In this document: positions 1-64,000 of the stretch, in pieces
How the letters are laid out: each line of letters starts with the position of its first letter
Numbering within the stretch: the stretch's first letter is position 1
Source of the DNA: Macrostomum lignano
Lineage: Eukaryota
Length of the DNA: 64,000 nucleotides
Assembly: GCA_002269645.1 (NCBI GenBank)
Contig: NIVC01003412.1
Coordinates: 35,280-99,279, forward strand
Direction: 5' to 3'
Notes under the pieces: model-generated
The model's input: the letters and a program-made list of their open reading frames with translations, nothing else
Database searches by the model: none
Told to the model about the DNA's origin: nothing
Program-made: the position numbers and the translations under genes

Positions 1-611
1 ATTGCTGCCGATCTCTGTTGCAGCCACCTTCCAGATGGAGCTCTTGCCCAGCAGCCAGCACAGTCCAGTCAATGTCCGAGTCTGCAGCTGTCCTGCCGTT
101 CACTTGCACCAGACTGTTGGCCCAGCCCTCTGCGTAGTTGCCTGTCATCCGCCTGCCATCCTGTGTGACGACTCGAGCGACTTCTTCAAGCCAGTCAGCC
201 AGTCTCTGCTGACACTTTGCTCTCTGCTCGGTGAATCCTGCCTTGGTGAGCAGTCGATGCAGCTCCTCGCTCAGGCGCCTGTCTAGCTTGGAGCCGTCTG
301 AGAGCCTGGAATGATCCAAGATGCGTGTGGGTGACTTGCTCAGAGTTGGATGAACAAAACAAGCAGGAGACCTGAGAGTGCAGCTGCTGCAGCACTCAGT
401 CCAACCCAATCTCAACCCTCCTGAGTTTCGCTGCAATTTCTGTCGCGAGCTGCCAGCCTGTTTGGAAAGCGCAATGTGGCAGTGAAATCCAAACCGGTCA
501 GACTCACTGATAGAGGCCGAATTGAAGCGTTGAGTGGCTGCCCGCCAGGCATCTGGGCTTCTGCAATGCGTGAATGAAAGGTTCACTTTCTGGATCGGGG
601 GTTTGAGAATT
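1..611 (-). CDS. Mab-21/cGAS-like nucleotidyltransferase (cGLR) exon, continues beyond window start
   Basis: Stop-free minus frame from acceptor ccacag| (612-614) to base 1, not in the ORF track: ILKPPIQKVNL...LDRRLSEELHRLLTKAGFTEQRAKCQQRLADWLEEVARVVTQDGRRMTGNYAEGWANSLVQVNGRTAADSDIDWTVLAAGQELHLEGGC. G-[S/N]-x-x-E-G followed by S-D-h-D (G at 140-142, DID at 68-76) matches the pol-beta/Mab-21 NTase active-site pattern, preceded by a long helical segment. Confidence 0.75.
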
Positions 612-915
612 CTGTGGTGGAAGTTTTAGAAAAGAAGTGCTTGTTTCTTGCATAATATAAAATACTTAAATATAAAATACTGCTTCATTTTATATTTCTC
701 TAAATTCTGAATTCATCCCTTTTTATATTAAGATAAGATTTCGACCGTAACTAGGAGAGAAAGAATCGAAGAACCACTCCCACTTATTATTCTCCCACTT
801 TTACCAGTTAGCTATAAAACAAAAAGATAACAGTTTCATTTAGAAATTAGTGGTCGAGCCATAGTGTGCTAAACTTGATGCATGTATTCCAAAATTGGCG
901 AAACTCCTCACTTAC

Positions 916-1808
916 TCCGTTCCAATAGGATCCAGCAGTCGCAGCACCTGCCACTGCTCAAATCGCTGTGCCACCTGCGCACACGTCAGATCCCGGCAGT
1001 CTCGATGACTCGAATCCGCTTCTTTGTCCATCAGAGCCTTGGCTGCTCGCAGGTGACCGGCTTCGCACGCTCGCGACAGAACAGTTCGACTCCGACTGTC
1101 TTCAGCATGCACTGAGGCATTGAAATCGATCAGTTTCTCAATGAGCTCGTGATAACCTGCATCAGCTGCCAGCATGAGAGCAGTGGCACCAGTGCTGTCT
1201 GGCAAATCTACATGCTTTGAGCTGACTCGCTCATCATTGATCAGTGTGACAGCAAGAGCAACATGTCTTTGAGAGATGGAGAGACGAAACAGCTGTGTGA
1301 TGCGAGCTGGCTGCATTCGAGAGAGAGTGTCGCTGAGAACAGAGTTCATGCCTTCGATGGCCGTTGCTGCAGTGAAGCTAAAAATGCTATTGGACTGGAA
1401 GAGCCAGTCAGGCTCGAGGCCGAGGGAAGCAACATCTTCGTGAAGACGAGAGCAAGCCGCGACTGCACAGTGGAAACGGAGATTCGCACTTTGATCTGGA
1501 CTTGAGAGACAAGAGAGGAGGAACTTGACGACTTCTAAGTGACCATTTCTTGCAGCATATTCCGCAGCCTCAATGCAGCACTGGTCTCTGTTTGTTTCGC
1601 CAGAGACTGTCGACACAAGAAACTTGACGACTTCTAATTTACCGTATTTTGCAGCCGATTTGGCAGCGTTGATGCAGCAGTTATCTCTTTTTGTTTGTTC
1701 AGCGATTATGTGCACGAGAAACTTGACGACTTCCAACTGCAGTCCATTGGCTTGCAGCATATTTGGCAGCGTTGATACAGCAGTGATCTCTGTTTGTTTG
1801 TTCAGCAA
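916..1808 (-). CDS. Ankyrin-repeat exon, spliced to the NTase exon
   Basis: ORF 912-1808 has ankyrin motifs (AARNGHLEVVKFLL; GATALMLAADAGYHELIEKLIDFNASVHAEDSRSRTVLSRACEAGHLRAAKALMDKEAD). Donor GA|GTAAGT at 915 and acceptor CAG|A at 612 join in phase 2 (GA+A = Glu) and keep frame. Confidence 0.85.
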
Positions 1809-2165
1809 CTTTCGGCACGAGAAATTTTACGACTTCTAATTTACCGTATTTTGCAGCCGATTTGGCAGCGTTGATACAGCAGTGATCTCTTTTTGTTTGT
1901 CCAGCGATTATGTGCACGAGAAACTTGACGACTTCCAACTGCAGTCCATTGGCTTGCAGCCGATTTGGCAGCGTTGATGCAGCAGTGATCTCTTTTTGTT
2001 TGTCCAGCGATTATGTGCACGAGAAACTTGACGACATCCAACTGCAGTCCATTGGCTTGCAGCATATTTGGCAGCGTTGATGCAGCAGTGATCTCTTTTT
2101 GTTTGTTCAGCGACTGTGTGCACGAGAAACTTGACGACTTCTAACTGACCATGTTTTGCAGCAAG
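1520..2165 (-). repeat. Tandem 99/103-bp ankyrin-like units (33 aa), three carrying the same +4-nt frameshift
   Basis: Unit EVVKFLVHIIAEQTKRDHCCINAAKSAAKYGKL repeated about 6 times. The variant gctgcaagccaatggactgcagttggaa (28 nt versus 24 nt) occurs near 1740, 1945 and 2045 and explains the overlapping ORFs 1699-1938, 1841-2065 and 1908-2123. Confidence 0.85.
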
Positions 2166-2392
2166 ATTTGAAGTGTTTTTGCAAATTAGATATGTTTTCT
2201 CCCTGCTGAAGATTTAGATAATGTCTAACATTTTCCTTGGTTTGCTGTGGAACTAGAAGATAAATATTTTTCCGGTCTATGTGTGTAGTGTTTGAATTTT
2301 GCAAGTGCAGAGAGAGGGAACAAAGGGCGTCGCTTTGCAGCTGTAATTTTTAAACGAATTTTGAAGAATGTTATGAATCCTTCTTATGATAA

Positions 2393-2512
2393 TTGGCTGC
2401 TGTCAGAGTGGCAGATGTCAGTCGCGGCTGCTGTCAGAGTGGCAGATGTCAGTCGCGGCTGCTGTCAGAGTGGCAGGTGTCAGTCGCGGCTGCTGTCAGA
2501 GTGGCAGGTGTT
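2393..2512. repeat. 31-bp minisatellite, about 4 copies
   Basis: ggctgctgtcagagtggcagatgtcagtcgc in tandem. Confidence 0.9.
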
Positions 2513-2999
2513 TCAAAGGCTTGTACAGCCGGTTGCCAGAAAGATTTTACCGCCTTATGTCTCAGCTGCTCATCTTTTTGCAGTCTCTGGCGAGCGCTGA
2601 CCACAACAGCCTTATCAATAGTAACTTATCTTCATTGCATGAGAGCTGAATTTGCCCTCTGAGCTCTCCAACCCCCAGCATGGCAACAGAGGCTGCGGCT
2701 GCAACGGCCACCCCAGCTGTACTTGATGAGGCTGAGAGCACTCATTGTGCCTCAGTGCAGGCTGAGATCTGTAAACGTATTTAATAGCTTACTGAGCGGT
2801 GTAAAATGCTGCTCAGACTCTCACCTGTACTCAGCGTGTTTTGGTCTATTTAAAGCAAAGCAATGAATTGCTTGAAATTGCATCAGTTGGGTGAGTTATT
2901 GATTGTGATTGATTGTGAACGATACATCATATCTAAATCAATCCAGAAAGTCAATTGACTTACGGCACTCTTGAGTTTCAGTTTCTGTCGAAGCCGCCA

Positions 3000-4414
3000 A
3001 ATCAGTCAATACACCTCATTTTTAGCATCCTGTTTGCTAGAACCGCTTCCAACGGATTCATTTCTTGCATTCTGTTTTTCAGAACCGATTCCAACGGATT
3101 CATTTCTTGCATTCTGTTTTCCAGAACCGATTCCAACGGATTCATTTCTTGCATTCTGTTTTCCAGAACCGATTCCAACGGATTCATTTCTTGCATTCTG
3201 TTTTCCAGAACCGATTCCAACGGATTCATTTCTTGCATTCTGTTTTCCAGAACCGATTCCAACGGATTCATTTCTTGCATTCTGTTTTCCAGAACCGATT
3301 CCAACGGATTCATTTCTTGCATTCTGTTTTCCAGAACCGATTCCAACGGATTCATTTCTTGCATTCTGATTTCCAGAACCGCTTCCAACGGATTCATTTC
3401 TTGCATTATGTTTGCTAGAACCGCCTCTTGTAAATTGTAACATCTACACACGGATTGGATGGCCCATCGACCTTTTAAGCGAAGGATTCTGATTTTTCAA
3501 TCAGATGACTATAATAATGACTATGGTGACTCGACTATAATTAATATCAGTGGCGTTGACACAGTAGCAGGTGATGCTGTGTCAGATGGTTTAGTAATCG
3601 TTGAAATGAAGTTAGCAGCCCTTAGCAACAGTTCTGAAATTGCTGAAATGACAGCCCGAGTATTGCAGCTTGTGAGCTCACGCGCAGTGCTTCTGCTCTC
3701 TGGAAAACTTATGAGAACGAACATTGAACTGCTACAGTTACTGAACTCGACAGACGCTTTGTCTGATGCATCAACTTTCAGGGTTGAGCACGGACCTGAC
3801 ACTGCAGCTGAACCACTGAAAGACAAGATGATGCTTAAAGTTTTAGGATGCATTTTAATATAAATAAAAACTAAGACAGCAGCCATGTTCAATGCTGACT
3901 CACACGAACCCTTTAGCTGTGGCAACCGGCTTCAATTCACACGCACCAAAACCGTTTCTTTTAGGAGAGAGCACTGAGGCATTGGCTGCACTGTAGAACA
4001 TGCCGAGCCGCACTGGGCTGCTCAAGTTCTCAAGTTCAGAGGCCGTCTGCACGGGTTCAACGAGAGTCTGGCTGTGTCTGAAAGCGTTTTGTTGCTCACT
4101 TTTATAATAAAATAGACAGGGAGATGGAGATTAAAAACACATTCTGCTGAGACACCGCTCACTTGCACTAATGAGACTGCAAATATGACATGTTGGAGAA
4201 GCTGTCACAGCTGTCACAGACGCTGTCACATTCACAGCGTAGCAGTTTCAGTTGAAGCTGAGCAATGTCTCAGTGAGCAATGTCTCAGTGAGCAATGTCT
4301 CAGTGAGCAATGTCTCAATGGCAGAGTCCAGGGAGAATGAGCAGGAGTCTCAGCTTGACTTGAGCGGCACGTTGATACCTTGAGTCCCAGCTTGCCTCCA
4401 CCGTGAGCGGGAAC
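3000..4414 (-). pseudogene. Receptor paralogue A (exons 3-5 only, disrupted)
   Basis: CTL-like exon 4163-4414 has a 15-bp unit (gagcaatgtctcagt) x4 that creates stops. Exon 3904-4077 has an 8-nt duplication (gaacttga x2) with frameshift. The last exon (GSAAVSGPCSTLKVDASDK...) is near-identical to paralogue E but the TM region is broken by stops. No exon 1-2 upstream. Confidence 0.75.
3035..3425. repeat. 42-bp tandem repeat, about 9 copies, in tail region of paralogue A
   Basis: agaaccgattccaacggattcatttcttgcattctgttttcc in tandem; gives 14-aa periodic ORFs in several frames. Confidence 0.95.
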
Positions 4415-4795
4415 CTAAAATAGCAATGTAATTTTATTTTCTCAATTTTCGGAACACAATTACTTTGGTCGAGTGGAGACCGTAGCACAACTTCCAGGTG
4501 CTCGGTGACCTGAGCGCCGTTATGCCCGAGAGATACGACCGACAATGAACTAGAAAGATGCATCTAGATATAGCTCACTCAATAGAGTCATCCTATCTTT
4601 CTGTTAAATAAAGCTTTCAATAAACTGTTTAAATTTTGTGTTATTTTAATCTTCAAAAAAAATCTGGGATACATTATTACCAAAACTATTATTGAATTCA
4701 TGAACAAAATTTCAAGAAACTAAAACACATTCACACAAACATTCAAGTTCTCACTTACATTGAATTTGCGTGGTATGCAAACAACAATCCAGCAG

Positions 4796-7700
4796 TTACT
4801 GGAATCGAAGACGTAACGACATTACTTCTAATGCATATCTTGCTTTGCTGAGGTGGAAACTTTTACAGCTTTCGGTGGCTAACTTAATTATATAATTTTT
4901 CAACACGAATAATGCAATGCAAAATTTTTGTGGATGAGTGTAGCTCCAGCGCTGAGTCAAAACTGTAAAACTAGCCATCCAGTGGCGCAGCAGGTTGCCA
5001 ATCAATGCGCCGAATGACGCATCTGGTAGTGCATCGAGTGATGCATCGGGCGGGGCATCAGGTAGTTCATCGGGAGGCTCATCGATTTGTACATCATTTG
5101 GAGCATCCGATTGCGCATTGATTGGTGAATTCGGTGGCATAACATCCAGTGGAACACCTGGTGGTGGTGCATCAAGTGGCTCATTGAGCTGTGCATCATG
5201 TGGCGCATCCAGTGGTGCATCGAGTGGCTCATCTGGTGGCTCATCTGGTGGCTCGTCGGGTGGCTCGTCGCGAAGGGCATCAAGTGGCGCATCCGGTGGC
5301 TCATCGGATGGCTCGTCGGGTGGCTCATCGGCTGGCTCGTCGGGTGGCTCATCGGCTGGCTCGTCGGGTGGCTCATCGGCTGGCTCGTCGGGTGGCTCGT
5401 CGGATGGCTCATCAGGTGGCTCATCGGCTGGTTCATCAGGTGGCTCATCGGCTGGTTCATCAGGTGGCTCATCGGCTGGCTCATCAGGTGGCTCATCGGC
5501 TGGTTCATCAGGTGGCTCATCGGCTGGCTCATCAGGTGGCTCATCGGCTGGTTCATCAGGTGGCTCATCGGGTAGAGCATCAAGTGGCGCATCCAGTGGT
5601 GCAACTGGTGGTTCATCGGGTGGATCATCGCGTAGAGCATCAAGTGGATCATCCAGTGGTGCATCGGCTGGTTCATCAGGTGGCTCATCGGGTGGCTCAT
5701 CAGGTGGTTCATCGGCTGGCTCATCAGGTGGATCATCGCGTAGAGCATCAAGTGGCTCATCCAGTGGTGCATCGGCAGGTTCACCAGGTGGCTCATCGGC
5801 TGGTTCATCGCGTAGAGCATCAAGTGGCGCATTCAATGGCGCATCAATTGGCCAACTATAAATGGCGTTTTGGGCCATACTGCGCTGATCGTATGGGCAG
5901 CTCTCGTTTAAAAGGTAGCAGTTTTCTGAAGTACTCGTTGAAGCCTTGCTTGCATTACCTACTGAAGCGCCACCTGAAATCCCAGTTTCATGCTTAATCA
6001 AAGGTTGGAAAACATTTTTCAGTGGTTCAATATCAGCATTTCCTTTCTCAACAAACTGCTCAGAACTATTTAATGAGGTGTAACGTCTTTTGCAGACGAT
6101 AATTATCACAATGGTTATAATTACAAGGACCACCAGAATCGGACAGGAAACTCCAACAATTACAGCCAAGTTACTTGCTGGAGCTTCAGTTGAGGTATGG
6201 TCTGGTGCTGATTGCACTGTTTCTGATAATAACATTCTGCCACTTGATTCAATAGAATTTATCGGCTCTTTAGCGGTCCATTTCTGTCGCGGCGTTTTCA
6301 GAACTTTCCAAATGACCGTCTTAGCGAAACAGCTGGCTGGATAGGGTCCCATAGTGCCTCCTCTCTCAGGAAACTTTACAAGAAATGGAATCTGGCTGCT
6401 ACAGCTTTTCGATTTGATTTCCGCTCTGTCCGAAGCATCCACATTCATAGTCACGCACGGACCTGTCGCGCCGTTTGACTCTCTGTAGTTATTTAAAGGT
6501 GGTTCCAGGTTAACTCGCAGCTTATTTTTCATAGCCTCTTCTGTTTTACAGAAGATGAAACGGAATTACTCACACAAAACCCTCAGATCTGAGAACAGGC
6601 TTCAATCCACATTCACCGCTATCCTGTCTGATTAGAGAGGTCACTGAGGCATCGGCTGCACTGTAGAACATGCCGAGACGCACTGGCTGGCTCAGGCTCA
6701 GGGGCCGTCTGTACGGGTGCAACGACAGTCTGGCTGTGTCTGAAACCGTTTTGACGCTCATTTTTATAATAAAGTAGCCATGGAAATTGAAAACAAATTA
6801 TCAGAGTCGTTACTCACTTGCAGCAATCAGACTGCGGATTTCAGTCATGCTGGAGAAGCTGGCCAGCTCAGCATCGCCTCTGATGCTGGACATTGCGACT
6901 GTTAAATTGGCTTTGACTTTGCTCACAGCGTAGCAGTTTCCGTTAAAGCTGAGCATGTCTCTGTGGCAGAGTCCAGGGAGAATCAGCAGGAGTCTCAGCT
7001 TTACCTGGGGGGCACGTTGGTACCTCGGATCCCAGCTTGCCTCCACCGTGAGCGGGAACCTAAAATAGTAATGTGATTTTTGTTTACCAATTGTCGGAAC
7101 ACAATTATTTTGGTCGAGTGGAGACCGTAGCGCAAAGTCATAGTGCTTGTTGACCTGAACGCCTTTATGCCCGAGAGATTTGACCGACATTGAACTAGAA
7201 AGCTCCTAGAATTATTGATTAACTTTAACCATTGTATATTTTTATACTCGTAGTCAAGGTAAAACATCTTAGATCTACCAATATATTTTAACGTCTTGTT
7301 ATTTGTACCTGAGGACATCTAGATTATACTCGTACGAAACGACCAACTAACTACCGTAACTGTATTTCCCGCAACTAGCGCTTCTAAATAGGTTAAGCAA
7401 AACAAAGCTGACCGCGAGGTCGAACTTAGTGAGTAGTACGCCGGTTTCAGTGTTAGTTTTTAAATTTGTAATTAATTTAATTGTTATGCTGTATTTTCTC
7501 ACAGTATTGTCAATAGCGAGTCTGAGAAAGAATAATGTTCATAGCAGACTGAATTGCCATGGAACTTTCATGGAACAACCGTGGAATTACCACGGATTTT
7601 CGACGGAATTACCGTTTGATGTTTTCAGAGTGTTGCTACTTTTCAATTTCTATAGCTATTTGATCCTGTTATTATTTCAATCGCACCCCGTGTGAGCTAT

Positions 7701-8875
7701 ATCCATGCTCGTGCTCTATGTCAGTGAAATGGGCATGACTGTTTGCCTTCTTGAGTTGATCTCCATTACATTTTTTCTCAGTCTGAAAATTTTCAAGCAC
7801 CAAAGGATCTCTCTATCTCATTGACGAACATGGATTTTTGCGGTTGGACGCGAAACATCCCAGCAGTCACGGGAATTTCTCCTCCGCTGTAGCTGATGAC
7901 CAACTTTGCTGATCCAGTTTGATTCTCTCCCGATTGTAAGCGTAAGTCGGTGTTGTCGGCAGAACCAATGAGCAACCCCTGTAAGACAAGCTGCATGTCT
8001 TCTTGAGCAGCAGAATTCTTAATTATCCACCTGCATCTCCTGTAGCTCGTATCCAACTCGTCGGTCAGCACTCTCGGAATGATGCTCTCGTCTCGGTGGA
8101 AAAAATCGTCAACTGTTATCAATAATGTGAGCCCATTCACGCAGTAGTGGTTGGCGCCTTGGCAACTGGAAATGCGGCGAAAACGAAGACACTGACTGTA
8201 ATAAACAGTGACACAAACTGGTGAACCGGTCAAAAATATTGACCAAATCATCGCTTTTCAAGGGCGGGTGCTAGAAATTAAGAAAATGGGTTTACTCGAG
8301 AAAGCTTGACTGCAACTGTTCGTACACTGCTGTCTGAGCGTTTGTGTAAAAAATAGCTGCTCCCATAGTCTTATAGTTATCAATGCTGGCAAGGGGGGCC
8401 GTAGCCCAGCGGTAGCGCAGCTGCTCTGGTGTGCCGCGACCCAGGCTCGATTCCAAGTGCAGCCACATTAATTTGGGGCTGGATTGGAATTTCGGCTTGG
8501 CTCGCCTGTGCAATTAACGGCCTTGAGAGCCAACCCCCCAAGAGGCAGTGAAATGTACATGCCTAAGAATTAATAAAGTTAGGGCCGCTGTACACTCCTG
8601 TGTGAGTGTGTGCCTGCGTAACGTATCCGCGCGCTTGTATGCCTGCTCAGGGGAGTCGGCGAAATGGGCAGTAATGCCTCTCGCCGGTTGTGTGCCTATG
8701 TCGCCTAAAGTGCGCCAGGGTGCACACAATCCCCCTGCCTCTAATAAAAAATAAAAAAAATCAATGCTGGCACATCTAAAGTCAAGATTTAACGGATTAA
8801 AAGGCAAACTTACACTGATACAGTCCGACAGAAAATCGTCACAGTTGCCAATGTCAGCAGGCTGACAGCACGCAT
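4796..8875 (-). CDS. Receptor paralogue B: SP - CUB-like - CTLD-like - spacer - TM - Pro/Asp/Glu-repeat tail
   Basis: Exons 8814-8875 (MRAVSLLTLATVTIFCRTVS, signal-peptide-like), 7830-8165 (336 nt; CQGANHYC...CRWII), 6818-7059 (242 nt; LCHRDMLSFNGNCY...AELASFSSMTEI), 6574-6739 (166 nt; QPVRLGMFY...GECG), 4796-6482 (GPC...TM LAVIVGVSCPILVVLVIITIVIIIVC-KRR). All joins are GT-AG with phases 2,2,1,2; the exon-2 donor GTTCGT is weak. Confidence 0.75.
5170..5830 (-). repeat. 12-bp coding minisatellite (PPDE/PADE/PLDA) in paralogue B tail
   Basis: About 55 units of a ccacctgatgag-type 12-mer, in frame in ORF 4796-6532. Confidence 0.9.
8392..8759 (+). mobile_element. tRNA-derived SINE with 13-bp TSD, in intron 1 of paralogue B
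   Basis: Head ggggccgtagcccagcggtag (A box) ... ggctcgattcc (B box), A-rich tail, TSD atcaatgctggca at 8379-8391 and 8760-8772. Confidence 0.85.
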
Positions 8876-9384
8876 ATCTTTTGATAATCAGATTGTACTT
8901 TGTCTAAAAACTAGAAAAAACAAAAAGCCTTCAAGCTTCTTTCAGCTCAAAATGTCTTCTTTTATTTTGAATACGAGCGCACTGAATACAAGTGTACGCG
9001 TGATAAATTCTCTTCTCACCTCAGGCAGAGTGAGCGAGTTTACATTTATGCCAACACGTAAAGACACGCGCACAGAAGTGAGAGCAAGTGCAGTGCAAGT
9101 ACATCTGTACAGTAGACTTTTGCCTACGTGCCTGATAATAACAAACGAAGTTCCCCTATTGTTGGTTTGGTTTAGAATTTCTCTAAGAAACTGCGAGGAC
9201 AGAAGCCGCCACCAGTGATTGTGAGAGATAAAAGGGCTATTAGCTAAACGTTCGCTGTTTGTGGTTTTTTATAATCCTGAATTCTATTTAATTCGTTACA
9301 GATCTCTTTTAACTTTTTATCTTTTCAAAGATAAAACGTTTGCTGAGTTCTTCTCAGAAGTCTTCTTATGAGGACATAGTAATA

Positions 9385-9688
9385 ACCATAATTGATTAAA
9401 CCTACCCTAATGGGTAGATTTGCAACCGACAGCTCAGCCGCAGCTATTGCGCGGCGCATCTGAAGGCTTGCGTAGGGCGGCTGTTCACAGTTCAAGGACT
9501 GGGGGGTCGCCACACACACTCAATCACCCCAGCTAATACTGGCACCCATTTTACAGCTGGGTGAACTGAAGCAATGCAGAGTTAAGTGTTCTGCTCAAGG
9601 ACACAAATTATTCCAGTGAGATCGGGAATCAAAGCCCTGACCTTCGAGTCGTGAGTCCGACGCTCTAACGACTAGGCTACAACCCTCT
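9385..9688 (-). mobile_element. tRNA-derived CORE-type SINE
   Basis: Minus-strand head gggttgtagcctagtcgttagagcg...gctttgattccc, followed by tgtgtccttgagcagaacacttaactctgcattgcttcagttcacccagctgtaaaatggg, which resembles the MIR/CORE consensus (ccttgggcaagtcacttaacctc...ctgtaaaatggg). Confidence 0.75.
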
Positions 9689-10109
9689 TCTGGAATATGA
9701 GCGCATGCACAGTCCTCAAAATGATAACAAAGAGCAATAGATTATATCGCGCCAACAAGGTTAAATGAGATTATTAAAAAAATTGATTTCGTCGAAAAAT
9801 TACGATTTGTTCGTAAATTGATCAGTTAAATTTGTAGCTTATAACCGAGGACTCATCAGTGACCTGTTCTTGAAATGATGGAGAATCCTCTTTGACGAGA
9901 ACTTCGATGTTGAGTACGCTTTTATAGAATTACGAGTATTAGACCTTTTAAATTCGGAAAGAGACAAAAATATGAAATAAAAACGATGCCGGAACACAAT
10001 ATAAAGATAGACGGCTTTCGGTGCCAAGAATTAGTGAGATTCTTAAACAAATCCGAACTGTGAAATACTATCAAAACGCCCATTTTAAAACTGTGCAGAT
10101 CAGGCAGTT

Positions 10110-10560
10110 TACCAGTTTGTGCATCGCAGTGCCCCAGCAGTCAGTCTTCATTGCCATGCCAAAAAAACAAGGAAAAAATGAATTTGCATTACTCCGAAAA
10201 GCAAGTCTCATGAGCCACATTACCAAAGTGCTGATGAGGCCACAGTACATTCCGCTCATTACGGAAACGGAAGAGAAGCTGCAAAAATTCTGAACATGGG
10301 TTTAAAGATAAACTGCAAGAAGACAGAATGCATAGTTGTTACCGAACAGAAGGAAGCCCCAGTGGGCATCATCATCATAAAAGGTGAACCTGTGAAGCAA
10401 TTTTGTAAATTCAACTATTAAGGAAGTTTGATTACTTCGGATGGAACATGTGAGCAGGAAATCAAACGGAGAATCAGCATGGCAAAGGATGCCTTCCAAT
10501 TAACAGATGAACAGAATCCTGCCAAATGGGAAAGGCAATATGAAAGCGAAGTTAAGAATT
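10110..10560 (+). mobile_element. Degenerate, internally deleted RTE-clade LINE RT fragment
   Basis: SVFIAMPKKQGKNE...SLMSHITKVLMR, LITETEEKLQ, GLKINCKKTECIV...FNY*GSLITSDGTCEQEIKRRISMAKDAF; stops and frameshifts. Confidence 0.75.
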
Positions 10561-10575
10561 CTTGACTGTTGTTAT

Positions 10576-11075
10576 TGTTACGGACCTTTTGGCTCTGGGG
10601 GAGTAAATTTAATCGATGCTACTAAAGTCGTATTGGGCCTAAGGGATAAGTCTTACTCGGGAATTGGGAATTTCTTGGAATTGGGAAATATTCAAATTAT
10701 ACTACTTTAAGGAGTATGCTTCAAAGATACCCCTGGCGGCGTGAGTGTCCGAGCGGCAAGACACTGTCTAATCAGTCCGGGGGAGGGGGAAGGGCTACGC
10801 GATGGATCAAAGTTGTCTGGGAAACAGAGCGCACTAATGGGGAATTCAATAACTAACAAAGAATACTGGCATAGAGGATAGGATGTTTAATAAGGTAAGG
10901 AGGCAGGACGTCTAATAAAGGGAATGGGATAAGTAGGCAGGAAGCCTGGTAGGGTAAGGAGGCAGGTCGCCTAATGAGCAGAGAAGGGTGTAGGGATAGT
11001 CCAAGGCCTGGGCAGACAGTGAGTCTGGATGGAGGAGTTGGCAGAACGCCAGGTTAGACCACAGATACTAAATAC
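10576..11075 (+). repeat. LTR-like purine-rich interspersed fragment, related to 52923-53400
   Basis: Starts TGTTACGG (the other copy starts TGTGACGG); shared agtgtc(c/g)gagcggcaagacact near 10735 and 53112. No 3' end or TSD found. Confidence 0.35.
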
Positions 11076-11449
11076 CCTAGATGGTTCACTCGACTATATT
11101 TAGCAAAACTACTCTCTGTTCGGTAGTATGATCGTAAAAAGCAACATTTATTTATTCAACTAGCTGTGACGGCTTAGGCTAAAGCAAAAATAATTGACTT
11201 TGTCTACACAATCGTAAGTCAAACTTTTAATGCTACTGGTATACTAGTAATTATTTTTTTATTCATTTAACAAACATTCAAGCAACATTTTTGTGCATTG
11301 CAAATGAGAGAAAAGAACAAAACGGGGAAATATATATAATACAGTGAAATTATAATTACCGTAGAATAAAAAAGATATAAATTTCTTGAGTTATACTCAA
11401 AGTTAGTTTATCTTGCGATTTTTGCCCATAGTTTTCTTTTTCTGGGCCA

Positions 11450-13240
11450 CTGCACGCAGGTTCTTCATTTCACGTCGGCACCAATGCTCTTCATGGTGCA
11501 GCCGAAGGTGAGCAAAAGTTTAAAAAACTTGCTTATGCACCCGCGTGTGATGCAGTTCGCAGGCAGGTAGTGCTACTAATTGTAATTGTGCACGGAGGTG
11601 GTCAACAAACCGAGCTGCCGCACGAGGCTGGATTATGAAGCTGGGTGTCAGGGCTGTAAACTCGGCTTCCATCTTCATAAATGCAACAAGCGCCACCGGC
11701 GAGGGCACAGTCAACCCGCGGGATGCATGCGAGTAGGTCTTGTGCTGGATGTGAACCCCCGCAGGTGTGGAAGCAAATTGTTGCGCAGATGACAGTGAAG
11801 AACTCGGCTTCGCTTTAGCACATATCCGCCAACGTACTCAGCAGCTTCCAGCGAGGCATTGCTTGCATCCTGCCAGGAGTCCAGCTTTTCTTGGAGCAGC
11901 TGCTGCTGTGGTACCTGGCATGCAACACTGCTTGAGTTCGGTGGACCCGCTTTGGTAGTCACACAGTCTCCGGCACCGGTGGGGGCGTAGGCTGCTGTGA
12001 TGCCAGCATCACAGTTGTCGTCTTCGCAGTTGCGGGACGTCGAGTCAGGCTGGGCCAGGCCGCTGGCAGCCACGGACCGCAGGGCACCGACAAAGGAGCT
12101 GAGCTCTGGTCTGTCGTTAAAACAGTTGTGCCCGCGGATAATGCAGAAAAATTCTGAAGAGGAGAATTGTGCGATGCCCTTTGTTTCATCGATGCAAATT
12201 CATGCAACGATCTAAATCCCGGCCTTGTGGCTAGCTGTCAGGCACTCATCAATAGCTATTCCAAATCCTTCTTGGCCAAGAGTTCGAAAACAGGATAATA
12301 TGCGATTGCTTGTTTCCAGTCCTGAAAGACTCATCGAAGCACAGCGACGATGGCCTCGTTTACAGGTCTGGGCAACTGCTCCTTGCTGTCATCAGGGGTT
12401 CGTGGATCGCAGCCCACAACCATGTCACGATGTTGCTGGTAGCGCAGGCTGGGTGTAAGGCTCATTCCATCGAAGCAAAGGGTAGCAATCCGCTGCTGAT
12501 TGGTCGATGATGCATCAAACTTGGACTGCAAGGATCGCATCGTCAAGTTGCAAATCCCAGGCAATACGAAATACTGTCGAATTCGCCACCTAATTGTCGA
12601 CCTTGATGGTAGCGGGATTTTCCACTTATTGCGTAAGCTGACGAGCCTTTTTGATGCAGCTGAATTGAGCACGCAATGTCTGCTTTGGTCCAGCGCATGC
12701 CGCGGCTGCAAACATCACGCCTGAACTTCTGCTGCATCAGACGACTAGCTATTGAGCTGCTTAGCATGACCTTGTTTAGCATGACCTTGGTTGGTTAAGC
12801 TGTTGGCTGTTGGCATTGCCTGCTCTTCGGCCTGTGGTGGCTCACCATCAGTGCTGTTGAATGGCTGCAGTTCAGGTGGATAGAGATTGTCAGCCTCTTC
12901 GTCACTGCAAACAACCAAATGTGTCAGGTCATGTGCAATGAGGCGGGGTAGAGTCAGCTCCCTGTCTAGAAAGGCATTCCACCGTAAACGTGCGGTATCT
13001 TCATGTCGCAGAGAAGGACAGCTGTAATCATTGTCAGTAAAATGCACATTGCACACTCGCAATCCCATCTTGCGAATGGCTCCGATGTCCAAGTCGATTT
13101 CCAGCATTTGCCTCCATCGATTCGCAACTCCGTCGTCCGCTGGAAACCTGTGCATTCGCACAGCCACTCCCTCGTCTGTTAGAGATTGCGCTGTATGGGT
13201 GCAGGTAGCTGCACACAGCAGCGCTTTGAGCTGAATTTCA
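11450..13240 (-). mobile_element. Decayed THAP/P-element-type transposase
   Basis: THAP-like CAATC...HRFP...W...RVCNVHF (ORF 12745-13167 plus upstream, frameshift near start). Transposase core LPSRSTIRWRI...PG...RIATLCFDGMSLTPSLRY...D.VVG (12331-12711), then DWKQAIAYY and C-terminal EYVGGYVLKR; multiple stops. No TIR identified. Confidence 0.8.
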
Positions 13241-13944
13241 TATCAGTCTGGTGATTGCACGAAGCGTTGCTGGTGTTTTTGTCAGTCTGTTCTGTGCTCT
13301 GTTTGCTGGTAAGCCTCAAACTGCAAAACGAGTATAAAATCTTTCCTTTCTCCGTCCTGCCTTGTTCCTTTAAACTCCGTATCTCGTCCCAGTTGACTAC
13401 TAGCTAAAAACGAAGTCAATCAATCGATTTCTTCGACTGTCTATGACCAAGACCAACGCCTTTTTAGGATGGGTGCAGATTTTAACAGTGTGTTTTACGC
13501 CTAAGAATTTTGATCCGCTGCCAAGCTTGGCCATAGTTAAAGAATTGAAAGCGCCAAAGTTGTGCGTGTGTGATGACGCGGGCAGCCAGCCCATTATTTT
13601 CTCCAAATATTTTATGCCAAGACAAAAAATAGAGCAAATATGAGCTTATGCCACTGGACAGAGAGTAGCAAGTCAAACTGACACACGCCTAAGAACAGCA
13701 CGCCTATTCAATTGGGAGGAGGGATAGACAAATTGCCTGGGGAGGGTTGTGCGTGCTGGGGAAGAGGGGAGACAGTAAGTAGGAGGAATCAGGGAGGAAT
13801 CGAGCCACTGCAGACAGTCTAAGCCACTGCAGACAGTCAGTGGCTTAGAAAATTGGAAAAAAAGACCGCGAAAGACAGCAAATAACCTTTCTGAAAAATC
13901 TGTCTCAACGGATGAACATGAACAGCTTCGAAATACTTCACGTC

Positions 13945-16289
13945 TCAATAGACCGTGCTTTGTGGAAGACTGCATGGGGTCGCCAACATTCTCCTTCGAT
14001 ATGGCATCTGGAGATCATCTTGTTCATCATCAGATGAAGCAGCAGCCAATAATGGCGTTACGTTATGGCTTTCGCTGGCGCTGTTTTTCGACAATTTTTT
14101 CTTTCTTTTAAAGACGATTATTCCCAGTACTAAAACAAAAATTAGAGGGAGAATCACAATCCCTAGAGTGATACCAACGTTCAATGAATCGCTTTCAAGT
14201 GTTTTTGCTGAGCGGCTCTTGGGTGAGTTCCAGCCTTGAATAGTTTTATGCGTGAGCACTTTTGCGGTACTCGGGTAGCACAGGTGATTCAGTTCTCTAA
14301 AAATCGCATTTCTGGAGATCATCTTTGTTTCTTGATCGCAATTTCTGATCACCGCTCTCTCAGGAAACATAATAAGAATCGGAAATGGTCTTCTGCATTC
14401 GCTGAAATCAAAGATTGATCTCTCCGATGCGTCTACTCTAAGAACAGAGCACGGGCCTGCGATTCGACGTGGCTCGCTAAAAATCGAAATAGTAAAATTT
14501 ATTTACGAGGTATTGTCCTAGCACTCAACTTTAACCAGAGCAATGTGGTAACACTTACAACTCTCTGAAACTCGATATTTGCTGAAGTTTGATGTAGTTT
14601 TTAAAATCTCCGTCCATACTGACTATGGAAAGCACTGAGACGTCAGTCCTCTTGTAGAACATTCCGAGACGCACTGGCTGAGTCAAGTTCAGAGGCCGTC
14701 TGTACGGATGCGCAGACAGTCTGGCTGTGTCTAAAACCGTTTTGATGCTCATTTTTATAATAAAGTAGCCACGAAGATGAAAATTTAAAACAGATGTTGA
14801 AAGTTGCTACTTACTTGCAGCTATCAGACTGCGGATCTCAGACATGCTGGAGAAGCTGGCCAGCTGAGCATCGCCTCTGATGCTGGACATTGCGGCTGTC
14901 ACATTGGCTCGGAGTTCGCTCAAAGCGTAGCAGTTTCTGTTGAAGCTGAGCATGTCTCTGTGGCAGAGTCCAGGGAGAATGAGCAGGAGTCTCAGCTTTA
15001 CCTGGGCGGCACGTTGATACCTCGGGTCCCAGCTTGCCTCCACCGTGAGCGGGAACCTAAAATAGCAATTCAAAGCATGATATCAAATGGGCATGACTGT
15101 TTGCCTTCTTGAGTTGATCTCCATTACATTTTTTCTCAGTTTGAAAATTTTCAAGCACCAAAGGATCTCTCTATCTCATTGACGAACATGGATTTTTGCG
15201 GTTGGACGCGAAACATCCCAGCAGTCACGGGAATTTCTCCTCCGCTGTAGCTGATGACCAACTTTGCTGATCCAGTTTGATTCTCTCCCGATTGTAAGCG
15301 TAAGTCGGTGTTGTCGGCAGAACCGATGAGCAACCCCTGTAGGACAAGCTGCATGTCTTCTTGAGCAGCAGAATTCTTAATGATCCACCTGCATCTCCTG
15401 TAGCTCGTATCCAACTCGTCCGTCAGCACTCTCGGAATGATGCTCTCGTCTCGGTGGAAGAAATCGTCAACTGTTATCAGCATTGTGAGCCCATTCACGC
15501 AGTAGTGGTTGGCGCCTCGGCAACTGGAAATGCGGCGAAAACGAAGACACTGACTGTAATAAACAGTGACACAAACTGGTGAACCGGTCAAAAATATTGA
15601 CCAAATCATCGCCTTTCGGGCAGGTGCTAGAAATTGGGAAAATGATTTTACTCAAGAAAGCTTGACTGCAACTGTTCGTACAATGCTGTCTGAGCGTTTG
15701 TGTAAAAATACATTTATATGTTTCATATAGCTATAGCTGCTACATTCACCCGTGTTTCATCGAACGCACAGTGCACCGATACAGTATAGCGGTATATCAA
15801 GACGCAGTTTCTATTGACACTAACACTGTATTCTGAGGGCCTTAGATTCTGTGGAAAAATTCCTGTCAGGGACTACTTAGTCCTTGGGTAAGAGCTTAGG
15901 CGATTATTACTGTGATGCTTAATTCTTATTGGCTAGGAAACATTAAAAATGCGACAAGGGGCAGGGCTGCGGACAAAAATGGGGATAGAGCAGGGGGGGG
16001 GGCAGCCAATCACTCTTAAGCGCGCAAAACAGAGGGAGAAAGAATGGGGGAGTGCAGGCAGATAGAGGGAGGGGGTCCACGAAGACGGCTGGGAGAGGAG
16101 GTTGGCGCAAACACTGGCCGAAGGGGGGGAAAGAGTGGAATTCACGGCCCGTGTGACCAAGTGCTCGAGACTGCGTATCAATGGAATTGTACAGGCACAA
16201 AACTGTGTATAAAATTCTTACCCAGGGCTCGTCAGCACCTGGAGCAGCACAAACACTGCTGTCAAAGTCGGAAGTGGTAAATTTAGCAT
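13945..16289 (-). CDS. Receptor paralogue C
   Basis: Exons 16222-16289 (MLNLPLPTLTAVFVLLQVLTSP, GTAAGA donor), 15188-15523 (336 nt, near-identical to B exon 2), 14815-15056 (242 nt CTL-like), 14559-14730 (172 nt), 13945-14476 (GPC...TM VGITLGIVILPLIFVLVLGIIVF-KRKKK). Phases 2,2,1,2. Confidence 0.75.
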
Positions 16290-16748
16290 AAGAAGCTCGT
16301 ATGAACTGCCGCCACGGACCTTAAGCAGACCAGTTAAATCGTATAGAATCAAACGATTATGACAGCATAATTTTATAATATATTTTTCATAGCTAGCTTT
16401 GCAAACGAGCATCTATCTTGTGCTTATAGTTTTTCTCGTTTTCAACCGTACAGAGCACCGAGCAGTATTGTTGTTGAGGCTAAGCAAATGGAGCTTTGAG
16501 TTCTCCGCATCACTCGCAGATGTAGCTACGAGTACACGCTTATAAATAAGTTTTGTGCACAAAAGTTGGGTAATTATTAGGTGCTTCGCTAATACAATTA
16601 ATTTTAGTACCTTGCTATTCGATTCTCCTGTTTCTGAGCTGTAAGCAGAACCTAAGCACCTTACATCGTCTGTGCTTAAACCGTAAAAGCGAAGAAAAAA
16701 GCAAGCTGCATAAGCCAATAATTTTTTTAATTTCCAATTTCCTGTTAG

Positions 16749-18958
16749 TGATGTAACCGCCCTTGTCGCCTGTCCGCTCCGTAGAGAGACGAACGCATGA
16801 CTAGAGGGGGCAATGACCGTAGGCTGCCTATGACCGGGCAATGACCTGACGGACCTCCAGCACCAGACTGTCCCGCCCACATGATTAGTAGCTTTGGTAG
16901 CGCTTCGTGACCAGAGGGCCAAGGACCCACATGGACCCCACCTGTAGCCAAGGTGCAATAGTTGGTCACTCGGTCATAGTATGACCGAGTGGCTGCCACC
17001 ACTCTATGTGACCTGGCGCACCTGGATCTTTCTACCAGACCTCTCGAGGCTAGAGCCCCGCCTGGATTGGTTACCAGGGGATTTAGGCTAACAGGGGAGA
17101 CGCATGCAGCCGAGTACAGGGACTCTGCTTGGGGCATGATCGGGAACTCTGGGCTCAATCCTGGAGGATTTCTCAGCAGGGGATCCTTTGTGGCTGTGAG
17201 CGAGGCTGACTTGCGACTTTGATTACTAAGAGTAGTATGAGGCGAACATGTACTGTCTACAGTTTAGATTGCTCAGGGCGAAGGGACGCGTCAGCATGGG
17301 GTTGCAACCTTCCTACTGCCATTCTGTGCCAAGACTCGCTAATCCCTCTACTGCACGCACACGCGGCCCCGCAGCACGCACTCACAGGCGGGCTTTGCAC
17401 GGGGAGAGGCCATTAGCTTACCCAAACTTCCTTATGCTTTGCCACCCCGGGAGAAAGGCTTAGCAAGCCATGAGTTAAATGATGGTGAAAGATTGAATAA
17501 TGATGAAGTTAGTTAATAGTTAATAATTAGGCCCTTAGGCGAATAAGCAGGCAATTAGGCGGCTTCACTATTGAGTGAAATACAGCAAAAGATACGGTAT
17601 CACAATTGGCTCAGCTCTCTAATCAGACAATGGAAAATAGGCAAACCCCGGATAAGCAAAGGCAATTAGAGCACAAATTAGTAGCAGGAACTTACCGGCA
17701 GCTGCACAGAGAGAGAGAGAGAGGCGGAGTGACCGAGGGCGGCTGTAGGCTGCAGTCAGGCAGACGGTGAAGCGGCGATGCGCTGGAGCGACGAGGCGCT
17801 GATGTAGATCAGGCGATGCTGATGATGCTGGGCGGTATCAGACCGCTGGCCGATAGGCGAGCTCACTTGGGGAGCTAAGGATAACTTGGCGGTAACAGAC
17901 CGCGGACCGGCAGGGATTCGTCTTATAGACGAATGGGTCAGAACTCAATCTGACAGCAAGTCCAAAGAAGGACGAGGAGAGGAAAAGTCTGAGGATTCTC
18001 ATGCCGAAATCGCTTCCTTTTATAGACCTCACAGCCGCCTCCTCAAGGTCGTTACCATGGCTCCCTCTCTCTGATTGGCTGCCGGCAGAATGACGTCAGA
18101 ATGAGTCATGATGAGAAGCATGAGACCGGCATAGCAACATGAGAAATCGGGAAATTGCGCAATCCGGAGGTGGGGTGGGGGGATAATTGGCGCAGCGGGT
18201 GGTCGCGAAAGTGTTGCGCAAGCAAACATTGAGAACAATAGGGCTGGGGTCGAGAACAAAGGAATTGGAAATCGGGGATAATTGGGGAAAACTGAGAACA
18301 ATGGAAAAGTAAACATTGGAGAAAAGGTGATAATTAGGTGCGAAAACGAGAACAAAAGAAAGAGAAAATCGGAGAAAATGTGATAATTGGTGGGGGTCGA
18401 GAGAACAAAAGAAGCAAAAACGAGAACAATAGAAGCGGAGGTGGGGTGGGTGTCGCATGAGAAATTTGGGGAGGAGAACAATGGCGTGAGAAAAGGTTGC
18501 GCAAGAGAGAGGGATGAGTCATCGATGAGTCATCGGGGGGAAGAAGGGGTCACACGACTTGCGTCACCGTTTGGGAGTTTGGGAGGGAATGGGGAGACGG
18601 TGAGCACACAAAATACTGTAAGTAGACACAGAGAAGGAGGGGACAGCGCAGGAAAAGAGTGCAGAGGGAGACAAAAAAAGGGGGGAGATAGAGAAAGTAC
18701 AGGAAGAATAGGGCGGGAACAGAAGAGATAGGGTAGAGGGGGAGGTACAGAAAGGGGTAGGGGGCTCCGGAAAGGCAGGTGTGGCGGCAGGAGAGACGGG
18801 ACCAAGGCAGCAGGAGGGGCGCAGCAGAGCGGGAGTCTCCAGGCCCGGTCGGAGACCTGGCCGAGTCTCGACAGCTCTGTGCAGAGGGTGCACGGGATAG
18901 GAGGCACTTTCGAAAAAGTTCCCATGCCCTATCCCGCGACCAGAGCGTGGTTACATCA
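16749..18958 (-). mobile_element. Solo LTR (2210 bp), family 1
   Basis: 10-bp terminal inverted repeat TGATGTAACC...GGTTACATCA, 4-bp TSD TTAG (16745-16748 and 18959-18962); CCAAT (18074-18078) and CTATAAAAG (18017-18025) on the minus strand; no coding capacity. Confidence 0.85.
18017..18532 (-). promoter_or_regulatory. LTR U3 promoter/enhancer: TATA, CCAAT, CRE, AP-1 x3, C/EBP x3
   Basis: TGACGTCA 18091-18098; TGAGTCA at 18102, 18515, 18526; TTGCGCAA at 18155, 18214, ~18498. Motif match only. Confidence 0.55.
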
Positions 18959-19789
18959 TTAGCAGAATATAATGCTTCTCTCGAAAACAGAGTTCTCAAA
19001 CCGGACAAAAATAATCGCCCTGCATCTCTGCAGGCATCTCGCCCTGCTTCATTTAAAGTTCTAAACAAGAATCTGCTCTTCTCGCTGAGGACGATAATCT
19101 CAGAGAGAAACTGATTTACATATACGTAACAATATATCACTTGTTATATTGCGATACCATCATTACAAAAAGTCTTTATGCATCATGCAACAACAGAAAA
19201 AGCACGTGACATTTTTGGCTAAATGCAAGCTTTTTCTGTGCCGTTGAGCGTTAAACGTTAGTAAGAAAGTGTTCGGAAAAGCTTAAGAAATTCATTTTTT
19301 TCTCATTTTGCGAAAAGGGGGATTAATTTAGAAAAAATTCCATATCGACAACAACAACAACAACAACAAAAAATACTTCTCCCGCCAACCACGCAGTGGC
19401 CAGAAATGGGGGAGAAGTCAGAGAGCGCGTCTCTGGGCCATAAAAAATTCACACCCCAGCATCGGTCAAAAGCCTGTCAGGGTATCTCGCCGCTCGCCCT
19501 TGCCCTCGCCTGCGCAGTCCACTTAATGAATAATTACATTTTTTGGTTCCAGTTAAACGAAATAATTTTAATGAATTTAATTTGTTTACGACTTGATAAA
19601 TTACAAAATTTCTATCATTTCAAAACGGTTTGGAGATAAGCAAGCTGTCCATCGGGTCTGTGAGTGAAACTTGCTCTGGTTCCGGAGTTCCGGACTTAAG
19701 CTGTTCCTCTGGTTCGAATATTGCCTAGAATTCGAACTGTTCACCTGGTAATTAGCTAGACTGTGACCCACATCAGCTCGCGTATTCAG

Positions 19790-20940
19790 CATGCCAGTGA
19801 AGTATGAGACAGACCAAGCCTATGGGCTAAGGTCTGCGATGCTCCACGCCTGCCCCTATCTTCAGCAGGTAAAGTCCGGTGGGAGGTCTGCACCCTCTAT
19901 TGCCGCTAGCAGCCGCGTACCCCCCCCCACGCTGTTTCGCAAGCCGACCCAGGGGTACCGGTCCCCGCGAGTGTTCAAGGTAGACCCTGGGGCTGCCGGA
20001 CAGACTGGGCTCCGGCGCTGGGGACCCATCCAGTGGCTTTTGCCGAACTTGGGTATGCAGGTCTGGCTTGCCAGTCCGCAGGCCGTGGTACTGCTCAACG
20101 TACCCTCTAATGCCTAAGGTGTTTGACCGTGCCGATGGGCTGGAAGGCCGGGGAGTAGTCCGGTCGCAAGCGGTCCCCCTCCTGCTGTCGGGCCAGCCTT
20201 GAGGGTTCTTTTGACTGCCCGGTCAGGTGGAGGGGCCGGGTGGGTACCGCGCCCCTTCGAGGGTAGCCAATCAACCTTTATCATGGCCTTCGAGCCGACA
20301 ATGGATAATCAAGCTATATCTAGGGACGGGGACCCTTCTAAACCCCAACCTCAGTCCGAAGGACCGGCTGGCTCTGCTGGCAGATCCAACCAGAGCTACC
20401 TAAACCAAAGTACCCAAAGACCTGCCAGCTCTGCTGGTGGATCTAAGGGAACCGCGAGCTCTGAGCCTAAAGGACCGGCCAAATCTGGCAGATCCGACGA
20501 AGCTCAGCGGGCTCGGCTTGAGCGCAAACGCGCTAAGCAACGCGCCAAAAGGCAGGCCAAGAAGGGAGCCGCGGGGGCCAAAGCGGCGGCGTCCACCATG
20601 GATGCTGAAGCGACTGGCGTCCCAAGGCAACCAGACGGGCCGGTGAAAGCTCCGGTAGTTCAGCGGCGGCGCTCCCTGGAGATGCTGCTGCGGCTGCTGA
20701 GGCCGAAACCACGGCGCAACAAATTGCTACTGCCAACAAGGAGGTTCCTTCGGGAGCTATTTTTGCGGCGAAGGCCAAGGCCAAAATCCCGGGAGTGATC
20801 ATTCAAGGTCGCGACCAGGACTGGACCACTGGTCAGCTTCAAAAAGTGTGGAGTGCTATTGACTGCTATCTGATTGAGCTGACTGTCGAGGAGGGAATCT
20901 CCATCGGCATTTGAGCGGATGGTGCTGCGAAGCACATTCG
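19790..20940 (+). mobile_element. 5' part (UTR plus ORF1/gag-like) of a non-LTR retrotransposon, truncated
   Basis: GC-rich leader, basic low-complexity ORF 20199-20798 (RLERKRAKQRAKRQAKK), continuing after a frameshift as FAAKAKAKIPGVIIQGRDQDWTTGQLQKVWSAIDCYL, reminiscent of R1/LOA-type ORF1. Confidence 0.5.
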
Positions 20941-21179
20941 TTCTTATTGCTTCTATTCTTCAGCAAGCAGAATGTCTCAACTCACTCTAAAGCAGAGACA
21001 GTGATGCTCATTCAAGGTTAAAATAGAAAATTTTATGCAATTTGATGTAATTACATGCTTGAGAATAAAATTCAGATGCAAATATTTTACATAGCTTTGC
21101 TGGAGAACTTCGACAGTACCCTAACCGGACAGTTAGGACAGAAAAACAGGGTCCATCTTCAAATACAGTGTGCATCTTC

Positions 21180-23757
21180 AAGGACAGTGCCCCCTACTCA
21201 AAGACAGTACCCCTACTTAAAGGCAGTTACACCTACTCTAAGACGGTACGCTACTCTGAGATAGTACCCTACTCTAAGACAGTACCCTACTCAAAGACAA
21301 TACCCTACTCAAAGACAGTACCCTACTCAAAGACCATACCCTACTCAAAGACAGTACCCTACTCAAAGACAGTACCCTACTCTAAGACAGTTATCCCTTC
21401 TCTAAGACAGTACCCTACTCAAAGACAGTGCCCTACTCTAAGCTAGTACCTTACTCCAAGACAGTACCCTACTCTAAGACAGTACCATACTCAAAGACAG
21501 TACCCTACTCTAAGACAGTACCCTACTCAAAGACAGTACCCTACTCAAAGACAGTACCCTACTCTAAGACAGTACCCTACTCTAAGACAGTGCCCTACTC
21601 TGAGCCAGTACCTTACTCCAAGACAGTACCCTACTCTAAGACTGTACCCTACTCTAAGACAGTGCCCTACTCTGAGCCAGTACCTTACTCCAAGTCAGTA
21701 CCCTACTCTAAGACAGTACCCTACTCAAAGACAATTAACTCTACTCATAAGGCAGTACCCTACTCAAAGACAGTACCCTACTCAAAGACAGAACCCTACT
21801 CAAAAACAGTACCCTACTCAAAAACAGTACCCTACTCAAAGACAGTTATCCCTTCTCTAAGCCAGTATCCTACTCAAAGACAGTACCCTACTCTAAGACA
21901 GTACCCTACTCTAAGACAGTACCCTACTCTAAGACAGTACCCTACTCAAAGACAGTACCCTACCCAAAGACAGTACCTACTCAAAGACAGTACCCTACTC
22001 AAAGACAGTACCTACTCAAAGACAGTACCCTACTCAAAAGCCAGTACCCTACTCAAAGACAGTTATCCCTTCTCTAAGCCAGTACCCTACTCAAAGACAG
22101 TTATCCCTTCTCTAAGCCAGTACCCTACTCTAAGACAGTACCCTACTCTAAGACAGTACCCTACTCTAAGACAGTACCCTACTCAAAGACAGTTATCTCT
22201 ACTCAAAAGACAGTACCCTACTCAAAGACAGTTATCTCTACTCAAAAGACAGTACCCTACTCAAAGACAGTACCCTACTCAAAGACCATACCCTACTCAA
22301 AGACAGTACCCTACTCAAAGACAGTACCCTACTCTAAGACAGTTATCCCTTCTCTAAGACAGTACCCTACTCAAAGACAGTGCCCTACTCTAAGCTAGTA
22401 CCTTACTCCAAGACAGTACCCTACTCTAAGACAGTACCTTACTCAAAGACAGTACCCTACTCTAAGACAGTACCCTACTCAAAGACAGTACCCTACTCTA
22501 AGACTGTACCCTACTCTAAGACAGTACCCTACTCAAAGACAGTTATCTCTACTCAAAAGACAGTACCCTACTCAAAGACAGTACCCTACTCAAAGACAGA
22601 ACCCTACTCAAAAACAGTACCCTACTCAAAGACAGAACCCTACTCAAAAACAGAACCCTACTCAAAGACAGTACCCTACTCAAAGACAGTTATCCCTTCT
22701 CTAAGCCAGTATCCTACTCAAAGACAGTACCCTACTCAAAGACAGAACCCTACTCAAAAACAGTACCCTACTCAAAAACAGAACCCTACTCAAAAACAGA
22801 ACCCTACTCAAAGACAGTACCCTACTCAAAGACAGTTATCCCTTCTCTAAGCCAGTATCCTACTCAAAGACAGTACCCTACTCAAAGACAGTACCCTACT
22901 CTAAGACAGTACCCTACTCTAAGACAGTACCCTACTCAAAGACAGTACCCTACCCAAAGACAGTACCTACTCAAAGACAGTACCCTACTCAAAGACAGTA
23001 CCTACTCAAAGACAGTACCCTACTCAAAAGCCAGTACCCTACTCAAAGACAGTTATCCCTTCTCTAAGCCAGTACCCTACTCAAAGACAGTTATCCCTTC
23101 TCTAAGCCAGTACCCTACTCAAAGACAGTTATCCCTTCTCTAAGCCAGTACCCTACTCTAAGACAGTACCCTACTCAAAGACAGTTATCCCTTCTCTAAG
23201 ACAGTACCCTACTCAAAGACAGTGCCCTACTCTAAGCTAGTACCTTACTCCAAGACAGTACCCTACTCTAAGACAGTACCTTACTCAAAGACAGTACCCT
23301 ACTCTAAGACTGTACCCTACTCTAAGACAGTGCCCTACTCTGAGCCAGTACCTTACTCCAAGACAGTACCCTACTCTAAGACAGTACCCTACTCTAAGAC
23401 AGTACCCTACTCAAAGACAGTTATCTCTACTCAAAAGACAGTACCCTACTCAAAGACAGTACCCTACTCAAAGACAGAACCCTACTCAAAAACAGTACCC
23501 TACTTAAAAACAGAACCCTACTCAAAAACAGAACCCTACTCAAAGACAGTACCCTACTCAAAGACAGTTATCCCTTCTCTAAGCCAGTACCCTACTCAAA
23601 GACAGTTATCCCTTCTCTAAGCCAGTACCCTACTCAAAGACAGTTATCCCTTCTCTAAGCCAGTACCCTACTCAAAGACAGTTATCCCTTCTCTAAGCCA
23701 GTACCCTACTCAAAGACAGTTATCCCTTCTCTAAGCCAGTACCCTACTCTAAGACAG
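21180..23757. repeat. 18-bp satellite with higher-order structure
   Basis: agacagtaccctactc(a/t)a, about 140 copies; the marker variant gtgccctactctaagctagtacc recurs at 21428, 22380 and 23222. Confidence 0.95.
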
Positions 23758-24170
23758 CAGCATTCTACTCAAACGCAAAGATTATTTTGATTTCTATTCG
23801 AAACAAAACATTTTTTAAGGATAGTACATACTTTGAAGTATATCTGATATTGTGCTGAGCAAACCGTTATTTTTTTCTGCGAATGACTAGCAATTGAATT
23901 CAAATATTGTCACAATTGTTACGTCGAAATAACATAAAACGTCTTAAAACTTTCCTCAAAACAAAAGTATCATTTTCCATACAGTGGCCCTTTTAACATT
24001 AATCAATTGCTTGCCATCATTACTGTTATATAGCTAGATTATAAATCTAGTATTACATGTCGTATAGAAGTCCTTGATCGTAACTTTCGCAGACAGATAA
24101 GGTTTCCCAGACAGTTCTGTGAGCCATTCAAAAAATCACATCATTTGAACTTCTTACACTATAGAAATAA

Positions 24171-26156
24171 TGATGAAGACGCACTTTTTCCCAAATCCCG
24201 CGCTAGCACATGGGCTCTAAACTTACTTGCCTACTAACAGTGGGCAATGGGCATTTTTATCCTTTTTCTGCGAATTTTCATAGAATCTATACTAGATATA
24301 ATGTCTGGTCATACTAGTAGTCATAATAACATAGGCGCAGCTTTTTGGGTCATAAATCATCGCTTTCAAAGTTGGTCTGACAGCCACCTGCGCCTCACTC
24401 AGTGTTGAAGCGGGCGCCAGATGGTCTGAGAGGATGCGGGCGGTAGCTTTTTTCTCATCATTTTGACAGGCCATCAAGATTTATGAGGCCAGAGCCTATT
24501 GTTCGTGTTCACTCAAGCGTGTGACAGCTTTGACAGCTATGCGTTTTACCCCTAAAAGTACCTTGGGATTAGCGATTAGCAATTTCTCTTCATTATCTTT
24601 CACTTTCTATTTAATAAGAGCTTTCTAATGTATATTTTCTCATTAATTTCTGTCAATCCTACGCGAAAAGTCATAAATCATTTTGTTGCGATTTTGAGTG
24701 ATTTATGGCCGCACCTGTCATCTTTTTACGACCCTGTGGGAACTGATAGGATCTCTCGGTCACGTGATTCTGGGTGGCAACAAGCTTAACCAATCAGAAA
24801 ATTCGGCGCTCATTTTAACAAAACGGCTCAGCCAATCAGAATCGACGTGTTCCATTATAACAAACTGCTGTCCAGTTGGCGGCTATTTAAAACCGGCGTT
24901 TTTGGCCCGCTCGGACCTCAACCTCCTGGGAACTTGGCCTCGCTTGAGACCTCCCGGAGCCTGACCGTCGTTTCTTGATCGCCGGATTGCGACTTCCCCC
25001 CATCATCATCAAGGACGAGTCCCCCGGTCATCAGCAGCGAACATCAAGTGAAGAGCATCACCTGCTAGCTAACAGCGAAGATTGTGACAGCATCATCCCG
25101 AGTCTACAGCTGCAGAGCATCAAGCCGATTCGGTCACTGTGGATTACCTGGTCTCCGGCTGCTGAGTTTCTGATTGGTTGGGTGAGAGGCTACCTAGACT
25201 TGCTTGATTGGGTGATCCCTTTTCTGTCCCCTGTTTCAGTAGCTGAATTAGGCGCACACTTTGCTCTTTTTGTTCAGTAGTGCTTTCGCTGAGGCAGAAA
25301 TCATTCAATAATACTGCTAGTGGTCTAAGACTCCAATTCAATCTGAAGTGTGAAGTGAACTAAGGAGAAGATTAAATCTAACAGCTATTTTTATCGGTTT
25401 TATTTCTTTGATCGCCGATGGCTCAGATGAGTGGCTAAGCTAGTAGGCGCCGGTCACAGTGGACCAATGGCAAGGCAGTTCTCAGTCGACCAATCTATCA
25501 AATCAGTGAGCAAAACTGCCAGAAGTGCAGAATCGGCGCCAGAGATGTACTTTGTGCACTCTAGGGTAGCCAAGCGGCTCGGGTAATGAATCATGCGGTC
25601 TCCGAAGTTCGAGTTAGCCTATCATCAGCGCTAGGAGAGGCTAGTTGGCGCGTTGAAGGCCAAAAGTACATACCTTCGTATTTAGCAATGTAATAGTACA
25701 TGTAGCTACCCCATAGACTCGCCACCGCAAGAATCCCCTGCACAAGTCCCCTCTGTACCTGCATGGCCAATACGATCTAGTCCCAGCAGTGTCCCTTATC
25801 ATCGGCTATGACTTCGAGATTGACAGCAAAAAGACACTAGTTGGCAGGTAAGTACAAAGCCCCTTCTAGTCGGAAGCCCGATTTCGAGAGTCCCGGTGTG
25901 GTGAGCCAGGGCGCACGGGCTGGTGGCAGCAAGTTAGTTGATCTGCGGATTAGCTAATTTCTATTTTCAAAATTCTCCCTGCTCGTCTCTCGCTGTCCCT
26001 CTCTTAGCTATAGGACCTAGACTGTTCGCCACACGATCAAGCTACCATGGGGCTGACCATCTGACAGGAGTGGGGGGCCAGGTCTCTAATTGATTTATTT
26101 CTGAGCCTGAGGCCCGAAGGCTTCCCTAACAAGGGCCCGAAGGTCGAAACCCATCA
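24171..26156 (+). mobile_element. Solo LTR (1986 bp), family 2, copy 1
   Basis: TGATG...CATCA termini, TSD ATAA (24167-24170 and 26157-26160); tandem CCAAT boxes (~24790, 24831) then ctatttaaa (~24883); highly similar along its length to 53432-55418. Confidence 0.85.
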
Positions 26157-26356
26157 ATAAGAGTACTAGCAAAACACAAAATTCAAGCAAATGAATTCAT
26201 TTTGGCTTGGAACCGTTACTGTGTTTTTAGCTAATGATTAGTATGATGTTTGGTAACTATTATGAGTGATTTATATTACATGGATGGCAAGCGTGGATGC
26301 AATATTACGAGTAGAAGCAAACGTGATTGTTGACAGACCAGATATTCAATAATTAG

Positions 26357-29300
26357 CTATTGGAAACAATTTAAGTTATCCTCTCCGCTCTCATTGGGTT
26401 CGAAACCGGTGCTCTCCGTCCGATTCTGTGCCGAAGTCTGTCGAACGCCATTGAAGTTCGTTGTTTCTGGTGTTTCTAGCAAACTGTAAAACGTGTCGTC
26501 CATGCTGTCCATCCGATTCGGACAATGCCTAGAAGGCGATTGACTTTCCATGCCATCTTGCCCTAAACTGTAATACTTATCTGAATCGAGGCTGGTCATT
26601 CTGTTAAACTTTGGATTAAAAGTCTCGTCAGGTTGTGCATCTGCTGTGAAATTCTGTGGATTTTCAGGTGTAAAATCAGGTGATTCTTCAGGTATTTCGT
26701 TGGTTAGGCCACCAGAAGGAATCGAGTTCCGTGACAGACAACTGTAATACTTGTCTGAAAACCAGCTGACGTTTGGGGTGTGGTACTCTGAATCCAAGCT
26801 GTCCGCCCGATTTTGAGCGAATCTTTGACCCAGTTCGGTGCCAGGTGTCGCATCGGGTGGTGCATCAGGTTGTGCGTCAGGTGGTGCGTCAGGTGGTGCA
26901 TCAGGTGGTGCATCAGGTGGTGCATCAACTGTCCCACCAGAAGTAGTCACATCGGGTTCCAGACTGTGCTGATCGGCTAAAGACGAGCTAAAGTTTGGGT
27001 TTTTTGGAGTGCCAGCAGCAGCATCGACTTTATCACTTTCTGAAGCGTCTGCTGGATTCCTAGGTTTTGGTTCAATTAAAGGTTGTGAAACACTGCTCAG
27101 TTTAACATCTTCTTTCTCCACAGACGGCTCAGAACTATTTAATGAGCACAACCGTCTTTTGTAGACAATAAACACCACAATGGTTGCAATAAGTACCAGC
27201 AGAATCGGACAGGAAACTCCAAAAATGATGGTCAACTTGCTTGCTGGAGCTTCAGTTGAGGACCAGTCTCGTATTGGTTGAGTCGTTGCTGTTGGTGATA
27301 TTCTAATACCGGTAATTAGATCAGAAGAATCTCTAGCTACAACACTAGGAGCATCAGTATATGCAATGAAATGCATCTTAGTTGTCTGCTTCTGTTGCAG
27401 AGCTTCGATAACTTTCCAAGGGACCGCCCTCGCGCTACAGCTGTCTGCATAATTGTATCCTGCCGTGCCTCCTCTCTCAGGAAACTTTACAAGAAATGGA
27501 ATCTGGCTGCTACAGCTTTTCGATTTGATTTCCGCTCTGTCTGAAGAATCCACATTCATAGTCACGCACGGACCTGTCGCGGCGTCTGAATCTCTGCAGT
27601 TATTTAAAGGTGGTTCCTGATTTACTCTCAGCTTATTTTTCATAGCCTCTTCCGTTTTACAGAGATGAAACGGAATTACTCACACAAATTTCTCAGATCC
27701 GAGAACCGGCTTCAATCCACATTCTCCGCTATCATTTCTGATTAGAGAGAGCACTGAGGCATCGGCTGCACTGTAGAACATGCCGAGACGCACTGGCTGG
27801 CTCAGGCTCAGAGGCCGTCTGTACGGATGCACCGACAGTCTGGCTGTGTCTGAAAGCGGTTTTGATGCTCATTTTTATAATAAAGCAGACACGGAGAATG
27901 AAATTTAAAACAGATGTTGAAAGGCCACTCACTTGCAGCAATGAGATTGCGGATCTCAGACATGCTGGAGAAGCTGGCCAGCTGAGCATCGCCTCCGATG
28001 CTGGACATTGCGGCTGTCAAATTGGCTTTGACTTTGCTCACAGCGTACCAGTTTCCGTTGAAGCTGAGCATGTCTCTGTGGCAGAGTCCAGGGAGAATCA
28101 GCAGGAGTTTGAGCTTTACCTGGGCGGCACGTTGATACCTCGGATCCCAGCTGGCCTCCACAGTAAGCGGCAGCCTGAAGGCAACGTTTGTTAAATTTTA
28201 GCGGGGTTTTTATATTTTTACTTAGGGCTGGCTGCTCGATGACTGCTCGCATCTATCCCTTCAGCCTATCAGTCAGACCAAGGTTTGGCGGCTTTTAAAG
28301 CCTGACTTGTGCCCTTCCTGTGCTGAATTCGTTGCACAGTCTGTCTTATTCTACTCGTACTGTCTTTTAAGTTGAAGCGGCTTGTGATTGGCTGATGTCG
28401 TTTTCTCTTATTTATCTTCCCATCATCTCTCTACTCGGTAAATATTTGATTATTTATTCTGAAGGGAGCTGGAGCACCGGAGGGACGCAGGATTGAGCGC
28501 GCATGTCATTAGCACGCATTTTGAAACTGCTCTACGTGACACAAGCGCGCATTATCACTTTAAGTGGCAGCTTACTTTACTTTTAATCGCTCGTCTTTGT
28601 ATTTGATCCAAAAATATCCAAAAATATATTCCTGACTGGTTTCGCATGCCTGTTTAATGCTAGATTTTTTTCTCTTGGGCTTGGCTCACAGTCATCGACT
28701 TATCTTTGAGGTGACTGCCGTCAAAACTGTCTGCGCTCTTGTGTCACTGCCTGTGCGCGCTTATGTCAAATATTGTAAAAAATATACGCAATGGCAGTAG
28801 TGTCTTGCGCGCTTATTCAGCCCTCCCCACCGGGGTACAGAGGTCACCCTCTTGGAGGCGTTTTTAAAAGCAGCCTCCAGAATCTTTAACCATCTTGAGC
28901 AAATAAATTACACGTTTGATGTGCATAGCCATGTAATTTAAACTCATAAACGATCCTTACTCAAAAGCAATATGTGCATTTTTCAGTACTTACAGCTGCC
29001 GGATCGGGCGGACGAGAAAGAGCCCTGCAGTTGCCAAAAGTTGCCCTCCCGAGCTGTTGAGGACAAGATCCGCCTGACTTTTCACGTTGTTAATGGACAG
29101 AGAAGATCCAGCTGTTGAATTTATCGGTTCTGCCAACAAGACAAGTTTTTGCATATCATTTTCTGTTGCAGCAGCCTTGATGCTCCATCGGCAGGTTCGA
29201 TTGCTCAACGGTCTGTTGTCATTGGTGTCGCCAAGAACTTGGGGAATGATTTTTACGTCTCCATTGTTGATATCAATTGTAATTGGACTGACGACTCCGT

Positions 29301-29480
29301 TTGTGCAGTAGTATGTTTCGGCCTGGCATTCGGATCTATGCGTTTGTGTGGGTTATTTCTGTTTGGATACTTCTATGCTAAGATCAAATGCAAATCGAAC
29401 GAGCAGAGCAAAGTGGGAAAAAAGAGCTTACTTGAGACACGCGAGTAGGAGCCAGCAGATGGCTAGGGCACAGGTTCGAA
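26357..29480 (-). CDS. Receptor paralogue D
   Basis: Signal-like exon ending at 29432 (IRTCALAICWLLLACL; start codon not located), 28994-29335 (342 nt; ECQAETYYC...CRWSI), 27933-28174 (242 nt), 27684-27849 (166 nt), 26357-27593 (TM LTIIFGVSCPILLVLIATIVVFIVY-KRR; PPDA repeats; Tyr motifs). Confidence 0.75.
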
Positions 29481-29702
29481 TCTAGAATAGCGAAAACAAT
29501 TTTTACTGCGATAATGAATCTCATTGTTTAGCTTACAAGGTGTACAGAAGCCCCAACTTTTTAATCGTCAAACTCTCTGCGCCAAATGGACGGCCCTCAT
29601 TGGCAAGAACTCCAAAAGTCCTCAGTCAATTTTCGTGCAAAGTCTCAAACTAAGGAGACCACTTTTTAATTAGTCGCGTTAACGGCTGAGTTTACTCTGA
29701 AC

Positions 29703-30496
29703 TAGGGGTGTTCGGGGTTCGGGGTCGGGTCGGGTTTTGGTACTGGGTTCGGGGTCGGTGTAGGGTGTTCGGGTCGGGTATCGGGTTCGGGGTTAGGTTT
29801 TCGGGTTTTCGGGTTCAAAGGATAAATAAACTTTTTTTAAATAAATTTTTCCTAGCCGTTATGTAACGCTTTTAAGCATAAAAAGGCGAATATTTAAACT
29901 TCAAAAATGCTTGAATTTAAGTTTTCAATTACAAATTTAGGGTTCTACGGATAAAATCTATGAATCTATGGATTCTGGCTGGCCTCTGGACTATGCTTGT
30001 GGATTTCAAAAATCCCTTTATTTTTAATTACAAACATTTTTATTAAAGACATGAATTAAAGATTTAAGGGTGTTTAACCTTTATTTTCCAATTCTTCATT
30101 AAGCTGCACTCGGAGGTTGCGCTAACAATGACAACTTAAACCCAAGTTGGTAAACATTAGGATAAGTGGATGTTAAAGTCAATGCTTAGATCTTAAGAAT
30201 GAGGAGTCAAATTATAGGGAGGAGAGGAGTGAAGACTTAAAATTGCTAGCTGATGACTAGAAATAGGAGTAAGGAGCCAGGACTGCAATGAAAACGAGAA
30301 GTAGACTACTAGAAGTACCTCTTGACGAGCAACTCCCTTCAGTTGTCACTCTTGGAAAAAAAGATCACGGAAAGCCTGCGATGAAGCGTTCTTCTTTTAG
30401 GGAAAGTTCGGGGTCGGGACGGGTCGGGTTTCGGTCCGGGTCGGGTTTTGGGTTCGGGGTCCGAACCCGGAAAAAATGGAAACCCAAACACCCCTA
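29703..30496. mobile_element. hAT-type MITE (794 bp)
   Basis: TIR TAGGGGTGTT(C/T)GGG...CCCAAACACCCCTA, 8-bp TSD ctctgaac (29695-29702 and 30497-30504), subterminal tcggg(t) arrays at both ends; no ORF. Confidence 0.9.
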
Positions 30497-31895
30497 CTCT
30501 GAACACAGGTAAGGAAAATGCGCTAAGCAATAAATCTGTAAAAATATGTCTAGTACAATTCGTTTTTTGACTAAACTAATCATTTTAGTCACTACACAAC
30601 AATTGGATCAATAAATTAAGTTGAAAATATTGTTATGCTATACTACAGTATTTGACAAATTGATTTTTTAACCAGCAAAATTTTCTCAAATAGCTCCTAA
30701 GATATTGGAGCACAAAAATAAAAGCCCGATGACTACAAACTTACCATATTTAGGACAGACCGAACAAATTTTCTGCTAGCAAATTCAGTGAATATAGTGT
30801 CGTCGTACTTGTGGCTTTTCTGTGATATTACAACTGAGACGTCGAAAGATAACCTAGCCTTTTTACAACCTATGCTATTAAATCCTTGCACAGCTGTGCA
30901 AAAGATCGAGCTGAGAATTTCATTGTACAAAACTCACTTGAAGACGTGAATAGTTTGATTGTACAGCGAATAGACAATGAAGAAAAGTTTTTGAGCAAAA
31001 GAGCTAGGCTTAGCTAGCTACTGCAGGAAGATAGCTGACAGGAAAACAGAAAAAGCTAAAATGGAGAGGCTGGAATTGGAGCTGAGAGAAGATGAAGCGC
31101 GTTGCAGAGCTCACTCAAATTGAAAGAGAGACGGAGAGACAGAGAATAGGACTCGAGTAGCTGAGTATTGCTTAATTATTCACCTCTGCTGCTCATTCTC
31201 ATTCTTAGTAATACGGGTGTATTATGAGCTGACAAAGATGCCAAGTAGCTAGTAGCATTGTATGTTTGCATACCAAATATCAGCACACACATTTGCCTTA
31301 CATTTTCGGGTTTAATATGAAGTCGGTAAATTTTCTAGAGTTACCTCCGGCATTAGTGAAACTCGGACTACACACAATACGGAACTTCACAGCTGTACTC
31401 TTTGTCAAAGCCAATCACTGAGCATTAGAACCATACAGTAATTTTTTATAGAGGCTTAAACGCACGTTTAGAATCAAATTACAGAAGACCATTCTTTGTA
31501 GGCTATAGTATTTCTCACGAATGGTTTATTGGGATACATATATATTTATAGCTTATGCAGCTAAGGTTTGTAAGAGCTTAAGCTCGCTCATATTCTTTAG
31601 CATATTTAAAAAAACAATTTTAAATTCTGAATAATGATTAGTATCATCTTACGAGTACTACTGACCGTGAATCTTAATTCAATGACTAACCATTTCGCTA
31701 GAAATTATCGAAAGAAGTATGTTCTTTACGAAGCATATTGAAAGGAAAAAGACATCTTAAAAGCATCAATGAGAAATTTCAAAGTTTTAACAATTATTGA
31801 AACATTAAACAGTTCTTATATGTAAAAAACGTCTTATACAGGTAGCTCGGCCACGTTTTTCAAACAAGTTCCTTCATCGACAACGAAGCCCAAAT

Positions 31896-33930
31896 CTATT
31901 GCTGATCAGAGCTCGTGCTTGCCATCTGGTTTGAATCAAAATTAGGACACGTCTGGAAGTCTTCTTCGGAAATTGGCTGGCTTGGAGGATCTTGATGCTG
32001 ATCAGAGTTTATGCTTTCCATCTGGTTTGAATCAAAATTAGGACACGTCTGGAAGTCTTCTTCGGAAATTGCCTGGCTTGGAGGATCTTGATGCTGATCA
32101 GAGTTTATGCTTTCCATCTGGTTTGAATCAAAATTAGGACACGTCTGGAAGTCTTCGTCGAAAATTGGCTGGCTTGGAGGATCTTGATGCTGATTAGAGC
32201 TTACTATTTGATTTGGATCTTTGAACTGTTCTGGATCATCAGAACTTGTCGGATTTGGCTTTACGGCTTTCATGTGACTTTGACTCATCAAACCTGTTGT
32301 GTACTCCTCTGGATCCTCGAAGGTGACATGTTTCGGATTTTCAGTTGATTCGGCAGTCTTCTCACCAGATGGACCTGCTGAGAGTCCAGGCTGCACATAC
32401 AAATTTGAAGATGCATTGGATTTCGGATTCGGCTGAGGCGGCTCGCTTACATAGGCCACTAAAGCAGAACCTTCTTCATTTTCTATTTCAACTTCTTTTT
32501 TGCTATCATTCTGCATTGCTGCTCTTCGCTGCGTGTTTTGCCTCTTCTTTTTAAGCACGAAGTATAATACAAAAGATCCAATCAAAACGGCAACAATTAC
32601 TGCACAGATGACTGCAACTATTATTTGCAGGCTGGTTTGAGAACTTTCCGGTGTTTTTTCAACGAGCAGCGTTGACATAGTACCAGGCGATGCTGTATCA
32701 GGTGGTTTAGTAATCGTTGAAATGAAGTTAGCAGCCCTTAGCAACAGTTCTGAAATTGCTGAAATGACAGCCTGAGTATTGCAGCTTGTGAGCTCACGCG
32801 CAGTGCTTCTGTTCTCTGGAAAACTTATGAGAACGAACATTGAACTGCTACAGTTACTGAACTCGACAGACGCTTTGTCTGATGCATCAACTTTCAGGGT
32901 TGAGCATGGACCTGAAACTGCAGCTGAACCACTGAAAGACAAGATGATGCTTAAAGTATTAGGATGCATTTTAATATCAAGAAAAACTAAGACAGCAGCC
33001 ATGTTCAATGCTGACTCACACGAACCCTTTAGCTTTGGCAACCGGCTGCAATTCACACGCACCATAACCGTTTCTTTTAGGAGACAGCACTGAGGCATTG
33101 GCTGCACTGTAGAACATACCGAGACGCACTGGCTGGCTCAGGCTCAGGGGCCGTCTGTACGGATGTACCGACAGTCTGGCTGTGTCTGAAACGTTTGCAA
33201 TGTTAAATTAGAAAAGAAATCGGCCAACGCAGAATACATTTGCTTTATTTTCAACAACTCACTTGCAGCTGTAAAGTTATGGATTTCAGACATGCTGGAA
33301 AAGCTGGCCAGCTGAGCATCGCCTCTGATGCTGGACATTGCGACTGTTAAATTGGCTTTGACTTTGCTTACGGCGTAGCAGTTTCCATTGAAGCCGAGCA
33401 TGTCTCTATGGCAGAGTCCAGGGAGAATGAGCAGTAGTTTGAGCTTTACCTGGGCGGCACGTTGATACCTCGGGTCCCAGCTTGCCTCCACCATGAGCGG
33501 CAGCCTGAAGCATCAAATCAAATTGTTTTTATCACGAATTACATGCTTTTACTGGATGTAAAAGCAGTGAGTATTCTCTACTCACAGCTGTCCAATGGGC
33601 AGAGCGAAAAACATTCCAGCCGTCACTGGAACCTTTCCACCGTTGTAATTTACGACAAAGTCTGCAGGACGTTTCTGCTCGCCTTTTGGCGGTGGCGAAC
33701 GTCTGTCTACTGCGGCATCCATGGTCACTCCCTGAAGCACCAGCTGCATTTCATTTCTTGTCACAGAACTGTCAATGCTCCATTGGCAGCTCTTGTAGCT
33801 CAGTTCAGAGTCGCCGCTCTCACCAAATATCACAGGGACAATCGTTTCCTCTTGGTTTTGTAATTCGTCAATTTTTACTGGACTGATCATATTATTGTTG
33901 CAGTAGTGATTCGCGGCCTCGCATTGGAAT
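31896..33930 (-). CDS. Receptor paralogue E (signal exon not located)
   Basis: Exons 33586-33930 (345 nt; FQCEAANHYC...CQWSI), 33263-33504 (242 nt), 33020-33185 (166 nt), 31896-32931 (TM LQIIVAVICAVIVAVLIGSFVLYFVL-KKKR; 3 x 32-aa tail repeat). The first ~58 aa of track ORF 31896-33107 are intron/off-frame read-through. Confidence 0.78.
31905..32200 (-). repeat. 96-bp coding repeat x3 in paralogue E tail
   Basis: SDQHQDPPSQPISEEDFQTCPNFDSNQMESIN repeated; DNA period 96 bp (31997 vs 32093). Confidence 0.9.
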
Positions 33931-35084
33931 CTTGAAGGTGGAATGCGTGGAAGTTTTGCAGGTACATGAAAAAGTCTGGACCGACATCAATCTATCCGTA
34001 TTCCTAGTTGCTTCAGGTAAATTTAGCCAGCGAGTTTGCTAGTTTCCTTCAGCAAACTCAACTAACTAAACCATACTAAACTAAACTAGCGAGCCATAGG
34101 CAATACGTTGTCAAACTCAGATTATCAAGGAAGTAGGTACATAGTTGTTCAAAATTAGGTACAGAGATGAACAAATAATCATATTTTTAGTTCGTAGTAA
34201 CACCTTCACACCTAATCACACTAGAACACTTACTTTAAACACGTTAGTAGTAGCAGGACAAGCACAGGATCGCATCTTTGACTCTGAAAAATTCGGCGAA
34301 TTAAATCAACCACCATGTTCGTTCGAAAACTTGTCATCGTGCTTGCTGGTGATCGGTAGCTATTGTAGGTATATTACAGGTATATTTACAAGTTACTGTA
34401 GGTAGGAGTCACAGCTTAATATAGCCAAAGCTCCAACTCCTTATTTAGGTATCTTATCATTTGAGCACGGGAAAGGTTGTTGTTGGGCAGCATAACTCAA
34501 AACAGTGGGTCGACCTTTTCACTTGCTTTGTGCATATACAGTATGTTGTAACTAAATTTAAGTAGCTCGTAATTTGAGATTAGACAATCGAAACCGATCG
34601 ACAGTAAATAGGCTTTTGTACGTTTTTAGTTCCTTGTTTTTGCTTAACAACTGACTTTACTGTCAACTGATATTCCTAAATAAACTCTTTCTTTGCAAAC
34701 AAGACAGGAACACTTACCATATCGTTATGCATGAGTATCTGGCCTTCATAAGCCAGTAAAATGCTGAGGACCTACTTGGCGGAAAGTTTTTCGTGTCAGT
34801 ATTGTACTGTTTTGCTACACAGAATGGAAAAGCATACTGTTTCTGCAAATGCTTTTTATGCATTTCTCTTGTACGCTCAAATTGTACGCTGCCCTACTGT
34901 ACAGTGGAGACACAATATAGAAGAACTTTCTCACTTGCAAGCAGAAGAGAAAAGGCTTGGATTAAGAGCCAGTGGCTGCCTGCTTTAGGCTAGAAGGACT
35001 GAAAATGAGAACGAATGTACAGCTACGAAAAATATAGAATGGAAAAGCGGAGTAACAGAACGACAGAGTGTACGGAGTGTCTGG

Positions 35085-35128
35085 AATGGAGTGTACGGCT
35101 TATAATTTTACAAGCCGTACACTCCATT
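35085..35128. other. 17-bp perfect inverted repeat (hairpin)
   Basis: aatggagtgtacggctt (35085-35101) / aagccgtacactccatt (35112-35128). Confidence 0.85.
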
Positions 35129-35599
35129 GGGCTCAAGAGAGAGTAAACCATGAGTCACTATACTCTCTACATAGGAGTATGTACTATGTATAAATATAAC
35201 CGATACATTCGAAACAAATTATGATGGATTCACAGGAGAACGAGGCTAAATTTAGAGATACAGGAAGATTCAACTGGGTATATGGTACCCATTTTTATTA
35301 ACAATTCACATTCTTCCTAAGAAGTCTTACTGTAATTGAATTTTGTTTGAATTGATACTGACCCAGTGGGTAGACGAAATTTGACTGCTCCAATTTGACT
35401 GCCACAAATCAATAACGTGTACATTAACTTAACTTCTCGCATCCTGCTATTTCCTAGTGGTCAATACAGAGAGCCGCATTTCACTGCCGTGGCGGCTAAC
35501 AGACCACCCGCACCACGCGAAGGCAGCGAAGCGAACGTCATGCTGCTGCCGTTCTGGTCCCTACGGATCTGCCAGGTAGCTTAGTTCCATCCAGCCCCA

Positions 35600-37100
35600 G
35601 TCGCACCACAGGGCCACGCTTCGGGTCGTGATGCTGAACTGCCGCACTCTCGAGGAGAGGAGCTGGCGAAGCTAGCGTCAAGGCTGACTCGGGACTGACT
35701 TTGGCACTGGATGAATATTCTACTACACATCGGTGGACCAATGGTATTGTTCCATTGCTAGCTCGTACTTCAGGTTGACGTCTGGCTGGAACGAGTTTTC
35801 GAGTAGCTCTTGGTGCAGGGGGAGGCAAGCGTGACACAGGGTCGAACTCGGATACCTGAACGCGTTCTGTGCAGTTCCGAGCGATAACTGTTCGTGACGG
35901 CAGAAATGGGAGAACTATAAGCACTGGGGCGCTGGAATATTTCCTGGAGAGGTAGGACGCCGCCTTCATGGGCCGCAAATGGAGACGGTGAAGCCAACGC
36001 GGCGGCCGAAACGCAACATGGAGGCTCGGGCGCAGCTCGATCACAAGCTTGTGCGCTTTTTTGAGCGCTTACTGCCGAGCCATCACACGATCCGTCTGCA
36101 ACATCTGCAGTTAGAGCCCTCCTCCCCCACGGAATAGGAAGTCCCGCTGATGCGACCAGGACAACCCACGATCGAGCAAGCAAGGGAAGAGCTGGATAGG
36201 CTCCGTTTGAGCACGCAGGACTAGATGTCAGAGGGCGCATGGCCTGATCCTCCATCCTCTGACGGGGGCGAAAGTGGCAAATACCTTTGAACTAGACGCA
36301 GCGCGAAAATGAGCTGCGTGATTTTTTCGCCGCCATCGTGAATGCAGCGCCACCCCCCGCTACCAGAAAATCTGACGTTGTCGCCAGAGGTGTCATTCGC
36401 GGAGGAGAATTTCTAAGGCGACTTTTTAAAGCTCGCCCAACAGTCGTCAGGCGGGAAAGCACTGGGTCCGGACAAGGTGCTAGACAATTTCGAGGCATTG
36501 TGCATTACACTACGAGCAATGTTGCCAAAGAAGTTGCAGTAGTGAGGGCACACATCGCCGCTATTCTTAAGAAGTCTCAGTCCTGTGCTGCTAAGTTGTT
36601 CAATCGGATGCTGTTATCGCGATGCGCCCGTGATGGATCCGTACATGCGACCTAAGCAGAACGGTTTCCGATCGATCGATCTTAATTGATTTTTTCTTCG
36701 CTGATTTTAAGAAGGCATTCAACTCAGTCGCCAGGGCCGTGCTTTAAAAGGTGCTTTGTGTTTGAAATGTAGAAGAGCAACTAGTTTTCGCTATTTCAAC
36801 ATCAACATGGGACGCTGACGGCATCAAAATGGGACGCCTTTTCGACCTTCTTCGAGACATTCTCTATGGTGCTTCAGCGATATCCTCCACCATCGAGGGC
36901 TCCCAGCAACACCAGGACAGTCTGTTTGCTGTTGCGATGCAACGAATACGACGTATCGAACTGTTGGTCAACACATATAAGTCCATTGTGCTCTGAATTC
37001 AGAACGACACCAATGCTTTGTGTCGAGGCACTGACAGACAGGTGTCAGCAGTTCGTGCCCCGGATTCGGTCTACATTTGCGCCTAGGCTCTGAGGCGTAC
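35600..37100. mobile_element. GC-rich decayed coding-like segment, possibly starting with a LINE APE-endonuclease remnant
   Basis: Plus strand LRVVMLNCRTL...ELAKLASRL...TLALDE resembles the APE N-terminus (LRIATLNCRTL...LALQE). The remainder is codon-like with stops in all frames and is unidentified. Confidence 0.35.
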
Positions 37101-37148
37101 TTCTGTGACGCTGACGTGCTAGTGAACTGAATGACAGTGTGTTATATT

Positions 37149-37149
37149 T

Positions 37150-37190
<41 letters not shown>
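37149..37190. repeat. (GTT)n microsatellite
   Basis: About 13 GTT units. Confidence 0.95.
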
Positions 37191-38487
37191 ACATGTCACG
37201 CTATTTGAATTATGGCATGCTAATAAATATGGTATTGTATTCAAGACACAAAAGCGACTCGATCTACAATTAAGAATGGTTAAAGTAAGACTCTTAAGAT
37301 TATGTAACCGATTATGTGTTGAAATCGGTGAATATGAACGAATTTTATCTTCGAGAATTTTAATAGTCGGCAGTCAAATGATCGGCCTAAAATTAGAGCT
37401 GGTTAAAACGTAGAGCTCTGAAAAGGTTCCCAATGTTTGACCCCAACGCGATTTGGTCAACATGCTGCCGACGGGTTCAAAGATTGCTGGCACAACAAAC
37501 AGCCAATGATTTTCAAGCTGCAACTTTTGCGCGAGATCTGTCGATACCAACTTGCTTTCTAGATGCATGCTCAATTAGTCTACTTTGTGGATGATTCTGC
37601 GAATAGCAAAAGAAAATACGAATCTGACAACTGCGTGTACGAGCCGTATAACTGTATGTAGTTGCGTACTGGGAAGTTTTCGCACAAACTGCGTTGCTGA
37701 AGTGCGAAATTTGAGTGTTTCACACTATTTCCATGATCTGTTTATATACGAACCCGGGTGCAATCTCGTATCTCTGAACAAAAACCACTTGATCTATATG
37801 AATATTTCATCATAGCTATACATAACTTTTAAAGTAAAATTTAAGTAAAATAGCGAAAATGTAAAATAATTTTGATTGCCATTGAACTTCTGTCGAATTT
37901 TTTTAAGGTAATGTTCTACGAGTAGTGTTCTCGTAAGCATAGCAACGTCCTAAAGAAGTCCTGACGAATGAGTCTCACAAGCAGTATTCAGTGCCGCTCA
38001 AATGTACGTGTAATGCTATTCGATATAACTGTGGGATGCAGTATCGTTATTAATTTGAGACGATTTGCACTTAAGTTAATTCTATATTGTTAGTTGCATA
38101 CTTTACAAGCATGTTAGCTTGTTAAGTTAGATTTTGTTTCCAAGAAATGATACTCATACTAAAAATGCAATTTTTTGTCTTTTATGTAAACATTGTAATA
38201 CAACTTGGACTTCAATTAGACTGTGAACGAGCTACAACATCGTAGAGTCTTTAAAGATTAAAGATAATTGTCTTTAAAGATAATTTAAAGATTTTTTACA
38301 TTGCACCTACAGGTAATTAAGTACGAACAAGAATGTAACACCATAGCACACACAAGCTAGACAATTACTTTTTAATTATGCAACAAAATTTGAACTCTCC
38401 TGCGTTAGTAGAAACTATTTACATTTTTTGAAGAAATACTAGTTTATTGATTCTATTGTTTGTTTTTGTTAACGCAACAATTTTAAT

Positions 38488-40023
38488 TTACACAATTCGC
38501 ACACCCGACTTTGATGGCTTAACAACAGCATAGCCTCCAAGAATGTTACCACCCGCAGTTCGCATGAACCAAAGTTTCTGTACAGAGTTTGGCAGATAGT
38601 CAAAAAAGTAGGTCAAAATAACCCACTTGACAAACAGTAAAATTAATAACACGAAAATCGGCAGCAGAGTGATGATGGAGCCATAGAGAGCTGCATTTTC
38701 CCAGCGAGAACTTTTACTCTGCAGTTTCTTTCCAACCGAATTCAAGACGCCGGTTTCTTCTAGAAGACGAATTCTCTGCAACAAATCAGATTGATTGCAG
38801 CTGCTACGCTCCGATGCTTGAGCAGTGATGAAGTCAGGCTCTACGACCAGCGAAGGCCTTGGGACGCTGCAGTTGCCGAAACCCAGAGCCGGTTTGCCAT
38901 CGTCTGCCGCTTTTAGTAGAAAAGCGCACGGACCGGCTGCGTTGCTTACAGTATGCCTGCTAAATCAAAGCTCAAAAAATTGTTATTACTCGACGAATTA
39001 TACCGGCCCGAGACCAAAGCGGTGTCCTAAGACTCAAATTGGCGATATGAGACTTAAAGCGGCACCCTGAGACCCAAAGTAGCGCCCTGAGACCCAAAGT
39101 AGCGCCCTGAGACCCAAAGTAGCGCCCTGTGACCCAAAGTAGCGCCCTGAGATCCAAAGTAGCGCCCTGAGACCCAAAGTGGCGCCCTCTGAGACCCAAA
39201 GTGACGCTCTGAGACCAAAGTGGTGACCTCTGAGACCCAAAGTGGCGCCCTAAGATCCAAAGTGGCGCCTTGAGACCCAAAGTAGCGAGCGCCCTGAGAC
39301 CCAAAATGACATCCTGAGACCCAAAGTGACACCTTGAGACCTAAAGTGGCGCCCTGAGACCCAAAGTAGCGCTTTGAGATTTAAAATAGCGCCCTGAGAC
39401 CCAAAGTGGCGCCCTGTGATTAAAGTGACGCCCCTGACGACTCAATAGTGGTGACTTCGACTGTAAAGAGTCCTTGAAACACAAAAATGTCGCACCTTAA
39501 GGGTTTAGATATACTTAAAAGTAATAAAATATAAAATGGCATAAATTGTACATTCAAGAGTATCTTTTTAACTCACGTCAGCTCCGACAAATTTCCAATG
39601 GGAACCAGTCCGCAGGCGCCGCTCTGATTTCTGCTCAGGGCAAGCAGGATGTCATCAGCTGGTTCGTAGAGCAGGCCAACTCTGATTGATGGGCTGTGCT
39701 CGAACAACTGGTGCAGCATTTCGCCTGAAACTTTGAAGGCAAATGAGTTCGTAAAGCTTTCACTCCAATATTCTCCGTTGAGTCAGTGTTCCAAAAATAT
39801 GTTTTATATGTGCATAAATGAAACCCAAAACTCACTGACAGCAAGAAAGTCATCAAGTTCATCTGTACTGGAGAAGCTGGCCAGCTCAGCATCATCTCCG
39901 ATGACGGAGCTGATGAAGTCTGTCAAGCTCATGCTTGCATCGCTTCTATAGTAGCAGTTGCCATGGAAACTGAGCCTGCCCCGACTGCAAGCTGTCCGAT
40001 TAGCAGCCTCAGCTGTTTCGCAC
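38488..40023 (-). CDS. Receptor paralogue F (divergent; exons 3-5 intact, exons 1-2 not found)
   Basis: Exons 39836-40023 (188 nt; ACSRGRLSFHGNCYY...DAELASFSSTDEL), 39577-39724 (148 nt; SIRVGLLY...GACGLVP), 38488-38959 (AAGPC...FGNC...TM LYGSIITLLPIFVLLILLFVKWVIL). Same phases 2,1,2; no stops. Confidence 0.72.
39062..39425. repeat. 20-bp minisatellite inside a paralogue F intron
   Basis: gagacccaaagtagcgccct, about 17 copies. Confidence 0.92.
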
Positions 40024-40829
40024 CTGCAGATCATGATAATAAAATGATAAAAGGTAATGCAGTTTAATATTTAACAAAATGAGTTTTTTAATAATTTCTT
40101 TGCTTACTTTGTGAAGACAATTAACGAAATGCAGAGAAAAAACGAACAACCGAATGTACATATTTTGCGCATGTTTCGTTTTAGACTAAATATTGTTAAT
40201 TAAGGCTAATTTGGTTATATTCGTAACGTTGATCACAAACGGCTTTTAGTTCAAGTCTTAGAAGTCTACGAGCTCGTATAAGTATCTCGTTCAGTGGCAT
40301 TTCCATTATATTTAAGCTACTGTGTGAGAAAACCCTATCCAGTGGAGTCTCAAATAGACTTACTTGATGAACAATAGAATGTACACTAGCTAAAGTTTTG
40401 CCCCCCTTCGGGGAGCAGAAATAATTAATATTCGTCTAATATAATATACCTTTTAGCAGGAGTACTTTAAGTGTCTTTCTTAAGCTTAAGCTTAAAATAG
40501 GAATTTTTGGAGATCGTTAATAACGCATTTTAGGTAAAACAAAACTATCAACTTTTTACAGTTTTTTAGTTTAGAGCCCTGTATATGTCAACGTGTTTGA
40601 TAAAAATTATTTTTATCATTTTTGATAAAAAATGGCCTTCGGGTGGCCAATAAGCAAGGGACGAATCCTTTTAAATGAAAAAAAATTCTTAGGGAGGGGG
40701 GCTAGGAATCGAATTCTCATTTTAATTCCAGGCTTATGTACCAATAAAACATGTTTGTGCAGAATTTTATAACAGACATTGAAATTCAACCATACTTGCC
40801 TTCTTTCAGAGCTACTTCTACCAGTATGC

Positions 40830-41560
40830 TTCAGTACGCTACCAGTACCCTTGTAAGCCTTGACATGTCAGCAATCCCCCCCACAAGCCTTAACATATCA
40901 ACTCCCCCTTGACATCTCAGCAATGCTCCCACAAGCCTTGAAATCTTAAAAAATCTGTCTATTTTCTAACCCTAACCCTAACCCTAACCCTAACCCTAAA
41001 GCATTGAAATTTCAGTAATTCTCTCTAAGAGTCTATAGCACTACTACAGCATTATAGCGATTCCCTGCAAGCCTCGACATCGTAGGGATTCCCAAATGAA
41101 TCTCTTAACTTTGACATGAAGCTTCTTTTTTTTTTACATTACGCTTTTTCTATCAGCGATCCCTCCCGTGAGGAGCCAACAAATAATGTAATAACTTTTT
41201 TCCAATAAACTACATGTAGCTTCTGACATTAGCCTTGACATCTCATTTATTCCCCGTGAGCCTTGACATCTCAGCTATAGATAGATAGATAGATTCCCCT
41301 CGTAAGCCTTGACATGTCAGCGATGCCCCCATAAACCTTGAAATCTAAAAAATCCCCTGTTAACCTTGAAACGCGCTAAAATCTAACCCTCAACCCAAAC
41401 CTGACGTAAACCTAACTTTCACCCAACCTAAAGCCTTGAAATCACAGCAATTCTTCTTCCCTAAGCCTTGGCATTTAAGTGATTCCTTCTTTAAGAATCA
41501 CAGCACTATAACGATTCCCTCCAAGCTTTGACATCGTAGCAATTCCCAAATGAATCTTTT
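40830..41560. repeat. Locally duplicated aagccttgacat-rich repeat, related to the 30-bp array at 48715-48975
   Basis: Two similar blocks (~40850-41130 and ~41290-41570) built of aagccttgacat(c/g)tcagcaat-like units. Confidence 0.7.
40966..40999 (-). repeat. Interstitial telomere-like (TTAGGG)5 tract
   Basis: ctaaccctaaccctaaccctaaccctaaccctaa; degenerate equivalent at ~41385-41430. Confidence 0.85.
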
Positions 41561-41959
41561 AACTTTGACATGACTTTTATTTTATGTATACATAGTGCTC
41601 CTTTTATTTTTACATGACTCTTCTTCTATCAGCGCCCCCCCCCACCGTGGCAAGCCAACAAAGAATGCAATAAAAAACTTAAGTAAAGTACATGTACTTT
41701 GAAGTAGCTTCTGACTTTTGCTTTAACATCTCAGAAACCCCCCTGTAATCTCAGTTATTCTCTGTGAGCCTTGACGTCTCAGTAATTCTCCCCAGCACAG
41801 CACTGTACTATAGCTTCATTTAATTTTTATATGACATTTCTTTCATGTCTGACATGACGCTTCTTTTGATTTTTACGTTACGCTTCTTTTATTCTTCCAT
41901 GATGCTTCTTAATTTTTTAAATGACACACTTTCATTAGTTTTTATATGAGGCTTCTATA

Positions 41960-42657
41960 ATTTTTTCATGACGCTTCTATGCTTGTTTACATGACGCTTG
42001 TATGATTTTTACATGACGCTTCTATGATTGTTTACATGACGCTTGTATGATTGTTTACATGACGCTTCTATGATTTTTTACATGACGCTTTTATGATTTT
42101 TACATGACGCTTCTATGATTTTTACATGACGCTTCTATGATTTTTACATGACGCTTCTATGATTTTTACATGACGCTTCTATGATTGTTTACATGACGCT
42201 TCTATGATTGTTTACATGACGCTTCTATGATTTTAACATGACGCTTCTATGATTTTTTTACATGACGCTTCTATGATTGTTTACATGACGCTTGTATGAT
42301 TGTTTACATGACGCTTGTATGATTTTAACATGACGCTTCTATGATTGTTTACATTACGCTTCTATGATTGCTTGCATGACGCTTCTATGATTTTTTATGA
42401 CGCTTTTATGATTTTAACATGACGCTTCTATGATTTTTTACATGACGCTTCTATGATTGTTTACATGACGCTTGTATGATTGTTTACATGACGCTTTTAT
42501 GATTTTAACATGACGCTTCTATGATTGTTTACATTACGCTTCTATGATTTTTACATGACGCTTCTATGATTTTTACATGACGCTTCTATGATTGTTTACA
42601 TGACGCTTCTATGATTGTTTACATGACGCTTGTATGATTGTTTACATGACGCTTCCA
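41960..42657. repeat. 22-23-bp satellite
   Basis: acatgacgcttctatgatt(g)ttt, about 30 copies. Confidence 0.95.
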
Positions 42658-42714
42658 TAATTTTTTTGTCTTGGCGTTAAAAGGCTTTAATTAAAAAAAC
42701 TCTACTCTCTAAAA

Positions 42715-42772
42715 ATTCGAACCATCGTCCCTGCATTTAGCAGTTTAGTCTGTTTACCTCTAGGCTAGCTCT
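42715..42772 (-). other. tRNA-like SINE-type head (copy 1 of 3)
   Basis: Minus strand gagagctagcctagag...actgctaaatgcag...ggttcgaat; homologous to 44435-44495 and 47737-47793. Confidence 0.55.
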
Positions 42773-43059
42773 CATGAATTTTAGTCATTACCCCTAAATA
42801 GAAAATATTCCCAAGACAGCAAGCATCCCCCAGTAGCAAGCATCCCCTAATACTCCTAGCAAGCATCCACCCAGATAGCAAGCATCTGCAGATAGCAAGC
42901 ATCTTGCAGATAGCAAGCATCTTGCAGATAGCAAGCATACCCCAAATAATGTAGAAGCATCCTTCCAGATAGCAAGCATCCTGCACATAGCAAGAATCCC
43001 TAAATAGCAAGCATCCCTGGATAGAAATAATCCTATACATGTAGCCAAGCTTATCAAGC

Positions 43060-44362
43060 GCAGTAATCCTTGGCTATCGAGTGCAGTAATCCTTGGTTTA
43101 TTAATAGCAATAATCCATGGCTTATCGAGTGCAGTAATCCTTGGTTTATTAATAGCAATAATCCTTGGCTTATCGAGTGCAGTAATTCATGGTTTATTAA
43201 TAGCAATAATCCTTGGCTTATCGAGTGCAGTAATCCTTGGTTTATTAATAGCAATAATCCATGCCTTATCGAGTGCAGTAATCCTTGGTTTATTAATAGC
43301 AATAATCCTTGGCTTATCGAGTGCAGTAATCCTTGGTTTATTAATAGCAATAATCCATGGCTTATCGAGTGCAGTAATCCTTGGTTTGCCAAGAGCAATA
43401 GTCCTTGGCTTATCGAGTGCAGTAATCCTTGGTTTGCCAAGAGCAATAGTCCTTGGTTTATTGAGTGCAGTAATCCTTGGTTTATTAATAGCAATAGTCC
43501 TTGGTTTATTGAGTGCAGTAATCCTTGGTTTATTAATAGCAATAATCCTTGGCTTATCGAGTGCAGTAATCCTTGGTTTGCCAAGTGCATAATCCTTGGT
43601 TTATTAATAGCAATAATCCTTGGCTTATCGAGTGCAGTAATCCTTGGTTTATTAATAGCAATAATCCTTGGTTTATCGAGTGCATTAATCCTTGGTTTAT
43701 TAATAGCAATAATCCTTGGCTTATCGAGTGCAGTAATCCTTGGTTTGCCAAGAGCAATAGTCCTTGGTTTTTTGAGTGCAGTAATCCTTGGTTTATTAAT
43801 AGCAATAGTCCTTGGTTTATTGAGTGCAGTAATGCTTGGTTTATTAATAGCAATAATCCTTGGCTTATCGATTGCAGTAATCCTTGGTTTATTAATAGCA
43901 ATAATCCTTGGCTTATCGAGTGCAGTAATCCTTGGTTTATTAATAGCAATAATCCATGGCTTATCGAGTGCAGTAATCCTTGGTTTGCCAAGAGCAATAG
44001 TCCTTGGCTTATCGAGTGCAGTAATCCTTGGTTTGCCAAGAGCAATAGTCCTTGGTTTATTGAGTGCAGTAATCCTTGGTTTATTAATAGCAATAGTCCT
44101 TGGCTTATCGAGTGCAGTAATCCTTGGTTTATTAATAGCAATAATCCTTGGTTTATCGAGTGCAGTAATTCATGGTTTATTAATAGCAATAATCCTTGGC
44201 TTATCGAGTGCAGTAATCCTTGGTTTATTAATAGCAATAATCCATGGCTTATCGAGTGCAGTAATCCTTGGTTTGCCAAGAGCAATAATCTTTGGCTTAT
44301 CGAGTGCAGTATTCCTTGGTTTGCCAAGAGCAATAATCCTTAGCTTATCGAGTGCAGTAATC
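43060..44362. repeat. 48-bp satellite (2 x 24-bp subunits)
   Basis: cttatcgagtgcagtaatccttggtttattaatagcaataatccttgg, about 27 copies; variant second subunit tttgccaagagcaatagtcc. Confidence 0.95.
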
Positions 44363-44399
44363 TAAGTGTTTTTATTTAGTCCTTTAATAAAAGCTTTTA

Positions 44400-45035
44400 A
44401 TAAAAAATTTTACACTACTACTTTTAAACTACTTAGATTCGAACCCAGGTCGCTGCATTAGCAGTCTGGTCTGCTCAGCTCTAGGCTAGCTCTCATCGAA
44501 GTTATCAGTGAATTTGTACCACTTATATAATTAATTCAACACTCACACCAAGTCAGGTAGAGTAAAAAGTCACGCGAAGCAGTTATGACATAATCAATTT
44601 CTTAGGCAAGTCAGTACCAGTGTCTATGAAAGTTAACAATATGGTTACGTAATATAAATTCAGTACTGCACTATACTTTCACCCTCAAAGCTGTGACGCA
44701 ATTCAATTGAGTGTCAAATTCAGCCAGTACACAGACGATAAATAAAGTGTATTGTGATGCAATCTATTTCAGAATCAGAATTCAACCAGTCAGATTTTTC
44801 TCTAGCATTCTTACAATGCATTTCAGGTCGAAAGAGCTGCTTGACCTTTGCAAAAAATCATGTTTTTCGAATATTTAATCCCTTTAACATTGAGCAATTT
44901 CTTAGCCAATATGCATGTACCGTCCCGGGAAAATTTCTGATCGAATGGTGCAAGTTTGAAGAAAATCGGTTGAGCCGTTCGGGAGAAAATCAATTACAAG
45001 CAAGCAACCAAGCATTTCATTTTTAGTATATTAGA
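44400..45035. mobile_element. Shared right-hand module of a satellite-carrying non-autonomous element (HINE/Helentron-like), copy 1
   Basis: tRNA-like head (minus: tagcctagag...gactgctaatgcagcgacctgggttcgaatc) plus about 500 bp similar to 47710-48270, ending gtgcaagtttgaagaaaatcggttgagcc...catttcatttttagtatat, a DINE-1/HINE-like end. Confidence 0.6.
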
Positions 45036-45519
45036 CTAGCAATCTTCGCCCCCCGATGGGGGACATCTGGATAGAACTTCTGTTCTCTACAAGTAACAAA
45101 AAGACAGCCAAATAGAGTCTTCACAAAGACAACAGAAAAACTGCTCAAATGAAGCACAATGCAAAAATAAAACATCCCAAGACAGCAAGCATCCCCCCCC
45201 CCCCCCCAGATAGCAAGTACCCTCAGATAGCAAGCACCCCCAGATAGCAAGCACCCCCAGATAGCAAGCATCCCTCATATAGCAAGCACCCCAGATAGAA
45301 AGAACCCCCAGATAGCAAGCATCCAATTGATAGCAAGTATCTATCCTTAAATAGCAAGCATCCACCAGACAAAAAGTATATAGTGCAACATTTCCTTAGC
45401 TTTCTAGTGGCTGCTTTATGATTGGCATGACGCTTCTTATTACGTTTGAAAATGTCTCTCCTGTGTTATGACATCGTGCCAGTTTTATGTTTGTCATGGT
45501 GGCTCAGTAATGTTAGAAG

Positions 45520-47680
45520 CGGTGGCTCTTTAATGTTTGACATGGAGTCACATATATGTTTCACATGGTGGCTCTTCTATGTCTAACTTGGTAGCTCATT
45601 TATGTTTGACATCGTGGCTCGTTAATGTTCGACATGGTGGCTCTTTAACGTTCGACATGGCAGTACTTTAATGTTCGACATGGTGGCTCTTTAATGTTCG
45701 ACATGGTGGCTCTTTAATGTTCGACAGGGTGGCTCTTTAATGTTTGACATGGTGGCTCTTTAATGTTCAACATGGTGGCTCTCTAATGTTTGACATGGTG
45801 GCTCTTTAATGCTCGACATTGTGGCTGTTTAATGTTCTACATTGTGGCTCTTTAATTTTCTACATTTTTGCTCCTTAATGTTTGACATGGTGGCTCTTTA
45901 ATGTTCTACATGGTGGTTCTTTAATGTTCTACATTGTGGCTCTTTAATATTTGACATGGTGGCTCTTTAATGTTCAACATGGTGGCTCTTTATTGTTTGA
46001 CATGATGGCTCTTTAATGTTCGACATGGTGGCTCTTTAATGTTAGACATGGTGGCTCTTTAATGTTCGACATGGTGGCTCTTTATTGTTCTAAATTGTGG
46101 CTCTTTAATGTTCGACATGGTGGCTCTTTAACGTTCGACAGGGTGGCTCTTTAATGTTTGACATGGAGTCACGTATGTGTTAGACATGGAGTCATGTATA
46201 TATTTGGCATGGAGTCACATATATGCTTTACATGGTGGCTCTTTAATGTTTGACATAGTGGCTCTTTAATGTTTGACATAGTGGCTCTTTAATGTTTGAC
46301 ATGATGGCTCTTTAATGTTCGACATGGTGGCTGTTTAATGTTTGTTATTGAGTCATATGTATATGTTTTACATGGTGGCTCTTTTATGTGTGACATGGAG
46401 TCACGTATATATTTGACATGGAGTCACATATATGTTTGACATGGTGGCTCTTTAATGTTTGACATGGTGGCTCTTTAATGTTTGACATGGTGGCTCTTTA
46501 ATGTTTGACATTGTGGCTCTTTAATGTTCTAAATATTGTGACTCTTTAATGTTCGACATGGTGGCTCTTTAATGTTCTACATTGTGGCTCTTTAATGTTC
46601 GACATGGTGGCTCTTTAATGTTTGACATGGTGGCTCTTTAATGTTCTACATTGTGGCTCTTTAATGTTCTACATTGTGGCTCTTTAATGTTCGACATGGT
46701 GGCTCTTTAACGTTCGACATGGTGGCTCTTTAATGTTTGACATGGAGTCACGTATGTGTTAGACATGGAGTCATGTATATATTTGGCATGGAGTCACATA
46801 TATGCTTTACATGGTGGCTCTTTAATGTTTGACATGTTGGCTCTTTAATGTGTGACATGGTGGCTCTTTAATGTTTGACATGGAGTCATGTATGTGTTTG
46901 GCATGGAGTCATGTATATATTTGGCCTGGAGTCACGTAAATGCTTTACATGGTGGCTCTTTATGTTCGACAAAGAGTCATAAGTATATGTTTTACATCGT
47001 GGCTCTTTTTATGTTTGACATGGAGTCACGTATATGTTTGACATGGTGGCTCTTTATTGTTTGACATGGTGGCTTTTTAGTGTTTGACATGGTGGCTCTT
47101 TTATGTTTGACATGGTGGCTCTTTAATGTTCGACATGGTGGCTGTTTAATGTTTGTTATGGAGTCATATGTATATGTTTTACATGGTGGCTCTTTTATGT
47201 GTGACATGGAGTCACGTATATATTTGACATGGAGTCACTTATATGTTTGACATGGTGGCTCTTTAGTGTTCGATATGGTGGCTCTTTAATGTTTGACATG
47301 GTGGCTCTTTAATGTTTGACATAGTGGCTTTTAATTTTTTTCTTGGTGGCTCTTTAATGTTTGACATGGAGTCACGTATGTGTTTGACATGGAGTCACGT
47401 ATATGCTTTACATGGTGGCTCTTTATGTTCGACAAAGAGTCATAAGTATATGTTTTACATCGTGGCTCTTTTTTGTTTGACATGGAGTCACGTATATGTT
47501 TGACATGGAGTCACATATATGCTTTACATGGTGGCTCTTTAATGTTTGACATGTTGGCTCTTTAATGTTCAACATGGTGGCTCTTTTATGCTTGACATGG
47601 TGGCTCTTTAATTTTCGACATGGTGGCTCTTTAATGTTCAACATGGTGGCTCTTCTATGTTTGACATTGTGGTTCTTTTA
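45520..47680. repeat. 23-bp satellite with interspersed gacatggagtcac variants
   Basis: atgtt(t/c)gacatggtggctcttta, about 90 copies; variant blocks recur near 46150, 46390, 46740, 46880, 47020, 47200 and 47360. Confidence 0.95.
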
Positions 47681-47709
47681 TGTTTAGCAGTTTTGTGTTT
47701 TTAATGTTT

Positions 47710-48270
47710 TAATAAAAAAATATTTTTGCACTACTAAGATTCGAACCCAGGTCACTACATTAGCATCCCAGTCTGTTCGCATCTGGGCTATCTCTTTTCA
47801 TTTGGAGAACATGAATTGTGGCCCTTATAATTCAATTCTTACAGCAAGTCAATTGGAGTAGAAAGTTATGACATAATCAATTTCTCAGTCAGCCAGTATC
47901 AGTCTCAATTTAAGTTAGCAATATAGTTACGCAATTTTAATCAAGTCGGGTGTGCATTTCATCGACACTGTTTTCAAATTGTTGTGATGCAATCTTTATC
48001 ACAATCGGAATTGAGCCAGTCAGTTTTTTCTCTAGCATTCTTACAATGCATTCCAGGTCGAAAGAGCTGCTTGACCTTTGCAAAAAAGCATGTTTTTCGA
48101 ATATTTAATCCCTTTAAAATTGAGCAATTTCTTAGCCAGGATGCATGTACCGTCCCAGGAAAATTTCTGATCGAATGGTGCAAGTTTGAAGAAAATCGGT
48201 TGAGCCATTTTTTCTGAAATCTATCGCATAGCTAGTTAGTTACAGACATTTCATTTTTAGTATATAGGAT
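47710..48270. mobile_element. Shared right-hand module, copy 2
   Basis: Homologous to 44400-45035; track ORFs 44754-45026 and 47984-48217 are near-identical translations of this module. Confidence 0.6.
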
Positions 48271-48714
48271 TTTTGCTCTTACGATTGTACCATATCATAG
48301 CACTCAGTTTCTATAAAACGCCATGACCAGAACATTCCTAGTAATGAATTTGCTCACAAATAAATGTGACGATGGCAGTTCCTTATTATATGTAGCTAGC
48401 ATTTAATTTGATTTAAATCGTATATACTTCATTTCAGCTATTCTTTTGACTGAATTACTATTGTAGCAAATAGTAATAGTACAAGTAATAGGAATCAATA
48501 CAAATTCGGTTGGGCCATATAACAAGCATCTAGGCATACGCTCGAGTAGCTGTTTTCTAATGAGGTTGCACTTTTTTACACCTTAGAATCGCTATCTATA
48601 AGTCACAATATATTAGTTTGATCTGGTTACTAGCAATTAGCGCCGCGCGTTGGGGAGCTAAAAGGAATGCAATAAAAGATTTTTTAAAAATAAACTAAAT
48701 GTAGCTTCTGACCT

Positions 48715-48975
48715 TTCAGCCTTGACATCTCAGCGATTCCCCCCGTAAGCCTTGACATCTCAGCGATTCCCCCCGTAAGCCTTGACATCTCAGCAATTCC
48801 CCCAGTAAGCCTTGACTTCTCAGCAATTCCCCCGTAAGCCTTGACATCGCAGCAATTCCCCCGTAAGCCTTGACATCGCAGCAATTCCCCCCGTAAGCCT
48901 TGACATCGCAGCAATTCCCCCCGTAAGCCTTGACATCGCAGCAATTCCCCCCGTAAGCCTTGACGTCTCAGCAAA
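48715..48975. repeat. 30-bp minisatellite, about 9 copies
   Basis: gccttgacatc(t/g)cagc(a/g)attccccccgtaa. Confidence 0.93.
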
Positions 48976-49413
48976 TTGGATTCGAGCAATTCAGCTCTAT
49001 ATAATTAACAACGATTCGAGCGAAACAAAAGTTTCTCCGGTTTTTTTCAAAAAATTATTAGTAAAGAAACAAATTTTCTTGATAAACTATGTAGTACTAG
49101 TGCTTTTATAAAAATAACAGCTTATATTGTTACGAGCGCTAAAATTTAAAGTTATTCATGTTTACGTGCGCATATTCAGTGAGTACCTAGCGGAGCTACA
49201 GAAAAACCTTTGACAATGAATCTGAATTCTGTCACAATGGTAAGCTAGAGATAAAAAATTCATTAAAAGCTTTGCTTTCATTTAAAAACGAAGGGGACCT
49301 GATGCACACGCAGTAGAAATGAACAAAATGAGCAAATGAGCAAATATCCCATAAGCTTCTATGAAAATTAGTTAGCCTTAGAGCAGTAAAGCAGCGACAG
49401 CTCAAGCTCTTTT

Positions 49414-50548
49414 GTACATTACATTACTTTACATTACAACGACGCTAGGGTCGGGGGGCACTAGCGCGCACACGATTGCGAAAAAGAGGGGCAGGGCAGG
49501 TCGCAGCAGTCTGGGGAGTCAGTCCAATTGCCTCCAGGTCGGCAACAAGTGTCTCCCGGAGCGTCTGGGTCCGCCCTTGGCCGCGGCGGAACCGTTCGGT
49601 CGGCGGATGCAGAATGGCCAGTCCAAGCAGGTTGTCGTCGCCGCGGGCGAATCGCCGCAGGCAGTGTCCCAGCAGGGCCTGGCGGCGCCGGCGGAGGGTG
49701 GCGCTGAGGGACGGCGATTTCGATCTCGCCATCAGCTGGGCCGTCGAGAGGACGGTCGGGTAGCGCACGCCCAGCACCTTGCGCAGCAGGTTGCGGTGCA
49801 ACGCGTCCAGGGCCCGTTCTCGCGCGGTTGTCATCGGGACAGCCTCCATGCCGTAGAGAAGGATCGGCTCTACAGCGGCGCGGAACAGGTGGATCTTCAG
49901 GTCGTCACGCGCTCCGGAGGTGAAGATCGGCCTGAGGTGGTGCATGGCGCGCCAGGCCTGGGTCCTCCTGTCCGCGATGATCGCCTCTGGGCTCATCACG
50001 AGGGTGCCTAGGTAGCGGAAGTCGCTGCACGTTGAAATGGCCTCGTCGTTGGGCAGGGTCAGCGGAGGGGCATTGTCAGCACCCACGTGCAGCACCTCCG
50101 TCTTGCCTGCGTTAATCTGCAAGCCGATCCGGGCGCCTTCCTCGGAGAGTCGAGTAAGAGCGTGCTGGGCTGCTACAGGGTCTCGGCACAGCAGCGCGAT
50201 GTCATCAGCGTAGGCGAGGGCTGGGAGCGTCACGGCAGTGTGGCGGGAGCTACGCTGAGGCGCGAGGACAAAGCTGTCGTCGTCTCGAAGGCAGCGGCGC
50301 AGGATGTAGTCAACAGCCAGAATGAAAAGCAGGGGAGATAGCGTGTCCCCTTGCAGCACCCTGGAAGTGGTATCGAACTCGTCCGTGGGGCCATCGCTGG
50401 AGTCGACAAACGCCTTGGAGTTGTGGTACAGGTCCATAACTGCCGTCACTAGGGTGTCGCGGACGCCGTACTGAGCCAGGAGCCAGGCTAAGGCCGTCCT
50501 GCTGACAGAGTCGAAGGCCTTCCGGAAGTCAACCAAGACGATAGACAT
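49414..50548 (-). mobile_element. 5'-truncated LINE (RTE-like) RT with open frame and (TGTAA)n tail
   Basis: ORF 49445-50548: VDFRKAFDSVS, LQGDTLSPLLF, LAYADDI, GLQINAGKTE, FRYLG; GC-rich, no internal stops; 3' tail tgtaatgtaaagtaatgtaatgta at 49414-49438. Confidence 0.92.
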
Positions 50549-50644
50549 CTAAAATGTCTATATTTTGTAAGTCTACGCTCGTATCTTTTGTATCTTTTTG
50601 TATCTTTTCTGTATATTTTTGTATCTTTTGTCTATCTTACTAAA

Positions 50645-51160
50645 AAGTCTATCTTTTGTACAGCCATGGTTGAAAGCACTGTTCTTTAAGCCTCTGAGGC
50701 CTGGAGGCTTCGTTTTGAAGAAACTGGGACCCTCGAACCGAAGTCTAATCAAGAGGATCAATTACAGATCTTGTAAGGGAGTTCTACAAGTTGGCCGAAA
50801 TATGGATACTAACAGGACGTAATGAAGTCTAATCAAGAAAATCAATTACAGATCTTGTAAGGGAGTTCTACAAGTTTGCCGAAATATGGATACTAACAGG
50901 ACGTAATGAAGTCTAATCAAGAGGATCAATTACAGATCTTGTAAGGGAGTTCTACAAGTTTGCCGAAATATGGATACTAACAGGACGTAATGAAGCCTGC
51001 CCAAAGCTAGACAGATGTCTTTATTGTCTGTCAAAAAGAGAATTAGAGAGTTATCCAATAGTGATAAAACAAAACTATAAATCGCCCAGACTCCATGCAT
51101 CATCTTGAAACCAGTCGAGGAGCCAGTTTACACTGAGATGGGCCTTACAGCTAAAATGAA
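50645..51160 (+). mobile_element. LINE 3' remnant with an internal 84-bp triplication; inverted relative of 59270-59590
   Basis: cagccatggttgaaagca...cctctgaggcct...ctgggacc and aaatcgcccagactccat...ccagtttaca shared with the minus strand of 59270-59590; 84-bp unit gaagtctaatcaag...ggacgtaat x3 at 50740-50995. Confidence 0.55.
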
Positions 51161-51267
51161 TAGCGAAACGATGCGAAACTGTCAAGCATGGACGAGTAGC
51201 CAAACCAATCAGAACCATGGATGAATAATATAGCTGAATCGCCAAAAGCTCGATTTTTGGTCCCAAG

Positions 51268-51483
51268 CCAAGGACAACTTGATAACTCAGGACCGGAAAC
51301 GAGCCAATTCATGGCGAAAAAAGTATGAGGCTCGTTTAAAAGCATTGTTCTATGGCCCATCCGTATGCGCATGCGCTTTCGTAGCTTTGGATCGGCCATA
51401 GAACAATGCTTTTAAACGAGCCTCATACTTTTTTCGCCATGAATTGGCTCGTTTCCGGTCCTGAGTTATCAAGTTGTCCTTGG
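51268..51483. repeat. Perfect 90-bp inverted repeat with 36-bp spacer
   Basis: Arms 51268-51357 (ccaaggacaac...ctatggcc) and 51394-51483 (ggccatag...gttgtccttgg) are exact reverse complements by eye. Confidence 0.92.
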
Positions 51484-51499
51484 TAACTCAGAATGTCGA

Positions 51500-51830
51500 C
51501 ACCATGTCGACAGAATCAGTCAATGGACAGGGCTGACGGATGAGCAAGAGAGGCTAATTGATGAGGAACTACGCAATCCTACGCCGGAAGATCACGTTGG
51601 AAACCTGTTTCGTGAATTGACCGAAGAAGAAGAAGCTGGCCTACATCATGTGGAGCAAGAAAGTAAACGGAAGTCGACGGTTAAGCAAACTGAATTGCAT
51701 ATTCGCAAACTAAAAGTTTCTACGCGCGGAGAATTTACCTGATCACATCGAGAATATGCCAGTTAGGTATCTCAACTCCTATCTACGCCTGTTCTTCGTT
51801 CAGCTTAACTTTACGAGCTCGCAATCAATC
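51500..51830 (+). mobile_element. Crypton/DUF3504-like tyrosine-recombinase N-terminal relic
   Basis: LFRELTEEEEAGLHHVEQESKRKSTVKQTELHIRKL, 1-nt frameshift, then FLRAENLPDHIENMPVRYLNSYLRLFFVQL. Resembles the CryptonA/ZMYM/KCTD1 pattern (F..L.EEE...K.T.KQT...F..W...L...L..FY). Confidence 0.6.
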
Positions 51831-52451
51831 AAACTAAGGTCAGAAGGTATACCGCGTGAGAAATCGAAAGACTTGTCAATGAACTATATATCTAATGTTT
51901 ATCTCATGTTAATGTTAATATTTCATGTTAATGCTAATATTAGCTCAAAATATACACATAGTTTCTTTGTGCCCACTTGGGCCATAGACAACTTTTGCTG
52001 GCGGGCAGACATCGTTGCTTTCACCCTCGTTTCGGCAGGCTTAGGACTGCTACAATATATGGTATCACCCCCATGGATTCATTTACTTTGTCGACAGAGC
52101 GGCTGAGGGCTGCATTTATTGGCCGAGGCTTTCCCAAAGGGATTAAATGTTTTACCTAATGATTAATGAAGGTAGAGACAGGTAGAGACACACAGGAAGT
52201 TCTACCAAAATTCATCAAGGACATGATGCAATCCAGAACTGCTCTAAGGCTTCGAATCGGTACCTAGTTGGGCACGAGAATATAACTCATGTCCCGTAGA
52301 AAGTTTTATTAGCTTTTCGAATTTACATGTAGTTTTTTCTTATTTTGTATTTACTTGTTATGCAGTTTAATAGCTTAATAATATGATAAAATAAAAAAAT
52401 CAGCAACCTCGATTTGAGCGAGCATTTAATAATATTAACTATTTAAATATT

Positions 52452-52520
52452 CTTATTATTATTATTATTATTATTTTGTTATTATTATTATTATTATTAT
52501 TATTGTTATTTTATTACTAC
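52452..52520. repeat. (TTA)n microsatellite
   Basis: Imperfect TTA run. Confidence 0.9.
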
Positions 52521-53431
52521 TATTATATGTTGCATATTTGAGTAAATGAAATGAGTGAACAGAGATCTCAAACTGTCGGTGTCAGGCAGAAACGTATATT
52601 GGTAGTACAGACGTAAGTAGTAAAGCATGCTGTACAGTGACAAAAATTGTCTAGTTATGCCACAGTGGGTGTTCTATGGATGCGCGGAAGAAGTTTCTAG
52701 AGCGTTACTAGATTTTGGCATTCGGGGAGAGCATAGAAATTTCTAGAGTATGTGGGAAATAGCTATTAGTAAATTTTATAACCATGCAACTATTGTATTT
52801 GTATACATGCATAGACATCTAGAATGCATGTCTGCTGGAATTACATATATCGACACTAAAAAGAAATAGTAATTATTACAGGGTAATTTTCTTATCTTAG
52901 CGATGCCACCAAGTTGCCAAGTTGTGACGGTTTTTTTGTTCTTCTGGGGAATCGATCTCACTGTTATGCCACCAATTTGTTATTTATTGTTTGGGGATTA
53001 ATTTCACGCGTCACCAATTTGGGATAGGGGTCTTGGGGGGTTCTTGGAATGTATGGAGAATTTACTATTCTAATGCGAGTGTGAATAGTCTAAATACTCA
53101 GGTAGCGTTCAGTGTCGGAGCGGCAAGACACTATTCCTAACTAAACTAATTAAATTCAGTCGAAAGAGCTTCGCGGGGATCAGTGTTGCCTGGAGAATGT
53201 GGGTACGCGCTATTTCTAAGGGGGACTTATTGCCCCCTTAATGGGTAATTTTAGCGAGGGCAGAACGCTTAATAGGGATTGGGAAAGAGGCAAAACGCTA
53301 ATAGAATAGAGAGCTAGGGTTAGGCAAGACGCCTGGGAGCCTGAGGAGACAGCGCGTCTGGGGGATAGGCAATTAAAACGCTATTTTTAAAATGAAATAA
53401 TTCAATATAATATTTCAATATTTCAATAATA

Positions 53432-55418
53432 TGATGAGGACGCACTTTTTCCCAAATCCTGCGCTAGCACATGGGCTCGAAACTTACTAGCCTACTAACA
53501 GTGGGCGATGGGCATTTTTATCCTTTTTCTGCGATTTGTCATGGAATCTATACTAGATATAATGTCTGGCCATACTAGTAGTCATAATAACATAGGCATT
53601 GTATTTTGGGTCATAAATCATCGCTTTCGAAGCTGGTCTGACAGCCACCTGCGCCTCACTCAGTGTTGAGACGGGCGCCAGATGGTCTGAGAGGATGCGG
53701 GCGGTAGCTTTTTTCTCATCATTTTGACAGGCCATCAAGATTTATGAGGTCAGAGCCTATTGTTCGGATTCACTCAAGCGTGTGACAGCTTTGACAGCTA
53801 TGCATTTTACCCCTAAAAGTACCTTGGGATTAGCGATTAGCAATTTCTCTTCATTATCTTCACTTTCTATTTAATAAGAGCTTTCTAATGTATATTTTTT
53901 CATTAATTTCTGTCAATCCTACGCGAAAAGTCATAAATCATTTTGTTGCGATTTTGAGTGATTTATGGCCGCACCTGTCATCTTTTTACGACCCTGTGGG
54001 AACTGATAGGATCTCTCGGTCACGTGATTCTGGGTAGCAACAAGCTTAGCCAATCAGAAAATTCGGCGCTCATTTTAACAAAACGGCTCAGCCAATCAGA
54101 ATCGACGTGTTCCATTATAACAAACTGCGGTCCAGTTGGCGGCTATTTAAACCGGAGTTTTTGGCCCGCTCGGACTAACTCTTGCTCGGGCCCAGCACGC
54201 AACTTCTGGTTCCCGAAGCGCGACCGTCGTTTCTTGATCCCCGGATTGCGACTTCCCCCATCATCATCAAGGACGTATCCCCCGGTCGTCAGCAGTGAAC
54301 ATCAAGCGAAGATCATCACCTGCTAGCTATCAGCGAAGATCGTGACAGCATCATCCCGAGTCTACAGCTACAGAGCATCAAGCCGATTTGGTCACTGTGG
54401 ATTACCTGGTCTCCGGCTGTTGAGTTTCTGATTGGTTGGGTGAGAGGCTACCTAGACTTGCTTGATTGGGTGATCCCCTATCTGTCTCCTGTTTCAGTAG
54501 CTGAATTAGGCGCACACTTTTGCTCATTTTGTTCAGTAGTGCTGTTACTGAGGCAGAAGTCATTCAACAATACTGCTAGTAGTCTAAACTCCAATTCAAT
54601 CTGAAGTGTGAAGTGATCTAAGGAGAAGGTTAAATCCAACAGTTATTTTTATCGGTTTTATTTCTTTGTTCGCCGATGGCTCAGATAAGTAGCTAAGCTA
54701 GTAGGCGCCGGTCACAGTGGACCAATGGCCAGGCAGTTCTCAGTCGATCAATCAATCAAATCAGTGAGCAAAACTGCCAGAAGTGCAGAATCGGCGCCAG
54801 AGATGTACTTTGTGCACTCTAGGTTAGCCAAGCGGCTCGGGTAATGAATCATGCGGTCTCTGAAGTTCGAGTTAGTCTATCATCAGCGCTATGAGAGGCT
54901 AGTTGGCGCGTTGAAGGCCAAAAGTACCTATCTTCGTATTTAGCAATGTAATAGTACATGTAGCTACCCCATAGACTCGCCACTGCAAGAATCCCCTGCA
55001 CAAGTCCCCTCTGTACCTGCATGGCCAATGCAATCTAGTCCCAGCAGTGTCCCTTAAAATCGGCTATGACTTCGAGATTGACAGCAAAAAGACACTATAG
55101 TTGGCAGATAAGTACTAAGCCCCTTCTAGTCGGAAGCCCGATTTTGAAAGTTTCGGTGTGGTGAGCCAGGGCGTACGAGCTGGTGGCAGCGGGTTAGTTA
55201 TAATCTGCGGATTAGCTAATCTCTACCTTCAAAATTCTCCCTGCTTGTCTCTCGCTGTCCCTCTCTTAGCTATAGGACCTAGACTGCTCGCCACAGATCA
55301 AGCTACCATGGGGCTGACTATCTGACAGGAGTGGGGGGCCAGGACTCTAATTGATTTATTTCTGAGCCTGAGGTCCGAAGGCTTCCCTAACAAGGGACCC
55401 GAAGGTCGAAACCCATCA
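53432..55418 (+). mobile_element. Solo LTR (1987 bp), family 2, copy 2
   Basis: TGATG...CATCA, TSD AATA (53428-53431 and 55419-55422), inserted in an AATAT-rich tract. Confidence 0.85.
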
Positions 55419-56210
55419 AATAATATAATATTCAATATAATACAATATAATATAATATTTTATAATTCAATACTTACTATTATGCTATAATAATGCTATA
55501 AAATCGCAAGGTAAAAGCAAGTTGCGCTGTCCGTATATTTTCTGATTCTTTTTAACAGAGCAAAGCCGTGAGTGTGGTATTTAATAAAACAAAGTTTTGA
55601 CGATTCGCAGAGATATAATGTTTATCTATAAAGTATAAAAAAGGATTTGATTATATGAAAAAGGATAGTAAGATATCTAATAGAAATTTGATAAGGTATT
55701 TTTAACGCAGATGGTGTAATAACGATCCTAGCAAAAGAAAAGACTATAATTACGAACTACTTAACACTAATTACTACAAACGAGAATTATTACTATTACA
55801 CTATAGCAAATATGAATCATTTAAAAATGAATTTCTGTTTATTTTATAAAATGTTTTTCAATTGCGAATTCGCTGGTCTTGAATAACATTCGGAATCAGG
55901 GTTAAAAAACACGATGTAACGAGTACGGTATATTTACTTAGCGGAGGCTATAAAGTACCGTACTAGTAGTAGTAATAGAATAATACTAGAATCTTCAGTG
56001 TATGAATTTAATAACGTATGATCTGTTAGTACCCTGGAATAAATGACGCACGAAATAGTCAAGGACTACCTCAAGCAGTAACATACATCTACTTAAGTTG
56101 TCCTTGGAAATAGTATCAACTAAAAATTAATACGAGTGTATCTTGATTAAAGTTTTAAGAATACATTTGCTTTCTATTGAATTATCAAACAATTACAAAG
56201 ATCAAAGGAC

Positions 56211-58188
56211 TTAAACTACGCTCGTATCTGGTAGCATTTTTATATTTGCATCCAACTGTCCGAGATTCGCACTGTCCCTCTTTACTGTTCGAAGTCGTGA
56301 TATTAAGTGCAAGAAGCAAGGACACACAGCTACTTGCAGTAAACATGCAATGGCGACAGCCAAAGCACGAGCCCAAATTCCTGCACAATTCTCCTCCGGA
56401 TATTGTTTTGTTTGATTGCGAAGCATCCCTCCTGCCTGCAGAGGATATGCGTCTTTTTCCATCGACAAAACTTTTGGAATAATTTCTGGACAGAAACGGC
56501 TAATTATTCTTTTATCACTACGAGCAACTTGCGGAAATTTTATGAGCGCCAGAATCGAAGCGTCACAGCTACCGAACTCAACCAGCGCTTTGTCTGTTAC
56601 ATCCAAACTGAGATGAGCGCATGGACCGACAACAGTATTTGAGATTCTGAAATAGTTTTACCCGTAGTAGCCAATAAATGCTTTTATTTGTGACATGTTT
56701 TGGTCCCAATTTCAAAGAGTTGTAGCTGGAGCCCCTCAGCGCACAAGAGAGGTATTTTTTAAAAGCTTGAAATCTCATATCGTCTAAGTCTTGATATCTA
56801 GCTAGTTGCACTTTTCTCTAGCTCGAAAACTTCACATTGTCCAGGATGTCAAAGATCGAGCTCGTGAAGTTGTTAAAGTATGAAGTTTTAAGCCTCGCTT
56901 ACACCGAGGCCAAATAGGCTTTGTGTGTTTGACCAAATTCTGTGTGATCACCCAGACTTCATTCCTTTTACATCGGTCGTGTGATTCTATGGCAGTGTGA
57001 ATGGGCCTTTAGGTGGTTTATGAACTTTCGAGCTTGTGAAATATGGTTATTGCAGTGTTTTAACCTAACTCAAACAGATTATTTCGATGACTCACTTAAA
57101 TGTCTCAAGTGTAGATAACGGTTCTAGACCGCATCCTGCACTATTGTTTCCTCTTTTTAGCATGGACACAGTTTGATCCTGACCATCGGAGCCGAGGAAC
57201 ATGCCAAGGCGGAGTGGAGTGGTTGACTCAGATTTAGAGGCCGTCTGTACGGGTACTCAGACTCTCGAGCGATATCTACAGAATATTTAATAAGAATGTG
57301 TATTGCTCGTGGACTGAACTTTATATTAAACAAGCTGTTGTTTTTACTACAACTATTTAGCTTTAAGAATATACATCTTTAATATTATTCTACATTTACC
57401 CTCACGACACTTTTACTAGCAGGGGATGACAGGGCCAAATAAAGTAATAACATATTACTAAAAATTCGTAAGATGATAAATTTATCAATCATTGATTCGT
57501 AGTAGTTCTACGAATTTTTTCAGAACTTACTTGCTGCAACGAACTCGTTAATTTCTGCCATGCTGGCGAAGCTGGCCAGCTCGACATCACCTTCAATAGT
57601 AGACAAAGCTTCAGTTAGATTTTGTTTAAAGGCACTCACGGCGTAACAGCTACCATTGAAGCTGAGCATGTCATTGTTGCATATTCCTGGAATCGGGATC
57701 AGATAGCGAAGTCGAATTGGCGTTCTGCTCTGGATTTTTGGGTCCCATTTGATTGTGTTAGTGAAGAGGTTTCTGAAACCATAGGAAAGCAGTTTGTTTG
57801 GTTAACAGAAAACGTCGGTATAGTTTTTAACACTATTTGGAAAACTTTATTCCTGACCTTCGACGCAGTGGGTACAGTCGAAACAATCCACGCGTTGCAA
57901 CAAACGCATCTTCTTGCGAAACAACAATCAAGTCTTTACGGGCTGTTTCATTTTCTCTGACCGCGACTTGCTCGTCTGGAGTTGTCTGAATACGTAACAA
58001 TTTGAAGACTCTTCCAGGTGCTGGAGGTTCGAATACGAATTAACCATCTGCATCGTCTGTAGCTTTTGTGCTGCGTGTCCAGCTCGTTTGGAATTCTGGG
58101 CACAATCGTTTCGTCCCGATGATAGAAGTTGTCGAGTCCTACACTAGTTGTCAGACCGTTGACGCAATAATGATTGGCCGCGTCGCAG
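56211..58188 (-). pseudogene. Receptor paralogue G (divergent, two frameshifts)
   Basis: Exon 57858-58188 (331 nt, +1 nt near CRWL), 57531-57772 (242 nt; GICNNDMLSFNGSCY), 57096-57275 (5-nt duplication ccactccact), 56211-56646 (VGPC...FGSC...hydrophobic IWARALAVAIACLLQVAVCPCFLHLI). Confidence 0.72.
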
Positions 58189-59269
58189 CTGCCGTGATGA
58201 AGACACATATTTAATTAGTTTTGTATTTTTAATTTATGTAGATTCACTTCATTGCTTGCTTGACTTACAATTTGACGCAGCAAAAGTTACTCTCAAAAAA
58301 TAGCATCAAATAGATTACCACGATATGGGACCATCGAGGAGAGGCAAACTCCTAAAAGATTAAGGTACAGGCCAGTAAATTGTTAAAGAAAATACTGTAC
58401 TATTTCTTAAAACAGAAATAAATTTTTTTAAGACAGGGCGATCATTTAAAACAAGAAACAAATACTTACTATTTAATCTCGAGGAGAAAGTTTTTATCAT
58501 CTTCAATGATTAAGAAAATACGTTGAGATTGACTTTCTATTTTTAAAGATGAACTATTTGATGTCACTTCGCACTCCTTCACACCGCAAGGAACTACAGA
58601 TAGCAACACGGATTAGCAATGTAAAATGCATTAAGAATTGTACTCGTAGACAAGGTCCAGTTTTTTGTTAAAATTAAATTGAATTTTCCAGTTATTAGTA
58701 GCTAAAAACTACAATTCACCAGCAAAAAGTTAATGTTTATGGTAAGCATACTAATAATATTTCGACGTTAAAAGGCTAAAATGTGCTACAATTATCCGGA
58801 GTTTACTACGTCGTATATTTGAATCAACTGTTTTCCACTAGTTAGCCTTCGATCGGGGTTTTTTATAGCTTTGACTTGAAACGTTTTTTCTGTTGTGGTC
58901 GCCTGTGGCATTTGACTGACGGCCGTCTCGAACTTGAGCCAACTCTGGTTCTTAAGTCCATGAAGCACGCGATCTAAAATTCGAAAAAAGGTAATACACG
59001 AGCTCAATCATTTGTTGTTTCGAACAAATGGAGCTGAAAATAATCGCTCAGTACAGGTTCACTCGCCTACCCGATCTCAGCGTAAGCAGGAGCGTCTCAG
59101 AAGTCGCAGGGACGCACGCTCGTCAGCTCCATCTTGGTTAAAACCCGACAGAGTCGCTTGCTGCACCCTGCTATCTTCTCAGCTTTCTGCTTAAATCTCA
59201 GCATAATGTCTGCACCAACTGTGACAGAAAAAGTAAAAGTAGAAAAAGTACTTCCAGTGTCTCGTCAAT

Positions 59270-59900
59270 TCCATTCTAGCTGTATGTCAACCTCACTGTA
59301 AACTGGGTTCCCCGATTAGTCTCGAGATGATGGAGTCTGGGCGATTTGCTAGCGAGGCCTGGTGCTGAATAATTCTTTCTGAATTTTGTTTAAGAAAAGT
59401 CTGCCTAGCTCTCAGTGGACTCAAGGCTATCAGTATTTTGCCTAACTTGTAGAAATAGCTTGCAATATTTAAAATTCATCCTCTCGATAGGACTTTGGTC
59501 CCCGGGTCCCAGGTTTTAGGAAATGAAAGCCCCCTAGGCCTCAGAGGAATGGAGAGCCATGCTTTCAACCATGGCTGCGCAAAATTAGCGAATGAATTAT
59601 ATCGGTGCTTTACTGCACCGATAATCCAAGGCAATTTAATTTTCTTGAATGCATTATACAGGAAAAACAGTAAGGGTGAAAGGGGAAGCAAAAGTAATGG
59701 TGAATGAGAAATTAAGCCTAAAACCATGAGCCCTCTCCACTCCGTTCCACTGCTGCTCTGAAGAATCTACCAGGGCCTGTTGCTGTAGAGGCCATTGTGA
59801 CGCGAGGTACCTCGATCGAGTCGGTAGCTTTTAGTTCTGAAAGCCCTGACCGGTCGATCCTGGCGATGCTTTAGCCTTCATGATCGTAGCTTCAGGCGGA
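59270..59900 (-). mobile_element. Degenerate LINE RT remnant
   Basis: Minus frames give KASPGSTG, LPLSPLLFFLY (RT domain-4-like) and AQPWLKAWLSIPLRP, with many stops and deletions. Confidence 0.5.
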
Positions 59901-60039
59901 ACCTCATAAATATTGCTTTAGATACCACAGCCCCTATTCATACAGCAAAAATATATTACATTACTACTAAGGGCACCCGTATCCGGGTTTTTGAAGGTGG
60001 GGTGGGTGTCAACCCTCCTCGCCTCTCATTGGCTGGCGC

Positions 60040-60400
60040 TCGGCGCGCGCGCGCCGCAGGCGCGTGGCGCCAAGCGCCGACCAGCCGCAGGCGCACCCTC
60101 CCGATATGTATGTACACCCTCCCGATATGTATGCCGCAAGCGCACCCTCCCGATATGTACACCCTCCCGATATGTATGCACACCCTCCAGAGCAGCAGGA
60201 GCCCATGCCGCAGGCACCCCACTCTCCCAAGCCGCAGGCACCCCGAGTGTACACTCTCCCGAGCCAAAGGTACACTCTCCCCAGTACGGGTGTACACTCT
60301 CCCAATACAGGTGTACACTCTCCCAATACAGGTGTACACTCGCCCAATACAGGTGTACACTCTCCCAATACAGGTGTACACTCTCCCGATATGTAGTCAA
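60040..60400. repeat. Composite repeat block (cccgatatgta units plus 21-bp gtgtacactctcccaatacag array), copy 1
   Basis: Direct repeat of 62735-63105. Confidence 0.85.
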
Positions 60401-60534
60401 CGATACGTACCCCGCAGGCCCCCTATACCTCACACCCTGCCCCCCACCTAGCCTCTTCCCCTCTCTCACCCGCATCTCAACTAGCGAAATCGAACTCAGG
60501 TCGCGCCCATACTAGGCCACTACACGGTTGGGTA

Positions 60535-61580
60535 TAGGAAGTTTCAGCCCCGATGCTGACGCAGCCCTGTACAGTGAGCGTGTACGGGCAGAGAGGGGTG
60601 GGTGGACAGAGAGCCAGTCACTAGGTTGTTATACTGTTGAAGCATAGGGAGCGAGAAGTTTTAACCCCGACGCTGACGCAGCCCTGTACAGTGAGCGTGT
60701 ACGGGCAGAGGGTGGGTGGAAAGAGATGTGAACAACACAGCCTGCTGCAGGAGCCGGATAGAGAGGCGCATGCTAGGACAGAGAGGCAGTGTGAGTCACA
60801 CACACCCCACAGAGAGAGTCGTACAGAGGATAGAGAGCTCCCTCCCCAGTTGCAGGGGACAGAGAGGCAAGCAGGGTATGCAGGGGCATGCGATCAGTCA
60901 AGGGGCCACGCGAGGATAGAGTGGAGGAGCAGAGATGTGTAGGGACAGAGAGCAGGCCACGCGTGCGTAGTGTGAGGGAACAGAAACATATGGAGCAGGA
61001 GGGAGATAGGGAGCAAACGCTCTGGGTAAGGGAGCCACACAAGGGAGCCATGCAGCAGGGAGCAGTGTACAGTGAGACACGGGCAGGGGTGGAGCCGTGC
61101 GTGGACAGAGCTGAACGGCACGGTCAGCTGCAGGAATAGGATGATAGAGAGGCGCGGAGAGGAGGGGGGGGGCAGAGAGCAGTGTGCAGGGGTAGGCAGC
61201 CACGCAGGCTGGGGAACAGAGAGGCGCGTGTCAGCCAGTTGCAGCCCGGGACAGAGAAGTGTGAAGGGGGCCTGGGACAGAGTTGCGAGCAAGGCACAGA
61301 GAGGTAGGGTCCAGTAGCTATGTATAGACAGGGACCCACGCGAGGGCAGGACTGGGGAGTAGGCATGCAAGTTGCATGCAAGGGCAGAGAGGTGTGCGCG
61401 GAGGGAGACAGAGAGCAGTGTGTAGGGGTAGGTAACAGCAAACTTTAGTAGAGGCGCGTGCGGGGACGGAGAAACCAGTCTGAGCGTACAGAGACGTTAC
61501 AGAGAGGTACACAAACAGAGACCAAAGCGGGCAGAGCACGTGTAGGGACAGAGACGTGAGGGAGAATCGACCAAAACACG
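60535..61580. repeat. Purine-rich low-complexity segment with internal direct repeats
   Basis: gacagagag-type units; ctgacgcagccctgtacagtgagcgtgtacgggcagag at ~60557 and ~60673. Confidence 0.6.
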
Positions 61581-62734
61581 CTATGTATTATCAAAAGTTG
61601 GATTTAGTGCAGCATATTTAATAGTGGGTAGTATAATAGTATGTACATAGTACCTAGTAGTATTAATAGTAAGTATATTAGCCCAAAAGGTAGGCTAAAA
61701 CAGGCTAAACTGTGTGTACGCATCCTCATCATCCCACAAGCACCCTCCCCTGCCAGACTCACTCTTCCAAACCCTCCTGTATTGCTGTATGAAGGAAAAT
61801 ATAGTGTAAAAATACAGATGTTAACCGCTAGACCACTGAAATCAGGGCACACTAGAGGGGTTTCGGGGTCTGCATGCTCTATGTAAGCTGCTTGAGGAGG
61901 TTCCAGGGTGTAGGGAGGGTTTCCATTATGTTTTGAAAAAAGAACTAGGAGGTTAAATTCAACGGTTTATTCAAAAAGTAGGTTATTTTAATGAAATAGC
62001 TGATACAATCATTGTCGAGAGTAGAAATTTTTATAAGAAACCAGGTATTTTAGCAAAAATAAACCTTCAAACCACATAAATTTGAATAAAAAGCAGACAT
62101 TTTCAAGTAAGCAAACTACATAGAAACTACATAGAAAAGTAAGTAAACTAGGCACAAAACCAGCAAATTTTACCTTTTTTATTTTAATGTTACTGATAAA
62201 GTAGAGAGTAGAAACTTGTGAGCTGTACGGAGTTAGAAAGTATTAGGCATTATGTATCGTATGAATTATTAGTTCAGTACCAGCCATTGGTCAAGCGAGC
62301 ATTTATGAAGTTATTACGAGCGAAGAAGGGATAGAGAGGCATATACAGGAAGACCATCGTCTCCTTCTAAACCACCGCGATCAGATTGCTAATAGAGATA
62401 AGCTTTGTCTGTGTGTAGTATGAGTAAGCGAAGGCGGGGCAAATACTTTTCAACATGCCAGACAGACAGTATTATGCTAGGATTTCTCTCGAAATCTCGA
62501 TACGTTAGTTTTTATCACACCATCCATTGCGCCAACTATCAGCAGTAGTATATTATGTTATTAAACCTTACAAACCCAGGTCCGGTAAATATTACAAGAG
62601 TATATTACGTACACACGCCAACCTCGAATACCAAACCATACTAGTCTACTTGCAGTGCTCCCGGAGGGAAGGGATGGTCTGGAGTTACACACCAAGAATG
62701 CATTCATACAAAGAGTACATCACTCGAGCCCAGT

Positions 62735-63105
62735 CCAGGCGCCCCGACATGTATGACGCAGGCAACCCTCCCGACATGTATGCAGCAGGCGCACCTCCCG
62801 ATATGTACCCCGATATGTACACCCTTCCGATATGTATGCCCACCCTCCAGAGCAGCAGGCACCCATTGCCGCAGACGCCCAAGCCGCAGGCACCCCGAGT
62901 GACACTCTCCCGAGCCAAAGGTACACTCTCCCCAGTACGGTGTACACTCTCCCAATACAGGTGTACACTCTCCCAATACAGGTGTACACTCTCCCAATAC
63001 AGGTGTACACTCTCCCAATACAGGTGTACACTCCCCGATATGAGTGTACACTCTCCCAATATGAGTGTACACTCTCTCGATATGTATGTGTACACCGATA
63101 TGTAA
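62735..63105. repeat. Composite repeat block, copy 2
   Basis: Same order of subrepeats as 60040-60400, with a different 21-bp copy number. Confidence 0.85.
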
Positions 63106-64000
63106 CCAACGATATTAACACAAAATTAGGCTAGTGAAAACTACTCATAGTAGGTGAAATTGCGTATATTTACATAAAAAGTAAGCAAAACGCATATTAA
63201 ACATATCAGTAGGTGTAAATATCGGTGCATAATGCATATTACGATGCATATAGGTGTACAGACATATAGAATTAAGTATATGGGCAGCAAAAAACACACA
63301 ATATAGATGCATTTTATCGATATATTGACAGAAAAGTAGGTGAAATAGACAAAATCGTAATACAAAGCGGTACATATCGCTTTATTAGTGGAGTAGGCGC
63401 TTGCAGATGCTAGTATAATGTAAAACATAGGTTGAAATACACATACACAGAGTAGATACAAGTATAATACAGGTGCATATGCACACACTGTAGATTCAAA
63501 TTATGTAGGTGTATAGGCTAAAATACACACATCGTAGAGGCAGAAGCAAGCATAATGCAGGAAAATTATGATACATATTAGTGCATAAAAGTATCATATT
63601 ATGACACACTGTAGCACATATTGACATAATGCAGGGGAAAATATTGACAGAAATAATGCACAATTGTAGAGGTAACAACCCGCCAACTAGTAAGGGCATC
63701 CAACACTTGTTCAGGTTTTTATTATTTCGAGACGAGTGTCACGCCCTCGCAAGAGATCTTATCAGACATTTGTTGAACCCCACTGCAACTCCCCAGAGCC
63801 TCCAAATGCGAGTTTTTAACCCAGGGTCGAGTACAAAGGGCCCGCCCACTCTTAACCCCAAGGGGGATCCCTAGCGGAGACCAAGTACAGTGCGGATGGA
63901 GAGGGGTAACAGAAAGCGCTGCATCAGACCGCGAGCTGCATTCCTCCCTGAGGTAGGCGCGTCAGCTCCCACTCCCCTCATTTAACCATCAAGTAAACTA

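Follow-up and report, generated by a model that had tools for sequence, protein, structure and literature searches.

The window analyzed here, a stretch of 64,000 nucleotides from Macrostomum lignano, carries at its left end, on the minus strand (1..2229), what is probably the 5′ two-thirds of an unannotated Macrostomum paralogue of the ankyrin (ANK)-repeat/cGLR type. That the locus belongs to the ANK-cGLR family is close to certain, and a single transcript carrying both the ANK and the NTase parts is very likely. In the proposed gene order, an ankyrin exon would be followed by a short linker exon and the first NTase exon, with the rest of the gene beyond the left window edge; the NTase core would continue, and the helical C-lobe follow, to the left of base 1 (Table 1). 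The three exons in the window are free of stops, with none of the four splice sites damaged, which is compatible with a gene that is still expressed. No gene model with the window sequence was found in the protein collection and, by exact look-up, neither the ankyrin ORF, counted from the first ATG, nor the 578-aa ORF is on record.

Table 1. Features of the ANK-cGLR locus in the window, in the order of transcription.
Feature	Position	Strand	Basis or remark
Decayed 5′ leader and tandem array of 33-aa ankyrin-type repeats	1810..2229	-	Tandem Repeats Finder (TRF) and unit mapping
Open ankyrin-repeat exon, 298 codons	916..1808	-	ORF list and Pfam
Intron 1, donor GT 915-914, preferred acceptor AG 562-561	561..915	-	Paralogue alignment
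Linker exon, 53 nt, ..SPDAWRAATQRFNSASI..	508..560	-	Short linker homologous in P0002, P0006, P0031
Intron 2, 210 nt, GTGAGT...CTCTCAG	298..507	-	Both sites conserved; annotated in P0025 gene
First NTase exon, cut by window edge	1..297	-	Two predicted 'spine' helices, MTGN, loop, DIDW

In the ankyrin ORF, Pfam recognizes several 33-residue ANK repeats, as in an ankyrin repeat protein, with Ank_2 at 2.3e-21, Ank at 5.5e-16 (four stretches), and Ank_4 at 8.8e-12. The first ATG of this exon is at 1760, the exon ends in phase 2 at the donor GGA/GTAAGT, and it is 81% identical to residues 2-149 of the paralogue P0025. The array further upstream follows the consensus ..CCINAAK.AA..G.LEVVKFLV....QT.RD.., and Tandem Repeats Finder describes 1649-2147 as 4.9 copies of a period of 103, with 87% match. 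Unit starts map to 2141, 2038, 1935, 1836, 1733, 1634, and 1535, giving successive periods of 103, 103, 99, 103, 99, and 99; three units are therefore 103 nt long as against 99, each of them shifts the reading frame, and stops come after. The N-terminus of P0038, an intact paralogue, maps onto the array in the successive frames -2, -3, -1, -2, and -3, and the window copy has no ATG at the position homologous to the P0038 start, while P0031 has a matching repeat array as in-frame protein. At locus L003, the array likewise lies upstream of the annotated start, with P0025 beginning after it, so that an untranslated array alone is no proof of a dead gene. Assembly errors are, in principle, another possible source of the 103-nt units that shift the frame.

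An earlier note on this DNA had proposed that the ankyrin exon is spliced in frame to one downstream exon, absent from the ORF track, which encodes TGNYAEGW-x13-DSDIDW. The coding frame is there: from 611, next to an AG at 613-612, to base 1 it runs without a stop and encodes ...MTGNYAEGW ANSLVQVNGRTAA DSDIDW... with the spacing of x13, the Gly-Asn codons being at 142..137 and those of Asp-Ile-Asp at 76..68, and it is missing from the ORF list because it runs past the window end. Since these 611 nt stay open in only 2 of 20,000 shuffles and the translated exon matches M. lignano proteins (E = 2e-47, 80-86% protein identity), the open frame has not arisen by chance. The joins 916->611 and 916->560 are both in frame and both translate without a stop, so the spliced model is open with either acceptor and the proposed in-frame ankyrin splice is plausible, though probably not at the acceptor that had been named. 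In the alignment with the paralogous loci L001 and L003, similarity starts only at ...CATTGCAG/A (window 561/560), where the sequence reads ..TTC.CGCATTGCAG/A and is conserved from there on, everything upstream being unalignable, and the annotated P0025 gene uses the homologous acceptor. This comparison favors 561/560 over 612/611.

Nor is the downstream stretch a single exon, as it contains the conserved intron 2; reading 611..1 as one exon is ruled out by the comparison with L001 and L003 and by the exons annotated for P0025. The linker has a homologue, ..AAAHRLNSGLHRLS.., in the three proteins given in Table 1, and its donor, TCA/GTGAGTCTGACCGG, is kept in both L001 and L003, the former showing a 50-bp tandem-repeat expansion within the intron 2 interval. 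The in-frame openness of intron 2 in the window is a matter of chance, about 5% of shuffles keeping a given frame open.

The window edge cuts the first NTase exon about 65 nt short of its expected donor. What lies inside are the spine helices (H2-18 and H23-44 in the P0025 model) and the first strands, the third Asp and the C-lobe being beyond the left edge, and Pfam gives no match on this exon, either to Mab-21 (PF03281) or to Mab-21_C (PF20266), the two families against which the earlier note had proposed to search. The hG[G/S] motif quoted in the earlier note is also missing, as the window copy reads M-T-G-N. Its Asn codon is AAC (139..137), where L001 has AGC, and Ser occupies this position of Gly-Ser in 105 of 105 family motifs of the retrieved proteins. 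The definition of cGLRs in Li et al. 2023 (PMC9980059) comprises h[QT]GS, X8-20, [DE]h[DE]h, X50-90, and h[DE]h, together with homology over the NTase core and the C-terminal helix bundle and predicted structural homology; M-T-G-N departs from h[QT]GS, while the spacer of 20 residues (YAEGWANSLVQVNGRTAADS), followed by D-I-D-W at 76..65, conforms to X8-20 and [DE]h[DE]h, at the upper limit of the range. The first NTase exon shares 92% DNA identity with L001 3468-3855, and the dN/dS of 0.77 between them comes from only 27 differences and from a partner that is itself damaged. Relative to L001, the closest sampled paralogue, the exon thus seems to have evolved almost neutrally.

Nearly all matches, whether to the exon or to the family profile, carry M. 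lignano names, with P0020 and P0028 as the only exceptions; the eight named representatives sampled from the top 113 are all from this species, and 80 clusters are found at 50% identity with E <= 1e-30. As judged from these sequences, genes combining ANK repeats with a Mab21/cGAS-like NTase appear to form a large radiation confined to the Macrostomum lineage. The ankyrin-cGLR fusion put forward in the earlier note holds for the family, whose full-length paralogues carry ANK repeats and Mab-21_C in one protein (P0025, 548 aa; P0027; P0029; P0033, 630 aa; P0038, 1217 aa), although the window copy lacks the G-[GS] of such an enzyme. Five exons make up the P0025 gene, whose splice sites have their homologues in the window. 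Mab-21_C is detected in seven of nine paralogues at borderline scores (PF20266, 24.0-26.8 bits, cut-off 24.1), and PF03281 was never matched among them.

Full-length ANK-containing queries returned only ankyrin/DARPin matches in the PDB profile and Foldseek searches, which were repeated with the NTase part alone. The profile of this part finds, among PDB sequences, cGAS at 1.5e-6 (profile positions 177-278), Sp-cGLR1 (8gjy) at 3e-5, and MAB21L1 at 0.029. The structural comparison with cGAS that the earlier note had called for was run on P0025 and bears out the expected fold: the best 50 listed Foldseek PDB matches of its NTase are all MAB21L1, Sp-cGLR1, or cGAS, with E about 1e-4 and TM of 0.3-0.4, from an AF2 model with pLDDT 58, pTM 0.67, and a poorly modelled N-lobe. 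Predicted structural homology to cGLR/CD-NTase enzymes was found, in this way, on paralogue P0025 only. By hhalign, the family sequence ..GNQPAVT..PAQD.. lies over ..GGSPAVT..SVD.. (Asp319) of cGAS, the third catalytic Asp of cGAS aligning with an Asp/Glu that the family conserves, and a MAFFT alignment with the cGLRs of Table S3 of Li et al. brings the GS, DxD, and third-Asp columns together. In P0025, X55 is followed by A-Q-D-T, aligned to Asp319, and the family arrangement is h[QT]GS-X20-[DE]h[DE]h-X55-h[DE]h, in line with the definition of Li et al. A near-invariant His in ..VHLVRATRP.. had been considered as a replacement of the third Asp, which would have meant an inactive family, and was rejected, as both alignment methods equate this strand with ..FYLVPKHAK.. 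of cGAS and locate the third Asp in ..PAQD...

The architecture of the window gene is not new, the cGLR literature having described it since 2023, so calling it hidden and uncharacterized went too far. Li et al. 2023 already give ANK-cGLR a name as an architecture, M. lignano proteins included: in their Table S2, six M. lignano cGLRs have Ank_2 domains, and according to Table S3 five members from this species were cloned for the biochemical screen; M. lignano members are curated there as cGLRs with putative active sites (PMC9980059). Numbers 92 and 93 of that screen are close paralogues of the window gene. The M. lignano constructs consisted of the NTase parts only, with dsDNA and poly I:C as ligands, and none of the five cloned members is found among the 15 enzymes marked as active; the species is absent from the cGLR/STING counts of Table S5 (PMC9980059). 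Our search of the literature on Macrostomum with STING, cGAS, or cGLR gave nothing beyond these supplementary tables.

The array, ankyrin exon, linker, and Mab21/cGLR domain of the window copy are common to the M. lignano ANK-cGLRs PAA68676.1 (BOX15_Mlig016402g1, number 93), PAA93208.1 (number 92), PAA62074.1 (P0038), and P0025 (BOX15_Mlig009574g1), which have homologous splice sites and 72-76% protein identity over the visible NTase exon; unlike them, the window copy has Gly-Asn, a frame-broken array, no gene model, and an end cut by the window edge. With cGAS and the animal cGLRs (human/mouse cGAS, Drosophila cGLR1, and S. pistillata Sp-cGLR1, PDB 8gjy), the family shares the Mab21 NTase fold and the helical C-lobe, and their GS, [DE]h[DE]h, third Asp, RLSFS-x-EK, and SYH-KT align with it, significant sequence similarity extending over the C-lobe half only. 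Unlike them, it has 10 residues inserted between GS and DxD, a far shorter N-lobe, and an ankyrin array at the N-terminus; the zinc thumb of cGAS is absent at the equivalent place, a Cys/His cluster adjoining the third Asp. By analogy with cGAS and the cGLRs, intact family members would be putative NTases that make a nucleotide second messenger once switched on, and the N-terminal ankyrin array would likely serve as a ligand- or partner-binding or autoinhibitory module. We know of no enzymatic product of any family member, nor of any ANK-fused cGLR with a known ligand or product.

Within this family, the window copy is somewhat more likely than not to be impaired or pseudogenic. Ser->Asn in the motif, the frame-broken 5′ array and leader, the near-neutral NTase exon, and the lack of a gene model in the protein collection all point to a compromised copy, and what the sequence suggests as most likely is a gene that is decaying or catalytically weakened and at best starts from an internal ATG. 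To our knowledge, Asn at the Ser position of Gly-Ser has been tested in no cGLR, and the loss of activity in the window copy is therefore something that we infer. A fully functional ANK-cGLR immune sensor, in which the ankyrin part senses or inhibits and the NTase supplies a STING-type receptor with a cyclic dinucleotide, would agree with the open exons and intact splice sites, with the full cGLR motif arrangement of Li et al. in the family, and with a fold matching cGAS and Sp-cGLR1. It is nevertheless unlikely at this locus, given G-N against G-S in all 105 relatives, the broken 5′ array, the position of the copy's catalytic third Asp and C-lobe beyond the left edge, and the absence of M. 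lignano members from the enzymes marked active in the screen.

Somewhat less likely still, the whole family, window copy included, could be a non-enzymatic Mab21-type scaffold or adaptor whose NTase fold binds, as proposed for MAB21L1 and shrimp Mab21. MAB21L1 and MB21D2, orphan Mab21 proteins that have the same fold and are among the best structural and sequence matches, have no demonstrated enzymatic product, like the family; the five M. lignano proteins have no recorded activity, the N-lobe with its 10-residue loop insertion is unusually compact, and crustacean Mab21 proteins are reported to act outside the nucleic-acid-sensing paradigm (PMC12928593, 2026). However, GS, DxD, and the third acidic residue are kept across divergent members (33-90% identity), which makes a non-catalytic reading hard to sustain. 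MAB21L1/2, developmental proteins of a single domain, are highly conserved and have no predicted functional active site (PMC9980059), whereas the Macrostomum family evolves fast and is a radiation specific to its lineage, with an active-site motif and ankyrin fusions.

A more speculative view, to which we give little credence, takes the radiation (at least 80 clusters, most with long arrays of tandemly duplicating 33-residue units) as an NLR-like diversifying receptor repertoire, in which the array, and not the back face of the NTase, would sense non-nucleic-acid ligands such as pathogen proteins and Gly-Asn copies could be catalytically dead decoys or regulators, not pseudogenes. That ankyrin and NTase are two adjacent genes instead of a fusion is highly improbable, as the separate 79-aa Ank and partial 329-aa NTase (P0023) genes that NCBI annotates at L001 result from two frameshifts in the ankyrin exon of that locus, while the annotation of intact paralogues gives a single ANK-Mab21 protein, the splice sites being homologous, and the phases agree in the window.

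As a cut-off and probably degenerating paralogue, with close relatives already cloned, the window locus alone matters little. The wider interest is in the family: the Macrostomum radiation belongs to a phylum that, by published accounts, has otherwise mostly lost cGLR signalling, so that an NLR-like repertoire, if true, would exist in a group described as lacking this pathway through loss. Macrostomum is a tractable flatworm for which RNAi and transgenesis are available. The coral ANK-cGLR (PMC9980059, Fig. 4C) also joins a cGLR core to ankyrin repeats within a radiated invertebrate repertoire, like that of Macrostomum, but in another phylum, and coral has several STING genes. For the question of whether catalysis is required, the natural Ser-to-Asn copy described here offers a ready comparison.

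The gene at the left end of the window, on the minus strand, is a previously unannotated and probably compromised member of the catalogued family of ankyrin-cGAS-like receptors (ANK-cGLRs), cut by the window edge. The minus-strand reading of positions 1..3000 contains a 298-codon open frame (1808..916) that matches Ank_2 (2.3e-21), Ank (5.5e-16, four stretches) and Ank_4 (8.8e-12) in Pfam and terminates in GGA/GTAAGT (slashes in sequences mark exon borders). A second frame, in phase with this donor, is open from 611 to 1; its product shows two helix-prone segments followed by M-T-G-N-Y-A-E-G-W, x13 and D-S-D-I-D-W, so that the motif described in the earlier note is read directly off this strand. 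The frame leaves the window at base 1 and is hence missing from the ORF list, as that note had remarked. Since the 611 nt are kept open in just 2 of 20,000 shuffles and the translated exon matches database proteins at E = 2e-47, the frame is genuine coding sequence rather than a chance occurrence.

In the paralogues, the ankyrin part is joined to the nucleotidyltransferase (NTase) part, single proteins with both Ank and Mab-21_C being P0025 (548 aa), P0027, P0029, P0033 (630 aa) and P0038 (1217 aa). The P0025 gene maps exactly onto its locus, L003, as five exons, and the window shares three conserved splice sites with it (Table). When the window is aligned with L003 and with L001, a paralogous locus on NIVC01003220.1 with a partial NTase gene, nothing aligns meaningfully before the CATTGCAG acceptor, whereas conservation is good from that site on. 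Because sites and alignment are conserved with these loci, 1808..916 / 560..508 / 297..<1 is the best-supported exon model, with the predicted spliced product ...LLDPIGTE-SPDAWRAATQRFNSASI-N-GSKLDRRLSEELHRLL.... The alternative 916->611 junction, proposed together with a single 611..1 exon, is likewise in frame, has a good pyrimidine tract and would insert 17 extra residues, the length of the P0025 mini-exon, but comparison with L001 and L003 reveals no conservation in its support. The in-frame ankyrin-NTase splice is predicted from matching phases and fused paralogues; the 560 acceptor is favoured, and 611..1 is split by a predicted minus-strand intron, 507..298. A coding role for 507..298 was rejected because its splice sites are conserved and its L001 counterpart contains a 50-bp tandem-repeat expansion; an open frame of this kind also survives in about 5% of shuffles and is thus unremarkable. 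The original observation is essentially right, and its exon model needs correction. At L003 (about 6621-6733), the donor of the P0025 mini-exon appears to be GC (..CTAAG/GCAAGG..), not GT, and the intron after it would be of the GC-AG type.

Table. Features of the window gene and exons of the P0025 gene
Feature	Location	Strand	Remarks
Array unit starts	window 2141, 2038, 1935, 1836, 1733, 1634, 1535	minus	periods 103, 103, 99, 103, 99, 99
Ankyrin-exon donor GT	window 915-914	minus	
Linker-exon acceptor ..CGCATTGCAG/A	window 561/560	minus	conserved with P0025 gene
Linker-exon donor TCA/GTGAGTCTGACCGG	window 508/507	minus	conserved with P0025 gene
NTase-exon acceptor ..CATTCCAGGCTCTCAG/A	window 298/297	minus	conserved with P0025 gene
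Gly-Asn codons	window 142..137	minus	
Asp-Ile-Asp codons	window 76..68	minus	
P0025 exon 1	L003		ankyrin exon
P0025 exon 2	L003		51-nt mini-exon
P0025 exon 3	L003		54-nt linker exon; acceptor ..CCGCATTGCAG/A, donor /GTGAGTCTGACCG
P0025 exon 4	L003		NTase exon; acceptor ..CATTCCAGGCTCTCAG/A
P0025 exon 5	L003		last exon

There is good evidence, from sequence and models, that the C-terminal domain of the family is a cGAS-like NTase, and the Mab-21/cGLR assignment made in the earlier note was right. Mab-21_C (PF20266) is recognized in 7/9 family members, with scores near threshold, but a Pfam scan of the window NTase exon alone gives no match. A profile of the NTase part finds cGAS (1.5e-6) and S. 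pistillata Sp-cGLR1 (8gjy, 3e-5) among PDB sequences, together with MAB21L1 (0.029) and MB21D2 (0.1); there is no further significant PDB match, the remaining one being an SH3 domain (E = 1.2). In hhalign comparisons with human cGAS (as given in Li et al., PMC9980059, Table S3), the family ..GNQPAVTATACGVRPAQD.. is aligned to ..GGSPAVTLLISEKISVD.., whose final residue is cGAS Asp319, while ..VHLVRATRP.. pairs with ..FYLVPKHAK.. and ..ELRVSFSFQEK.. with ..TWRLSFSHIEK... In a MAFFT alignment of the family with cGAS, six invertebrate cGLRs and the M. lignano screen sequences, GS, DxD and the third Asp fall in common columns; compared with cGAS and the cGLRs, the flatworm proteins carry 10 extra residues between GS and DxD, and their N-lobe is much shorter. 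The P0025 spacing (GS-X20-DIDW-X55-QDT) lies within the published cGLR definition, h[QT]GS-X8-20-[DE]h[DE]h-X50-90-h[DE]h (Li et al., PMC9980059). Structure prediction agrees with this assignment, although both AlphaFold2 models are only moderate: the full-length one has pLDDT 67.7, and in the NTase-only model of P0025 (pLDDT 58, pTM 0.67) confidence is high for the spine and C-lobe but low for the N-lobe. Of the NTase-only model, the best 50 listed Foldseek PDB matches are all MAB21L1, Sp-cGLR1 or cGAS (E about 1e-4, TM 0.3-0.4). A less likely rival explanation, that the family represents non-catalytic Mab21-type adaptors, has the MAB21L1 matches in its favour and the conserved catalytic columns against it. 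Conserved Cys/His clusters flank the third catalytic Asp (..HLEG.C..C.. and ..ACGVRPAQDTCHAIECCSSFC..; e.g., P0025 residues about 285-345) and might bind metal at a site differing from the cGAS zinc thumb.

The ANK-Mab21 family is a large radiation, restricted to the Macrostomum lineage. Matches to the exon, to P0023 (the partial L001 NTase protein) and to the family profile are nearly all named Macrostomum lignano, the exceptions being P0020 (Logan) and P0028 (JGI), and the window accordingly comes from M. lignano or a flatworm very close to it; no protein in the collection is identical to the window locus, which therefore has no gene model there. Searched exhaustively with HMMER, the NTase-only profile matches 1,049 representatives at E <= 1e-3, of which 80 reach E <= 1e-30. 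The eight named proteins sampled among the top 113 all come from M. lignano, long ankyrin arrays lie N-terminal to the Mab21 part in 6/7 M. lignano proteins scanned, and weaker representatives (E about 1e-15), which come from other assemblies, are Mab-21/Mab-21_C proteins of the ordinary kind.

The architecture is already catalogued for M. lignano itself. Li et al. 2023 (bioRxiv, PMC9980059) curated about 3,000 animal cGLRs, named ANK-cGLR as a category (Fig. 1C/S2A) and listed Ank_2 in M. lignano PAA67649.1, PAA58690.1, PAA68676.1, PAA86972.1, PAA45980.1 and PAA68216.1 (Table S2). Among their 140 purified enzymes, five are from M. lignano (#89-93, Table S3), and the window gene has close paralogues in #92 (PAA93208.1) and #93 (PAA68676.1), which carry ..TGSYAEGWANSL.QVNGRTAADSDIDWTVLVAGQEFHLEGGCNRSRSSC... 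The Note column marking 15 active enzymes is blank for all five; they are not among the marked active enzymes, and "inactive" would overstate this. As they were made as NTase-domain constructs and screened with dsDNA and poly I:C, the screen says little about an ankyrin-dependent mechanism. Main-text discussion of Macrostomum cGLRs was not found in the literature searched, and M. lignano is absent from the cGLR/STING count table (PMC9980059).

The comparisons show the domain order, the family-wide catalytic columns and the cGAS-like fold. From cGAS/cGLR biology, intact members would use GS, DxD and Asp to bind NTPs and, once activated, would make a nucleotide second messenger; the ankyrin array, a protein-interaction module, would probably serve as sensor, as partner-docking site or for autoinhibition.

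The window copy departs from this scheme. The Ser present in 105/105 family motifs (from 188 proteins retrieved) is replaced by Asn (codon AAC, vs AGC at the L001 counterpart), giving G-N instead of the h-G-[G/S] invoked in the earlier note. Upstream of 1808 lies a homologue of the N-terminal array of 33-residue ankyrin-type repeats that P0031 and P0038 carry in frame, yet here it is untranslatable: every 103-nt unit shifts the reading frame, stops then appear, and the leader of P0038 with its first repeats matches the window in frames -2, -3, -1, -2, -3. An ATG is missing at the position homologous to the P0038 start, and the first one in the open ankyrin exon is at 1760. As an identical 103-nt variant is present three times, the shifted unit itself was duplicated or homogenised, unless there is a systematic assembly error. 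The NTase exon differs from L001 at 27 sites, with a dN/dS of about 0.77, a weak test. Decay is common within the family, L001 being a case, with two frameshifts in its ankyrin exon. A plain pseudogene is a rival explanation for the window locus, but its three exons are open, its four splice sites are intact, and the L003 array likewise lies upstream of the annotated P0025 start. On balance, the sequence gives slightly better than even chances that the window copy is catalytically impaired or pseudogenic.

The L001 locus is divided by NCBI into two gene models, and its stretches 2192-2675 and 3168-3407 hold the ankyrin-exon frameshifts and the repeat expansion in the intron homologous to 507..298. 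Just upstream of the decayed 5' end of the window gene lies a 31-nt tandem repeat (2395-2511; 3.8 copies, 98% match). Upstream of the ankyrin array, window 2511-2895 and L003 4025-4410 form an 82.5% identical block, and therefore the duplicated family unit includes a common 5' flank, which may be a promoter or a 5' exon. A 42-nt tandem repeat (3016-3423; 9.7 copies, 96% match) leaves several frames open on both strands and has no protein-family match. An ATG-started minus-strand ORF of 578 aa (4796-6532) contains a single hydrophobic segment and a long region rich in Pro, Asp and Glu, for which a 24-nt repeat codes (26.6 copies, 5194-5832); its sole Pfam match is a sub-threshold KIAA1549 (21 bits), and an identical gene product was not found among recorded proteins. 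Window 24990-25178 and 54308-54436 match residues 1358-1412 of P0040 (2381 aa, M. lignano), outside its ANK/Mab21 part, with 60% and 84% identity, and are probably a dispersed repeat. The 2-kb bin 22001-24000 shows a strong composition anomaly (GC skew -0.48, AT skew +0.21).

What the first reader, a model, noticed from the sequence alone, without database searches (positions are those of the whole stretch)
3000..58188. Seven-member tandem array of an unnamed CUB-like/CTLD-like type-I receptor family
Seen: A-G share exon order, phases (2,2,1,2), a 242-nt lectin-like exon (B, C, D, E, G), C-x(4-6)-YC and C-x-W-x-I motifs, a GPC motif, one TM followed by basic residues, and very different tails. 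Two copies are pseudogenes. Birth-and-death evolution, conserved ectodomain scaffold and variable tails are typical of diversified immune or allorecognition receptor clusters (inference). I do not recognise the family by name.
Basis: partly seen in the sequence, partly recalled or inferred. Interest (0 to 1): 0.82.

Follow-up and report, generated by a model that had tools for sequence, protein, structure and literature searches.

The report
Flatworm CUB-like/C-type-lectin-like receptor gene cluster
This stretch of the flatworm Macrostomum lignano genome carries seven tandem copies (five intact, two broken) of a flatworm-specific, uncharacterised cell-surface receptor built from a CUB-like and a sugar-site-less C-type-lectin-like domain, which is evolving by duplication, exon swapping and gene loss; what it recognises is unknown.

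Summary
Seven related genes lie head-to-tail on the minus strand (3530-58351). B, C, D and E are intact five-module genes. F is intact but lacks the CUB-like module. A is a truncated pseudogene. G has two frameshifting insertions.

The GT-AG introns, phases 2,2,1,2, the 242-nt exon, the sequence motifs, a single TM followed by basic residues, and unrelated repeat-rich tails are all confirmed.

Both domain guesses hold, but only beyond Pfam's reach:
- The C-terminal module matches C-type lectin-like domains (CTLDs) by profile (CD69, E=1.5e-6) and by predicted fold (Foldseek probability 1.0).
- The N-terminal module best matches CUB domains by fold only.
- The CTLD lacks the Ca2+/sugar motifs and the C1-C4 disulfide.

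The family was found only in M. lignano: 40 of 1.84 billion cluster representatives.

The "conserved scaffold" is largely concerted evolution. Exons 3-4 and their introns are homogenised among B-E, B is a C/D chimera, and the CUB-like exon is only about 38% identical between paralogs.

A syntenic second copy of the cluster shows reciprocal pseudogenisation. dN/dS of the ectodomain exons is 0.15-0.40, with no sign of positive selection.

An immune or allorecognition role remains untested conjecture.

The parts
3530..4413 (-). Copy A, a truncated pseudogene. It keeps an exon-3 remnant (4413-~4170), exon 4 (4078-3904) and the 5' part of exon 5 (3815-~3530). It has no exon 1/2, no TM and no tail.
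   Evidence: Exon 3 is disrupted by a short tandem expansion (cattgagacattgctcactgaga...) with in-frame stops. Exon 4 carries a 12-nt duplication. The ORF ends at ...STPLILIIVESP* before any TM. Exon 4, intron 4 and exon 5 are 90/97/92% identical to E.
3016..3423 (.). 42-nt tandem array (9.7 copies) directly downstream of truncated copy A.
4796..8251 (-). Copy B, intact, 838 aa. Exons are 8251-7830, 7059-6818 (242 nt), 6739-6574 and 6482-4796. The cytoplasmic tail carries about 27 copies of an 8-aa (P/A)DEPPDEP unit.
   Evidence: B is a chimera. It is C-like from upstream to about 6706 (95-97%) and D-like from 7059 to about 6355 (88-100%).
13945..15609 (-). Copy C, intact, 455 aa. Exons are 15609-15188, 15056-14815 (242 nt), 14730-14559 (172 nt) and 14476-13945. 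The tail is short (54 aa).
26357..29481 (-). Copy D, with an intact ORF from exon 1 onward (678 aa). Exons are 29481-29432, 29335-28994, 28174-27933 (242 nt), 27849-27684 and 27593-26357. Exon 1 has no ATG of its own.
   Evidence: The exon-1 acceptor (tctag|ATT) is in frame with the ATG that ends the M. lignano spliced leader. Alternatively an upstream mini-exon supplies the start, as in E. This point is inferred.
31896..34732 (-). Copy E, intact, 630 aa when started at the ATG at 34337. Exons are (34732-34718 +) 34283/34337-34234, 33930-33586, 33504-33263 (242 nt), 33185-33020 and 32931-31896. The tail has 3.2 copies of a 96-nt unit.
   Evidence: The homeolog P0001 (88% identical) is a transcript-derived GenBank model with the same exon junctions.
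38488..40172 (-). Copy F, intact, 289 aa, and lacking the CUB-like module. Exons are 40172-40108 (signal peptide), 40023-39836 (188 nt; a CxxAEAAN remnant fused to the CTLD start), 39724-39577 and 38956-38488. Its last intron holds a 20-nt tandem array (39006-39451).
   Evidence: The homeolog F' is intact and 84-96% identical. dN/dS is 0.15-0.18 for the two larger exons (188 and 469 nt) and 1.00 on 8 substitutions for the 148-nt exon.
56211..58351 (-). Copy G, a frameshifted pseudogene. Exons are 58351-58269 (putative), 58188-57858 (331 nt, with a 4-nt ACGT insertion), 57772-57531 (242 nt), 57275-57096 (180 nt, with a 5-nt CACTC duplication) and 56646-56211.
   Evidence: The homeologs P0056 and P0013, and L001, lack both insertions.

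Best explanation
**What it is.** The window comes from Macrostomum lignano. It holds a tandem array of a lineage-restricted family of single-pass type-I membrane proteins. From N- to C-terminus each protein has:
- a signal peptide;
- a CUB-like beta-sandwich;
- a long-form C-type lectin-like domain (CTLD) without the Ca2+/carbohydrate site and without the C1-C4 disulfide;
- a short stalk and one transmembrane (TM) helix followed by a basic stop-transfer;
- a disordered cytoplasmic tail that is different in every paralog.

**How it most likely works (inferred).** These are surface receptors that bind protein or particulate ligands rather than sugars. Specificity would come from the fast-diverging CUB-like module and the C-terminal half of the CTLD. 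The tails are built from private tandem repeats (PDEP, DAPP, 32-aa units, YxxL-type motifs in D). They would couple binding to different endocytic or signalling partners.

**How the array evolves (shown).** Tandem duplication, unequal crossing-over and gene conversion homogenise exon 3, intron 3 and exon 4 among B-E and create chimeras; B is the 5' part of a C-like gene joined to the 3' part of a D-like gene. Other events are module loss (F), tail-repeat expansion, and pseudogenisation (A and G here, D' in the second genomic copy).

**Biological role.** Not established. It could be microbe or environment sensing, mating or self recognition, or tissue adhesion or uptake.
For: - **Organism and family:**. 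All 40 relatives among 1.84e9 cluster representatives that were checked are M. lignano.
- **Gene models with canonical splice sites and conserved phases:**
- **Exactly seven copies:**
- **CTLD:** the profile against PDB gives 74 hits, all CTLDs, with the best E=1.5e-6. The AF2 model has pLDDT 81 and pTM 0.80. Foldseek gives 75 hits at E<=1e-3, almost all CTLDs, with probability 1.0 and target TM-score 0.55-0.68.
- **CUB-like:** the top Foldseek hits are Neto2, neuropilin a1, C1r CUB2, MASP, enteropeptidase and TMPRSS6, with probability 0.97-0.99 for the CUB-domain hits Neto2, neuropilin and C1r. The C-x-W-x-I motif is present.
- **TM and basic residues:**
- **Mosaic identity, introns included:**
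- **Exon 3 concerted evolution:** paralog identity equals homeolog identity (about 90-93%). For exon 2, D-D' is 99% but D-E is 60%.
- **Purifying selection on the ectodomain exons of D, E and F:** omega is 0.15-0.40 (F's 148-nt exon is the exception at 1.00 on 8 substitutions).
- **Reciprocal pseudogenes:**
- **Tail repeats:**
- **Spliced expression of E':**
- **Another tandem pair of divergent members on a different scaffold:**
Against: - No Pfam CUB or Lectin_C match in any member.
- The N-domain profile finds nothing in PDB by sequence. The Foldseek E-values for CUB are only 1e-3 to 1e-2, from a model with pLDDT 70-85.
- Ligand type, tail function and physiological role are all inferred. 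No expression, localisation or binding data were available.
- In the homeologous 22.8-kb locus only E' carries an annotated transcript. Some 'intact' copies may be silent.
- The 5' ends of B, C, D and G are not settled.
Confidence: 0.72

Rival explanations
1. One reading: a diversified innate-immune or allorecognition receptor cluster. The paralogs would recognise microbes or non-self tissue, and variation would be maintained by diversifying selection.
For: - Tandem array with birth-and-death evolution.
- The CUB-like module is highly divergent between paralogs, at about 38% aa.
- The CTLD fold is closest to NK-cell and myeloid receptors such as CD69, NKR-P1, DCIR and LOX-1.
- The tails vary between paralogs, and D has YxxL-type motifs.
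- The family is lineage-specific.
Against: - dN/dS between the two genomic copies is 0.15-0.40 in the ectodomain exons. Power is low because each exon has only 10-25 substitutions.
- No EPN/QPD/WND sugar-binding motifs.
- No ITAM or ITIM.
- No challenge-expression or polymorphism data.
- Part of the apparent 'scaffold conservation' is gene conversion.
Confidence: 0.25
2. Reproduction-related surface proteins, acting in sperm-egg, sperm-female-tract or mating-partner recognition. In an outcrossing hermaphrodite under strong sexual conflict, such genes could turn over rapidly.
For: - The family is restricted to the lineage and turns over quickly.
- CUB domains (spermadhesins) and CTLDs recur in reproductive proteins of other animals. 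This rests on established knowledge and was not tested here.
- The tails and the CUB-like module diverge rapidly.
Against: - No expression data.
- The proteins are membrane-anchored, unlike typical seminal-fluid proteins.
- Omega is below 1 in the ectodomains.
Confidence: 0.15
3. Tissue-specific adhesion, endocytic or scavenger receptors, for example of gut phagocytes or epidermis. They would have no role in recognising variable ligands. The paralogs would differ mainly in tail-directed trafficking.
For: - The CTLD is of the non-lectin kind, as in layilin, chondrolectin, LOX-1 and the CD93 family.
- The ectodomains are under purifying selection.
- The tails are acidic, proline-rich and repetitive, with YxxPhi-type motifs compatible with sorting signals.
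Against: - The CUB-like module is very divergent between neighbouring paralogs.
- Pseudogenisation is rapid and reciprocal.
- The family is absent outside Macrostomum.
Confidence: 0.3
4. A largely decaying, functionally irrelevant gene cluster in a repeat-rich region of a recently duplicated genome. Most of the 'intact' ORFs would not be expressed.
For: - Two of the seven copies are broken here and another is broken in the second copy.
- Only E' has an annotated transcript in the homeologous locus.
- The array is interspersed with satellites, a LINE RT and a THAP transposase.
Against: - Omega is 0.15-0.40 for the D, E and F ectodomain exons, against 0.7-0.9 for pseudogene G.
- Splice sites and phases are intact in five copies.
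- The GenBank annotation was filtered against repeat overlap, so missing models do not show silence.
Confidence: 0.1

Closest known systems
Vertebrate C-type lectin-like receptors without a sugar site (CD69, NKR-P1/Clr, LOX-1, and the NK gene complex clusters)
   Same: - CTLD fold with the long-form N-terminal hairpin cysteines and the C2-C3 disulfide.
- No Ca2+/carbohydrate motif.
- Genes sit in tandem arrays that evolve by birth-and-death.
   Different: - Those receptors are type-II membrane proteins without a CUB domain and keep the C1-C4 disulfide. Here the topology is type I, a CUB-like domain precedes the CTLD, and C1 and C4 are both Ser.
- Sequence similarity covers only the N-terminal half of the CTLD (E about 1e-6).
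- The Pfam Lectin_C model does not match.
Type-I membrane CTLD proteins (layilin, chondrolectin, CD93/thrombomodulin/CLEC14A group)
   Same: Signal peptide, N-terminal extracellular CTLD, one TM and a cytoplasmic tail. They bind non-sugar ligands (established knowledge).
   Different: - None has a CUB domain.
- They are conserved single-copy genes, not lineage-specific arrays.
- No specific sequence relationship was detected.
CUB-containing type-I receptors (Neto1/2, neuropilins, DCBLD2, CDCP1)
   Same: The N-terminal module gives its best fold matches to their CUB domains. Like them, the proteins are single-pass and carry modular ectodomains.
   Different: - The canonical second CUB disulfide is absent, and the Pfam CUB model does not match.
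- The partner domain is a CTLD rather than LDLa, FA58C or MAM.
Nematode CLEC proteins that combine CTLD and CUB domains (C. elegans clec gene expansions)
   Same: A lineage-specific, tandemly expanded invertebrate family that combines CTLD and CUB folds. This comparison is recalled from the literature and was not tested here.
   Different: - Most of those proteins are secreted, match Pfam Lectin_C and CUB, and have a different domain order.
- No detectable sequence relationship to this family (one search found only M. lignano proteins).

Membership tests
C-type lectin-like domain (CTLD) superfamily | Significant sequence-profile similarity to known CTLDs | tested here: met
   The profile of the C-terminal module hits 74 PDB sequences, all CTLDs, with the best being CD69 at E=1.5e-6. 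The match covers the N-terminal half (beta1-alpha1-alpha2).
C-type lectin-like domain (CTLD) superfamily | CTLD fold (two helices, two antiparallel sheets, long loop region) | tested here: met
   The AF2 model has pLDDT above 90 across residues about 140-290. Foldseek against PDB gives probability 1.00 and target TM-score 0.55-0.68 to Langerin, mincle, LOX-1, CD69 and NKR-P1. This is a prediction, not an experimental structure.
C-type lectin-like domain (CTLD) superfamily | Match to Pfam Lectin_C (PF00059) at or near the gathering threshold | tested here: not met
   No hit at E<=1 in E, E<=0.1 in B, C, D and F, or E<=1 in 23 family members.
C-type lectin-like domain (CTLD) superfamily | Canonical disulfides C1-C4 and C2-C3 | tested here: inconclusive
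   Read from alignments A2 and A5.
- The long-form pair (C..DML.F.G.CY) is conserved.
- C2-C3 (GPC ... F..C) is conserved.
- The positions equivalent to C1 (alpha1, 'SSI') and C4 ('L.SFPE') are both Ser.

The assignment of positions rests on my reading of the alignment to CD69 and DC-SIGNR.
Ca2+-dependent carbohydrate-recognition domain (true C-type lectin) | EPN or QPD tripeptide plus the WND motif, which supply the Ca2+ site 2 ligands | tested here: not met
   The sequence shows QPV, KPV, EPL or VPI at the x-P-x position, and (V/I)EF(S/G)(N/D)C instead of WND..C, in all window copies and homologs.
CUB domain | Match to Pfam CUB (PF00431), or profile similarity to solved CUB domains | tested here: not met
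   No Pfam hit. The N-domain profile finds no CUB in PDB. The UniRef names 'CUB domain-containing protein' are automatic. They sit alongside clearly spurious names for sister proteins.
CUB domain | CUB beta-sandwich (jelly-roll) fold | tested here: inconclusive
   Foldseek top hits are CUB domains (Neto2, neuropilin-1/2 a1, C1r CUB2, MASP-1) with probability 0.97-0.99. However, E is only 9e-4 to 7e-2, target TM-score is about 0.5, and the model has pLDDT 70-85.
CUB domain | Four conserved cysteines (C1-C2, C3-C4) with the C-x-W-x-I signature at C2 | tested here: inconclusive
   C-x-W-x-(I/F/L) is invariant, and there is an N-terminal C-x5-YC pair. The second cysteine pair is absent from the window copies.
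Diversified immune/allorecognition receptor cluster | Tandem multigene array with birth-and-death turnover | tested here: met
   Seven copies with two pseudogenes and one domain loss. The syntenic copy has a different pseudogene. A second array lies on another scaffold.
Diversified immune/allorecognition receptor cluster | Positive or diversifying selection on the ligand-binding ectodomain | tested here: not met
   Exon-wide NG86 dN/dS between window genes and their homeologs is 0.15-0.40 for the CUB-like and CTLD exons of D, E and F (one small F exon at 1.00 on 8 substitutions). Site-level tests need more orthologs.
Diversified immune/allorecognition receptor cluster | Induction by infection or non-self contact; high allelic or copy-number polymorphism | not testable with these tools
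   No expression or population data were accessible. A full-text paper search for the gene IDs found nothing.

The most novel reading that the evidence does not exclude
The array would be a flatworm-specific recognition system. A hypervariable CUB-like module, shuffled between paralogs onto a concertedly evolving CTLD core, would give each receptor its specificity for self/non-self, mating partner or microbe. Paralog-private repeat tails would give each receptor its own signalling output. That would make it an independently evolved analogue of the NK-complex or of invertebrate allorecognition loci, in a regenerating, outcrossing hermaphrodite.
Probability: 0.12. Interest if true: 0.8.

Novelty: new variant of a known kind. 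Interest (0 to 1): 0.45.

Why it matters
Platyhelminth surface receptors for microbes, mates or self are almost unknown, and M. lignano is a genetically tractable model with transgenesis and RNAi. This family joins two well-known folds in an arrangement I found nowhere else: type I topology, a CUB-like domain followed by a non-lectin CTLD that has lost the C1-C4 disulfide. It is invisible to Pfam and restricted to this lineage.

The locus is also a clean example of exon-level mosaic evolution. It has a homogenised core, variable flanking modules, tails generated by repeat expansion, and reciprocal gene loss between the copies of a recent genome duplication.

If the paralogs prove to be differentially expressed or polymorphic, the cluster would be an entry point into flatworm recognition biology. 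If not, it is one more lineage-specific receptor expansion.

Tried and rejected
- **Pfam scans.** E, B, C, D, F and 23 homologs gave no CUB, Lectin_C or any other ectodomain or tail domain, only TM-like noise.
- **N-domain profile against PDB sequences.** No CUB or other meaningful hit.
- **First AF2 run.** Full-length P0001 with 9 sequences gave a poor model for the CTLD part (pLDDT below 50). A second run with a 23-sequence alignment of an ectodomain-only protein solved this.
- **Literature.** No paper mentions the GenBank gene IDs. The search for M. lignano with CUB and C-type lectin returned only adhesion-protein papers, which I judged unrelated from titles and abstracts without opening them. 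The 'CUB' hits in the one paper I opened, on seminal fluid, were 'cube' and 'j.cub' DOIs.
- **Upstream signal-peptide exons for B and C.** One candidate turned up for each (8875-8814 and 16289-16222), but the two are not homologous. I left them out and kept the in-frame ATG at 8251/15609.
- **A 25-nt 'intron' upstream of D exon 1.** Rejected as too short.
- **G's frameshifts as assembly errors.** Considered unlikely. They are 4-nt and 5-nt non-homopolymer insertions, and omega is relaxed. It cannot be excluded without reads.
- **tRNA scan.** None found.


Full report
**Source and overall picture.** The window is eukaryotic. The spliced product of the best-preserved copy (E) is 88% identical to a Macrostomum lignano protein, BOX15_Mlig017487g1. 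Every one of the 10 word-index hits and the 20 HMM-search hits whose source I looked up is from M. lignano. An HMM built from nine members was run against 1.84 billion cluster representatives and found only 40 proteins. The family is therefore restricted to this lineage as far as sequence searches can see.

**Check of the observation.** tblastn with ORF and exon peptides and family HMMs run on the six-frame translation find exactly seven copies. All are on the minus strand, in the order G-F-E-D-C-B-A along the direction of transcription.

I built the models by hand from the sequence and checked them by translation.
- **E** has exons of 104, 345, 242, 166 and 1036 nt. Every intron is GT...AG, the phases are 2,2,1,2, and the ORF is 630 aa.
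- **D** has the same layout (50, 342, 242, 166, 1237 nt).
- **B and C** share exons 3-5 with the same phases. Their first coding exon runs on from an ATG 84 nt upstream of the position where exon 2 starts in the others, and I could not find a convincing separate exon 1.
- **Exon 3** is exactly 242 nt in B, C, D, E and G.
- **Motifs and topology.** Each of B-G has one strongly hydrophobic 19-mer followed by K/R residues.
- **Tails.** They are unrelated and largely made of private tandem repeats: a 24-nt unit x26.6 in B, a 96-nt unit x3.2 in E, and DAPP repeats in D.

**Pseudogenes and variants.**
- **A** has no exon 1/2, because B's stop codon lies directly upstream. Its exon 3 is broken by a short tandem expansion with stops. 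Its exon 5 ends before the TM, next to a 42-nt satellite.
- **G** carries a 4-nt insertion in exon 2 and a 5-nt CACTC duplication in exon 4. Database proteins P0056 and P0013 are the intact counterpart and lack both insertions.
- **F** is intact but has no CUB-like exon. A 188-nt exon joins a remnant of the N-terminal C..AEAAN motif directly to the start of the CTLD.

So 'two pseudogenes' is right. 'A-G share exon order' holds only for B-E and G.

**Domain identity.** Pfam finds nothing in any member. The evidence for each module is as follows.
- **C-terminal module.** A profile of the whole family gives only weak PDB hits, but all nine are CTLDs. A profile of the C-terminal module alone gives 74 hits, all CTLDs, led by CD69 at E=1.5e-6 and DC-SIGNR at about 1e-5. 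An AlphaFold2 model of the ectodomain-only homolog P0002, built with 23 family sequences, reaches pLDDT 81 and pTM 0.80. Foldseek then returns 75 PDB matches at E<=1e-3. Essentially all are CTLDs, with probability 1.0 and target TM-score 0.55-0.68.
- **N-terminal module.** It has no sequence-level match. Probability is 0.97-0.99 for the CUB-domain hits Neto2, neuropilin and C1r, but E is only 1e-3 to 1e-2. 'CUB-like' is therefore a reasonable label that rests on fold alone.

From the alignments I read the following.
- The long-form cysteine pair and the C2-C3 pair are conserved.
- The two positions that form the C1-C4 disulfide in canonical CTLDs are both serine.
- The Ca2+/sugar motifs are replaced by QPV, KPV or EPL, with no WND.

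This is a non-lectin CTLD.

**Evolutionary dynamics.** Nucleotide identity along the genes is mosaic.

| Pair | Exon 2 | Intron 2 | Exon 3 | Intron 3 | Exon 4 | Intron 4 | Exon 5 (ectodomain part) |
|---|---|---|---|---|---|---|---|
| B vs C | 97% | 91% | 93% | – | 74% | – | 65% |
| B vs D | 64% | – | 92% | 83% | 92% | 93% | 79% |
| A vs E | – | – | – | – | 90% | 97% | 92% |

- A sliding-window comparison places B's C-like segment upstream of about 6706 and its D-like segment at 7059-6355. B is a recombinant.
- A 22.8-kb piece of GenBank scaffold NIVC01000413.1 (L001) is a syntenic copy, 88-96% identical, carrying G', F', E' and D'. This is consistent with the known large-scale duplication in this genome.
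- For exon 2, D-D' is 99.1% and E-E' 94.8% identical, while D-E is 60%.
- For exon 3, homeolog pairs (D-D' 92.6%, E-E' 90.5%) are no closer than paralog pairs (B-D 92.1%, C-D' 93.0%, D'-E' 90.1%). The variable sites form a patchwork.
- Exon 3, and partly exon 4, are therefore being homogenised among B-E by gene conversion or unequal exchange. G sits outside that group (56-58% to the others, 96.7% to G').
- D' carries a TGA in exon 3 while D is intact, and G is broken while G' is intact. Loss is reciprocal.
- A different scaffold holds at least two more, much more divergent, family genes in tandem.

**Selection.** NG86 dN/dS between window genes and their homeologs is summarised below.

| Region | dN/dS |
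|---|---|
| CUB-like and CTLD exons of D, E and F | 0.15-0.40 (F's 148-nt exon: 1.00, 8 substitutions) |
| Exon 5 of E and D (CTLD end, stalk, TM and tail) | 0.56-0.89 |
| Exons 4-5 of pseudogene G | 0.7-0.9 |
| Exon 3, between paralogs | 0.12-0.40 |

Counts are small, but nothing points to exon-wide positive selection.

**Expression.** The GenBank BOX15 models derive from a genome-guided RNA-seq assembly. P0001 (E') shows the same exon junctions as my E model, plus a 15-nt first coding exon that is also present in the window at 34732-34718. In L001 only E' is annotated, so expression of the other copies is open.

The exon-1 acceptors of D and G have no ATG of their own. They are in frame with the ATG that ends the 35-nt M. 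lignano spliced leader. That would yield good signal peptides: M-IRTCALAICWLLLACLK... for D and M-EFASPRWSHIVVIYLMLFF... for G. This is an inference.

**Interpretation.**
- **Well supported:** a lineage-specific type-I receptor family with a CUB-like plus non-lectin CTLD ectodomain, evolving by duplication, conversion, module loss, tail-repeat expansion and pseudogenisation.
- **Inferred:** the variable CUB-like module, and the C-terminal half of the CTLD, confer ligand specificity for protein or particulate ligands, and the tails diversify downstream coupling.
- **Possible but untested here:** the immune/allorecognition reading. Reproductive recognition or tissue-specific adhesion or uptake are equally open.

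I rate this a new variant of known kinds, namely CTLD and CUB receptors in tandem arrays. Interest is moderate.

Noticed in passing
window 912-1808 (-), with 103/202-nt tandem units at 1518-2147: An ORF of 298 aa with several ankyrin repeats (Pfam Ank_2, E=2e-21). It belongs to a neighbouring, unrelated gene at the edge of the array. Part of it is itself a recent tandem duplication at the DNA level.
   Followed up: partly
window 12331-13167 (-): Two adjacent ORFs with a THAP domain (E=2e-5) and a TNP-like RNase H N-terminal domain (E=3e-7). This is a P-element/THAP9-like DNA transposase remnant between copies B and C.
   Followed up: partly
window 49445-50548 (-): A 367-aa ORF with a reverse-transcriptase domain (RVT_1, E=9e-18), probably a retroelement (not classified further). 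It lies in the 16-kb F-G spacer. The syntenic copy L001 has only about 2.5 kb between G' and F', so the spacer here has been inflated by insertions.
   Followed up: partly
window 21192-23757; 41823-42666; 43051-44362; 45464-47685; 39006-39451; 48718-48974; 60247-60391; 62921-63076: Large satellite arrays are interspersed with the genes. They include an 18-nt unit x140, 23-nt units x37 and x96, a 48-nt unit x27, and a 20-nt unit x22 inside an intron of F. Copy numbers differ from the syntenic locus L001.
   Followed up: partly
window 40970-40999: An interstitial telomere-like repeat, (CCCTAA)5, lies about 800 bp upstream of copy F.
   Followed up: no
window 29481 and 58351 (exon-1 acceptors of D and G); 34283 (E): The first recognisable coding exons of D and G lack an ATG but are in frame with the ATG that ends the M. 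lignano spliced leader (CGGTCTCTTACTGCGAAGACTCAATTTATTGCATG). The start codon may therefore be supplied by trans-splicing. E's equivalent acceptor is used for cis-splicing to a 15-nt ATG-containing exon in the annotated homeolog.
   Followed up: partly
L001 (NIVC01000413.1:294172-317017) and L002 (NIVC01001089.1:367231-392563): L001 is a second, syntenic copy of the cluster at 88-96% identity, with reciprocal gene loss (D' has a stop, G' is intact). L002 carries an unrelated scaffold's tandem pair of much more divergent family members. UniRef's automatic names for family members are mutually inconsistent (CUB, PilZ, Vitellogenin, Exostosin, PAZ, Ricin B and others) and should not be trusted.
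   Followed up: partly
window 56211-56225 (C-terminus of G) and homeolog G': G and G' end in ...DTSVV and ...DASVV, which fit a class-I PDZ-binding motif (S/T-x-V-COOH). None of the other paralog tails end this way.
   Followed up: no
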